53,214 nucleotides of DNA from Fidelibacterota bacterium (GCA_016783665.1 JADHWC010000005.1:1-53214); one strand, 5' to 3'; positions 1 through 53,214 are shown, counted from the stretch's first letter. Made by a program: numbers and translations. The notes: a model not told the origin generated them from the sequence alone.

Positions 1-58
1 TTTTCACCTTGAAGGGATAATTACGCCCTGACGTAAAGAATTTATCCTTAAATACCAT
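1..58 (-). CDS. 5' end of a gene running off the window (MVFKDKFFTSGRNYPFKVK...)
   Basis: ATG at 58 on the minus strand, preceded by AGGA; frame open to the window edge; too short to identify. Confidence 0.35.
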   Translation of the reverse strand, partial: MVFKDKFFTSGRNYPFKVK

Positions 59-134
59 GATTTTCCTGTCAAACCAATGCAAGAATTTGCTCACTTTTCA
101 AATAACAGTAAATATTTTACTTGCATTATGGCAA

Positions 135-265
135 GTAGACGACGCATCACCAACAGCGAATGTGATTTTGTTGTCCTTTCAATATTTCAAAAACGCTTCG
201 TAAACTCGCAAAATCATCAATCATAAAACAGCTTTCGCTGTTGGGTGCATGCGATTGTTATGCAG
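135..265 (-). mobile_element. attC-like integron cassette recombination site (distal R' box degenerate)
   Basis: Minus strand, just after the stop of 268..1479: CTGCATAAC-aatc-GCATGCACCCAACAGCGAA ... TTCGCTGTTGGTGATGC. Arms pair with two unpaired bases; R'' is the exact complement of GTTATGCAG at 1500-1508. Confidence 0.75.
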
Positions 266-267
266 AA

Positions 268-1479
268 TTAATCTATCTTCTTTTTAATTAGCCTTCTCAT
301 AAAATGAATCTCACCTGCTTTTATATCACATAAAATGCTTCTTTTATTATCGATCGGATAGAACAGAATATCATTTCTATAATAATAGGAGGAAATCTTA
401 TAATTTGGCTGAAAATGCACCTCGGAATATATTGGTAGAAAGGTTTGATATAAAATCAATGTACCATCAAAATAATCAAATATATTATACCCGGCTATAT
501 CGTCTGTATATTTTAGTAATTCTTGAACCTTAAATGTATTCACGTCAATCAGAATAATATCATTGGCGCTTTGTGTAATTAGCCAATTTTCATCTGATGA
601 TATAGACATTGATTTTGGCCATTTTCTGACTCCACGATTTTCATAATCGCCATAAATATAATCTCTTGATTTATACCACATTTTCTTACCACTAGCAGGA
701 TCAAAACAATAAAATCCCGATTCTTTTCCTTGGTTATATAAAATAATGTTATTTTTAGATATTGCGCTGTTTCGTCTTAAAAAGTCGAAAGGATGAAACA
801 TAAAATGTGTGATCAAAGTGTACCATAATACTTCTTCCTTTTCAGGATCATATAGAAATAAATAACTGTCGCCTGCTCTTTCTTTCATAGATCCATTCGT
901 CCATACAAGGCTGAGAATTTTATTATCAGGTGTGAACCTGAGACTATTATTATCTGAATACAATGCTGCTGGGAGTAATACTTCTTTTTTCTGGCCATTC
1001 TTTGTGTAATAATAAAACCGTGTTGGTACGTGATTGCCATATTCAATAATATATTCTCCGTCAGGAGATAAATAATAATCAAATTCAGTTTTCTTTAATT
1101 TACATAGTTCGTCTCCCTGCCTGTTTAATACAATACAACTACTATATAAATCACATAAAATTATATTGCCGTTTGAAGATACTTCTGTTCTTTCAAGAGG
1201 AATCTCCGAAAACTCCTTTTCCAAAATCAAAAAACCATCCTTTGCAATTAATCGAATGAAGTAGCTATTATCTTTTTTATATCGAACTAATATCTCATCT
1301 GTTTCTGAAGCAATATCAAACCCTAAAATCTTACCGTCAATATGTAATGATCTATAATTCTGATAATTCTCTGAAATATATTTGGAATAATTTATTCTTA
1401 CGGTATCGATATTTTGCCCTGTACAACTATGCATTACCAATAAGATAAACGATAATATATTTAGTGATATGTTATTCAT
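268..1479 (-). CDS. Cassette-borne hypothetical exported protein/lipoprotein, probable beta-propeller (PQQ/WD-like)
   Basis: Hydrophobic N-terminus ending MHSC; blade-like motifs (LSPDGEY, FDPASGKKMW, YDPEKEEVLW); AT-rich; flanked by GTTATGCAG and CTGCATAAC. Confidence 0.65.
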   Translation of the reverse strand: MNNISLNILSFILLVMHSCTGQNIDTVRINYSKYISENYQNYRSLHIDGKILGFDIASETDEILVRYKKDNSYFIRLIAKDGFLILEKEFSEIPLERTEVSSNGNIILCDLYSSCIVLNRQGDELCKLKKTEFDYYLSPDGEYIIEYGNHVPTRFYYYTKNGQKKEVLLPAALYSDNNSLRFTPDNKILSLVWTNGSMKERAGDSYLFLYDPEKEEVLWYTLITHFMFHPFDFLRRNSAISKNNIILYNQGKESGFYCFDPASGKKMWYKSRDYIYGDYENRGVRKWPKSMSISSDENWLITQSANDIILIDVNTFKVQELLKYTDDIAGYNIFDYFDGTLILYQTFLPIYSEVHFQPNYKISSYYYRNDILFYPIDNKRSILCDIKAGEIHFMRRLIKKKID

Positions 1480-1499
1480 CTGAAGTACTTTCCCCCTTA

Positions 1500-1660
1500 C
1501 TGCATAACATTGTCAATATATGGAAAACTTTCCATCATATCAGCCTTATATAGCTGGAAAACATTTCCACCTATTGACCGCATTTGATTTAAAATATGGA
1601 AAAAAGCAGATTGATTTTCCACATTTATATCATACGACTTCATGAAGTGGAAATTAACAG
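1500..1660 (-). promoter_or_regulatory. attI-like core site (GTTATGCAG) with upstream TGGAAA..TTTCCA palindrome array
   Basis: GTT core at 1506-1508 with no attC stem upstream; palindromes at 1520-1535, 1555-1569 and 1597-1621. Confidence 0.5.
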
Positions 1661-1714
1661 GGATTAACACGATAAGCAAGAACAAGTTCAGACCTGATCC
1701 AAATTCAAAGCAAT

Positions 1715-1782
1715 TACACCTGTCAGGTTTATTAGATTCTTTTTCCTCAGGTGAGATCAATTTTGTAAACCTGACAGGTGTA
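1715..1782. repeat. REPIN-like REP doublet, copy 1
   Basis: Perfect 17-bp inverted repeat TACACCTGTCAGGTTTA / TAAACCTGACAGGTGTA with 34-bp spacer. Confidence 0.85.
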
Positions 1783-2003
1783 GGTATATCCTTAACTTTT
1801 ACCGGCAGATGAAAATGATTTGGTATCAGACAATAAGCATAAATCTCTACAAAAGTCGATATATACGAATTAAGTTTTGCAAGAAAATAGAGGTAATTCG
1901 CGTCGGTGTAAAAAAGTTTATCTTCTCCATTCGCCCGGTTATAGACGTGGTAAAACTGATTCTCGATGAAAATGGGCATAGTATTTTGAGCTTTGGTGTG
2001 CAT
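1715..2003 (-). pseudogene. Truncated duplicate of the RAYT transposase N-terminal half (ORF continues to 1497 through unrelated sequence)
   Basis: Near-identical to the N-terminus of 2091..2747 up to the internal REP; keeps the HUH motif (HFH) but lacks the C-terminal Tyr region. Confidence 0.85.
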
Positions 2004-2018
2004 TGCGTTTCCTACACT

Positions 2019-2088
2019 TTAGACCTGGCAGGTTTATTAGATCCTTCCGACCCAGATAAGATTAACTGATTAAACCTGCCAGGTCTAA
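2019..2088. repeat. REPIN-like REP doublet, copy 2 (directly downstream of RAYT)
   Basis: Perfect 18-bp inverted repeat TTAGACCTGGCAGGTTTA / TAAACCTGCCAGGTCTAA; 34-bp spacer similar to copies 1 and 3. Confidence 0.85.
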
Positions 2089-2090
2089 GA

Positions 2091-2747
2091 TTATTCCAGA
2101 GAATATTTCGCTATTTCCAGATAATTGATTTTGGCGTTTCGATGGTCTTCTATAAACCGGTCTCTACCTTCGAAAATATCATAAATTGTTTTGCGAGGTA
2201 GTTTGGTCGGTTGGTTGTCAAGCAGAGCCTTATAGGAACTCCAGCGATAATTTTCGAAAGATTGTGTTATTTGATGGTGAATGGGATTCACGTGAGTATA
2301 GATGATAATCATTTTCAAATATTCTTCGGTATCAATGAGTTTTCGCTTGAATGGTTTATCAAACAGACTGCCCGAGCGGTTCTCTTGTCGGTTGATGGAT
2401 TTAGCGTAGCAGTTGAAGAAATTGGAAAAAGCCTGCGTAATTATGCTATTCCACATGTCAGGTTTATTAGGTTCTTTTTTCTCAGGTGAGATCAACTTTG
2501 TAAACCTGACAGGTGTAAGCGTAGGTATAATATCCTTAACTTTTATCAGCAGATGAAAATGGTTTGGTATCAGGCAATAAGCATAAATCTCCACAAAAGC
2601 TGATACATACGAATTAAGTTTTTCAAGAAAATAGAGGTAATTCGCATCGGTGTAAAAAAGTTTATCATCTCCATTCGCCCGATTATAGACATGGTAAAAC
2701 TGATTCTCGATGAAAAGGGCTATTGTATTTTGAGCTTTGGTGTGCAT
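2091..2747 (-). CDS. REP-associated tyrosine transposase (RAYT, IS200-like Y1 HUH)
   Basis: Motifs FYHVYNR, YAYCLIPNHFHLL (HUH), GSLF..PF, IYTHVNP (catalytic Tyr region), YRWSSY; REPs on both sides. Confidence 0.9.
   Translation of the reverse strand: MHTKAQNTIALFIENQFYHVYNRANGDDKLFYTDANYLYFLEKLNSYVSAFVEIYAYCLIPNHFHLLIKVKDIIPTLTPVRFTKLISPEKKEPNKPDMWNSIITQAFSNFFNCYAKSINRQENRSGSLFDKPFKRKLIDTEEYLKMIIIYTHVNPIHHQITQSFENYRWSSYKALLDNQPTKLPRKTIYDIFEGRDRFIEDHRNAKINYLEIAKYSLE
2451..2516. repeat. REPIN-like REP doublet, copy 3, in frame inside RAYT
   Basis: ACATGTCAGGTTTA-34 bp-TAAACCTGACAGGTGT; encodes TPVRFTKLISPEKKEPNKPDM. Confidence 0.8.
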
Positions 2748-2762
2748 CGTTTTCTACACTTT

Positions 2763-2796
2763 AGACCTGACAGGAAAAAGAAAACCTGTCAGGTCT
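2763..2796. repeat. REP doublet upstream of RAYT
   Basis: AGACCTGACAGG-aaaaagaaaa-CCTGTCAGGTCT. Confidence 0.85.
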
Positions 2797-2831
2797 TTAC
2801 ATTCTCATTCTCTCTATCTTTCATCATTTCG

Positions 2832-2971
2832 GGCGAATTCTTTAAAAAGCGATCAATCAGGTTTTCCACCAATTCATCTCCGAGAATGAAAGTCAAGGTA
2901 ATGTGCCCGTCATTCCGATGCTGTTTATTCCATAGCGCCGCAGTTTCCACGGCATTGGGATTGCGCGCCCA
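2832..2971 (-). pseudogene. Duplicated 3' end of hutU (direct repeat of 4050..4189)
   Basis: 140 bp with 7 mismatches by manual alignment; encodes WARNPNAVETAALWNKQHRNDGHITLTFILGDELVENLIDRFLKNS. Confidence 0.9.
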
Positions 2972-3025
2972 AGTGTCTCACCAGAGACCTCCGTTGAGGC
3001 GAAAGATTCGTTAGGGCTTTTCCAA

Positions 3026-3442
3026 TTAAGGTGACTTTATAATTCCGGCAAGTTCTTCAGGGGCATAGATGTTTAGAGAAGCATACTTAAAATCTTTAGT
3101 ATTTCTTGTTACAATTCCATCTATATGGCTTAGATTTGCAGATTCGTGCAATACCGCATCTTCAAAATCGGAGATGTTATGACTGCATGCAGATTCAAAT
3201 ATTGACTTATTTAATTCGGTCAGTGCAAAAATATTTAGCAGGTTTTTAATCAGCTTCTTCGCTTTATCTGATCCTTTGACTTTTGTTACTAAATAACCAA
3301 TAGTGGTTAAGGTTGTCGGACAAATATATCCTTCAATAATTCCTTGTTCAACTTCGGATAAAAGAAATGTGGCAACATTATAGTATGGTTTACGAAGAAG
3401 CAGTACGTCTAATATTACGTTCGTATCAAATAAGATTTTCAT
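3026..3442 (-). CDS. PIN-domain (VapC-like) toxin
   Basis: MKILFDTNVILD, DFEDA, IVTRNTKDF motifs; overlaps the antitoxin stop. Confidence 0.9.
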   Translation of the reverse strand: MKILFDTNVILDVLLLRKPYYNVATFLLSEVEQGIIEGYICPTTLTTIGYLVTKVKGSDKAKKLIKNLLNIFALTELNKSIFESACSHNISDFEDAVLHESANLSHIDGIVTRNTKDFKYASLNIYAPEELAGIIKSP

Positions 3443-3681
3443 AAATACTTACCTTCTAAGTATTTTTTATAATCTTTTTCATCAATATTAGAATCGACGA
3501 GAGCACCATATAAAGATTTTACATTTGGGGGTAATGCTTTGCCTTCGATAAATTCTTTTTTAGTAAGCATTCTAAAGTAATCCGCAACCATTTTAGAGAG
3601 TGATTTACCTTTTTTATCAGCAATTGTTTTTGCCAGGTTGATCAACTCGTCTTCCATTCTTAAAGTCAATTTTGTTTGCAT
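3439..3681 (-). CDS. DUF6364-family (RHH-type) antitoxin
   Basis: MQTKLTLR..ELI..AK..A..KGKSLSKMV..YF ... YLEGKYL; AGGAG RBS supports a start at 3681 rather than 3708. Confidence 0.85.
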   Translation of the reverse strand: MQTKLTLRMEDELINLAKTIADKKGKSLSKMVADYFRMLTKKEFIEGKALPPNVKSLYGALVDSNIDEKDYKKYLEGKYL

Positions 3682-3709
3682 ATCATCTCCTTGTACGTCT
3701 TCCTTCATA

Positions 3710-3738
3710 ATATTAATACGTCATATAGAAATATGCAA
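3710..3738 (-). promoter_or_regulatory. Putative sigma70 promoter of the TA cassette
   Basis: TTGCAT-17 bp-TAATAT on the minus strand. Confidence 0.45.
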
Positions 3739-3776
3739 TAACTTTTTGATTGTTCCACAATAATTTCTTTTTACAT

Positions 3777-3909
3777 GCCATAACGGATTAACTCACCGGC
3801 GCAAACTCGACCGGGAATTTGTTGTTTGATTAACGAAATATATTATGCAGACTTTCATTTTTAAAATCTCGCTACCAGCATTTTGTGTCCGGTGCAGTGG
3901 GAGTTAGAT
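3777..3909 (-). mobile_element. attC site preceding the TA cassette
   Basis: Minus strand ATCTAAC-tccc-ACTGCACCGGACACAAAA ... TTTGCGCCGGTGAGTT-aatcc-GTTATGGC; two extrahelical bases; GCCCTAAC (7/8 complement) follows the toxin stop at 3010-3017. Confidence 0.8.
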
Positions 3910-4039
3910 AGTGACAATAGATGATTCATTTCAATAGTACCATTTATTTGTTTCTGCAAAACTTTCTGTCTTTATAGTGTATAAATAAACTCATACGCTC
4001 CCGCGTTTACGCCAACATGATATCTTGCCTGTCTCATAA

Positions 4040-6073
4040 TTACTTATCTGGCGAATTCTTAAAAAAGCGCTCAATCAGGTTTTCCACCAGTTCATCTCCG
4101 GGAATGAAAGGCAAGGTAATGTGCCCGTCATTCCGATGCTGTTTATTCCATAGCGCCGCAGTTTCAACGGCGTTGGGATTGCGCGCCCAGCTGCGCCGGG
4201 CGACACCGCCCATGACGTCCCATGAAAGCCCTTTTCGAATCACTTCATCGGCTTTTTCGCTGCCGTCAAGAAGGATGCCGTTGCCTCCGTTACTGGCACG
4301 CCCGATACCGACGCCGCCGCCGTTGGAAAGTACAACGAGTGTCATTCCTCTCGCTATATTGCCGCCGAAGCACTGCACCGACATATCGGCGGTTGTCCGG
4401 CTGCCGTCGTAAATATTGGCAGTTTCCCGGAAGGGCGAGTCGGTGCCGGAGACATCATGATGATCGCGACCGAGCAGTACCGGTCCGATTTCACCGTTGC
4501 GCACCATATCGTTAAACTTCAAGGCGATGCGGATGCGACCCCCTTCGTCGGAATAGAGAATCCGACACTTTGTGCCCACTATTAGTTGATTTTCCTCGGC
4601 AGTTTCGATCCAGTGGTAATTATCGCGATGCAGCGAACTCAATTTCGGATCGATACAGGTCATAACAGCCTTATCGGTCTTATGGAGATCTTCATTCTTG
4701 CGGCTGAGACAGACCCAGCGGAATGGTCCAAAGCCTTTATCAAAGCAAACCGGGCCCATGATATCTTCCACATATGACGGCCAGATGAACCCTTCGGAAG
4801 TGTCAACCCCGTTTTGGGCGATTTCCGGGATGCCGGCGTTAAAAATGGACGCCATGAAACTATTGCCGTAATCCCAAAAATAGGAACCTTTCTGTGTGAG
4901 GTGTTTGATTACGCGATAGTGACACCTGAGCGACTGATCTACAAGTTTGCAGAATTTATCCGGATCGGATTTAATCAGTTCGCGCCCTTCATCAAAAGTT
5001 ACTCCTGCGGGAGTGTAGCCGCCTTCATAAACGGCATGACAGGATGTTTGATCGGAGATCAGTTCTACTTCGATATTTTTTTTGTCAATATATTCCAAAA
5101 GATCTACGACATTGCCATGATAGGCGATGGAAACGGCTTTTCCGGTTTGTTTATATTCCTGCATCCAGCTGGTGATCTGATCGAGATTGTCGGACACTTT
5201 GCCGACCCAACCCTGTTCGTGGCGGGTCTTGATCCGGCTGTAATCCACCTCCGCGATCACGCCGATTCCACCGGCAATTTCGACGGCTTTAGCCTGGGCG
5301 CCCGACATTCCGCCAAGACCGGAACTCACGAAGAAAATTCCTTTCAGGTCTTTATCATCGGGAATACTAAGATATTTCCTGCCGGCATTTAATAACGTAA
5401 TAAAAGTGCCATGAACAATTCCCTGGGGTCCGATATACATCCAGCCGCCGGCGGTCATCTGCCCATAATTGGAAACGCCCATGGCTGCCAATTTTTTAAA
5501 GTGTTCCGAATTATCCCATTCTCCGACAATTATACCATTAGTGGAAATAACCCTGGGAGCCATTGGACTGGAAGGAAAGAGACCAACCGGGTGACCGGAA
5601 CTGACGACCAAGGTCTGTTCTTCGGTCATGATTTCGAGATACTGTTTAATTAATAGGTATTGCATCCAGTTCTGGCATACCTGCCCGGTTTCGCCATAGG
5701 TCACCAGTTCATAAGGATAAAGCGCCACTTCGAAATCCAGATTATTATCGATATTCACCTGGAGAGCGCGGGCGGCCAGGATGCCTTTATATTCATTTAC
5801 CGGTTTGCCCCAGATACGACCTTCAGGACGATAGCGATACCCGTAAATTCGTCCCATAGTGCGCAGTTCTTCCAGAAATTCAGGCGCCAGTGTCCTGTGT
5901 AACTCTTCCGGGATATATCGAAGCGCATTTTTTAAGGCTATGACGGCTTCGTTTTTCGTTAGGTTGAAGCCGCGGTTCGGAGCGCGGCGAATGCCTTTGA
6001 CAAACTCCTTTTTGGCTGGAAGTTCTGCCGGCAGTTTTATTGTCATAGCCGACGCTATGTCGAAATTATTCAT
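4040..6073 (-). CDS. hutU: Urocanate hydratase (long ~677-aa type)
   Basis: YGQMTAGGWMYIGPQGIVHGT, GLGGMSGAQ, SDQTSCH, GRDHHDVSGTDSPFRET; GGAG RBS favours a start at 6073. Confidence 0.97.
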   Translation of the reverse strand: MNNFDIASAMTIKLPAELPAKKEFVKGIRRAPNRGFNLTKNEAVIALKNALRYIPEELHRTLAPEFLEELRTMGRIYGYRYRPEGRIWGKPVNEYKGILAARALQVNIDNNLDFEVALYPYELVTYGETGQVCQNWMQYLLIKQYLEIMTEEQTLVVSSGHPVGLFPSSPMAPRVISTNGIIVGEWDNSEHFKKLAAMGVSNYGQMTAGGWMYIGPQGIVHGTFITLLNAGRKYLSIPDDKDLKGIFFVSSGLGGMSGAQAKAVEIAGGIGVIAEVDYSRIKTRHEQGWVGKVSDNLDQITSWMQEYKQTGKAVSIAYHGNVVDLLEYIDKKNIEVELISDQTSCHAVYEGGYTPAGVTFDEGRELIKSDPDKFCKLVDQSLRCHYRVIKHLTQKGSYFWDYGNSFMASIFNAGIPEIAQNGVDTSEGFIWPSYVEDIMGPVCFDKGFGPFRWVCLSRKNEDLHKTDKAVMTCIDPKLSSLHRDNYHWIETAEENQLIVGTKCRILYSDEGGRIRIALKFNDMVRNGEIGPVLLGRDHHDVSGTDSPFRETANIYDGSRTTADMSVQCFGGNIARGMTLVVLSNGGGVGIGRASNGGNGILLDGSEKADEVIRKGLSWDVMGGVARRSWARNPNAVETAALWNKQHRNDGHITLPFIPGDELVENLIERFFKNSPDK

Positions 6074-6256
6074 GATCTGCTCCCATATTGCTTTGATCAA
6101 TCATCAACTTTACGAAAGATTTAAGGAGATATCGTGAAGTGCTATTAAATAATCCCGATGAATATCGGGACAAAGTTTGCTCTCGTCCAGGAGTCCAACA
6201 TAACCGTTGAAATTTATATGTTAGGCTGAAGTGAGAAATGTTCATCATTAAGATTT

Positions 6257-6874
6257 TCATTTTGGCAAACGTTCCTGTACCCGGGCCTGAATTGTCCCGT
6301 TTTCCAGGTATTGGTAGAGATTTTTTCCCGGGCAGAGAGTCTCGGTATAATCTTTATGTCCTTTGATGTCATACAGCGGAACATTGAATCGTTCAACTAA
6401 GTATGCCGTGAGTTCGATAATCGCTTTCATTTGAGCTTGATTTACGGTTGCGTTTTCAAAATTTCCCATCAGACAGATCAGAGCATGTCCACTGGGATCG
6501 TAATCCGTATTGGTAGCGCCGGGATAATTGATGGGTCTTATCTCATATATTACGCCGTTAGGGTCAATCATAAAATGGTAAGGAATATCGATCCACTTTT
6601 TTTCTTTACGGCTCCAATCCTGAAGTCTGCGAACATGCTCAACGGGGTCTTTTTCAGAAGGATAGTCAACCCCGCCGTGGTGGATGGTTATCTTGCTTAT
6701 TTCATGTTGAGGTAATATACCGGCGAGCGGTTTCCATTCCCAGTCGGCGCGCCGGACGACCTGCAAATGATCCGGATAACTTAATTCCAGAACCTCATAT
6801 TCTTTATGAATCGGTATGGAACACGCGCTGAAAATTAAAACTAAGATAAAGATAAAAAGCATTCCGGATTTCAT
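6257..6874 (-). CDS. N-acetylmuramoyl-L-alanine amidase (Amidase_2/PGRP-like) lipoprotein
   Basis: Lipobox IFSAC; ITIHH, DIPYHFMI, KGHKD, TLCPG. Confidence 0.85.
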   Translation of the reverse strand: MKSGMLFIFILVLIFSACSIPIHKEYEVLELSYPDHLQVVRRADWEWKPLAGILPQHEISKITIHHGGVDYPSEKDPVEHVRRLQDWSRKEKKWIDIPYHFMIDPNGVIYEIRPINYPGATNTDYDPSGHALICLMGNFENATVNQAQMKAIIELTAYLVERFNVPLYDIKGHKDYTETLCPGKNLYQYLENGTIQARVQERLPK

Positions 6875-7009
6875 CGGTTTTTCCTTTCAATGATTGCAAT
6901 TAAAGTTAGCCAATTCAAAACTTCAGTACAAACTAAAGATAACGGCTTAGTGCTTGTATGGTCAACCCTGTTTTATTAGCTTTGGCACAAATGGCGGGGG
7001 AATTTTTTT

Positions 7010-8233
7010 ATGAACAATGCCAAAATAATCAGCAATATCGGGGAACTTGTCAGCTATGACTCTGATTCGGAATCGATGAAAGTATATCAAAATGTCGATA
7101 TGGTATTTGCCGATGGAGTCATTCGGGAAATCGGTAAAGATCTGTTTTCCAGTGAACTTGAGCTTTTCGATACTGGAGGTTCGTTAGTCACTCCCGGTTT
7201 TGTAGATCCTCATACTCATCCGGTGTTTTTTGAAACACGGGAGTTGGAATATGAGATGAGAATTATGGGCAAATCCTATATGGAAATTGCCGCCGCCGGT
7301 GGCGGAATTCGTTCCAGTGTCCGAAGCTTGCGGTCTGCTGACTACAAAGAACTAAAAGGGAAAGTCAAACAGCGGCTGGATGATTTTTTCAGATATGGCA
7401 CAACTACGATTGAAGCGAAAAGCGGGTATGGATTATCAACGGAAAGCGAGTTGATGTCGCTTCGGCTGTTAAAAGAATTAGACGATGAGCATCTACTGGA
7501 CATCAAACGAACGTTTTTAGGCGCACACGAATATCCGGATGAGTATCGCGAGGATCATGATGCTTACATCGACCTGATTATTCAGGAAATGTTGCCCGCA
7601 GTCGTCCGGGAAGGATTAGCGGAATTTTGTGATGTGTTTTGTGAAGAGGGCGTATTTTCTGTCCGTGAATCCCGCAGAGTATTGGAAGCGGCGAAATTTC
7701 TGGGACTCGGTATTCGTTTGCACGCCGAGGAATTCAAACCCATTGGCGGTGTGCAATTAGCAGCGAAACTGGGAGCCATATCGGCTGACCACCTGACCGC
7801 GATAACCGATGAGGGTATCGATGCTTTGATAGAGGGAAACGTAATCCCAATCCTGTTGCCGGCGACGACGTTTTTCCTTGGCTTGGATCACTATGCTCCG
7901 GGAAGGAAAATGTGGGACAAGGGTTTGCCGGTTGCCATTGCCACGGATTTCAACCCGGGCAGCTCCATGACCCAATCCATGCCGCTCGTTATTTCAATTG
8001 CCTGCTTGAAACTGAAATTGACGCCTCTGGAAGCCCTTCAAGCAGCAACAATTAATGCTGCACGATCAATCGCGATGGATAACGCTGTGGGTAGTCTTGA
8101 GCCGGACAAACAGGCTGATTTTGTGATCTGGAAATTCAACCGCTATCAGGGCATACCCTATTATCTGGGGTACCAGGCGATTCGCAGCGTTTGGAAGAGA
8201 GGGCAGCTAGTATGGTCCGAACCTGGCGAATAA
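7010..8233 (+). CDS. hutI: Imidazolonepropionase
   Basis: PGFVDPHTH, GTTTIEAKSGYGL, LHAEE, SADHL, ATDFNPGS. Confidence 0.96.
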   Translation: MNNAKIISNIGELVSYDSDSESMKVYQNVDMVFADGVIREIGKDLFSSELELFDTGGSLVTPGFVDPHTHPVFFETRELEYEMRIMGKSYMEIAAAGGGIRSSVRSLRSADYKELKGKVKQRLDDFFRYGTTTIEAKSGYGLSTESELMSLRLLKELDDEHLLDIKRTFLGAHEYPDEYREDHDAYIDLIIQEMLPAVVREGLAEFCDVFCEEGVFSVRESRRVLEAAKFLGLGIRLHAEEFKPIGGVQLAAKLGAISADHLTAITDEGIDALIEGNVIPILLPATTFFLGLDHYAPGRKMWDKGLPVAIATDFNPGSSMTQSMPLVISIACLKLKLTPLEALQAATINAARSIAMDNAVGSLEPDKQADFVIWKFNRYQGIPYYLGYQAIRSVWKRGQLVWSEPGE

Positions 8234-8266
8234 GACCGAAAATAAATTATTTTATTAAAAAAACAA

Positions 8267-8295
8267 TTGACAAAGAACCTATAAATATCTAAAAT
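8267..8295 (+). promoter_or_regulatory. Sigma70-type promoter
   Basis: TTGACA-17 bp-TAAAAT upstream of 8341. Confidence 0.6.
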
Positions 8296-8340
8296 CAGAC
8301 ACATGAATCGAAGTGGAAAAATATAAAGGGAGGTAAAATT

Positions 8341-8766
8341 TTGAGAAATATAAAGCCCGTATCAGCGCTACTCACATTAATAACTGTTTCACTGCTTTTT
8401 TCAGGAATTGCGTTTGGTAATTCAGATTATTATTCTTCCGTTCAAAAGATTTGTAATGCCTACCAGATAACAGTTGATTATGATCGTATGAATCTGATGG
8501 ATCTGGAAGATGGTGATAAAGAATTTACATTGAGCGTAAAAAGTACCCGAGGCCAGTTCGATCGCGTGATGCTCGTTAGCTTTTACGCAGCCGGAAAGGC
8601 GATGAATTATCATAAGGAGCCGATCCGGAAAGTCACGGTGGTTATCAGTGTGGAGTACAAAGGTACTCAAAATATTGTGGCACACGCTACAAAAGAAAAT
8701 ATTATGAAATTTGTGAACGGTGAGTTGACGTCGACGGAGTTTGTCAGAAGAGTTAAATTTGATTAA
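8341..8766 (+). CDS. Hypothetical exported protein
   Basis: GGGAGG RBS, TTG start, signal peptide. Confidence 0.7.
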   Translation: MRNIKPVSALLTLITVSLLFSGIAFGNSDYYSSVQKICNAYQITVDYDRMNLMDLEDGDKEFTLSVKSTRGQFDRVMLVSFYAAGKAMNYHKEPIRKVTVVISVEYKGTQNIVAHATKENIMKFVNGELTSTEFVRRVKFD

Positions 8767-8795
8767 TTTGCAAAATAACAATTAAGGAGGAATTC

Positions 8796-9029
8796 ATGGA
8801 TCCTTTTTCATGGTCTTATACGTTAATGATGTATCTGAGAGGAATAGGCTGGGCGATCGTCGCATCAATCGGTTTTTCCTTTGGTGTTGGTCTGGCTATC
8901 AAAGTTTTTGACTGGTTATCGACTTCAATCGATGAATGGGAAGAGATTAAAAAAGGTAATATTGGCGTTGCATTAATTATCTGTTCTCTCATCCTGATGG
9001 TCGGTCTGTTGGTCTATAAAGTCATATAA
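8796..9029 (+). CDS. DUF350-family small membrane protein
   Basis: AGGAGG RBS; two TM segments; WEEIKKGNIGVA motif. Confidence 0.8.
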   Translation: MDPFSWSYTLMMYLRGIGWAIVASIGFSFGVGLAIKVFDWLSTSIDEWEEIKKGNIGVALIICSLILMVGLLVYKVI

Positions 9030-9048
9030 TTAACGATTCAACACATTT

Positions 9049-9085
9049 ACGGGAAATCCGGCAGGGAATGGGTTTCCCGTTTTTG
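9049..9085 (+). terminator. Rho-independent terminator
   Basis: ACGGGAAATCC...GGGTTTCCCGT followed by a T tract, between convergent genes. Confidence 0.7.
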
Positions 9086-9115
9086 CTTTAGCAAATTATA
9101 AATAATATTATGAAT

Positions 9116-9961
9116 TTATTCATCGTGGTTCTCTAATATCCGCTGAATTTTCGCCTCATATTCTGTTTTATGAATACCCTTCAATTGATGGTCTTTCCCC
9201 TGTAGCTGGTTTGCAAGCGCTTCGAGTTCTTTACCCGAAAAACTAATGGCGTTCAATACATGAGTTTTAAAAGCCTTATATGCCAGCGGCGCAACCGCCT
9301 TTGTAATTTCAGCCACGGCTTTTCCATATTGCCTGATTTCCCATTGGGCGTGGTAATCAAGGCGTAATTTCAGAAAGTGAAACAGGTTGTTCAAGTCGAT
9401 CTGCCAGTACCATTGGGTATAGAGGGATAGCGGTAAGTTAATGCGCGCCAGTTCCCGGGCAATGCCGTCTTCAATCAATTTTCCATAATTTTCATAGGCA
9501 CTTTTTTGATCGTTGATTAAAATGTCCAGCACTTTTTGGCGAAGTTTTACGGGCACTTCTTCTTCTGCCCGACCTTGACGATTGTCTTTGCTTTGAAATT
9601 TTATCTGATCCGGATTTGGAACATAAAATTCATTTTCCATGATACTGTAGCGACCGGATATTTCATTAATTCGGGCTGTACGGTGCCGGATCCACTGACG
9701 GGCGACGAAAATGGGCATTTTACAGTGAAATGTCAGGATGACCTGTTCGAACGGAGAAGTATGCTGATGGCTCATCAGGTAATCGATGAGAGCCTGGTCC
9801 TCACGAACAGATTTTGTGCCCTGACCATAGCTGACGCGAGCCGCTTGTACGATTCGGCTGTCTCCGCCAAGATAGTCAATCAGACGGACAAATCCTTTGT
9901 CCAGAACCTTAAATTCTTTATCCAGAATCGCTTCTGCTTCAGGAACAATTATATGTGCCAT
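9116..9961 (-). CDS. thyX: FAD-dependent thymidylate synthase
   Basis: AARVSY, HTSPFE, RHRTARINEISGRY; AGGAG RBS gives start MAHIIV at 9961. Confidence 0.95.
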   Translation of the reverse strand: MAHIIVPEAEAILDKEFKVLDKGFVRLIDYLGGDSRIVQAARVSYGQGTKSVREDQALIDYLMSHQHTSPFEQVILTFHCKMPIFVARQWIRHRTARINEISGRYSIMENEFYVPNPDQIKFQSKDNRQGRAEEEVPVKLRQKVLDILINDQKSAYENYGKLIEDGIARELARINLPLSLYTQWYWQIDLNNLFHFLKLRLDYHAQWEIRQYGKAVAEITKAVAPLAYKAFKTHVLNAISFSGKELEALANQLQGKDHQLKGIHKTEYEAKIQRILENHDE

Positions 9962-10093
9962 AGTGTTAATACTCCTGAATATTTGAACTATTGAAAATGT
10001 ACGAATTTTTCGGATATGATAACAGGGTGAAATAAATGTGATATTTTTCAATGAATAGTGCGCTGTTTTTCGTAATTTTGATTGAGAACACAA

Positions 10094-12049
10094 ATGTTTA
10101 ATAAATACGCCATATTATCCACTTTATTAATACTGAGTATTTCAATTTTTGGAGGATCCGACCCGGACTGGGTGGACCAGGAAATTGAACTCAAGCGACG
10201 ACTGCTGGAAAACCGCAGAAAGATGGCGAAATCCATGAGTTTGAATAATCGTAAAGATTATGATGTGGGATATTACGGATTGGATATTAATGTCGATATA
10301 AACAACAAGAAAATTTCCGGAACAACTACAATCAGAGGAAAATCCCGGATCGATGATCTGTTATCCATATTTTTAGACCTTACGTCTTCTATGCAGATCG
10401 ACAGTGTTGGATCGGATGCAAATAGATATGCACGAACCGAAGATGGTTTTCACGCCTATTTTTCCACATCTTTAGATAGTGGAGATATGTTTGAAATACA
10501 GATAAGCTATGCCGGGCATCCTGAAGAAGGCGGATTCCAGGGATTTGCTTTTGATTATCATAGCGGCGTTCCAATAGTATCCACTCTGAGCGAACCCTAT
10601 TATGCCCATAGCTGGTTTCCGTGCAAGGACTTGCCCGGCGATAAAGCCGACTCCGCCGACATCGTCGTTACCGTTCCCGATACCTTAACCGCAGTATCCA
10701 ATGGCACACTGGTATCGGTGGTAAATAATCAGGACGGGACCGCGACTTTTACCTGGCAGGAACGGTATCCGATCGCAGTCTATCTCATATCATTGGCGAT
10801 TTCAAATTATGCTGAACTTGAACATTCCTATACAGGTTTGGATGAGACAGTCATGCCGATAAAACATTGGTATTTTCCTGAGGATTCAAGTAAGATTGGT
10901 AATCTTTCATTAACATCGGAAATGATCAGATTTTTTGCCGGCATCTGGGGAGAATATCCCTTCATTAATGAAAAATACGGTCACGCCCAGTTTTCCTGGG
11001 GCGGAGGTATGGAGCATCAGACATGCACCAGTCTGGGAAGTTATAGTGAGCTGCTTATTTGCCATGAACTGGCTCACCAGTGGTGGGGTAATATGGTTAC
11101 CTGTGCGAACTGGAAAAATATCTGGCTGAATGAAGGATTTGCCCGGTATTCTGAAGCGCTCTGGAAAGAGCACAATTTTGGTGCCCAGGCGCTTAAAGAT
11201 TACATGGATTATCTGAATCGACCGGAAGTCTGGCAAAATAGTCCGCTATACATTACTGATACGACAAATGTTTACTCGATTTTTAACCGGATTGTGTATG
11301 ATAAAGGAGCCTGGGTTCTGCACATGTTGAGACATGTCGTTGGCGAAGAGGTTTTCCGGGATATTTTCCCGGCGTACCGGGAAGCCTACTTTATGGACGT
11401 CGCCACAACCGATGATTTCCAGAGAATTTGTGAGCAGGTTTATGGCGATGATCTTGACTGGTTCTTCGATCAATGGATCTATCAAATCGGTCAACCGAAT
11501 TACAAAGTGAGTTGGAGCCGTGAACAGATCTCAGTAAATGACTGGAATATAACCGTTGATATTGAGCAAGCCCAGTATCCTCAAAATCTCTTCAGAATGC
11601 CTCTCGACGTTCGCGTGGAATTTCTAAAAAGTGATACAATACTGACAATCATTGATTCATCATTTGTTCAACAATTTGATTTTCAGTTTGCCGACATGCC
11701 TGTAGATATTGAAATCGATCCCGGTGGCTGGGTATTAAAATCTGTTCAGTATTCCATGATTGATCCTGATCTTGGTTATAACCCGGATCGCTTTTTGTTA
11801 ACGCATCCCTATCCGAATCCCTTCAATGCAGCAACGCATTTTGAAATTTATCTGCCATTTAATATCGTCGGTGAATTGAAAGCGTACGATATAACAGGCA
11901 GGGTTGCCGACGTAATTGAAAGCGGCGCTATACCGGCAGGTTATTATCAAAAAACATGGCAGCCAAAAGCTCTTCCTTCCGGTGTTTATATAATTCGGCT
12001 TGAATCAGATAAGATTAATCTTGAGCAAAAGGTTGTATATATGAAATGA
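10094..12049 (+). CDS. M1-family aminopeptidase with C-terminal T9SS-type sorting domain
   Basis: GGMEH, HELAH-x18-E, YDKGAWVLHMLR; C-terminal PYPNPFN...LPSGVYIIRL; signal peptide. Confidence 0.9.
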   Translation: MFNKYAILSTLLILSISIFGGSDPDWVDQEIELKRRLLENRRKMAKSMSLNNRKDYDVGYYGLDINVDINNKKISGTTTIRGKSRIDDLLSIFLDLTSSMQIDSVGSDANRYARTEDGFHAYFSTSLDSGDMFEIQISYAGHPEEGGFQGFAFDYHSGVPIVSTLSEPYYAHSWFPCKDLPGDKADSADIVVTVPDTLTAVSNGTLVSVVNNQDGTATFTWQERYPIAVYLISLAISNYAELEHSYTGLDETVMPIKHWYFPEDSSKIGNLSLTSEMIRFFAGIWGEYPFINEKYGHAQFSWGGGMEHQTCTSLGSYSELLICHELAHQWWGNMVTCANWKNIWLNEGFARYSEALWKEHNFGAQALKDYMDYLNRPEVWQNSPLYITDTTNVYSIFNRIVYDKGAWVLHMLRHVVGEEVFRDIFPAYREAYFMDVATTDDFQRICEQVYGDDLDWFFDQWIYQIGQPNYKVSWSREQISVNDWNITVDIEQAQYPQNLFRMPLDVRVEFLKSDTILTIIDSSFVQQFDFQFADMPVDIEIDPGGWVLKSVQYSMIDPDLGYNPDRFLLTHPYPNPFNAATHFEIYLPFNIVGELKAYDITGRVADVIESGAIPAGYYQKTWQPKALPSGVYIIRLESDKINLEQKVVYMK

Positions 12050-12167
12050 TTGATGTATCTTTTTTCGGCTCAAGGGCGTCTAAATAAATGATTGAAATTG
12101 GAAATATTCAGATGAATTGTATAGATTTAATTGAGAATATAAAATTAGCGATATGGTATTATAAATT

Positions 12168-15100
12168 ATGAAGCGATCCACCTTTTTCCTTATTATCCTT
12201 AGCGTCTTGTTGATCGACCCGGCATTTGCCCAATTTGGGAAAAATAAAGTTCAGTATGATGACCACACCTGGTCATTTATCCAGACCGAGCATTTTGATA
12301 TTTTTTTTCATGATAAGGGCAAGGAACTGGCAGATTTCTCTGCCCCGATTCTCGAGCAGGCGGTAAAAGAAATATCAAGTGTCTTGAATTGGCGAATGCG
12401 AAAACGCACATCAATTATTATTTATAATACCCATAGCGATTTTCAGCAGACCAATGTCACGTTACAATATATGTACGAAGGCATTCAAGGGTTTACGGAA
12501 ATATTTAAAAATCGCGCTGTCGTGGCATTTGATGGGAGCAATAATAGTTTTTGGCATTTATTGCGTCATGAACTGGTTCATGTGGTCGTCAATGATATGA
12601 TTTACGGCGGGAGTATCCAGAGTGTGATCTCCGGACGAGTTCGGTTGCGCATCCCGACTTGGATGAACGAAGGTCTCGCTGAATATATTGCCATGGGTTG
12701 GGATACCAATGCCGATATGATTTTACGAGATATTGCCACTACTAACGATATCCCAAATGTCAATGAACTGGATTATTATTTAGCCTATAAAGGCGGGCAA
12801 TCCGTTTACCGCTTTATTGCAGAAAAATATGGCGATCAGAAAATCGGAGAAATCTGGTCGAACATGAAGGGTCGTTCCAGTGCTGAGAAAGGCTTCGAAA
12901 CCTCTATCGGAATGAACATTAAAGAGCTATCGGAAGCCTGGCATAAATGGGTGCGTACGGAATACTGGCCGGATGTTGCAGACCGGGATGAATTGGATGA
13001 TATTGCCATTCGATTGACTGATCATAAAAAATTGAAAAATTATTTCAATACCGGACCATCCATAAATCCCAATGGAACACAAATCGCCATAATGTCGGAT
13101 CGCAAGGGGTATGCGGACATTTACCTGATCTCGGTTTCAGATGGAAAAGTTATAAAAAAGCTGGTGAGCGGACAGCGGACTCCCGACCTGGAAGAATTGA
13201 AATGGTTAAATCCTCGTCTCAGCTGGTCGCCGGATGGGAAAAAAATTGTTATGGCTGTCAAGAGCGGTGCAAAAGACGCCTTAGTAATTGTCAATACGAA
13301 GACAAAGAAGCGAAAAAAATATTCATTTGATGAATGTAACGAGCTCTTTTCCGCGGCATGGTCACCAGATGGCAAGCAAATAGCCTTTATCGGTCTGAAT
13401 AATGATCGCACAGATCTGTACGTGTTTCATTTGAAAAAGAAAAAATTAACACGTTTGACGAATGACTGGGCGTCGGATTTCGAACCGAACTGGTCGCCCG
13501 ACAGTAAAAAAATTGTTTTCGCATCACAACGCAATATCAATAATACTAATATGAATTCTGATGAACTGACGAATTGGTCAACGTCACCTTACAATCAAAC
13601 AGATCTATATGTTTGTGATGTTAAAACAGGGGAAATCAGTCAACTGACCGAAACTCCCTGGAACGAGAATTACCCTGCCTGGGCACATACTCAAAATAAG
13701 ATTATTTATACATCGGATGCTCACGGTATATCAAACCTCTATATTCTCGATCTTGATTCCGGTAGCCACATTGCCGTAACGAATGCACTGACAGGAGTGT
13801 TTCAACCGAGTTTATCACAGGATGATTCCCGACTGGTTTTTGCCGGTTATTCAAAGTTCGGCTGGGATGTGTTTACAGTGAGTAATCCGTTAGCCATGGT
13901 GGATGAACCAAAGACAATTAAACCAACTGTATTTGCTAACAGATTGGCAGAAATATGGGATAATCCGGAAGAAAATATTCGTTTTGATATACCCTCGCCG
14001 GAAGATGTTCAGCGATCTTACACTCATAAAGTAGGTGAAGAACAATCCTATACAAACTATATTTTTGCTCCAAATTATCAGCAATTTTCGAGTCAGTCCC
14101 CTGATACCGCAGATACACCTGCTGATACGGTCAGCTATAAAGACGATGAAGGCAAATTCAAAGTTAATCCCTACAAGACCAAATTTACGCTCGATTTGAT
14201 TGACAGTCAGGCGGGGTATAACACATTCTGGGGATTTCAGGGAACTACGGTTTTTGCCTTTAGCGATGTGCTCGGTGATCATCGCTTTACATTTGGAACA
14301 GAGATGTACATCGATCTTGAAAATAGCGATTATTATATGTCTTATCAGTATCTTGCGCGACGCACAAATTTTGGCGTTACCGGATTTCATTCGGCTAACT
14401 TTTGGCAAATTAGTATGTTTCAACTTTATCGCTTGAGGAATTACGGGTTTGATTTTTCCGTTTCAAGACCGTTTTCCAGATTTTCACGTGTCGAATTTGC
14501 CGCAACCTCTTATAATGTCGAACAGAAATTTATTGATATTCTTACCGGACAAGAAATAGGTGATCCTAGAATGATTCATACAATTCTGCCAAGGGCGGCA
14601 TTTGTATTCGATAATACGCTATGGGGGTATTTTTATCCAATCGATGGTTGGCGCTGGCGGCTGGATATGATGGTTAGTCCGAAATATAGTGAAACAAGCC
14701 TGGAATTTCAGAGCGTTCAAGCCGATGTAAGGCGCTATTTTAAGCTAAATCGTGAATATTCTTTTGGGATGCGCCTGACAGCCGGTTTGAGTGAAGGTAA
14801 AAATGCTCAGCGTTTTTTTCTTGGTGGAGAGATGAACTGGATCAATCAGCGCTATCGCAGGGGGCATAACATGTCCGATGTGGAAGATATTTACTTTTCA
14901 GAGTTTATTACACCACTACGGGGAGCCCGCTATTATGAGCGTGAAGGAACCCGCTATTTTCTGTCCAATATTGAGTTTCGCTATCCTTTCATCAAGTATT
15001 TGGCGCTTGGTTGGCCCGTTCCGATGGTTATGGGAGGAATACAGGGGATTACCTTTTTTGACCTGGGTGCGGCATGGTACGGAAATGATTTTCATCCGTT

Positions 15101-15272
15101 TGGATATGATAAGTACAATGGAACATACCTGGACGATCTCGTGTCCGGTTTTGGATTTGGCACGCGCCTGTTTTTAGGATATTTCCTGCTGAAAATAGAT
15201 GTTGCCTGGCGGTACGATTTCATTACCGTCACAAAACCGCAGTGGTATTTCTCACTTGGGCTGGATTTTTAA
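12168..15272 (+). CDS. Omp85/BamA-family outer-membrane protein with N-terminal metallopeptidase-like domain and PD40/TolB-like propeller
   Basis: QFGKNKVQY start; HELVH...NEGLAEY; WSPDG repeats; LRG, EFRYP, FFDLG motifs; terminal Phe. Confidence 0.8.
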   Translation: MKRSTFFLIILSVLLIDPAFAQFGKNKVQYDDHTWSFIQTEHFDIFFHDKGKELADFSAPILEQAVKEISSVLNWRMRKRTSIIIYNTHSDFQQTNVTLQYMYEGIQGFTEIFKNRAVVAFDGSNNSFWHLLRHELVHVVVNDMIYGGSIQSVISGRVRLRIPTWMNEGLAEYIAMGWDTNADMILRDIATTNDIPNVNELDYYLAYKGGQSVYRFIAEKYGDQKIGEIWSNMKGRSSAEKGFETSIGMNIKELSEAWHKWVRTEYWPDVADRDELDDIAIRLTDHKKLKNYFNTGPSINPNGTQIAIMSDRKGYADIYLISVSDGKVIKKLVSGQRTPDLEELKWLNPRLSWSPDGKKIVMAVKSGAKDALVIVNTKTKKRKKYSFDECNELFSAAWSPDGKQIAFIGLNNDRTDLYVFHLKKKKLTRLTNDWASDFEPNWSPDSKKIVFASQRNINNTNMNSDELTNWSTSPYNQTDLYVCDVKTGEISQLTETPWNENYPAWAHTQNKIIYTSDAHGISNLYILDLDSGSHIAVTNALTGVFQPSLSQDDSRLVFAGYSKFGWDVFTVSNPLAMVDEPKTIKPTVFANRLAEIWDNPEENIRFDIPSPEDVQRSYTHKVGEEQSYTNYIFAPNYQQFSSQSPDTADTPADTVSYKDDEGKFKVNPYKTKFTLDLIDSQAGYNTFWGFQGTTVFAFSDVLGDHRFTFGTEMYIDLENSDYYMSYQYLARRTNFGVTGFHSANFWQISMFQLYRLRNYGFDFSVSRPFSRFSRVEFAATSYNVEQKFIDILTGQEIGDPRMIHTILPRAAFVFDNTLWGYFYPIDGWRWRLDMMVSPKYSETSLEFQSVQADVRRYFKLNREYSFGMRLTAGLSEGKNAQRFFLGGEMNWINQRYRRGHNMSDVEDIYFSEFITPLRGARYYEREGTRYFLSNIEFRYPFIKYLALGWPVPMVMGGIQGITFFDLGAAWYGNDFHPFGYDKYNGTYLDDLVSGFGFGTRLFLGYFLLKIDVAWRYDFITVTKPQWYFSLGLDF

Positions 15273-15403
15273 ATCTTTTGCATCATAATTTATAAAAAAG
15301 TAACGAATTTTAATTTCAGGATACCGACTATTTCACTAATTTAGCAAGCCGGGCAGTATGCTTTGCTTCATGTCCGAAAAGAATTTCATGATTTGAGCTG
15401 CAT

Positions 15404-16311
15404 GTGATAAAGTATTTACAGTTTTTATTATTGTGTCTGATTTGGGGAACCACTTTTGCTGCTATAAAAATTGGTTCGTCTTCCACTCCACCAATGGCAG
15501 GGCTTGCCCTGCGATATGGTTTCGCAATGCTTGTTTTATTTCCTGTCATCGGACTGACACGACGAAAAATATGGTTTGACAGATCCTCTCTGAAAATGTA
15601 CGGCATTGTCGGATTCTATAGCATGGGACTTAGTTACCTCTGTATATACTGGGCGATGCAATTTATTCCAAGCAGTCTGTCAGCCATTCTGTGGGCGACG
15701 TTTCCCCTGTTTGTGGGTCTGTTTGCCCATCACATGGTTCCACTTGAAAAACTAAATGCTCGCCGATTGATTTCGATTTTTATCGCAATTGTCGGAGTAT
15801 TTTTAATTTTAACCGATCAACAGCTGGTTTTTAATATTGAAGTGCTTCTGGGCTGCCTGGTAGTTCTTCTGGGTGTCGTCATGGCATCCTATCCGAATGT
15901 CTATTTGAAGGCAAAAGCAAAGGATTATGATCCAATGGCGCTGACAGCCATGTCAATTTTAATTGGTGCTTTAATTCACTTGGCGGGTGCGATATTAACC
16001 GGGCAATTTGCGGACATGTCCTGGTCGGCGCAAAATATCGGCGCAGCTGCGTATTTAGGCGTTTTTGGTTCTGCTACTGCGTTTTTTTTATATTTTTCAC
16101 TGTTACGTAAAATTGAAGTAGTGAAATTATCTTTTGTTACTTTTCTAACGCCGATTATCGCGACTCTGGTCGGGTTGACTATTTTACATGAAGCCGTAAC
16201 TTTAAAAGAGATATTCGGAATCGGGTTCATTTTTGGCGGTCTGTTCTTATATGATTTTAAAAAATATTACCTGCATGTAAAACGTCTGAAAACATTTTCG
16301 CGGAAAGCTGT

Positions 16312-16315
<4 letters not shown>
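15404..16315 (+). CDS. EamA/DMT-family transporter
   Basis: LIWGTTF start; ~10 TM; duplicated EamA halves. Confidence 0.9.
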
Positions 16316-18911
<2,596 letters not shown>

Positions 18912-18934
18912 ATTATTAAAGAATTAATCATACT

Positions 18935-20026
18935 ATGAATAAAAATATCTCGACGCCGCCCGAATCAATGAAATCACTATCAATGGAAGAATTGAATATT
19001 CGGATCATAAATATTAAAAAACATTTAGATAAACGGCTGTTGATTCTCGGTCATCACTATCAAACCGACGACGTGATCCGGTATGCCGATGAACGTGGTG
19101 ATTCCTTTGCCCTGGCAAAAACAACATCACAGACCGATGCAGAATATATTGTGTTTTGTGGTGTGCATTTTATGGCAGAGACCGCCGATATAGTTACTTC
19201 AGCAAATCAAAGAGTGTTTATTCCAGATGTAACTGCCGGCTGTTTTCTTGCCGATTGCGCCCGTAGCGATGATGTGGATAATGCTTGGGAAGAGATCCGT
19301 TCGACAGGCTCTTTTCGTACGATTCCTATCACCTATGTGAATTCCAGTGCGGAGTTAAAAGCCTTTTGCGGCAGGAATGGAGGTCTTGTCTGCACATCTT
19401 CCAATGCTGGAGCCGCGATTGATTGGGCATTTGAGCGTGGGCAAAAAGTATTTTTCTTTCCCGATCAGCATTTAGGACGGAACACGGCTTTTAATATGGG
19501 AATTCCACTAAATGAAATGATACTATGGGATCCTGAGGAACCAATGGGAGGAAATTCTGTTGAGGCGATACGAAATGCTCGTGTAATCCTCTGGGATGGG
19601 TTTTGTATCGTTCACCTGGAATTTAATGCAGAATATGTGGATAGTTTACGGAAGCAGTACCCGTCGGTGAATGTCATAGTGCACCCGGAATGTAATTTTA
19701 AAGTCGCGCAGGCCGCCGATTATATGGGAAGCACTGCATATATTATTAAAATGGTCGAACAGAGTCCGGCTGGCAGCCACTGGGCGGTTGCCACTGAAAA
19801 GAATCTTGTGAACCGTCTTAAAAAACAGCATCCGGATAAGCGAATTGAAATACTGCAATCCTTTGAGCCGTACTGTAAATCAATGGCACAAATAACGGTG
19901 CTGAATTTAGCACACCAGCTGGAACAACTGTCGCGGGGAAATCTGGTTAACCGGATAATCGTTGATAAAAGATATCGTAAAGAAGCGTTGACTGCGTTGA
20001 ATCGCATGTTGGAGTTAAAAATATGA
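18935..20026 (+). CDS. nadA: Quinolinate synthase
   Basis: GHHYQ, FCGVHFMAE, CTSSNA, VHPEC. Confidence 0.95.
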   Translation: MNKNISTPPESMKSLSMEELNIRIINIKKHLDKRLLILGHHYQTDDVIRYADERGDSFALAKTTSQTDAEYIVFCGVHFMAETADIVTSANQRVFIPDVTAGCFLADCARSDDVDNAWEEIRSTGSFRTIPITYVNSSAELKAFCGRNGGLVCTSSNAGAAIDWAFERGQKVFFFPDQHLGRNTAFNMGIPLNEMILWDPEEPMGGNSVEAIRNARVILWDGFCIVHLEFNAEYVDSLRKQYPSVNVIVHPECNFKVAQAADYMGSTAYIIKMVEQSPAGSHWAVATEKNLVNRLKKQHPDKRIEILQSFEPYCKSMAQITVLNLAHQLEQLSRGNLVNRIIVDKRYRKEALTALNRMLELKI

Positions 20027-21591
20027 AATCATCTGATAGAATTATCAAAACGGATGTGTTGGTTATTGGAGCCGGTTTGGCGGGTTGTTCCGCCGCCTAT
20101 GCCGCTGCTCAACAGGGGCTAAGTGTAACTTTGATAACTTCGGAGAATGAATTTACGGAATCCTCATCCTTTTATGCCCAGGGTGGTATTATCTATAAAG
20201 CAACAGATGATTCGGAAGCCGGTTTTATAGAAGATTTTCAGCGGACAGGCGTCGATATTGTCAATGAAGATGCCGTTCGCCAGATCTATCGGTACGGGAC
20301 GGAATTTATTGATGAGATCCTCTGCAAAAAACTATGTGTTCCCTTTAATAGAAGCGAAGATAATTCCCTAAATTTAATCAGGGAAGGCTCTCACTCAAAA
20401 GCCCGGATTGCATTTGTCAAAGATCATACCGGTCAATCGATCCAGGAAGTTTTTTACCAAAAAATCAAAGATGTTGATAATATCAATATCATTACCGAGG
20501 CAACCAGTGTCGATTTGATAACTCTCGCCCATCATTCTCTGAATCCCTTGCACATCTATGAGCCCAGTACTTGTGTCGGTGCGTATGTGTTATTTCAAAA
20601 AGAGAACCGGGTATATACGTTTTTGGCAAAGCAGACAATTCTGGCGACCGGCGGACTCGGCAGTTTATATCTGCATACATCAAATCCATCCCATGTTCGC
20701 GGTGACGGTTATGCCCTGGCGTATCGCGCGGGCGCCCGTATCATGAATATGGAATATGTGCAATTTCATCCGACGACGCTTTTTTCAACAAATGAGGAAC
20801 GGTTTTTAATTTCTGAAGCCCTTCGTGGAGAAGGCGCTGTGTTGCGTAACAAATCGGGTGAAGATTTTATGAAACGCTATCATGAGATGGGATCCCTGGC
20901 TCCTCGTGATGTGGTATCCCGTAGTATCAATGTCGAAATGAATGAAACCGGAAGCCAGTATGTGTATCTCGATATCACTCATCGGAATAGTGAGTGGATA
21001 AAACAGCGTTTTCCGAAAATTTATCAAAAATGCCTTGAAGTCAAGGTAGATATCACTTCCGAAGGCATTCCGGTTGTTCCGGCAGCACATTATGAATGTG
21101 GCGGTGTTGCCACGGATATGAAAGCCAATACAACAATCCGGTACTTGAAAGCGGTCGGAGAGGTTGCCTGTACCGGTTTGCACGGCGCCAACCGGCTTGC
21201 CAGCAGCTCCCTGCTTGAATGCCTTGTCTTCGGCACAATCGCCGGACGGGATGCGGCGGAGCAAATCAGAACCCGGAAAGTGATCATGCCTAGTGTCGCC
21301 GATTGGAAACAGGAAACGGAAACGATTGACCCGGATCTGATTCGTCAGGATCGTTCTACGATCAGGCAAACCATGTGGAACTATGTTGGTATTATTCGAA
21401 CAAAGAAAAAATTAGAGCGCGCTTTTGGGATTTTATGGCAATTGAATGAAGATATCCAAAAATTTTATGCTCACAGCGAGCTGAGTGATGACTTGATCGG
21501 GTTGCGGAATGCCGCCACAACATCATTGTTGGTTCTTCATGCCGCTAAACTTAATAAAGGAGGCCGGGGTTGCCATTACCGCACGGATTGA
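20023..21591 (+). CDS. nadB: L-aspartate oxidase
   Basis: GAGLAG, AQGG, QFHPT, LAPRDVV, LHGANRLASSSLLE; next to nadA. Confidence 0.93.
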   Translation: MKSSDRIIKTDVLVIGAGLAGCSAAYAAAQQGLSVTLITSENEFTESSSFYAQGGIIYKATDDSEAGFIEDFQRTGVDIVNEDAVRQIYRYGTEFIDEILCKKLCVPFNRSEDNSLNLIREGSHSKARIAFVKDHTGQSIQEVFYQKIKDVDNINIITEATSVDLITLAHHSLNPLHIYEPSTCVGAYVLFQKENRVYTFLAKQTILATGGLGSLYLHTSNPSHVRGDGYALAYRAGARIMNMEYVQFHPTTLFSTNEERFLISEALRGEGAVLRNKSGEDFMKRYHEMGSLAPRDVVSRSINVEMNETGSQYVYLDITHRNSEWIKQRFPKIYQKCLEVKVDITSEGIPVVPAAHYECGGVATDMKANTTIRYLKAVGEVACTGLHGANRLASSSLLECLVFGTIAGRDAAEQIRTRKVIMPSVADWKQETETIDPDLIRQDRSTIRQTMWNYVGIIRTKKKLERAFGILWQLNEDIQKFYAHSELSDDLIGLRNAATTSLLVLHAAKLNKGGRGCHYRTD

Positions 21592-21625
21592 TTAAACTAA
21601 ACATTAATTTGAAATTGGAGGTTTT

Positions 21626-21958
21626 GTGAACACTTTACTTTATGCCGGAGCAATGGGTGGGGGCGCTGCCCAGCAGTCAAACCCCATTATGTCTCTTTTA
21701 CCCTTTTTACTGATTATTGTTGTCATGTATTTTCTGATGATTCGACCGCAGTCTAAGAAACAGAAAGAAAAACAGAAAATGTTGCAGGAACTTCGTCAAG
21801 GCGATGAAGTATTGACTATCGGTGGAGTTTACGGAAGAATCGAAGGACTCCGCGAAAAAGAAAATATCCTGATAGTTAAAATTGCCAAAGATGTTAAGAT
21901 CCATGTATCCCGATCGGCGATTGCTGAAAAAATAGTGGATAAATCAGTCGTAAAATAA
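21626..21958 (+). CDS. yajC: Preprotein translocase subunit YajC
   Basis: YFLMIRPQ, GDEVLTIGG. Confidence 0.95.
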   Translation: MNTLLYAGAMGGGAAQQSNPIMSLLPFLLIIVVMYFLMIRPQSKKQKEKQKMLQELRQGDEVLTIGGVYGRIEGLREKENILIVKIAKDVKIHVSRSAIAEKIVDKSVVK

Positions 21959-21959
21959 T

Positions 21960-22493
21960 ATGAAATTGCTTGATATCTACGTTTACGGTAGTCCATTACT
22001 CAAACGGAAAACCCGCAAAGTTGCACAACTACCCGATAATTTTCCGCGATTCCTGGAACGCATGTATGCCACTATGTATGATGACGACGGAATCGGTCTG
22101 TCCGCCAATCAGGTTGGTGTGGATTTACGTTTTTTTATCGTGGATTTTTCATTACATGATAAAAATATGGGAAAAGAAGTATTTATAAATCCGGAGATTA
22201 TACAGAGAGAAGGTGAAGATGTTCTCGAAGAAGGATGTCTGAGTGTTCCGGGAATTCGCGAAAAAGTGACCCGTGAATGGAAAATAAAAGTTCGTTATGA
22301 AAACCTTCAGCGAGTAGTAATTGAAAAAGAATTTGAGGGCTATTTAGCGAAAGTAATTCAACATGAGATTGATCATTTGAACGGAATTTTATTTGTTGAT
22401 AAAACCAGTCCGTTGAACCTAAGTTTTATCGCATCAAAACTAAAGAAAATTGCCGTTAAGGGAAAAACTCAGACTGAACCTATTAGTATCTGA
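21960..22493 (+). CDS. def: Peptide deformylase
   Basis: GIGLSANQVG, EGCLS, QHEIDHLNG. Confidence 0.97.
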   Translation: MKLLDIYVYGSPLLKRKTRKVAQLPDNFPRFLERMYATMYDDDGIGLSANQVGVDLRFFIVDFSLHDKNMGKEVFINPEIIQREGEDVLEEGCLSVPGIREKVTREWKIKVRYENLQRVVIEKEFEGYLAKVIQHEIDHLNGILFVDKTSPLNLSFIASKLKKIAVKGKTQTEPISI

Positions 22494-22499
22494 TTCAAT

Positions 22500-23426
22500 A
22501 TGAAAGTAATTTTTATGGGAACTCCGGAATTTGCAGTTCCGGGTTTAAAAGCAATTGCTGAATCCCGGCATGATGTTGTCCTTGTCGTTACAGGACCGGA
22601 TGTCCCCGCCGGTCGTGGACGGAATCTGCTGGAATCTCCTGTTAAATCCTTTGCTAAGGAATTGAGCATTCCCATATTACAACCACTGTCATTAAAATCA
22701 TCTGAGTTTATTGGACAATTGAAACATTATAATGCCGATATTATAGTTGTGGTCGCATTCAAAATACTGCCTGATGAAGTTATTGATGTGACGCCGAATG
22801 GCGCTATTAATTTGCATGCGTCATTATTACCAAAATACCGGGGCGCGGCGCCAATCAACTGGGCATTGATCAATGGCAATACGCAAACCGGAATTACTAT
22901 TTTTCAAATAAAATCAAAAGTTGATACAGGAGACATACTCCTGCAAGAATCGATCGACATTTCTGATCAGGATACCTACGGAAGTATGCACGAACGCTTA
23001 TCTCATATAGGTGCGAAAGCTCTGGTAGATTCTCTGGATCATATTGAAAGTGGAGACATCCAGACGATTCCACAGTGTCATGATTTAGCCACTAAGGCGC
23101 CTAAAATCTATCCTCAGATGGGTGAGATTGATTGGGGAAAAAGCGCCGAATCCATTAAACATTTAATCCATGGACTATCTCCGGCTCCGGGTGCGTACTG
23201 TTATTACAAAAAAAAACGAATTAAGCTGTTGAAAGCCGAATTTAGCGAGGAAACTTTGCCGTGTATTCCGGGCACAATTGTTCGTCGCACTAAAACACAA
23301 TTAGGAATTCAGACCGGGCGGGGAGTTCTGTACCCGCTGGTATTACAGGCGGAAGGTCGAAAAGCACTACCGGTTGCCGAATTTCTGAGAGGTTTTCAAA
23401 CCAAGCCAGGAGATTCATTTCGTTAG
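22500..23426 (+). CDS. fmt: Methionyl-tRNA formyltransferase
   Basis: FMGTPEFA, NLHASLLPKYRGAAPI. Confidence 0.97.
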   Translation: MKVIFMGTPEFAVPGLKAIAESRHDVVLVVTGPDVPAGRGRNLLESPVKSFAKELSIPILQPLSLKSSEFIGQLKHYNADIIVVVAFKILPDEVIDVTPNGAINLHASLLPKYRGAAPINWALINGNTQTGITIFQIKSKVDTGDILLQESIDISDQDTYGSMHERLSHIGAKALVDSLDHIESGDIQTIPQCHDLATKAPKIYPQMGEIDWGKSAESIKHLIHGLSPAPGAYCYYKKKRIKLLKAEFSEETLPCIPGTIVRRTKTQLGIQTGRGVLYPLVLQAEGRKALPVAEFLRGFQTKPGDSFR

Positions 23427-24748
23427 TGAATACACGTGCCGCCGCCGCGCAAATCCTGAGTTCCTGTCAGCGTCAATATTTTAATTACGAACAAAAAATC
23501 GCCGATGCCGCTAATAGATTAAGCTTTTCCCAAAAAGACCGGGATTTTTTATACATCCTTGTGAAAGGTGTCATATTATACCGGGAATATCTCGATCATG
23601 TGATCAGGATGATTCTGAAGAGTCCCATCAAACGGCTTGAAAAAATTGTTTTAAACCTTTTACGTGTCGGAACCTTTCAGCATCTCATCCTGGAGACTCC
23701 TTTATATGCAATAACGAATGAAACAGTCAGAGCTGCCAAAGACCTGAACAAATTTCGGGCAGTTGGTTTGATTAACGCAGCCCTTCGCCACCTTCCGTCG
23801 AAAGAGGAGTTGGAAACCCATTTCCGGCAGCTTCCGGTGAACGAGTTTCTCGCTATCCGATATTCCCATCCTCAGTGGTTGATAGACCGATGGATATCGG
23901 AATACGGACGACAAAATACAGAACAAATCGCCGAATTTAATAACAGCTATCAGGAAATATACTTCCGGCATAATCCTGTTCTGATTTCATGGGAAAATCT
24001 GCAAGACCGGCTGTTAGAGGAAAAGTATAGTATTGATATTGTAAGTAGTGATCCGATTACCTTTTTTAGTGTCGATAAACCGGGTGTACTATTAAAAAGC
24101 GATATGTTCAGGAGGGGATTTTTATCTGTTCAGGATATTAGCCAGTCACTGGCGGTTCGGCTGTTGGACCCCAAATCCGGTGAAACGATAATTGACGCCT
24201 GTGCCGCCCCCGGAGGAAAAACCGGGTTTATAGCTCAATTAACCGGATCTTCCGGAAATATTTACGCCTATGATATTTCCCCGGTTAAAGTCAGACTGCT
24301 GAAAAATGAAATCTTTCGTTTAGGGATTGATTTTGTAAATTACGGCGTTGCCGATGCCCGAACAGACAGTTTTCCAATGGCTGATAAGATTTTGCTGGAT
24401 GTTCCTTGTTCGGGAACCGGAGTTCTGGCACGCAGGGCGGATTTGCGCTGGAACAGGAAACGTGAGGATATAGAAAAATTGTTTGATATTCAGCGGCAGA
24501 TTTTAGCGAATGTGGTTCATTATTGTAAGCCAGGCGGGATTTTTGTTTACAGTACCTGTTCGATTGAACCGGAAGAAAATTGGTCGAACATTGAATGGTT
24601 TTTGCGGAGTCATCCTGCGTTTAAAAGAGAATCCGCCGAACGCTATATTGAAAGTAAGTGGTGTAATGAAAATGGAACTGTAGCGATTCTTCCTCATGTT
24701 CATCGGCAAACCGGAAGTTTCGCAGTTCGGCTCGCAAATAAAGGATAA
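23426..24748 (+). CDS. rsmB: 16S rRNA m5C967 methyltransferase
   Basis: NusB-like N-terminus, DACAAPGGKT, DVPCSGTG, YSTCS. Confidence 0.93.
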   Translation: MNTRAAAAQILSSCQRQYFNYEQKIADAANRLSFSQKDRDFLYILVKGVILYREYLDHVIRMILKSPIKRLEKIVLNLLRVGTFQHLILETPLYAITNETVRAAKDLNKFRAVGLINAALRHLPSKEELETHFRQLPVNEFLAIRYSHPQWLIDRWISEYGRQNTEQIAEFNNSYQEIYFRHNPVLISWENLQDRLLEEKYSIDIVSSDPITFFSVDKPGVLLKSDMFRRGFLSVQDISQSLAVRLLDPKSGETIIDACAAPGGKTGFIAQLTGSSGNIYAYDISPVKVRLLKNEIFRLGIDFVNYGVADARTDSFPMADKILLDVPCSGTGVLARRADLRWNRKREDIEKLFDIQRQILANVVHYCKPGGIFVYSTCSIEPEENWSNIEWFLRSHPAFKRESAERYIESKWCNENGTVAILPHVHRQTGSFAVRLANKG

Positions 24749-24775
24749 CCATCATAATAATGTTGGATTGTTAGT

Positions 24776-25522
24776 ATGACAGTAAAGATGCGTAATTGGA
24801 TACGATTTTTATTGGTGTTTTTTATATTCACGCTCGTATTTGTAGTGATTGTTGATAAATTTGTGTTGCCGGTTTATGTTAGGCATGGCGAGGAGATTCC
24901 TCTTGTAGATGTACGGGGACGTTCCTTCGATGAATCCTTAATAATTTTAACGATGGTCGGATTCTCTGTCGAAGTGAGTGATTCTCTGGAGAATGCCGAT
25001 TATCCGCCGGGAACCGTTATCGATCAGCAACCTCCTCCAGGAACGCTTGTTAAAAAAGGGCGTATGGTACGGGTAGTAATCACCAGAGGTGAACACTTTT
25101 TCACGATGCCGAATCTGGTGGGAAAAGTGTTAAAAGCAGCAAGTCTTAATTTACAGCGCTATCATATTGTAACAGACTATATATCCTATGAATTTTCATC
25201 GGATAAGCCGCGGGGCGTGGTATCCGCTCAGTCTCTTCGACCGGGATTGATGGTTTCTCAGAATGATAGCATCTCACTTGTTGTCAGTAAAGGACCGCCT
25301 CCCCGTCAGTTGGAGGTTCCCGACTTGTTTGGATTGAATCTTGAGGAGGCTAAAGCACTGATCCGTAAAGAGGGCTTCAAAATGGGAACTATCCGCTACA
25401 TTCCGAATGATGATCTCGTGGCTTATACTGTCATTGAACAAGATCCCGAATACGGTATCCTGTACGATAATCCGGTGCGTATTAATCTGGAAGTGACAAT
25501 TGCGCCCCACTCAGAGGAATAA
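24776..25522 (+). CDS. PASTA-domain membrane protein
   Basis: N-terminal TM plus three PASTA repeats (VIDQQP, MPNLVG, VPDLFG). Confidence 0.88.
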   Translation: MTVKMRNWIRFLLVFFIFTLVFVVIVDKFVLPVYVRHGEEIPLVDVRGRSFDESLIILTMVGFSVEVSDSLENADYPPGTVIDQQPPPGTLVKKGRMVRVVITRGEHFFTMPNLVGKVLKAASLNLQRYHIVTDYISYEFSSDKPRGVVSAQSLRPGLMVSQNDSISLVVSKGPPPRQLEVPDLFGLNLEEAKALIRKEGFKMGTIRYIPNDDLVAYTVIEQDPEYGILYDNPVRINLEVTIAPHSEE

Positions 25523-26181
25523 TGTTAATAATGGAAATTGTACCATCACTATTATCAGCTGACTTTTCCAACCTTGCGAAAGAAATCCGCGCTGTTGAAA
25601 AAGCGGGGGCGCGTCGATTGCATCTGGATGTGATGGATGGACATTTTGTTCCCAATATTACCATCGGACCGTTCATCGTTGAAGCCATTCGTCAGCAGAC
25701 AAATCTCCATCTGGAATCCCATCTGATGATTGAAAATCCTGATAAATATATTGATGCATTCGTAAAAGCGGGGAGCGATACGGTTATTATTCATATCGAA
25801 GCCAGTAAAGATATTCGTAAGGATTTGGCGCATATCCGGGATCTGGGCGCCAATGCAGGTCTGGTACTGAATCCTCCGACTGATTTTAAAGCGATCGAGC
25901 TTCATCTGGCTTATATCGACCATCTGTTGGTCATGACGGTGGATCCGGGGTTTGGCGGACAAAAATTGATAAGAAGTTCTCTCTCGAAAGTCACATTGGC
26001 GAAACCGTATCAGGATAAATATGGTTTTTATATTGAAGTGGACGGCGGAATTAATATAAATACCCTTGCCGAAGCAAAGGCAGCCGGAACGGATCTGTTT
26101 GTCGCGGGTTCTGCCGTGTTTTCAAAGCACCAACCATATGAATCCTTTAAAGAACTATCGGAGAAATTGATCGGTGAATGA
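25522..26181 (+). CDS. rpe: Ribulose-phosphate 3-epimerase
   Basis: PSLLSADF, HLDVMDGHFVPN, EVDGG. Confidence 0.96.
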   Translation: MLIMEIVPSLLSADFSNLAKEIRAVEKAGARRLHLDVMDGHFVPNITIGPFIVEAIRQQTNLHLESHLMIENPDKYIDAFVKAGSDTVIIHIEASKDIRKDLAHIRDLGANAGLVLNPPTDFKAIELHLAYIDHLLVMTVDPGFGGQKLIRSSLSKVTLAKPYQDKYGFYIEVDGGININTLAEAKAAGTDLFVAGSAVFSKHQPYESFKELSEKLIGE

Positions 26182-26755
26182 AATTCCGAAAGGTGAGCTG
26201 GGGCGCAAAGCATTTCATTATGCAACATCACTGATTCCACTAATATATTACTTTTATATTGATAAGGATATGGCAGTTTGGATACTGATTGTTATATCGG
26301 TATTCCTGCTGGTTGCTGAATTTTCCAGAAAATTTATACCATTTTTTCGATCTTTTTACATGAAACTATTCGGAGATATGACCCGTCCCCATGAGCATAA
26401 AAATCATCTAACCGGCGCAACCTATGTATCGCTTGGTTCATTGCTGGTTGTATATCTGTTTCCTAAAAATATTGCCGTTGTGGCATTGCTATTTTTAATG
26501 GTTGGTGATCCCACCGCCTGCCTCGTCGGAATGTCTTTTGGCAAAATAAAAATTATGCGGGACAAGACCCTTGAAGGCGCTCTGTCGTTTGTTCTGGCAA
26601 GCCTGATTGTAACCTGGTGGATACCGAATGTCCCTTTTTCAGTTAAACTAATTGGCGCCTGCGTTGCCAGCTTACTCGAATTGATTCCCTGGAAATTAGA
26701 TGATAATTTGACGATCCCGTCTCTGTCGGCTCTGTTCATGTATTATATGCTATAA
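26174..26755 (+). CDS. Phytol/dolichol kinase-like (CTP_transf) membrane protein
   Basis: RKAFH, GDPTACLVG, KTLEG, DDNLTIP. Confidence 0.8.
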   Translation: MNEIPKGELGRKAFHYATSLIPLIYYFYIDKDMAVWILIVISVFLLVAEFSRKFIPFFRSFYMKLFGDMTRPHEHKNHLTGATYVSLGSLLVVYLFPKNIAVVALLFLMVGDPTACLVGMSFGKIKIMRDKTLEGALSFVLASLIVTWWIPNVPFSVKLIGACVASLLELIPWKLDDNLTIPSLSALFMYYML

Positions 26756-26768
26756 TTTTCCCAAATCT

Positions 26769-28859
26769 ATGTCATTTATAAATGCATTTTTTTTATATCT
26801 GTTACCTCTTGCAGTCATTCCGCTGGTGATCCACCTGATCGGCAGACAGCGATATTATCAACATGAATTCAGCACACTGCGCTTTTTAAAACAACTGGAA
26901 CACGACCTCATCCGAAAACTGAAAATCCGGCAGATTCTGTTATTACTGTTGAGAATATTACTGATATTATTAATCGTTTTGGTGTTTGCGAGACCATATC
27001 GAACGACCCGCTCACCCGGCATTTATGTTGGCAAGGGTGAGACATTATATCTGATAGTTGACAATTCTCTCTCGATGCAAAATCGCCTTAAGGGCATGAC
27101 TTTGATAGAGTCCGGGGTGACTGTGCTAACTATGGCTGGAAAGCACATTGATTATCCGGTTTATTTAAAATTGATCGAAACAGCCGGCGCCAATCAAATT
27201 CACGATCATGGATTAGTGACGGATCCATCTGCATTGGGAACCATTCTCGAATCCGTTAATCTGACAAATCAGCAAGGTAACATTGATTGTGCGATTCAAA
27301 CGGTCATAAACGATATAAACAGGCAAAATGAGCTATCCTCAGCTTTATGGATCTTAAGTGATTTTCAGACAGCTACATGGCAGAGTGAAGAACGTCCGGT
27401 TCATCCGCTGAATGAATTATTGGAAAAAACCAACAGCCGTCTGATTTTTTTCCCTGTTGCCGGAGAGAATAACAATGTTTCGCTTTCGTCTCTCTCATTG
27501 CCAAACCAGATTTACGAAAAGGGGCAACCCGCCTCGGTTCGGGCATTTCTGAAAAACTGGGACCGCGAGTCTTCGGAATCATCCGTGGGATTGTTTTTAG
27601 ATGACCGGAAACTCGGACAGTCGCTTGTAAGCATTCCATCCGGTAAAGAGGCGAACGTACTGTTTGAATTTATCCTGCCAGACCCGGGAATTTATAAGGG
27701 CTGTTTAAAGATCGCCGACGACAACATACTTATGGATAATACGCGCTATTTTTTAATCAATATTCCTGAAACTATCCGGGTGCTGATCGTTACGCAATAT
27801 CCGGAAGATGGCAAGTATATTAAACAAAGTCTTAGTGTGAAAGAGATGTCCGTTATCGATTCAAAAATGATCTCGTCAGGAATGTTTCCGTCAGAAGATC
27901 TTTTGCCATATGACCTTATCGTTTTTTCCAATATCGACCGGTTTCCCAAAAGTGTTATGACAAAAATACAGTACTTTATTGAAATGAATAAAGGAATTTT
28001 ATTGTTTCCGGGGAAGGATTGCAATCGGGAGGATTTTAACGCCTTCTGGAGTGATCAAATGGGATTTCCAAATTGGAGAACAATGCGGCAATCGGAAGGA
28101 AATCAGCAATTAAGAATTGGAGAAATTAAACAGGATCATCCAATTTTCAGCAATGTCTGGCGAGAGGACAAGTCGCTCATTTATTCCCCGGATTTTTATG
28201 TCATTCCGGGATTCAGTATCGGAAAGGGACATTCGGTTCTGGCGAATTTCGAAGATAATACACCGTTTATTATTGAGACGGATTTTAAAAACGGCGCCGG
28301 AATATTGCTGGCAAGTTCGCCTGTTGATAGGTGGAGCAATCTGCATCTCACCGGGTTTTTTCCGGCGCTGATGAACCGTATTGTATTTTATCTGTCGCAA
28401 AAGGGATTGCAAGAACAGGAGTATACCACCGGCGATACGCTTAAGGTGTCGGTATCGCGATATAGTACGACGGGAGATATTGCGATCCGCACTCCGGATG
28501 GTCGTTTTATAAAAGCGCCGGTAAACAATAAAGGGTACTTGTTGTTCGACAGGACTAACGAGCCGGGAATATATGATATTTCATCAAAAGGAAAACTGAT
28601 TAAACGGATTGTAGTGAACATCCCATCCCGGGAATGCATGCCTGAATTTCTGAATACAGATGATTTTAATGATTTGATATCTTCCTATCCGCAGCAGCTG
28701 GATGTGTTCACAGTAGGAGCAGAGAATGAATTCAGTCAGTTGCAGCGCAGTCGTGAATACAGCGATTGGTTAATTATGTTTGTGTTAGTTGTGGCGCTAC
28801 TAGAGAGTTATATCGGTCGGACAAACCGGAAACTGAGAGGGAAATTGATCAGTGACTGA
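26769..28859 (+). CDS. BatA-domain/vWA-like membrane protein
   Basis: N-terminal IPLVIHL...FSTLRFL double-TM motif; DNSLSM; LSDFQ; DNTRY. Confidence 0.8.
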   Translation: MSFINAFFLYLLPLAVIPLVIHLIGRQRYYQHEFSTLRFLKQLEHDLIRKLKIRQILLLLLRILLILLIVLVFARPYRTTRSPGIYVGKGETLYLIVDNSLSMQNRLKGMTLIESGVTVLTMAGKHIDYPVYLKLIETAGANQIHDHGLVTDPSALGTILESVNLTNQQGNIDCAIQTVINDINRQNELSSALWILSDFQTATWQSEERPVHPLNELLEKTNSRLIFFPVAGENNNVSLSSLSLPNQIYEKGQPASVRAFLKNWDRESSESSVGLFLDDRKLGQSLVSIPSGKEANVLFEFILPDPGIYKGCLKIADDNILMDNTRYFLINIPETIRVLIVTQYPEDGKYIKQSLSVKEMSVIDSKMISSGMFPSEDLLPYDLIVFSNIDRFPKSVMTKIQYFIEMNKGILLFPGKDCNREDFNAFWSDQMGFPNWRTMRQSEGNQQLRIGEIKQDHPIFSNVWREDKSLIYSPDFYVIPGFSIGKGHSVLANFEDNTPFIIETDFKNGAGILLASSPVDRWSNLHLTGFFPALMNRIVFYLSQKGLQEQEYTTGDTLKVSVSRYSTTGDIAIRTPDGRFIKAPVNNKGYLLFDRTNEPGIYDISSKGKLIKRIVVNIPSRECMPEFLNTDDFNDLISSYPQQLDVFTVGAENEFSQLQRSREYSDWLIMFVLVVALLESYIGRTNRKLRGKLISD

Positions 28860-30105
28860 ACGCGTATTATTGGTTGGGGTCATGACGCCGTATCGATCAC
28901 AGGAAACGGTAGAGGATCATTTAACTGAATTGGGGGATCTTGTACAAACTCTGGGATATGAAACGGTTGATCAGTTTATTGTGAAACGAAACAAAATTTC
29001 ACCATCTCTGTATATCGGCAAAGGTAAGGTTGAAGAAATCAAATCCCTGATCCCCATGCTTAATATTGACGAAGTTATCTTCGATGATGATCTGTCGCCT
29101 ACTCAATCCCGCAATCTGGAGAAAGCGCTGAATATCGAGATACGTGACAGAAGCGGGGTCATTCTTGAGATTTTTGCCAAACATGCCCGAACCAGGGAAG
29201 CCAAAACCCAGGTGGAGTTGGCGACTCTGGAATACCTGTTGCCGCGATTGACCCGGCGCTGGACTCACCTGGAACGGCAAATCGGCGGAATCGGCGTCCG
29301 CAGCGGCGCCGGTGAAACTCAGATTGAAGTTGACCGCCGTTTGATCCGTACCCGCATTTCACGATTAAAAAAAGATCTTCAGCGAATCGACCGTGAACGG
29401 GACATCCAGCGCAAAGGACGTGATGGATTTTTCCAGGTGGCGCTGGTTGGTTATACCAATGCCGGCAAATCCACGATCATGAATCTGATGACAAATGCAT
29501 CCATACTGGTGGTGGATAAACTCTTCGCTACTTTGGACACAACGGTTCGACAGTGGAAAATCGACAAGTACCATAACGTCCTGCTGAGCGATACGATTGG
29601 GTTCATCCGGAAACTGCCTCCGAACCTGGTGGCGTCATTTCGGAGTACTCTGCAGGAAACCCGGGAAGCTGATTTAATCTTAAAGGTGATCGATATCAGT
29701 AACCCGCATTGCACTGAACACTTGAAGACAGTCGATGAAATTTTAATCCAGCTGGATCTGTACAAAACACTGTCGTTAATGGTATTTAATAAAATCGATA
29801 AAATGGATGACGATATTTTTAAGCAAATGAAACGTGATTACCCCGATGCTATATTTCTTTCGGCGCTGAACAGCCTGAAGATCGATGATCTGAGACTTGG
29901 AATTCTGCAAGAACTACGACAGGATGAGCTAAAAATTAAAATGGAACTTTCACTGAACGATGTGAAATCAATCGCTATGGTCCGGGATAACTGCATTGTA
30001 TTAAACCAGAACTATAATGATCATTCGGTACAGATGGAATTTCTGTGCTATCAGCGGGTCTGGGACTGGTTGAAACAAAAACTGAATCATCATTCTCATC
30101 ATTAA
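28852..30105 (+). CDS. hflX: GTPase HflX
   Basis: GYTNAGKST, LFATLD, DTIGFI, NKID. Confidence 0.96.
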   Translation: MTERVLLVGVMTPYRSQETVEDHLTELGDLVQTLGYETVDQFIVKRNKISPSLYIGKGKVEEIKSLIPMLNIDEVIFDDDLSPTQSRNLEKALNIEIRDRSGVILEIFAKHARTREAKTQVELATLEYLLPRLTRRWTHLERQIGGIGVRSGAGETQIEVDRRLIRTRISRLKKDLQRIDRERDIQRKGRDGFFQVALVGYTNAGKSTIMNLMTNASILVVDKLFATLDTTVRQWKIDKYHNVLLSDTIGFIRKLPPNLVASFRSTLQETREADLILKVIDISNPHCTEHLKTVDEILIQLDLYKTLSLMVFNKIDKMDDDIFKQMKRDYPDAIFLSALNSLKIDDLRLGILQELRQDELKIKMELSLNDVKSIAMVRDNCIVLNQNYNDHSVQMEFLCYQRVWDWLKQKLNHHSHH

Positions 30106-30125
30106 CACACCGATTTATCGGTGTG
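30106..30125. terminator. Palindrome between convergent genes (possible terminator or REP-like element)
   Basis: CACACCGAT-TT-ATCGGTGTG. Confidence 0.45.
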
Positions 30126-30129
30126 GATT

Positions 30130-30603
30130 TTATCCACTCAGCAGAATTAACTTTCTGAGTAGCAGGCTGATTGATATTCCCCAGAAAGCGCCAATCAAAA
30201 CTTGATTTGGCGTATGACCGAGAAGTTCTATCAATTTTTCTTTATTCAAACGATGTTCGGGTGCTAATAATTCTTTGATAATCTGATTGAGGACAGTGGC
30301 TTGTTTTCCTGCGTTTTGCCTGAGTCCTGCGGCGTCAACCATGACGATAAAGGCTAAGCAGGCTGCAATCGCGAAAAGGGTGGAACTCCAGCCTTCAATT
30401 AAGCCGATCGATGTAGCCATGGCGGTGACGCTGGCGCTGTGGCTGGAAGGCATTCCTCCCATGGATAATAAAATTGAAAAATTCAAAGTTTTTTTCTTGA
30501 GGGCATAACTGATTAATTTGGCGACCTGCGCTGTAATATTTGCCAACAGTATGGCGAATATGATTTCGTATCCCGTGGAACCTATTTTCTGTAAAAAGGA
30601 CAT
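30130..30603 (-). CDS. Divergent PAP2 family (DUF212) membrane protein
   Basis: GGMPSSHSA, DAAGLR..AG.QA..LN, ELLGHTP. Confidence 0.9.
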   Translation of the reverse strand: MSFLQKIGSTGYEIIFAILLANITAQVAKLISYALKKKTLNFSILLSMGGMPSSHSASVTAMATSIGLIEGWSSTLFAIAACLAFIVMVDAAGLRQNAGKQATVLNQIIKELLAPEHRLNKEKLIELLGHTPNQVLIGAFWGISISLLLRKLILLSG

Positions 30604-30765
30604 AATTATTTTTTCCTCTTATGTCATCAAGCGTTTTCAATTTGCATGTAAGTGTACAACGGATAGCTTTGAAATGCAAAAATTTTCTCGAACAATTTCT
30701 ACATTATTATGTCTTGACATTCCTATAGAACTCGATTATTTTGTAGAAGGATTTAGGCGGACATT

Positions 30766-31596
30766 ATGGGTGAAAAAATTCGTAAACCAGTTGTAGCCGG
30801 TACATTTTATGCCGGTTCGGCTCAATCACTGGAGCATGAAGTGACAACTTACTTGCAAAATGTGGTAGACTCAGGTTTTCAGCTAAAACGCCTGTATGGT
30901 GTTATTTCTCCCCACGCCGGGTATTCCTGTTCTGCTCAAACAGCGGCTTACGGATTTCGATTGTTGCAAAATTATCCGGTAAAAACGGTTATTATCGTTG
31001 CGCCCAGCCATGGCGATTATTTTCGTGGAGTTTCCATTTTTGATGGTGAGGGCTTTGACACGCCCCTGGGAACCGTGCCGGTTGATACCGACTTTTGTCA
31101 AAGACTAAATGATAATTCAAAAATTGCCAAACTATCGGCAACCGGTCACCGCTCCGAGCATTCCCTCGAAGTGCAACTACCCTTTTTACAAAAAATTTAT
31201 CCCGACGGATTTGATCTGGTGCCGGTTTCTGTTGGCGTGACATCAGCGGAAGATCTCCGTGAATTTGCGGAAGTCTTGTTTAAAACAGCGGCAAAAGATC
31301 AGATTATGGTGGTTGCCAGCTCCGATCTTTCGCATTATTATCCTCATGAAATTGCCTGCCGGAAAGACGGGCATTTTATCAAATTGCTTGAAGACTATGA
31401 TCTGGAATCGCTGGGACAGGGCAATGACGATCAAAGTCTGGAAGCCTGTGGGCTCGGACCGATTCTGGTGTTATTGCACTTTGCCCGGCAATTTGGTTCA
31501 GCGAAATGTAAACAACTTGATTACCGGACCTCAGGTGATACCTGCGGATCGAAATCACAGGTTGTCGGATATCTGTCAGCAGCGGTATATAAATGA
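30766..31596 (+). CDS. amrB: AmmeMemoRadiSam system protein B (MEMO1 family)
   Basis: RKPVVAGTFY, PHAGY, EHSLEVQLPFLQ, SSDLSHY, VVGY. Confidence 0.9.
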   Translation: MGEKIRKPVVAGTFYAGSAQSLEHEVTTYLQNVVDSGFQLKRLYGVISPHAGYSCSAQTAAYGFRLLQNYPVKTVIIVAPSHGDYFRGVSIFDGEGFDTPLGTVPVDTDFCQRLNDNSKIAKLSATGHRSEHSLEVQLPFLQKIYPDGFDLVPVSVGVTSAEDLREFAEVLFKTAAKDQIMVVASSDLSHYYPHEIACRKDGHFIKLLEDYDLESLGQGNDDQSLEACGLGPILVLLHFARQFGSAKCKQLDYRTSGDTCGSKSQVVGYLSAAVYK

Positions 31597-32426
31597 CGGG
31601 AAAAATGAATAAAACATTTGCTCTGTTAGGAGCCAGTAAGACCGGCATAGCGTTGGCTCACTACCTTGAAAAAGCCGGGCTCGAACCGGCATTTCTTTGG
31701 AACCGGAGTTTAAAAGGAATTCAACTTGCGCGGAAATATATCCAATTTCGAAAAGAATCAGCGGACTTATCGCAAATTCCGGCGGATGTCGAATGGATAA
31801 TCATTGCCGTCAAAGATGACGCTATCGAGGAAGTTGTACAACAACTTTTAGGCGTTTTAAAAAACGGCGACGGTAAAAAAGTATTCCACACGTCCGGCGC
31901 CTGGGATTCGAAACTGCTGGAGCCTTTGCAAAAGAAAGGATGCTGGACAGGTTCGTTTCATCCATTGATTAGTATTCCTGATATAGAAACAGGATTCCGC
32001 ATGATACCCGGTTCCGTATTCAGTTGTGAAGGAGAAATCCAGAACGACCTGCTGGATCTTGCCCGGCTGATTGGTGTTACCGGAATTGCGCTGAATTCCG
32101 AACAGAAAGAAACTGTGCATCTCGGAGCTGTTTTTGTAAATAATTATGTAACGGTCATGATCCAGGCGTTAAAACAACTTGCGCGGGACAAAGGCATTTC
32201 TGACGATAACCTAAAACAGCTGCTGGAACGGCTGTCTGAGCAGGCGTTTGATAATGCCTGGAAAAAGTCCCTGAAAGACTCCCTGAGCGGTCCGGCTGTC
32301 AGGGGTGATGAAAACACCATTCAAAAACACCGCGAGCTATTAGAGAGTTTGCCGGAACTGAAGAAGCTATACGACCAGTTTTTAGCATTAACACGGCGAT
32401 TATTAGTTGAAGAAAAAAAACCTTAA
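31593..32426 (+). CDS. Rossmann-like / DUF2520 domain protein
   Basis: AVKDDAI, HTSGA, FHPL, SGPAVRGD. Confidence 0.85.
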   Translation: MTGKMNKTFALLGASKTGIALAHYLEKAGLEPAFLWNRSLKGIQLARKYIQFRKESADLSQIPADVEWIIIAVKDDAIEEVVQQLLGVLKNGDGKKVFHTSGAWDSKLLEPLQKKGCWTGSFHPLISIPDIETGFRMIPGSVFSCEGEIQNDLLDLARLIGVTGIALNSEQKETVHLGAVFVNNYVTVMIQALKQLARDKGISDDNLKQLLERLSEQAFDNAWKKSLKDSLSGPAVRGDENTIQKHRELLESLPELKKLYDQFLALTRRLLVEEKKP

Positions 32427-32446
32427 TAAAATTGGATGGATAATTT

Positions 32447-32896
32447 ATGAAGCGGATAATCATTCTGAGTTTTGTCTTGTTAAGTTTTATTCAAATAAGA
32501 GCACAGGAGCGCAAACTTTTCTGGGATGGTTACGACTGGCGAAAAATCGATCATATCTGCCGGGAGTACCCTGAATATAAGTATTGGGTCAAAAGCGCCT
32601 ATTTAAGCGGATTGTTCGATAGTAAGTTATTTTACCAGATGAAACTTAAAAGTATCACTCGCGCCTGTTCGGATTCGGTGTTTAGCGATTATCTGGAACC
32701 CGATGAAATGCGTTCGTTAATAGCTGGTCTTGATGCGTTTTATGATGATAATACAATCCGGTATTTGCCGATACCCTGTGCGCTAATCGCCACAGTGATG
32801 ATACAGCAAAACCTACCACAAGCGGAAATTGACACCTATATCAGGGATAGTAAAAAGTGGATTAATGATTTAATGGATGAAATAATCAGAGAGTGA
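32447..32896 (+). CDS. Hypothetical exported protein
   Basis: Signal peptide; fits operon; no recognisable motif. Confidence 0.65.
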   Translation: MKRIIILSFVLLSFIQIRAQERKLFWDGYDWRKIDHICREYPEYKYWVKSAYLSGLFDSKLFYQMKLKSITRACSDSVFSDYLEPDEMRSLIAGLDAFYDDNTIRYLPIPCALIATVMIQQNLPQAEIDTYIRDSKKWINDLMDEIIRE

Positions 32897-33307
32897 TTAT
32901 TCATCTTTTAATATGATCTCTCCGCAATTGGGACAAACCATATATACATTCTGCTCTCCGAAAAATCGCAAATGAGTGATCCGGTACCGGGCGGTTCCCG
33001 ACATATTGGGTCGCTGAGTAATGACGACGGCGCGGGATTTGGATTCACCCGGCTTGAGCGGAACGTCATGGACATGCAGAATCTGAACAAATTTCTTTTC
33101 AACGATTCGCTCGGAATTATCATAAATATCGATATATCCGGCGATTTCACTGACTTCATTCGTTGCCGAATTGCGGACATCAACAGTGATCCGGAGTAGA
33201 TTATTCTCCATTTGTCGGACTACCAGATCGGTGACTTCGACGGTCTCCTGAGCAGGGAGCAGATTGATGAGCAATATTATAAAAACGAATGCTAAGAGCT
33301 TTTTCAT
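32897..33307 (-). CDS. Hypothetical exported protein (Ig-like/FxLYD-like, C-terminal CxxC)
   Basis: GAGG RBS, signal peptide, IDIYD, LKPGES, CPNC. Confidence 0.6.
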   Translation of the reverse strand: MKKLLAFVFIILLINLLPAQETVEVTDLVVRQMENNLLRITVDVRNSATNEVSEIAGYIDIYDNSERIVEKKFVQILHVHDVPLKPGESKSRAVVITQRPNMSGTARYRITHLRFFGEQNVYMVCPNCGEIILKDE

Positions 33308-33443
33308 GAATACCTCTTTCAGTTAAAGAAAATTTAGATGAAAAAGGGGTAATATGCAAGTAGAGACTTTTGCTTGATTGCGAGACCTTTGATTCATAAC
33401 TTTCGGCAACGAAAAAAATCCGGATGACACAGGAGTTCCAAAT

Positions 33444-34943
33444 ATGATTGAAAAAGCCTATGAATTTTTACAATCCAGAGGCGCTGTTACGCTTTCAATA
33501 AAATCGATTGAAAAAATAACTGACGCCCGCAAAACGGTGATGGACTTTATTAACCGGGACAAGACCGTGTATGGTATAAATACCGGATTCGGAAAACTCA
33601 GTGCCATAAAGATCAAGCCAAGCGAACTGGCAGAGTTGCAGGTGAATTTACTACGCAGCCACGCTTGTGGCGTCAGTGACCCGATCAGTTCTGACATTGT
33701 CGCCCTGATGATGTACCTGAAAATACAGAATTTGTCAAAAGGCTATAGCGGATGTTCTTTAGAAGTCATTGAAAAGCTGGTGGAATTGCTCAATAAACAG
33801 ATTATTCCAGTTGTTCCACGACGGGGATCTGTAGGCGCCAGTGGCGATCTGGCGCCTCTGGCTCATATGTGTTTACCGCTGATTGGAGAAGGCGAAGTTG
33901 AACATCAGGGAAAGGTTTTTCAAGCGGAAGAATTAGTTGCACGAGGAATTTATTATCCTGTTACTCTGGGACCAAAAGACGGTTTGTCATTAATCAATGG
34001 AACCCAGTATTCAACTGCATTGATTACCTATGCACTATCACAGGTCCGGGATTTATTTATATTAGCGGAATTGGCGGCGGCGATGAGCGTCGAAGCTGTT
34101 TTAGCGACGGATACACCGTTCCGGGATCAAATCCAGTTGGTTCGGAGACAAAAAGGACAACGGATAGTTGCAGAGCACCTGAGAAATTTTCTGAGAAATA
34201 GCGAGATCGTTCACTCCCATGTGAGTTGTAATAAAGTTCAGGATCCCTATAGTTTTCGTTGCACACCACAGGTTCTGGGCGCTGTGCTTGATACGATTCA
34301 ATTTGTGGAAACTACTGTCGATAATGAAATCCAGGCTGTCACCGATAATCCGCTGGTGTTTCCTGAAACCGGTGAGATTTTATCCGGTGGGAATTTCCAT
34401 GCGGAGCCGATTGCGTTGGCAGCGGATTATTTATCCATTGCACTGACGGAGTTAGGGAATATAAGCGAGCGGCGGATTTCAACTTTATCTGATACTGCAA
34501 TGAGTGGTCTGCCGGCATTTCTGGTGGATACGAGCGGCATTAATTCAGGGTTTATGATCGTTCATGTCACAGCTGCGGCATTATGCGCCGAAAACCGGAC
34601 ATTATCAAATCCCGCTTCTGTTGAAACGATCCCTACCTCGTCAAATCAGGAAGACCATGTCAGTATGGCGCCAAATGCAGGATTGAAGCTTCAACAGATT
34701 GTTGAAAATATCCGCCAGGTCATCTGGATCGAATTTCTCACAGCTGCTCAGGGAATCGATTATCGGAAGAATTTAGCAAATGGTGACGGAACGAAGATTG
34801 GTTATGAAAAAGTCCGGTCGCTGGTGTCCCATCTTGATAAGGACCGTCTGTTTTATAAAGATTTGAGAAAGATAGATGACTTTTATGGTGATCGGGATTT
34901 TATTGAACAGGTCCGAATAGTTGCGAATCAGACAAAAAAATGA
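33444..34943 (+). CDS. hutH: Histidine ammonia-lyase
   Basis: VYGINTGFG, GSVGASGDLAPLAH (MIO), QDPYSFRC, GGNFH, NQEDHVSM. Confidence 0.96.
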   Translation: MIEKAYEFLQSRGAVTLSIKSIEKITDARKTVMDFINRDKTVYGINTGFGKLSAIKIKPSELAELQVNLLRSHACGVSDPISSDIVALMMYLKIQNLSKGYSGCSLEVIEKLVELLNKQIIPVVPRRGSVGASGDLAPLAHMCLPLIGEGEVEHQGKVFQAEELVARGIYYPVTLGPKDGLSLINGTQYSTALITYALSQVRDLFILAELAAAMSVEAVLATDTPFRDQIQLVRRQKGQRIVAEHLRNFLRNSEIVHSHVSCNKVQDPYSFRCTPQVLGAVLDTIQFVETTVDNEIQAVTDNPLVFPETGEILSGGNFHAEPIALAADYLSIALTELGNISERRISTLSDTAMSGLPAFLVDTSGINSGFMIVHVTAAALCAENRTLSNPASVETIPTSSNQEDHVSMAPNAGLKLQQIVENIRQVIWIEFLTAAQGIDYRKNLANGDGTKIGYEKVRSLVSHLDKDRLFYKDLRKIDDFYGDRDFIEQVRIVANQTKK

Positions 34944-36419
<1,476 letters not shown>

Positions 36420-36439
36420 ATGGAGTTGATTAAAATAAA

Positions 36440-36694
36440 TTACGCTAAATTTGCGACGTGAGCAGCGAGGTTGGATTTTTTATTGGCTGCGTTATTTTTA
36501 TGGATAATTCCTTTACCGGCAATGGAGTCGATTATTGAAACAGCTTCGCGGAAGAGAGTTTCTGCTTCATCTTTGGTATTGGCAGCTCGTACCTTCTTTA
36601 CCATTGTTTTCATTAAAGATTTGTAATGTTTATTACGCAGTCTGGCTTTTTCTGCCTGGCGAATCCGTTTCTGGACTGATAAATTCTTGCTCAT
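36440..36694 (-). CDS. rpsT: 30S ribosomal protein S20
   Basis: KRIRQAEKARLRNK...KGIIHKNNAANKKS; AAGGAG RBS before ATG at 36694. Confidence 0.95.
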   Translation of the reverse strand: MSKNLSVQKRIRQAEKARLRNKHYKSLMKTMVKKVRAANTKDEAETLFREAVSIIDSIAGKGIIHKNNAANKKSNLAAHVANLA

Positions 36695-36771
36695 TAAACT
36701 CCTTTCCAAAGTTTTCAAACAGTTTGCAAATTTATTTATATCAATCCTGAATATCAAAGGAAAAAACACTC

Positions 36772-37416
36772 TTGACGCTGATTTTGATAATAAAAATAAT
36801 TCTAACCATATTTGCTTCACTGCTGGGATTGTCCCTCTTGATACTTATTTTCCCGACCCGTTTAAAGGTCAACGGGACGTTTGAAGATGATCAAAAACAG
36901 CTGCGGGCTGTTGTATCATTCATCTACGGATTTTTATGTTTTTTTTTACGCTGGGAGAGCAACACTATCAGTTTTTCAGTGGCATTGCTTATGTTGAGAG
37001 TACCGGTTTGGAAAAAATCTCTCGCAGAGCCGGTAAAAAAACCAAAGAAAAAAGAAAAAAAAACCAAAGAGAAAAGGGATTCTTCCGAATTATCGGCAAT
37101 TGACTGGATTTCATTTGCCGGAAAAGTAGCGCCCAAAATTATGAAACCGATTCATTTTAAGACAATTGACGGAGATATGTCCGTCGGTTTTAAAAATCCC
37201 GCCGCGACAGGTTTCTTTCTTTCGACCTATTATATGTTCAGATATACCACTAAATATTTGAAACGGATAAACATACGGGCGAATTTTACAAAACCCGGAA
37301 TTTGGGGAAAAATTGAAATTGATGGTTTAATTCATTTGTATAAATATATTCCAATTCTTATTTTTGCACATAAAAACTATAAGCGACGAATTCGCGAGAA
37401 AAAAGGAGGTTTGTAA
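36772..37416 (+). CDS. DUF2953/YtfI-like membrane protein
   Basis: N-terminal TM, GFKNPAATG motif; coupled to a ytfJ-like gene. Confidence 0.65.
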   Translation: MTLILIIKIILTIFASLLGLSLLILIFPTRLKVNGTFEDDQKQLRAVVSFIYGFLCFFLRWESNTISFSVALLMLRVPVWKKSLAEPVKKPKKKEKKTKEKRDSSELSAIDWISFAGKVAPKIMKPIHFKTIDGDMSVGFKNPAATGFFLSTYYMFRYTTKYLKRINIRANFTKPGIWGKIEIDGLIHLYKYIPILIFAHKNYKRRIREKKGGL

Positions 37417-37763
37417 TGGTTGAAAATCTGATAGATACGCTGTTAGGAAAATTGAAAGACCTGGTCGATTCGGAAACTGTCATCGGCAAACCGATCCAGG
37501 CAGGCAAATCCACTGTCATTCCGGTTACTAAAATTTCCTTTGGTTTTGGAGCCGGCGGTGGTCAATCAAAAGACGATAAGGATAGGGGAACCGGTACCGG
37601 CGGCGGCGCAATCATCGAACCGGTGGCGATTATCATAATCGAAAATGATAACGTGCGGGTACACAGTTTGAAAGACCGCGGCCTGGCGAAAGTCATTGAT
37701 ATGGTTCCGGGTATTCTTAAAAAGTTTACCAAAACAAAAGAATCGACTAAGGAAAAAAGCTAA
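37416..37763 (+). CDS. YtfJ/GerW-family protein
   Basis: ETVIGKPI, IPVTKISFGFGAGGG, GGGAIIEPVA. Confidence 0.88.
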   Translation: MVENLIDTLLGKLKDLVDSETVIGKPIQAGKSTVIPVTKISFGFGAGGGQSKDDKDRGTGTGGGAIIEPVAIIIIENDNVRVHSLKDRGLAKVIDMVPGILKKFTKTKESTKEKS

Positions 37764-37846
37764 ATTGAAGGATAAGATTTAAGCTGTGAAACTTTTTCTT
37801 GTTTTTTTAGACGATACCCACTATTTTTTGACGGAGATAAAACAAT

Positions 37847-38524
37847 ATGAATAACTCTGTACTTAAAAATATTCCAATATTTGCAGATCTGAAAGATGAG
37901 ATTCTCGAAAAGATCTTCAGTTTGATGCAAAAACGCCTCTATAAACGAAATAACATGATCCTGATGGAAGAGGATGTGGGAGACACCCTTTTTATTCTTA
38001 ATCAGGGTAGCGTGAAGATCACTCGCCTGAGTGATGATGGACGCGAAGTTATTTTATCGATCCTGGGAGATGGTGACTTTTTTGGGGAAATGTCTATTTT
38101 TGATGGTGAAAGCCGCTCTGCCAATGTGATTGCGCTTGAGGATTCGGAAGTGTTTGTCCTGAAAAGAGGGGATTTTCTGGATCTGCTGGAAAAACATCCG
38201 ATGATCGCGATTGCGTTGCTTCAGGAACTGGCTATTCGTCTGAGGAGGTCTGATCAGCAAATTGAGGGATTGTCCTTAAGCGACGCGGAAAACCGGATCG
38301 CCATGAGCATCATTCGTCTGGCGGAAGACCTTGGCGTCATCAAATTGGGACAGGTCATCATTGATAATCTTCCATTCCAGCAGGATATTGCCAACATGGC
38401 GGGAACGTCCCGTGAAACAGTATCACGGATGTTGAAACTGCTCGATGGAAAAGGCTGGATCCAGCGCAAAGGGCGCCGGTTGATCATTACCAATTATGAC
38501 GAATTCGTGAAGGAATTCGGGTAG
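37847..38524 (+). CDS. Crp/Fnr-family transcriptional regulator
   Basis: FFGEMS, RSANV, HTH QQDIANMAGTSRETVSR. Confidence 0.95.
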   Translation: MNNSVLKNIPIFADLKDEILEKIFSLMQKRLYKRNNMILMEEDVGDTLFILNQGSVKITRLSDDGREVILSILGDGDFFGEMSIFDGESRSANVIALEDSEVFVLKRGDFLDLLEKHPMIAIALLQELAIRLRRSDQQIEGLSLSDAENRIAMSIIRLAEDLGVIKLGQVIIDNLPFQQDIANMAGTSRETVSRMLKLLDGKGWIQRKGRRLIITNYDEFVKEFG

Positions 38525-38863
38525 AAGATAAATTTTAACAGAATATATTTTTATTCCTTCAGCAATCTTGCTGCTTGTTGGGAATATCATATAGTAAATA
38601 ACCCTTATGTCCTACTTGTGGCAAAGCCCTGGTTTTGTAACGAAAAATACAATCTTCTCTAACATTTCCAGGCTGGGGCTCGGGAATGAGTTGTTAAAAA
38701 AAACCTTTATATAAACCTGTGTATATTTCCCGATAGTAATCGGGCCAGACTGTGAAATTCGTGGTTTACTTTTATAAAAAAATCAATATCACAACTCATT
38801 CAATAAACGCTGTTTTTATGGGATGGGATAATTATATTTAAGGGATATTTTTTCTGATAACTA

Positions 38864-39664
38864 TTGAACAACAGATACATGAAATCGGACAAATCGAAAT
38901 CCAAAGATAAGAACAAGAATATGACAGAAATGGGCTTTCTGGACCATCTGGAAGAACTGCGCTGGCGCTTGTTAAAGGCATTGTTCAGCGTTATTCTCTT
39001 CATGGTATTGACATTTTTGGTTTCCGATATATTTATCGATTTACTAATCAAACCCTCCAAAATGCTGCAGCCGGATATGAAAATCCAGGTGTTGAAAGTT
39101 CAGGGAATGCTGATGCTCAAGTTTGGCGTGGCGCTGGTCATGGGGATTGTATTTTCCATTCCGGTGATCGCCTATCAGTTCTGGGCGTTTGTGGCGCCCG
39201 GTCTCTATCCTAATGAAAAAAGCTGGGGACCCTGGCTGGTGTTGAGCGTTACGCTGTTTTTTTTGGTGGGAGTTTTATTCGCATATTTTGTCTTAATTCC
39301 GTTTGCTATCAAGTTTCTGATTGCAATAGGAACTCCTGAAGTGGAGAAGAATATATCGATCAATTACTATGCAAAATTTGTACTCCAGCTTTTGGTTGCA
39401 TCAGGTTTTATTTTTCAAATGCCGGTAGCATCATTTATCCTGACAAAAATGGGGCTGATTACGCCAACGTTTTTACGAAAAAGCTGGCGCTATGCCATAA
39501 TCATTATTTTATTCGTAGCAGCCTTCATAACGCCGCCCGATCCGGTGAGCATGTTGATGATGGGAATTCCCCTGTTTTTCCTTTATGAATTCAGTATATT
39601 TGTGTCCCGGGTAGCGATGAAAGGCGCGAGGCGAGATTCGGATAATCACCACTTAGAAGGATAA
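38864..39664 (+). CDS. tatC: Twin-arginine translocase TatC (start probably 38879)
   Basis: FLDHLEELRWRL, FVAPGLYPNE, ITPPD. Confidence 0.95.
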   Translation: MNNRYMKSDKSKSKDKNKNMTEMGFLDHLEELRWRLLKALFSVILFMVLTFLVSDIFIDLLIKPSKMLQPDMKIQVLKVQGMLMLKFGVALVMGIVFSIPVIAYQFWAFVAPGLYPNEKSWGPWLVLSVTLFFLVGVLFAYFVLIPFAIKFLIAIGTPEVEKNISINYYAKFVLQLLVASGFIFQMPVASFILTKMGLITPTFLRKSWRYAIIIILFVAAFITPPDPVSMLMMGIPLFFLYEFSIFVSRVAMKGARRDSDNHHLEG

Positions 39665-39666
39665 GC

Positions 39667-40644
39667 ATGGCAGATCCTATCGGTAAATTAGCCAAACCGG
39701 TTCAGAAAGAGTTGAAATTATTCTATAAAGAATTTGAATCGGCGCTGCAATCGGATGTTGGACTGATTAATGAAATTTCACGATATATTCTTGATCAAAA
39801 CGGCAAACGAATACGACCGTTATTGGTGCTGTTATCCGCAAAGCTGTGTGGCGATCCTAATGATGCTACGATTGTGTCTGCCGGACTGGTGGAGATCCTT
39901 CATACGGCAACTTTAATTCATGATGACATTATCGACGAAGCGAAAACCCGCCGCGGAGTACCTTCGGTAAATACCGTATGGAAGAATAAAGTATCCGTGT
40001 TGATGGGAGATTTTCTGTTCAGCCGGTCGCTGACCAATATGCTGCGGCTGCGGAATTTTGAAGCGCTGGAATTGCTGTCAAAAACCTCCGAATCGCTAAG
40101 TTCCGGGGAAATCCTTCAACTGGAAAAAAGTTCAAATAATGGTATGGATGAGGATAATTATTTCCGTATGATCTGGCTGAAAACCGCCTCGCTGTTTGCA
40201 AGCAGTTGTAAAGTCGGCGCCTTATCGGTGGGAGCAGATCCGGAACAGGCGGACGCTCTCTACATGTTCGGGAAATATCTGGGGTTGGCATTTCAGATCA
40301 AGGATGATTTGTTCGATTATACTGCCAAAGAGGATAAAATCGGCAAGCCGATTGGCAGGGATTTGAAATCGAATCTAATAACTTTACCCTTGTTGTACGT
40401 GTTAAATAAAATGGACTCGGATAGAAGCCTGGAAATCCGGGAATGGATCAGAGCCGGACTGCTGCCGGATGATATTGAAAAGATAAATGAATTGATTGTT
40501 GAAAAAGATGGCGTTGCCTACGCAAAGCAAAAATTAACAGAAATTTCAGATCAAGCGCGCGCAGCGCTGGATTTATTTCCGGCTTCAGATGTAAAACAGT
40601 CATTACTGGGATTTATTGAATTTAATCGGGAAAGAACTCATTGA
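39667..40644 (+). CDS. Polyprenyl (octaprenyl/heptaprenyl) diphosphate synthase
   Basis: GKRIRP, LIHDDIID, FQIKDDLFD. Confidence 0.92.
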   Translation: MADPIGKLAKPVQKELKLFYKEFESALQSDVGLINEISRYILDQNGKRIRPLLVLLSAKLCGDPNDATIVSAGLVEILHTATLIHDDIIDEAKTRRGVPSVNTVWKNKVSVLMGDFLFSRSLTNMLRLRNFEALELLSKTSESLSSGEILQLEKSSNNGMDEDNYFRMIWLKTASLFASSCKVGALSVGADPEQADALYMFGKYLGLAFQIKDDLFDYTAKEDKIGKPIGRDLKSNLITLPLLYVLNKMDSDRSLEIREWIRAGLLPDDIEKINELIVEKDGVAYAKQKLTEISDQARAALDLFPASDVKQSLLGFIEFNRERTH

Positions 40645-41681
40645 GTTTAGAGCGATATCCACAAAAAATACTGATAATCCGTTTGAGTTCGCTGGGCGAT
40701 ATTGTATTCTTAACGCCTATTTTCAAGGTACTGCGTAGTAAATTTCCGGACGCCAGAATCGATTTCCTGACAAAAGTGGAATTTCAGCCATTACTTCAGC
40801 ATAATCCCTTTATATCGAATGTCCTGACCTTTGACTCTGACGGAGGATTTCCCGGGTGGCGCGAGCTCTGTCGCGAATTAGCATGTGGAGGCTATGATCT
40901 GTACATCGACATGCACAATTCTATTCGCAGCAGGGTTCTTGGTTATTATTTACGGAAGATTCCACATCTTCGGTTCTTAAAACCGCGATTGAAACGATTT
41001 TTGTTGTTCTATTTTTATATAAACCTGTTTCCGGAAAATTTCACTGTTCTAAATGAATATATGAAAGTCCTCGAACCTTTGGGTATATCCGGTGATTCAT
41101 TGGTTCCTGAAATCTACCTGAATGACTTAGCCACTCAGCGGGCTGAAGAATTATTACGAGAGCGGGGAGTTACGAAACCTTTCGTCGTGATGTTGCCTGT
41201 TGCAGCCTGGAAAAACAAGCGCTATCCTCTTGAAAAGTACCGGGAGCTTGCTAAATGCATTTATGATACATACACTATTCCTGTTGTTTGGCTGGGTGGA
41301 AAGAAAGATCACTATTTAGCTGAATTATCTGATCTGAACAGTGGGAGTAATATTTCCTTGATCGGTGAAGCTACGTTGGAAGAATCCATTGCCGTTTTGG
41401 CGAAAAGTACACTTGTAATTGGTAATGATACGGGTTTAAGTTATGCCGCTGAAGCGGTGCAGACGCCACTGATCGTCATTTTGGGACCAACTTCACGGGA
41501 GACGGGGGCAGGAGCGTATAGTGATAAAAGTCGATCAATCGAACAGCAGCTCTGCTGCCGTCCCTGTTCTCAAAAAGGAGACCGGAGATGTTACCGGAAA
41601 CAGCAGTACTGTCTGGAAAACAGTTCTATGGAGGAAGTTTTTAGGGCAGTAGAATCTGTCTTAAACGATATCGTGGCATGA
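40641..41681 (+). CDS. GT9 LPS heptosyltransferase
   Basis: IRLSSLGDI, GNDTGL, LGPT. Confidence 0.88.
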   Translation: MSLERYPQKILIIRLSSLGDIVFLTPIFKVLRSKFPDARIDFLTKVEFQPLLQHNPFISNVLTFDSDGGFPGWRELCRELACGGYDLYIDMHNSIRSRVLGYYLRKIPHLRFLKPRLKRFLLFYFYINLFPENFTVLNEYMKVLEPLGISGDSLVPEIYLNDLATQRAEELLRERGVTKPFVVMLPVAAWKNKRYPLEKYRELAKCIYDTYTIPVVWLGGKKDHYLAELSDLNSGSNISLIGEATLEESIAVLAKSTLVIGNDTGLSYAAEAVQTPLIVILGPTSRETGAGAYSDKSRSIEQQLCCRPCSQKGDRRCYRKQQYCLENSSMEEVFRAVESVLNDIVA

Positions 41682-42958
41682 CAATATTCTGGATTATCAT
41701 ATACAACATCATTTTTGTACCTCTGGCGTTTCTTGCGCTCCAGATTCTGACGCTCTTTAATGACAAGATAAAAGAGGGAATTAAGGGACGAAAAATCACC
41801 TGGTACGACCTGAAACGATTTCGTCAGAAACACCCCAATAAACCGGTCTTTCTGGTCCATTCGGCTTCTCTGGGGGAGTTTGAACAGGCAAAGCCGGTTA
41901 TTCGGGGATTAAACGCTGTTCGCCCGGATGTGCTGATTGTTGCAAGTTTTACATCACCAAGTGGTTTCAGCCATGCGGAACGGATGTCGGAAGTGGATCT
42001 GATGATTTATCTGCCGTTCGACAGTTTCTTGGGAACACGGCGATTTATCCAGAAACTCAAACCACAAAAGATCATTTTTGTCACATACGAGTTGTGGCCC
42101 AATTTGATCCTAAATGCCAAACGGCACCATGTTTTAACTTATTTAATGTCGGCAAGAATACGGCAGAAAAGCACAAAATTCAGTCCTTTAGTACGCGGCT
42201 TTTTCCGGGAGTTATATCGATCTCTTGATTATATTTTTGCTGTTTCGGAGAAGGACCGCTTGTCTGTCAAAAAATTGATCGGAAGTGTTCAGATCAAATT
42301 ACTGACACTCGGAGATACACGTTATGATCAGGTCGTTGAACGGGCGCGGAGCAGAATAACGAATCAAATTCCACGGCTGTTTGACGAAGATTTTGTTTTT
42401 ATTATCGGCAGTATCTGGCCTCAGGACGCCAGGCATCTGCTGCCGGCGGCGGTTGAAATTTTTAAAAAATTCAATCATTTTCGATGTATCATAGCACCAC
42501 ATGAACCGAATGAGTACGCGTTGGAAAGTTTTGAAGATTACTTTAAAGGCGAAGGAATTTCTTACCTACGGTTTAGCCGGACACAAAAAAGACCTGTCGG
42601 TGAACGCATTGTTTTGATAGATAAAGTCGGGATTTTAGCGGAGCTGTATCACCAGGCGAACCTGGCATTTATTGGCGGAGGATTCCGCGGCTCGATCCAT
42701 AATGTCATGGAACCGGCAGTGGCTGGATTGCCCGTATTATTCGGACCTGATTACCACAATTCAAGAGAGGCAGAATTATTGATTGAGGCAGGCGGCGGCT
42801 TCTCCTGTGATACTGGTAAATGCCTTTTGAAACATATCAAGACATTCATTAAAGATCAAAAAGCCTATGAAGAGGCGTCTTATTCGGCGCGCAAAGTCAT
42901 CTGGGATAATATGGGAGCTTCGGCAAGAACAGTAAAAGAGATATTGGAGAATGATTGA
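41678..42958 (+). CDS. waaA: Kdo transferase
   Basis: HSASLGE, YLPFD, ELWPN, HNVMEPA. Confidence 0.88.
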   Translation: MTIFWIIIYNIIFVPLAFLALQILTLFNDKIKEGIKGRKITWYDLKRFRQKHPNKPVFLVHSASLGEFEQAKPVIRGLNAVRPDVLIVASFTSPSGFSHAERMSEVDLMIYLPFDSFLGTRRFIQKLKPQKIIFVTYELWPNLILNAKRHHVLTYLMSARIRQKSTKFSPLVRGFFRELYRSLDYIFAVSEKDRLSVKKLIGSVQIKLLTLGDTRYDQVVERARSRITNQIPRLFDEDFVFIIGSIWPQDARHLLPAAVEIFKKFNHFRCIIAPHEPNEYALESFEDYFKGEGISYLRFSRTQKRPVGERIVLIDKVGILAELYHQANLAFIGGGFRGSIHNVMEPAVAGLPVLFGPDYHNSREAELLIEAGGGFSCDTGKCLLKHIKTFIKDQKAYEEASYSARKVIWDNMGASARTVKEILEND

Positions 42959-43641
42959 GAATTCAATTAAGCGGTTTGGATTTTCAGTATAAAGTCGTAC
43001 AACAATTATTTCGGAATATCAATTTGTCCATTCCGCTTCAACGCCGGGTTGTAATTACCGGGGATAGCGGCTCCGGAAAGACGTCGCTTGTTAAACTTAT
43101 CTCCGGACTCCTGAAACCGGATAAAGGACAGATTATTTTCGAGATTAATGGCGCTGCTCAACAGGATATTCATTTCGGCTATCTCTTTCAAAATCCGGAT
43201 GATCAGTTTGTCCATTTTAATATTGAGCGAGAGCTCGCCTTTAATCTTGAAAATCGTGGTATGAGTTCCGCTGGAATGCAAGTGAAGGCTACTGAAACGC
43301 TCGAAGAGATTGATTTAATTGACAGAAAATCTGATTCGCCCAATAGCTTGTCCGGCGGTGAGAAGCAACGGCTGGCGCTGGCGGGTATGATGATCACGCA
43401 ACCGGATATTCTGATCATGGATGAACCCTGTTCCTTTCTGGATATTTTTGCACAAATTCGGCTTTATAAAAAAATTGACATGCTTGGAAAGCAGGGTGTA
43501 AGTATTATTTGGATCAGTCAGGAAACACATGAGATTCGTATGGCGGATTATGTGATTGCATTGGATCAGGGACAGGTTATTTATAGAGGAAACAGTTCGG
43601 AATACCTGAAAATATTCAGGGACAGTGACTATGAAACCTGA
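42955..43641 (+). CDS. ECF-type ABC ATPase (EcfA-like)
   Basis: GDSGSGKT, FQNPDDQF, LSGGEKQR, IMDEP. Confidence 0.85.
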   Translation: MRIQLSGLDFQYKVVQQLFRNINLSIPLQRRVVITGDSGSGKTSLVKLISGLLKPDKGQIIFEINGAAQQDIHFGYLFQNPDDQFVHFNIERELAFNLENRGMSSAGMQVKATETLEEIDLIDRKSDSPNSLSGGEKQRLALAGMMITQPDILIMDEPCSFLDIFAQIRLYKKIDMLGKQGVSIIWISQETHEIRMADYVIALDQGQVIYRGNSSEYLKIFRDSDYET

Positions 43642-44404
43642 GCTGGATATTCAAGTATCAAATATTGCGTACCGCTTTCAGCCGGAAAGCTCGTTTAATC
43701 TGGCGATCGGGGATTTGAAACACCGGTTTGACGGTGCGCTGGGAATGTACGGTTTATCCGGATCCGGGAAAACGACGTTTAGTAAGATCCTGGCGGGAAT
43801 CGTCAAACCACAGATCGGCGATCTTCATTTTTCATTCAAAAACGGAGCGGTCGAGCCACCGAAAATTTTGTACTCGCCGCAATTTCCGGAGAAGATATTT
43901 CTGGGAGTGAGAGTCAGTGATACCGTTCAACAAATTGTCGCTCAAAATCCGTTAAAAACCGATTTGCATGAGCATATAAATTTTTATCTCGATCTTTTCT
44001 TAATGAGCTATGATTCCATCAAGGCGAAATGCGGTTTTGAACTCAGCGGAGGCGAGCTCAGGCGCTTTGCAATATCTCTGAGCCTTGCGATGTCCCCGGA
44101 TCTACTGATCCTGGACGAACCCACGATCGGGATGGGACATAAGGGGAAAAATCAGCTGTATTCCGTTCTGGAAGATTTTCAACGGCAGCATCACGTTCTG
44201 ATTGTTTCGCATGATTTTGAATTGATCCGAAAAACATGCAAACATTTTTGGATATTACACCGGGGAAGTCTTATTTTTAATGGTAATTTGATTGAGTTGG
44301 ATTCTCAACATGATATAAAAAAACAGGTGGGAATTCATTTATTTGAGATGTATTTTCACAGATCGATAAGACAATTGAGGGGTCAAAGGAATTTTAAAAA
44401 GTAA
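43625..44404 (+). CDS. ECF-type ABC ATPase (EcfA'-like)
   Basis: GLSGSGKT, QFPE, LSGGELRR, ILDEP, VSHD. Confidence 0.82.
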   Translation: MTMKPELDIQVSNIAYRFQPESSFNLAIGDLKHRFDGALGMYGLSGSGKTTFSKILAGIVKPQIGDLHFSFKNGAVEPPKILYSPQFPEKIFLGVRVSDTVQQIVAQNPLKTDLHEHINFYLDLFLMSYDSIKAKCGFELSGGELRRFAISLSLAMSPDLLILDEPTIGMGHKGKNQLYSVLEDFQRQHHVLIVSHDFELIRKTCKHFWILHRGSLIFNGNLIELDSQHDIKKQVGIHLFEMYFHRSIRQLRGQRNFKK

Positions 44405-44426
44405 AGTCAGACAAAAATATGAATCT

Positions 44427-45881
44427 ATGCATCCTGATCGTGTCGTAACACTTTCAAATGTGATTTCCATATTGCGGGCATTTATGGCATTGCCTATCCT
44501 GTATTTTCTGCGGGAAGGAAAAGGGGATATTGCGCTGATATTTATTTTGATTGCCATTATTTCCGACGTTCTCGATGGCTGGCTTGCGCGAATCAGTAAT
44601 GAAATTACCGATATAGGAAAGATTCTGGACCCTGTTGCAGACAAAGTAGTGATTTTCAGTGTAATGCTATACCTCATGTTCGCGGATAGAATGCCGGCAT
44701 ATTTCTTTCTATTGTTGGCGGTTCGCGATCTTACTATTGTATTAATGGGAGTATATCTGCTGAATAACCGTAAGATCGCTCCCTATGCAAATAAACTTGG
44801 TAAAATCGCAGTTACTTTTACTTCTGCGACTGTTCTGGCATTTATTTATTCCGATATTGCCCATAATTGGGTTTTGCTGATCATGTGGATTACTATATTC
44901 TTTCTTCTGATCTCTTGGGTCCAGTATTGCCACTTCTTCGTCAGTCAGATTACCAGGGCTAAAAAAAAAACAGCAGTATCTGAACGATCCTCAAAACTTT
45001 CCAAAGGTCTGAAAAAAACCGAAAGCAGTATCGCGTCACGGATACCTCTTTTAGGTAAATTTTTTCGTATTAACAGTGATATGTTGACGTCGATTGAAGA
45101 AACGTTGATAGCTTCCGACCTGGGTGTTGACCTGACTGAAACTCTTATTGACAGGCTTAAAAATGTTGACCGGAAAGAGGCGGAAAAATTAGAAGATATT
45201 TTAAAATCCGAAATGAAATCGCTAATTAAAACCGATGAAGATATTCCCGATACGGATGCCAAACCGAGGGTTATGTTATTCGTAGGCGTGAATGGAACGG
45301 GGAAAACAACCAGCATCGGAAAACTCGCGCGAAAATTCACGTCGGAAGAAAAAAAGGTATTAATAGTTGCGGCGGATACGTTTCGTGCAGCTGCTTATGA
45401 CCAGCTCAAGGTATGGGCAGCCCGCGCTGATGCGGATTTTATGGGAAATCCAAAGGGGAAAGATCCGTCTTCAATCGCCTACGACGCAATTAAATCAGCC
45501 TTTGCAAAAGGACACGATATTGTCATGATCGATACAGCCGGTCGGCTTCATACCAGATCTAATCTGATGAATGAACTTGCCAAGATTAAGCGGGTTATCA
45601 CAAAACTGATTCCCGATGGGCCTCACGATATCTGGCTTGTTCTGGACGCTAATACGGGTCAAAACGGTATTATTCAGGCACAGGAATTCATGAACGCCGT
45701 GGGTGTAACGGGTATTATTTTGACCAAACTGGACGGTACGGCAAAAGGCGGCGTTGTTTTAGCCATTCACCATAAATTGAGCATTCCTATTCGTTATTTG
45801 GGAGTTGGAGAACAAATCGACGATCTGATTGAATTTGATCCGAATAGTTTTATTGACGCTTTGCTTACTGATAATAATTAA
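44427..45881 (+). CDS. ftsY: Fusion: CDP-alcohol phosphatidyltransferase (PgsA-like) + SRP receptor FtsY NG domain
   Basis: N-terminal DVLDGWLAR-x7-GKILDPVAD motif and TMs; C-terminal GVNGTGKTT, DTFRAAA, DTAGR, TKLDGTAKGG; single open frame. Confidence 0.9.
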   Translation: MHPDRVVTLSNVISILRAFMALPILYFLREGKGDIALIFILIAIISDVLDGWLARISNEITDIGKILDPVADKVVIFSVMLYLMFADRMPAYFFLLLAVRDLTIVLMGVYLLNNRKIAPYANKLGKIAVTFTSATVLAFIYSDIAHNWVLLIMWITIFFLLISWVQYCHFFVSQITRAKKKTAVSERSSKLSKGLKKTESSIASRIPLLGKFFRINSDMLTSIEETLIASDLGVDLTETLIDRLKNVDRKEAEKLEDILKSEMKSLIKTDEDIPDTDAKPRVMLFVGVNGTGKTTSIGKLARKFTSEEKKVLIVAADTFRAAAYDQLKVWAARADADFMGNPKGKDPSSIAYDAIKSAFAKGHDIVMIDTAGRLHTRSNLMNELAKIKRVITKLIPDGPHDIWLVLDANTGQNGIIQAQEFMNAVGVTGIILTKLDGTAKGGVVLAIHHKLSIPIRYLGVGEQIDDLIEFDPNSFIDALLTDNN

Positions 45882-45898
45882 AATAGATCCTTTAATAT

Positions 45899-47191
45899 AT
45901 GTCTGAAAAATCGTTTTCGATCATATCGCTTGGATGTCCGAAAAATACAGTCGATTCGGAAGTGCTGAAAGGATATCTCGAAAAGTTGGGTTATAACTAT
46001 CTTCAAGAACCGGAAGATGCGGATATCATTATCATAAACACCTGCGGTTTCATTGATTCGGCAAAAGAAGAATCGGTAGAAACTATCCTGGAAACAGTCG
46101 AATTAAAGAAGACAGATCCAGGTAAAAAAATCCTCATAACCGGTTGTCTGTCCCAACGCTATCCCGAGCAGCTACGAATCGAACTCCCGGAAGTGGATGG
46201 AATATTTGGAATTGACTCATGGGACAAAGTAATCGAAAATATTGTTGAAACTTCCGAACCCTGTGAAGATGTGGAACGAATCCGGTCGCTGCTGACTCCG
46301 GGACATTTTGCTTATCTGAAAATTGCGGAAGGGTGTGATAACAGCTGCAGTTTTTGTTCGATTCCCCTGATCCGGGGTCAACAGAAAAGCCGGAGCGTGG
46401 ACAGTTTATTGCGGGAGGCTGAATACTTAAGCCAAAAAGGTGTGCAGGAGCTTATCCTGATTGCCCAGGATTTGACCCGCTATGGATCGGACCTTCCATC
46501 AAGACCTGATCTATTCACATTTTTGCAGGAACTGCTGCCGATGAAATTATTTCCATGGGTTCGCTTATTGTATGCAAACCCGGATTTCTGGAATACAAAA
46601 TTAAACGCTCTTTTTCAAAAGTATCCGGAATTATGCCCATATCTCGACATACCGGTCCAGCATGCTTCACCACGAATATTGAAGTTGATGGAGCGGGGAT
46701 ATGATATTCGGAAGATCAAAAAGAAATTGCTTCGGCTCAGGCAGGAAGTTCCCACAATTGCGCTAAGAACATCCGTTATGGTGGGATTCCCGTCGGAAAG
46801 TGACGATGATTTCAATATGTTGCTGGATTTTATTGAAGATGTTCGATTCGAGCGCTTGGGAGTGTTTACCTATTCGCAGGAAGAGGATACCAAAGCTGCG
46901 GAATTGACGGATAATATTTCACCCGAGGAAAAAGAACGCCGCAAAGATATCGTGATGCAGATACAGTGGTCGATTGCACGGGAGTTCGCCGCTTCAAAAG
47001 TCGGGCAGAAAATTGATGTGATTGTTGAAGGGCAGGAGGCAGGCGGATTCCTTGGCAGGACAGTCTGGGACGCTCCGGAAATTGATGGCTTTGTAAGAAT
47101 CCATAGTGAAAAAGCGCTTGAAATTGGCAAGTTTTACAAGGTGAAAATTGATAGTGTCGAAGAGTTGGATTTGGTTGGTAAGGTCGTTTAA
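45899..47191 (+). CDS. rimO: Ribosomal protein S12 methylthiotransferase
   Basis: SLGCPKNTVDSE, NTCGFI, CDNSCSFC, DAPEIDG, TRAM domain. Confidence 0.95.
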   Translation: MSEKSFSIISLGCPKNTVDSEVLKGYLEKLGYNYLQEPEDADIIIINTCGFIDSAKEESVETILETVELKKTDPGKKILITGCLSQRYPEQLRIELPEVDGIFGIDSWDKVIENIVETSEPCEDVERIRSLLTPGHFAYLKIAEGCDNSCSFCSIPLIRGQQKSRSVDSLLREAEYLSQKGVQELILIAQDLTRYGSDLPSRPDLFTFLQELLPMKLFPWVRLLYANPDFWNTKLNALFQKYPELCPYLDIPVQHASPRILKLMERGYDIRKIKKKLLRLRQEVPTIALRTSVMVGFPSESDDDFNMLLDFIEDVRFERLGVFTYSQEEDTKAAELTDNISPEEKERRKDIVMQIQWSIAREFAASKVGQKIDVIVEGQEAGGFLGRTVWDAPEIDGFVRIHSEKALEIGKFYKVKIDSVEELDLVGKVV

Positions 47192-47223
47192 ACCTGTCAG
47201 GTTTTGGAAACCTGACAGGTTTA
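47189..47223. repeat. REP doublet of the RAYT family overlapping the rimO stop codon
   Basis: Perfect 16-bp inverted repeat TAAACCTGTCAGGTTT-tgg-AAACCTGACAGGTTTA. Confidence 0.9.
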
Positions 47224-47283
47224 GAGGTAGCGCTATTGACGACATTGATTTGATTGGAACGGTGGATGAATGATCAGTTAAAC

Positions 47284-47312
47284 TTGACAATCAAATCTTT
47301 AATGATTATACT
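47284..47312 (+). promoter_or_regulatory. Near-consensus sigma70 promoter (Pc-like) facing the cassette array
   Basis: TTGACA-17 bp-TATACT. Confidence 0.7.
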
Positions 47313-47359
47313 CTGAAGCAATGATTAAAGAAATGGAAAATGGGTTCATAATTTTGTCT

Positions 47360-47484
47360 ATAGAGAAAACTTTAAGTTTCTTGATTAAGAAACTTTCTGA
47401 AAAAGTTTCTGCATGGAGAAACTTGTTTCTAGATAGAGAAACCTGTTTCAAGCGTAAATGTGCAGTATAAACGTATGTTATGTG
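47360..47484 (+). promoter_or_regulatory. attI-like core site (GTTATGTG) with upstream AGAAAC..GTTTCT palindrome array
   Basis: Palindromes at 47365-47380, 47388-47410, 47417-47430 and 47437-47450; GTT core at 47477 complementary to CACATAAC at 48532. Confidence 0.55.
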
Positions 47485-47544
47485 TATAAAAAATATTCGA
47501 AATTACCACTTGACTAATTTATAATTAAATATTGAGGTGATGAT

Positions 47545-48522
47545 ATGCCTAAACATGAATTAGAAGAAATCGTAACTGCTATTAAAGAAAACGAAGAAGA
47601 ATTTAAAATGACTTCAAGAGACCTAATTCATTTATTTGATTGTGAAAAACGAACGAAAGGAAATCAGGCATTAATAAATAAATATCTTGATGATAACAAA
47701 TTAGAAACATGTCCTGATTATAGATCTGCTTGGATCGACAGTGAAATTATTTTACGACATAAAAAGAAAGCGAAAAGTAAGAACGAAATTGATCCGATAC
47801 AAAGAATCAAAATTTTACCAGCTGCAAATAAAGAACCTGTTACAATTAAAAAAGATGCAGAATTAAAAGAAGCCGTTACTTTAATGATGATGAATAATTT
47901 TTCTCAATTACCCGTATTAAATGGGCCTAGAAATATTGTTGGCGTAATAACATGGGAAACAATTGGGATTGGTATTACTAATGGTCTCATTTCTTCAAAA
48001 ATTAGTGATTATATATCCCCGGAAATTACTATTTTAGATTACGATACTCCTCTTTTAGAGGCGATTTCAACTGTGATACAAAAAGAGTTTGTCGTTGTTC
48101 AGAAATCAGATAGAAGTATTTGTGGTATTGTTACAGTAGCAGATATAAGTGAACAATTTTTAACTTTGACAGAGCCTTTTCTATTATTAGAACAAATAGA
48201 AAATCATATACGTCAGATATTAGATGGAAAGTTTTTAATTGAAGAGCTTAAGAATCTATGTCCTAGCGATATTACAGATAGGGAGGTTGAGCATATTGAT
48301 GATCTAAATTTTGGAGATTATATAAGATTAATAGAAAAGCCAGATAATTGGGAAAGATTGAAACTTACTATTGATAGAACCCATTTTATTAAACAACTAG
48401 ATAAAGTTAGAAAAATCCGAAATGATATAATGCATTTTGATCCAGAAGGTATTACCCAAATACAGAGAGAAGATTTAATAAAAATGTCAAAATTCTTAAC
48501 TGAAATAAGAAAATATAGTTAA
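47545..48522 (+). CDS. CBS-pair + C-terminal HEPN (Swt1-like) protein, first cassette
   Basis: CBS: EAVTLMMMNNFSQLPV..VGVITW and CGIVTVADI; HEPN: IENHIR..., LNFGDY, RKIRNDIMH (RxxxxH); GAGG RBS. Confidence 0.8.
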   Translation: MPKHELEEIVTAIKENEEEFKMTSRDLIHLFDCEKRTKGNQALINKYLDDNKLETCPDYRSAWIDSEIILRHKKKAKSKNEIDPIQRIKILPAANKEPVTIKKDAELKEAVTLMMMNNFSQLPVLNGPRNIVGVITWETIGIGITNGLISSKISDYISPEITILDYDTPLLEAISTVIQKEFVVVQKSDRSICGIVTVADISEQFLTLTEPFLLLEQIENHIRQILDGKFLIEELKNLCPSDITDREVEHIDDLNFGDYIRLIEKPDNWERLKLTIDRTHFIKQLDKVRKIRNDIMHFDPEGITQIQREDLIKMSKFLTEIRKYS

Positions 48523-48531
48523 TGTATTGTT

Positions 48532-48665
48532 CACATAACCATTGGCTGCACCTAACAGCGAAAGCTGTTCGATGAATTTAGAGATTGAGGAGTTTTTGAA
48601 AGATTTAAGAATAAAAATAGATAGCTGTTTTCCGTTCAGCGTGGCTGAGCGTTGCCCGTTATCTA
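48532..48665 (+). mobile_element. attC-like site 1 of the right array
   Basis: CACATAAC-cattg-GCTGCACCTAACAGCGAAAGCTGTT ... GCTGAGC-gttgccc-GTTATCTA; right arm partly degenerate. Confidence 0.7.
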
Positions 48666-48793
48666 AGAAAATCACAGTCGAACATATTAAATATGTGTAT
48701 TCAAGATATAACTAATAAAATCAAAAATTATATTTTGAGAATATAACAATAGTCTGTAAGACGTTAACTAAAATACTAAAATGGAGGTTTGAA

Positions 48794-49270
48794 ATGAAAA
48801 GGTGTCTCATTTTAATGTTTTTATTCCTTTTAAATGTTTGTTTTGCTCAAAATGTATACATAAAGGTGCAAGAGGAAAATTTTAGGAAGAAACCAAATGG
48901 TGAAAAAATTGGTATATTACTAAAAGGAACTGAACTCAAGCAGATTGAATCAGATGGAGAATGGATAAAGGTAGCAGTAGAGGGGTGGATATATAAACCT
49001 TCAACATCTTCGAAAAAACCAATTACTAAGTCTGTAACCAAAAAATATAGAACTGTAATGTGGGATTCAAATATATATTCAAATGCCGGTACTGAAAGAT
49101 ATGGAAATGGTAATAGTAGAAAGATCGGATCAGTTAAAAAGGGAGAAAAACTCGAGATATTAAATGAAAAACAGTTATCAGCCAAGGGAATTACTGTCCC
49201 GTGGTATTATGTTAAGCGAAGTAATGGACAAAAAGGGTGGATTTCTGATGCAGATCTGGCTTCAGAATAA
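48794..49270 (+). CDS. Exported tandem SH3b-like domain protein (cassette)
   Basis: GGAGG RBS, signal peptide, WIKV..EGWI and WYYV....GQKGWI motifs. Confidence 0.75.
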   Translation: MKRCLILMFLFLLNVCFAQNVYIKVQEENFRKKPNGEKIGILLKGTELKQIESDGEWIKVAVEGWIYKPSTSSKKPITKSVTKKYRTVMWDSNIYSNAGTERYGNGNSRKIGSVKKGEKLEILNEKQLSAKGITVPWYYVKRSNGQKGWISDADLASE

Positions 49271-49365
49271 CTATTGAATTTTAACATTCACTATTTTCAC
49301 ATTTTAAAAATAAATCATAGTTATTGATTGCAAATGAAATTATCAAGTCTTGTAGTAACCCTTTT

Positions 49366-49455
49366 TAGATAACCCTTGCGCGGATATAACGCCTTAAGCT
49401 GTTCGATGATTTTGAGTTTTGAGGATGTTGACCCTCGTATCTCGTACGTTAACTA
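49366..49455 (+). mobile_element. Degenerate attC-like site 2 of the right array
   Basis: TAGATAAC (exact complement of GTTATCTA at 48658) ... AAGCTGTTCGATGA core shared with attC1 ... GTTAACTA; weak stem. Confidence 0.5.
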
Positions 49456-49508
49456 TACCTAATAAATGAACATATTATGAAATTCAGAAGGTAAAAAAGA
49501 GTTAGAAA

Positions 49509-52500
49509 ATGAAACATCAAAAATATTTTGTTGTTTTAGTAATTTCCGTTATATCAATATTTTTTATTGCTTGCGAAAATGATGATACAATATCCCCAAT
49601 AGTTGCTATTACAAGCCCAATTGATGGTAGTGTCGTCCATGAAACTGTAAATATCACTATTAGCGTATCAGACAACAGTAAAATTGATGATGTTCAGTTG
49701 TTAATTGATGGAATAAAAGTCAATAATCTTGTAAAAGAGAGTGATCTATATAAGTATTCTTGGGAAACCTATTCAATTGAAAACGGTACTGAACATACAT
49801 TAATTGCCAGAGCAACAGATTCAGAAGGTAATACAGGACAGTCGGATATTATCGCGGTAACCGTAAATAATGAAGGATTTTCGCCGCAATCTGTTATTTT
49901 ACAATCACCAGTTGTCAGCGGTTCTAACATTACACTAAATTGGTCAGCTTCTAATGATGCAGATTTTGATCATTACGAACTATTAAGAACGTATGCAGAA
50001 GTTGACACTTATTCCGTGGTTTTCTCTGACAGTTCTTCTCAAAAAGTTGTATTTACAGATTCTGTAATTCAAAATACTTCATATGAGTACTATATAAAAG
50101 TTGTTGATAAGGCTGGACTTTTTTCGGAAAGTAATCATCAAACAGTAGAATACACTCAATTTTTACCTCCTATTCCACAAAACTTTTCTGCGATTGTAAA
50201 CGGATGTTTTATTGATTTATCTTGGAATCCAATAGATATTCCAGATTTTAGTAGATATGTTATTTTGAAAAAAACGACTAACATATCTCAAATCGATAGT
50301 ATTATCATTAAACAAATGTCTGAATCTTCTTATTCAGATTCTGTTTCTCAAATTAATGAATATGAATATTCATTGATTGCTTTTGATGATTTTGGGAATT
50401 ATTCAACAACAGATACAGTTCCATTTTATGTTTCAGATTTCCAGCCAAAAACACCAAAAATGTATGATCCAATTATTGATGGTTCAAATATTGCTCTTAA
50501 ATGGTCAAGGAATACGGATGTTGATTTTCAATCATATCAAATCTTTCGTTCTCAAAATGGTTCTGAGATGGAATTAATAAATCAAATTCAAGCAAAAGAT
50601 GATACAACTTTTGTAGATGAAGTAACTCAAGGATTGTTATACTTATATTTGGTTGCCGTAAATGATAATGGTGGGCTTCAGGCAAATTCTAATACCATTT
50701 CAATATCAGCGGTAGAGTTTAATCCTACTCCAGTTCAATTACTTTCAATTGAATTAAATGGTGATATTATTAGTCTTGAATGGTCTCAAAATACCGATAC
50801 TGATTTTAATAATTACAGGATCGAACAAAGTATAGATAGCGGAGACTACGAATATCTAATTGAAATTCATGAACGAACTACTTTAATAAAAAGTTTTAGT
50901 GTAGAGCAATACCACAACTACAGTTATAAAATTATTTGTGTAGATGTTGCTGCGCTTGAAGTCGAAAGTAATATCCTACAAATCGAAAAAGAAAGATTCT
51001 TACCTTCAGAAGTAAATCTTTTATCAGTTGATCTATCAGGAGATGTAATAACATTGGATTGGAATTATTCGCCTGATGTTGATTTTCAGAAATTTGAAAT
51101 TATTAGAAATAACGTCACTATTTCCGAGTTGACAGATTCATTGGAAAATTCGTTTAAAGACACAGTTACTCAAGGATTAGATTATTCTTACCAAATTGAA
51201 GTTTATGATATTGCTGATTTAAAATCAGTTTCAAATATAAAAACAATTTATGCAGGAGATTTTTTACCTTCTGATGTGATTTTGACTTCAATAAATCTTT
51301 CTGGTGATGTTGTTACGTTAAACTGGAATTATTCAAAGGATGTCGATTTTTTAAAGTATGAAGTGATTAGAAACGGTGAAACAATAGTTGAGATAACTGA
51401 TTATGATGATAAAACATACGATGATACTGTAGTACAGGGAGTTGATTACGATTATCAAATTAAAGTTATCGATACAGGAGAACTTGAAAATAGTTCAAAT
51501 ACAAAAACAATTTTAGCAGATGCGTTTTATCCTCCAAGTGTTGAGATTAGTAACATTTCTTATAATGGTTCAGGAATTTTAGTTGAATGGATACCTTCAA
51601 TAATTCCTGATTTTCAATACATAGAAATAATTCGCTCAACTGATTCATTGTTTACAGACCAAAACGTGATCGAAACAATCTCAGATAATAACCAAAGTGA
51701 ATATATTGACTATTCAATACAAACTGAAAACAGTCGTTATTTTTATAAATTAGAATTATATGATACTGGTAATCTATCCAATATTTCAGACTGGAAATAT
51801 CTCTCTTTTTTTGATGAAATTATGTTCTTAGACTTCTTTGACAATAATAGCAAACAAGCACTTCTTATGGTTGAAAGTGACGGTTACAATAAAAAACCTA
51901 TAATGTTTGATTTGGGGTATGATAGATGGTTTGATGTATCTCCAGATGGAAAATATGCAATCTTAAATAAGTGGATCAGTTCGATTACCACTAAATGGCT
52001 ATTGATAGATATTCAAAATAATAACTCAAGAATTATTACAGATGAACAACATTGGATGGGATATTCATATATTGCCTGGACGGGCGATAGTAAAAAAGCA
52101 TACTTTAATAGTGACTACCAAATATTCGAATATGATGTAAATAGTAATACAGTAAATCACATTGTTGGAGCATATGAACCAAGCGATGAAAGGATTTATG
52201 AGATGTATGTATCTGAGGGTTCTGGTAAATTAGTATATAAAAAATTAGTATATTGGCAAGAACAAGAATGGGCTACAGATATTTTCGTTTACTATAATGG
52301 CGAACACCAAAATATTACAAACACTGGCGGTAATCTTGGTGGATACCATCGATACTATGAGGAAACTCCTGCAATAAATTATGATGGATCAGAAGTGTTC
52401 TACACTCGAGAAGGTATAATATGGAAAAACGATTTAAATTCTAATACAGAAACTGAATTTATGAAAGCTTTTGGCTGGCTGCTACATGAAGCTATATTTT

Positions 52501-52784
52501 CACATGATGGCAATAATTTATACATAGAATGGTTTCAACCTTCTGATGATTATACATATGGCTTATATGAAATAAATACAAACGATGGAACAATAACAAT
52601 GATGTTTGATGGCAAAGTTTCTTTACAGGATATTTCACCAGATGGAGATAAGATTTTATTTAATTCAGATGAGTTAGACTATCAAATAATAATGGATAGA
52701 ACCACATATCAAATTGAGACTCAAATACCTGTATCATTGAAATCAAAAGCAAGATGGGTAAAAAATCGATGGTTGTCAAAATAA
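49509..52784 (+). CDS. Large lipoprotein: Ig-like domain, ~7 FN3-like repeats, C-terminal TolB-like propeller
   Basis: Lipobox FFIAC; PIVAITSP.DG Big domain; repeated W...D.DF..Y.I.R units; SPDG/SHDG blades; AT-rich. Confidence 0.75.
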   Translation: MKHQKYFVVLVISVISIFFIACENDDTISPIVAITSPIDGSVVHETVNITISVSDNSKIDDVQLLIDGIKVNNLVKESDLYKYSWETYSIENGTEHTLIARATDSEGNTGQSDIIAVTVNNEGFSPQSVILQSPVVSGSNITLNWSASNDADFDHYELLRTYAEVDTYSVVFSDSSSQKVVFTDSVIQNTSYEYYIKVVDKAGLFSESNHQTVEYTQFLPPIPQNFSAIVNGCFIDLSWNPIDIPDFSRYVILKKTTNISQIDSIIIKQMSESSYSDSVSQINEYEYSLIAFDDFGNYSTTDTVPFYVSDFQPKTPKMYDPIIDGSNIALKWSRNTDVDFQSYQIFRSQNGSEMELINQIQAKDDTTFVDEVTQGLLYLYLVAVNDNGGLQANSNTISISAVEFNPTPVQLLSIELNGDIISLEWSQNTDTDFNNYRIEQSIDSGDYEYLIEIHERTTLIKSFSVEQYHNYSYKIICVDVAALEVESNILQIEKERFLPSEVNLLSVDLSGDVITLDWNYSPDVDFQKFEIIRNNVTISELTDSLENSFKDTVTQGLDYSYQIEVYDIADLKSVSNIKTIYAGDFLPSDVILTSINLSGDVVTLNWNYSKDVDFLKYEVIRNGETIVEITDYDDKTYDDTVVQGVDYDYQIKVIDTGELENSSNTKTILADAFYPPSVEISNISYNGSGILVEWIPSIIPDFQYIEIIRSTDSLFTDQNVIETISDNNQSEYIDYSIQTENSRYFYKLELYDTGNLSNISDWKYLSFFDEIMFLDFFDNNSKQALLMVESDGYNKKPIMFDLGYDRWFDVSPDGKYAILNKWISSITTKWLLIDIQNNNSRIITDEQHWMGYSYIAWTGDSKKAYFNSDYQIFEYDVNSNTVNHIVGAYEPSDERIYEMYVSEGSGKLVYKKLVYWQEQEWATDIFVYYNGEHQNITNTGGNLGGYHRYYEETPAINYDGSEVFYTREGIIWKNDLNSNTETEFMKAFGWLLHEAIFSHDGNNLYIEWFQPSDDYTYGLYEINTNDGTITMMFDGKVSLQDISPDGDKILFNSDELDYQIIMDRTTYQIETQIPVSLKSKARWVKNRWLSK

Positions 52785-53075
52785 AAAACAAAGAGGTTAT
52801 ATGGATCCGATAATTGTGGTTTCCCCCAATGTTTGGACGGTGATTAAGCAAAGTTAAGGTGTAAATGTTAGTAAATCCGATCCGGTATTTCACAAAAAGG
52901 TTTTAGCGTTCATGTTAGGCATATGTTATACAGTAAAAAAACATCGATTATTGATCTCATATTATGAACGGTAAAACTAATACATTCAATTTTAAATTGA
53001 GTAATATTCCAATAATTAATATTCGAATGGAATTTCATAATACATTTCAGATTTTATGTTCAAATAATTTCTACA

Positions 53076-53214
53076 TGTAGATGGTCGTATTAAATTGTAC
53101 CAATTATGGTCGTTTAAAAGTGTACCAGAATTTCAAATGAGAATTGATTAGAAAAGAATGAACTAAGTGCCTCTAATGATAGTAACCTTCGTCTGGAAGA
53201 CGAGTAAGTTGGTA
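53076..53214 (+). mobile_element. End of an IS21-family insertion sequence (continues beyond window)
   Basis: TGT terminus followed by tandem 22-bp repeats ATGGTCGTATTAAATTGTACCA and ATGGTCGTTTAAAAGTGTACCA, typical of IS21 ends; no transposase inside the window. Confidence 0.65.

Follow-up and report, generated by a model that had tools for sequence, protein, structure and literature searches.

The contig studied here carries gene cassettes at both of its ends and no integrase gene beside them. How were these cassettes acquired, and do the REP repeats found next to both arrays take part in the process? The window, that is, the whole stretch of DNA that was analysed (53,214 nt), is one entire chromosomal contig of a MAG of 121 contigs and 2.38 Mb (G000), which probably belongs to the Marinisomatota (Neomarinimicrobiota), and each array runs off an assembly break. 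The initial annotation had described the same order of elements at both ends and had proposed a RAYT/REP-integron hybrid system. The order was indeed recovered at either contig end (a REP and a palindrome-rich stretch of ~210-270 bp, followed by GTTATGY, a gene of high AT content and an attC), with every element where it had first been placed or at most 2 bases away. The features are the following.

1-133, minus: start of the next left cassette; ORF begins at 94 and reads off the contig end
134-263, minus: left cassette attC (model R1, 98 bits; canonical hairpin)
268-1479, minus: left cassette gene, 403 aa, ~32% GC
1502-1693, minus: module A, orphan attI-type array head, multi-copy; core homologous to intI-adjacent DNA
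1704-2003, minus: truncated second RAYT copy, N-terminal 103 residues, 84% identical
1715-1782, no strand: REP doublet of 68 bp, two inverted ACCTGNCAGGT 51 bp apart; ends the truncated RAYT copy
2020-2087, no strand: REP doublet (ACCTGGCAGGT variant) that separates the two RAYT copies
2091-2747, minus: RAYT-like gene, 218 aa, HUH motif NHFHL (NF047646 match)
2763-2796, no strand: REP hairpin upstream of RAYT
2829-2971, minus: second copy of the hutU 3′ end (94% identity with 4047-4189)
3026-3708, minus: toxin-antitoxin cassette (DUF6364 antitoxin 3439-3708, PIN_3 toxin 3026-3442)
3778-3909, minus: divergent attC directly downstream of hutU (model R1, 20.7 bits)
3994-4036, minus: repeat 'element X', also beside array starts on C1 and C113; further copies on C74 and C57
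4040-6100, minus: hutU (urocanase), backbone gene flanking the left cassette region
45899-47191, plus: rimO, backbone gene flanking the right array
47189-47223, no strand: REP hairpin overlapping the rimO stop codon
47270-47483, plus: module B, putative orphan attI-Pc platform, multi-copy; homologous to DNA downstream of intI
47545-48522, plus: cassette 1, CBS-domain anti-phage protein, DS11 family (NF053863, Pfam CBS)
48533-48664, plus: cassette 1 attC (model R1, 101 bits)
48794-49270, plus: cassette 2, secreted SH3-domain protein
49367-49456, plus: cassette 2 attC, short (model R1, 66.6 bits)
49509-52784, plus: probable cassette 3, 1091-aa Big_7/PD40 protein, ~30% GC

Both contig ends are real integron gene-cassette arrays. 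The reading that we favour, with a probability of about 0.6, is that they are satellite arrays of the CALIN type, each headed by an orphan copy of the attI region of this lineage.

Cassettes and attC sites

The search for attC sites was carried out with our own covariance model, R1, trained on the sites of this genome. It gives 13 matches genome-wide, with three strong ones in the window, and the attC-like sites of the initial annotation are among those that pass it. The family shows clear covariation, as 75% of cells are paired vs 25-47% when the partner is slid, and compensatory changes are seen in 12 of 22 pairs. When folded as lone ssDNA, the left attC (134-263) beats its shuffles (z -2.5) and is the only one of the four window sites to do so; the two right sites and the site at 3778-3909 fold no better than shuffles. 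Two relatives have attC sites of this family after their intI-linked attI, and three have them after copies of module A.

The junctions carry the signature of site-specific crossover. For instance, R'' of the left attC (GCATAAC; R' GTCTACT) and R'' of the cassette 1 attC (ACATAAC; R' GTTATCT) are exact complements of their respective junctions, GTTATGC and GTTATGT. In turn, R'' of the cassette 2 attC (AGATAAC) exactly complements the preceding R', GTTATCT. The junction 7-mer complements R'' of the first cassette's attC in all nine arrays (five at 7/7 and four at 6/7 positions), the complementary part being, in each of the nine, the TTRRRY that follows the junction G. Homology between module copies ends at GTTA for both modules. 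Furthermore, assembled contigs of paralogous module B copies from public runs diverge after 47481 and before 48535, and in one public-run contig precisely these two points flank another insert, of 267 nt. Cassettes would thus enter at both heads by ordinary attI x attC recombination, at G|TT of GTTATGY.

At the left end, the array extends further than had been recognised. Although the features between 135 and 1731 stand as annotated, an attC at 3778-3909 had been missed (E 0.014 over the window with filters off; R'' TCTAAC, R' GTTATGG), and this site and the toxin-antitoxin cassette sit between hutU and RAYT. Consequently, the left array already starts at hutU, and RAYT and its REPs lie inside the array rather than heading it. 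An insert of ~1.1 kb has the duplicated hutU 3′ end at its far side.

As for cargo, the left cassette gene (268-1479) gave no family match, while the cassette 1 protein scores 394 bits against NF053863 (cut-off 260) and has a CBS domain by Pfam. Anti-phage genes and toxin-antitoxin pairs are typical integron cassette cargo, so the presence of both here is counted as support for the integron reading. No attC was recognised between the cassette 3 gene and the contig end.

The integrase gene and the copies of its attI regions

The absence of a tyrosine recombinase gene, reported initially, was confirmed, as none of the eight PF00589 matches of the genome falls on this contig. Each contig end has two attC sites, with no recombinase on the 53 kb. 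Elsewhere in the genome, however, there is a bona fide integron integrase gene, intI, at C86:19743-20681, which scores 483.6 bits against TIGR02249 (cut-off 265) and has no stops. The initial annotation had suggested that an IntI might serve the heads in trans; this gene, the sole intact integron integrase, most likely would insert and excise cassettes at all heads, and trans service of both arrays is probable.

Contig C86 ends at ...ATAAACGTAGTTA, exactly at its own attI GTTA, and the 194 bp after intI are all the sequence there; other arrays may yet adjoin intI beyond them. Assembly breaks fall at array junctions elsewhere too. The 193-bp tail of C86 is 98% and 97% identical in records of two relatives: in one, it is followed by GTTCTGC, a cassette and an attC with R'' GCAGAAC and, in the other, by an R1 attC of 84.5 bits. 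The C86 intI therefore adjoins a third type of attI (module C), and the components of a complete integron (intI, attC and attI) are all present genome-wide.

Modules A and B are both found next to intI in relatives. Module A contains TGGAAA/TTTCCA palindromes, and its long hairpin stops 3 nt short of the crossover core, GTTATGC at 1508-1502; the fold of 1502-1640 has a z of -5.3, with none of 200 shuffles as good. There are four copies in G000, the others being on C113, C57 and C121. In G003 and G006, a divergent intI has the core of this module 157-283 bp upstream, and the last 47 bp of the module are found beside a divergent intI at four loci (G003:C614 and G006:C22, C43 and C45). Module B has a predicted promoter (TTGACA at 47284-47289 and TATACT at 47307-47312, with 17-bp spacing), GAAAC/GTTTC repeats and the crossover core ATAAACGTAT|GTTATGT, with GTTATGT at 47477-47483; the fold of 47340-47483 has a z of -4.0, again with 0/200 shuffles as good. 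Seven copies are present in G000. In G001, G006, G008, G009 and G012, intI is followed by module B on the same strand, at a distance of 320-390 bp, and the downstream, same-strand position is shared by module C in this lineage. Of the 18 genomes of the family, 13 have module B, as against none of the 12 genomes from other families of the order, and individual relatives have up to 13 module B and up to 11 module A matches.

On sequence comparison, both platforms are paralogous copies of the attI regions of the lineage, and module B is a predicted attI with a strong Pc-type promoter. The initial description of integrase-less heads that bear a promoter and an attI-like core is supported. Copies are 74-92% identical, and those on C57 and C121 have no GTT core, so some heads may be dead.

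The comparison of rimO and hutU loci in relatives, proposed at the outset, identifies orthologues of rimO-REP-module B and of hutU-REP-module A in other genera. The REP over the rimO stop codon is conserved in four genera and so, across genera, are the REP doublets that follow hutU; the rimO hairpin is a short-loop version of the REP doublet at the equivalent place in G001 and G006. No intact intI was seen at the 8 rimO and 8 hutU loci of relatives. The first cassette at the orthologous rimO platform differs among G000, G001 and G006, which fits turnover after species divergence.

REP repeats and the origin of the array heads

The 11-bp palindrome ACCTGNCAGGT is present in 36 copies in the 2.38 Mb, vs ~1.3 expected, with eight in the window. 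The doublet 1715-1782 has the REP at 1715-1731 as its left arm; it is the REP doublet internal to the second RAYT copy, and that copy is truncated where the doublet ends. RAYTs are relatives of Y1 HUH transposases. The RAYT-like protein matches NF047646 with an E of 6.5e-12 and 45.6 bits, under the 80-bit cut-off, and has no Pfam match at E ≤0.01 and no PDB match. Its gene has REP hairpins or doublets on both sides and a further doublet, 2450-2517, in frame inside the coding sequence, as also in relatives.

The expectation that array starts should lie close to REPs was borne out in part. Four of the 13 heads of G000 have a REP 210-294 bp upstream, vs 0.31 expected (P ~2e-4), which is beyond chance; five have one within 530 bp. 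Nevertheless, most arrays have none: no REP is found within 450 bp of 9 of the 13 heads in G000 and of 16 of the 19 loci fetched in relatives, nor at intI-linked heads. The three REP-bearing loci of relatives are exclusively orthologues of rimO and hutU, which points to vertical inheritance, and no platform copy with REPs on both sides was seen in G000 or in relatives. REPs and RAYT may thus be long-standing residents of gene-end spacers that they share with the platforms, marking boundaries and truncation points. Gene truncations do coincide with REP doublets at the second RAYT copy (1715), at a recombinase fragment on C37 and at hutU in G001.

These distributions weigh against the hybrid mobile system first proposed, in which RAYT would nick REP hairpins and carry promoter+attI modules to new sites. 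The enrichment near heads, the truncations at REP doublets and the RAYT-like gene with flanking REPs that abuts module A would all be expected from it, as would the recurrence of the REP doublet-module A junction in another genus (G006:C9); the latter, however, contains a hutU 3′-like fragment and may be the same locus by descent. Given that most heads are free of REPs, those linked to intI included, that the REP loci of relatives are orthologues, that no module copy is bracketed, and that the RAYT match is under the family cut-off, we consider this explanation very improbable. There is no sign that REPs move or create platforms; they look like old neighbours of the platforms, not the engine, and the favoured reading covers their enrichment only by shared residence and descent.

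The spread of the attI copies might also be explained by loss, if the heads were once full intI-attI platforms from which intI was later deleted, with REPs marking or causing the deletion ends. Degradation of intI does occur: G006 has 12 intI matches, at least five of them with internal stops, and G000 has an N-terminal remnant of intI head-to-head with the intact gene. In G001, a small ORF separates intI from module B; the module B copies on C55 and C112 keep its 3′ end, with repeats and a REP doublet ahead. Moreover, REPs hold the position of intI relative to both modules, as the initial annotation had remarked and the relatives bear out. Yet no intI remnant lies near any orphan head in G000, and the position of the rimO REP, over the stop codon of a conserved gene and recurring in four genera, suggests a gene-end REP rather than a deletion scar. 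In the data of Cury et al., as far as the portion of the paper at hand goes, intI pseudogenes were near only 15 of 279 CALINs (PMC4889954). Such loss is accordingly unlikely as a general origin. About equally doubtful is that the arrays are fossils, that is, inactive relics (plain CALINs) kept by descent while repeats accumulate in the same permissive spacers. Orthology across genera, the degenerate state of some module copies and the weak folding of several attC sites are consistent with relics, and the available text on Xanthomonas describes CALINs at conserved loci (PMC12444791). However, first cassettes at the same head differ between close relatives, the R''/R' complementarity chains are exact, assembly breaks fall at array junctions (the C86 attI GTTA among them) and intI is intact, all of which argues against relics.

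Comparison with known systems

CALINs and SALINs are described, in the parts of the sources available, as clusters of attC sites or single sites without an integron integrase (PMC4889954; 10.1101/2022.09.11.507474). The present arrays resemble them in their attC-bounded cassettes, with no intI nearby and an IntI encoded elsewhere in the genome. They differ in that they start at attI-region paralogues, one with its own strong predicted promoter, whereas CALINs are, in those same parts, defined by attC alone and attI is called unknown for most integrons (PMC4889954; 10.1101/2022.09.11.507474). Xanthomonas CALINs are also integrase-less arrays in the same gene neighbourhoods across species, away from intI, but they belong to a different phylum, and the accessible portion of that paper mentions neither attI homology of the heads nor REP or RAYT neighbours (PMC12444791). 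The insertion at attG by IntI reported by Loot et al. likewise places cassettes outside a canonical integron with G|TT-type cleavage; in what is available of that report, ~GWT suffices and the flank is not conserved (10.1101/2022.09.11.507474). An attG reading was rejected here, as 150-230 bp upstream of the crossover are conserved among copies and relatives. Since this flank matches intI-adjacent DNA, the heads would be attI paralogues and not attG sites.

A physical link between small hairpin repeats and integron platforms is also known from MITE-flanked integrons, such as those with IMU in Enterobacter cloacae and the NFM2-MITE in Acinetobacter. According to the part of the review at hand, these MITEs flank a defective class 1 integron on both sides and are accompanied by target duplications, and transposition was shown for one of them (PMC3184786). 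Here, by contrast, there is a REP on just one side and no evident mobility, the distal array ends being beyond the contig.

The over-represented 11-bp palindrome, its inverted doublets and a RAYT-like gene flanked by REPs are shared with REP/REPIN-RAYT systems, unlike the sub-threshold match of that gene to its family and the in-frame REP doublet inside it. Finally, chromosomal integrons are known in an 'inverted' form, with intI on the cassette strand, as in Treponema denticola. The location of modules B and C downstream of intI on the same strand is alike, although this lineage also has the classical divergent arrangement, with module A, and many orphan copies.

Two candidate attI platforms and their copies

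The window is an entire contig (C88, 53,214 bp) of a genome of 121 contigs, 2.38 Mb and 41% GC, so that both array ends meet assembly breaks. GC content is 40-51% in the middle (about 4,000-47,200) and 29-33% at both ends. A direct check recovered, in place, all the features named in the initial annotation, and the feature is real. Each end carries a candidate attI platform heading a cassette array, with the backbone genes hutU and rimO flanking the left and right arrays, respectively:

1502-1693, minus strand: module A, core GTTATGC at 1508-1502; further copies in this genome on contigs C113, C57 and C121
47270-47483, plus strand: module B, core GTTATGT at 47477-47483; six further copies on C55, C66, C99, C29, C112 and C26
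47545-48522, right array: cassette 1, a DS11-family CBS-domain anti-phage protein (394 bits, cut-off 260)

With a probability of roughly 0.6, the two ends are satellite arrays of the CALIN type, on orphan attI-Pc platforms that a single IntI probably serves in trans. Judged by sequence, each platform is a paralogous copy of a predicted attI region of the lineage.

All copies of module B have in common a TTGACA-17-TATACT promoter, GAAAC/GTTTC repeats and a core (...ATAAACRTAK/GTTA), past which similarity fades, from an ungapped identity of 0.50 over the 25 nt ahead of the junction to 0.35 behind it. In five relatives (G001, G006, G008, G009 and G012), the integrase gene intI is followed on the same strand by a copy, at a distance of 320-390 bp. 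For instance, the order in G001 is intI, a 112-aa ORF, module B, GTTAGCG, a RelB/YafQ cassette and an attC of the type detected by R1, a covariance model trained on the sites of the window's own genome. Such attI regions are readable in the lineage by homology to intI-adjacent DNA and are multi-copy, with up to 13 module B matches per genome in relatives and at least one in 13 of 18 family genomes; no match came from 12 genomes of the order's other families. The 112-aa ORF (locus L027 1150-1488, minus strand, in G001) is without a Pfam match, and its last ~20 codons survive upstream of two orphan copies of module B (C55:6190-6250 and C112:9880-9935). A 49-aa ORF inside module B was rejected, as its reading frame differs between copies. 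The anti-phage cassette would hold the best-expressed position of the right array, behind the predicted module B promoter.

Module A has up to 11 matches in relatives, and at four loci there (G003:C614; G006:C22, C43 and C45) its final 47 bp are found 157-283 bp upstream of an intI in divergent orientation. Over ~190 bp, long copies in G001 agree with the window, and their divergence starts immediately past GTTA; three copies in relatives are followed by an R1 attC. The GTT is absent from the copies on C57 and C121. The palindrome-rich stretches ahead of both GTT cores are strongly structured (z for folds against shuffles -4.0 at module B and -5.3 at module A). At gathering thresholds, Rfam gave no match in the window and eight loci; thus, the conserved spacers are not known RNA families.

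Attachment sites, junctions and the integrase

The three attC-like sites of the window form one homogeneous family of ~130 nt (one site is 90 nt) and pass covariance-model scoring, a check named in the initial annotation, with the model being our own R1, built from nine sites of this genome. In the alignment of the nine, 75% of cells are paired, versus 25-47% once the 3′ partner is slid, and 12 of 22 pairs show compensatory changes; only 0-2 of 500 shuffles reach the observed values. Folded as lone single-stranded DNA, the left attC beats its shuffles (z -2.5) and the other three sites in the window do not. With filters off, R1 finds in the window the three known sites and a fourth at 3778-3909 (20.7 bits, E 0.014). 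Genome-wide there are at least 13 matches on eight contigs, 150 of 1,195 first-look candidates having been scored. Short attC-like sites (55-70 nt) of other sequence types are also present in this genome:

C106:12370-12440, minus strand
C98:13860-13925, minus strand
C99:42660-42715, plus strand
C99:41910-41967, plus strand
C29:2914-2985, plus strand

The arm AAGGATTGATAC...ATCAATCC is common to three of them. Since R1 misses these sites or scores them weakly, the true number of cassettes must exceed its 13 matches. Behind three module B copies (C55, C66 and C112), R1 with filters off finds no attC of its type; short or truncated attC-like ends are seen there by eye alone. A candidate at 52860-52935, behind a 1091-aa gene, was rejected, as its fold is no better than shuffles and R1 found nothing there. 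A generic attC scan by home-made arm complementarity was set aside because it missed even known sites.

The nine arrays examined all have, at the junction, a 7-mer complementary to R″ in the attC that belongs to the first cassette. The match is exact in the right (GTTATGT/ACATAAC) and left (GTTATGC/GCATAAC) arrays of the window, on C26 and C1 and in the intI-linked relative, and reaches six of seven positions on C29, C99 and C113 and in G001. Along the right array the chain goes on, with R′ GTTATCT matched by R″ AGATAAC of the following attC. Evidence from public runs takes the form of contigs, and gaps in cover in runs X6, X7 and X17 carry no weight. The alignment of paralogous copies breaks off after 47481 and resumes at 48535; one contig bridges these two positions with a different insert of 267 nt. 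A 710-nt contig from an independent study contains rimO, REP, module B and cassette 1 with one mismatch.

The window's contig lacks a tyrosine recombinase, as had been noticed from the sequence (PF00589 has eight matches in the genome, none on C88), and the integrase that had been supposed to lie elsewhere is encoded on contig C86 (19743-20681; TIGR02249, 483.6 bits against a cut-off of 265, no stops). Head-to-head with it lies the N-terminal remnant of a second intI (C86:19283-19607, residues ~10-109, ~50% identical). C86 ends 194 bp past intI, exactly at ...ATAAACGTAGTTA. The closest IntI-bearing public records are 91% and 81% identical. The 91% record contains this 193-bp tail at 98% identity, followed by GTTCTGC, a gene and an attC starting with GCAGAAC; read from the sequence, this order is the signature of a cassette inserted at a putative attI downstream of intI on the same strand. 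In a second record with a 97%-identical tail, an R1 attC (84.5 bits) lies one gene further on. A BLAST comparison of the C86 tail with modules A and B gave no similarity beyond the ~12-nt core, which was read by eye. Under the preferred reading, crossover between attI and attC would take place at the junction GTT, with the one IntI on C86 serving all heads in trans.

REPs, RAYT genes and the origin of the platforms

The REP core ACCTGNCAGGT has 36 copies in the genome, eight of them in the window, against ~1.3 expected from base composition. It occurs in two forms, with a palindrome spacing of 51 bp in a doublet of 66-68 bp and of 18 bp in a short hairpin. The suspected proximity of array heads to REPs holds as an enrichment and fails as a rule: 4 of 13 heads have a REP 210-294 bp upstream, whereas the other nine, the intI-linked head among them, have none within 450 bp (in a fifth head the REP is at 528 bp). 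With positions drawn at random from intergenic DNA, a mean of 0.31 heads is expected (P = 2e-4), and a null of long spacers only gives P = 4.5e-4, for 13 heads that were chosen after data inspection and include two, on C55 and C112, that are not independent, having upstream sequence in common. Among loci fetched from relatives, a REP lies within 450 bp upstream of module B in 1 of 11 and of module A in 2 of 8, and these three are the rimO and hutU loci.

A REP overlaps the rimO stop codon in G000 (the window's genome), G001, G006 and G004, with a degenerate one in G012, and is followed by module B in G000, G001, G006 and G012; the first cassette differs in each genome. After hutU, G001 and G002 have REP doublets and a 5′ portion of module A, both of which are absent from G005 and G008; in G006, a hutU 3′-like fragment precedes the REP-module A junction on C9. 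Thus, the orthology of the two loci across relatives indicates that both arrangements are old and inherited rather than fresh RAYT-mediated insertions. The left end of the window exceeds the initial description in complexity. Past hutU, it runs through element X (a repeat at 3994-4036), the attC at 3778-3909, a DUF6364/PIN toxin-antitoxin cassette, a 143-bp duplicate of the hutU 3′ end (2829-2971, 94% identical), a REP hairpin, the RAYT-like gene (2091-2747), a REP doublet, a truncated second RAYT copy ending at its internal REP doublet (1715) and module A. This order places the RAYT and its REPs inside the cassette-bearing region, not at its origin. Dispersal of attI platforms by RAYT activity, which the initial annotation had offered together with deletion of intI at REP scars and REPs as cassette hotspots, is improbable and lacks its expected signature. 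Loss of intI from duplicated platforms, which would leave orphan heads, is plausible: C55 and C112 keep the end of the ORF that sits downstream of intI in G001, and G006 has 12 TIGR02249 matches, among them at least five near-full-length intI genes and several with internal stops, on different contigs, which suggests that integron platforms have repeatedly been duplicated and have decayed in the family. We consider it improbable that the family has a distributed integron in which one IntI serves at least ten promoter-bearing attI platforms at conserved chromosomal spots, and in which these platforms arise or move through REP-bounded deletion or transposition when a RAYT, itself with an in-frame REP doublet, cuts REP doublets. 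Such an arrangement would mechanistically couple two systems acting on single-strand DNA hairpins.

The RAYT-like gene matches NF047646 with E 6.5e-12 and a score below the family cut-off. A complete REP doublet (66 bp, 22 codons, 2450-2517) lies in frame within it, between the HUH motif and the C-terminal part, and in-frame doublets are also found in relatives (for instance, L148 1728-1789), in the RAYT genes of G004 (83% identity), G012, G001 and G003. A second RAYT in the window's genome (C18:27897-28631, 43% identical) contains its own REP variant. On C37 (28940-29163), a degenerate REP doublet is followed at most ~35 bp further on by a C-terminal tyrosine recombinase fragment (PF00589 positions 107-144, E 2.4e-4), by its sequence apparently another gene truncated at a REP. 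In two genera, a BrnT/BrnA pair lies between the rimO REP and module B (L132 2527-3028 in G001; L135 in G012), replacing the -35 region of the module B promoter.

Significance and elements at gene 3′ ends

CALINs are usually treated as headless debris, and, to our knowledge, the attI sites of most chromosomal integrons are unknown. This lineage offers a concrete set of attI sequences for a non-proteobacterial integron, in which one attI type carries its own predicted strong promoter and has copies at conserved loci. If one integrase serves all platforms in trans, first-position cassettes, here including an anti-phage gene, would be expressed at many places at once, which would alter how cassette expression and turnover are modelled. 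The enriched, non-universal REP neighborhood and the REP doublet translated within RAYT are smaller curiosities on how hairpin repeats shape such regions. Earlier work describes CALINs, SALINs and attG (PMC4889954; preprint 10.1101/2022.09.11.507474), CALINs at conserved loci in Xanthomonas (PMC12444791) and MITE-flanked integrons (PMC3184786, a review). In the literature on integrons, CALINs, attI and RAYT, of which supplementary tables may hold some cases, we found no description of REP/RAYT-linked heads or dispersed attI paralogues.

Element X, a repeat of ~60 nt with a CGTTGA...TCAACG hairpin and no Rfam match, lies just past backbone genes and ahead of cassette regions at three loci, including the array starts on C1 and C113. 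In two cases, hutU and C1, an insert starting with element X is flanked by direct duplicates of the backbone gene's 3′ end:

3994-4036 (window), C1:8686-8747, C113:2741-2802, C74:11897-12213 and C57:6236-6317: element X
2829-2971 and 4047-4189 (window): hutU duplicate, 94% identical
C1:8539-8643 and C1:8826-8931: C1 duplicate, 89% identical

These duplications suggest an element that may carry a copy of its target and recombine with it to integrate at the 3′ ends of genes.
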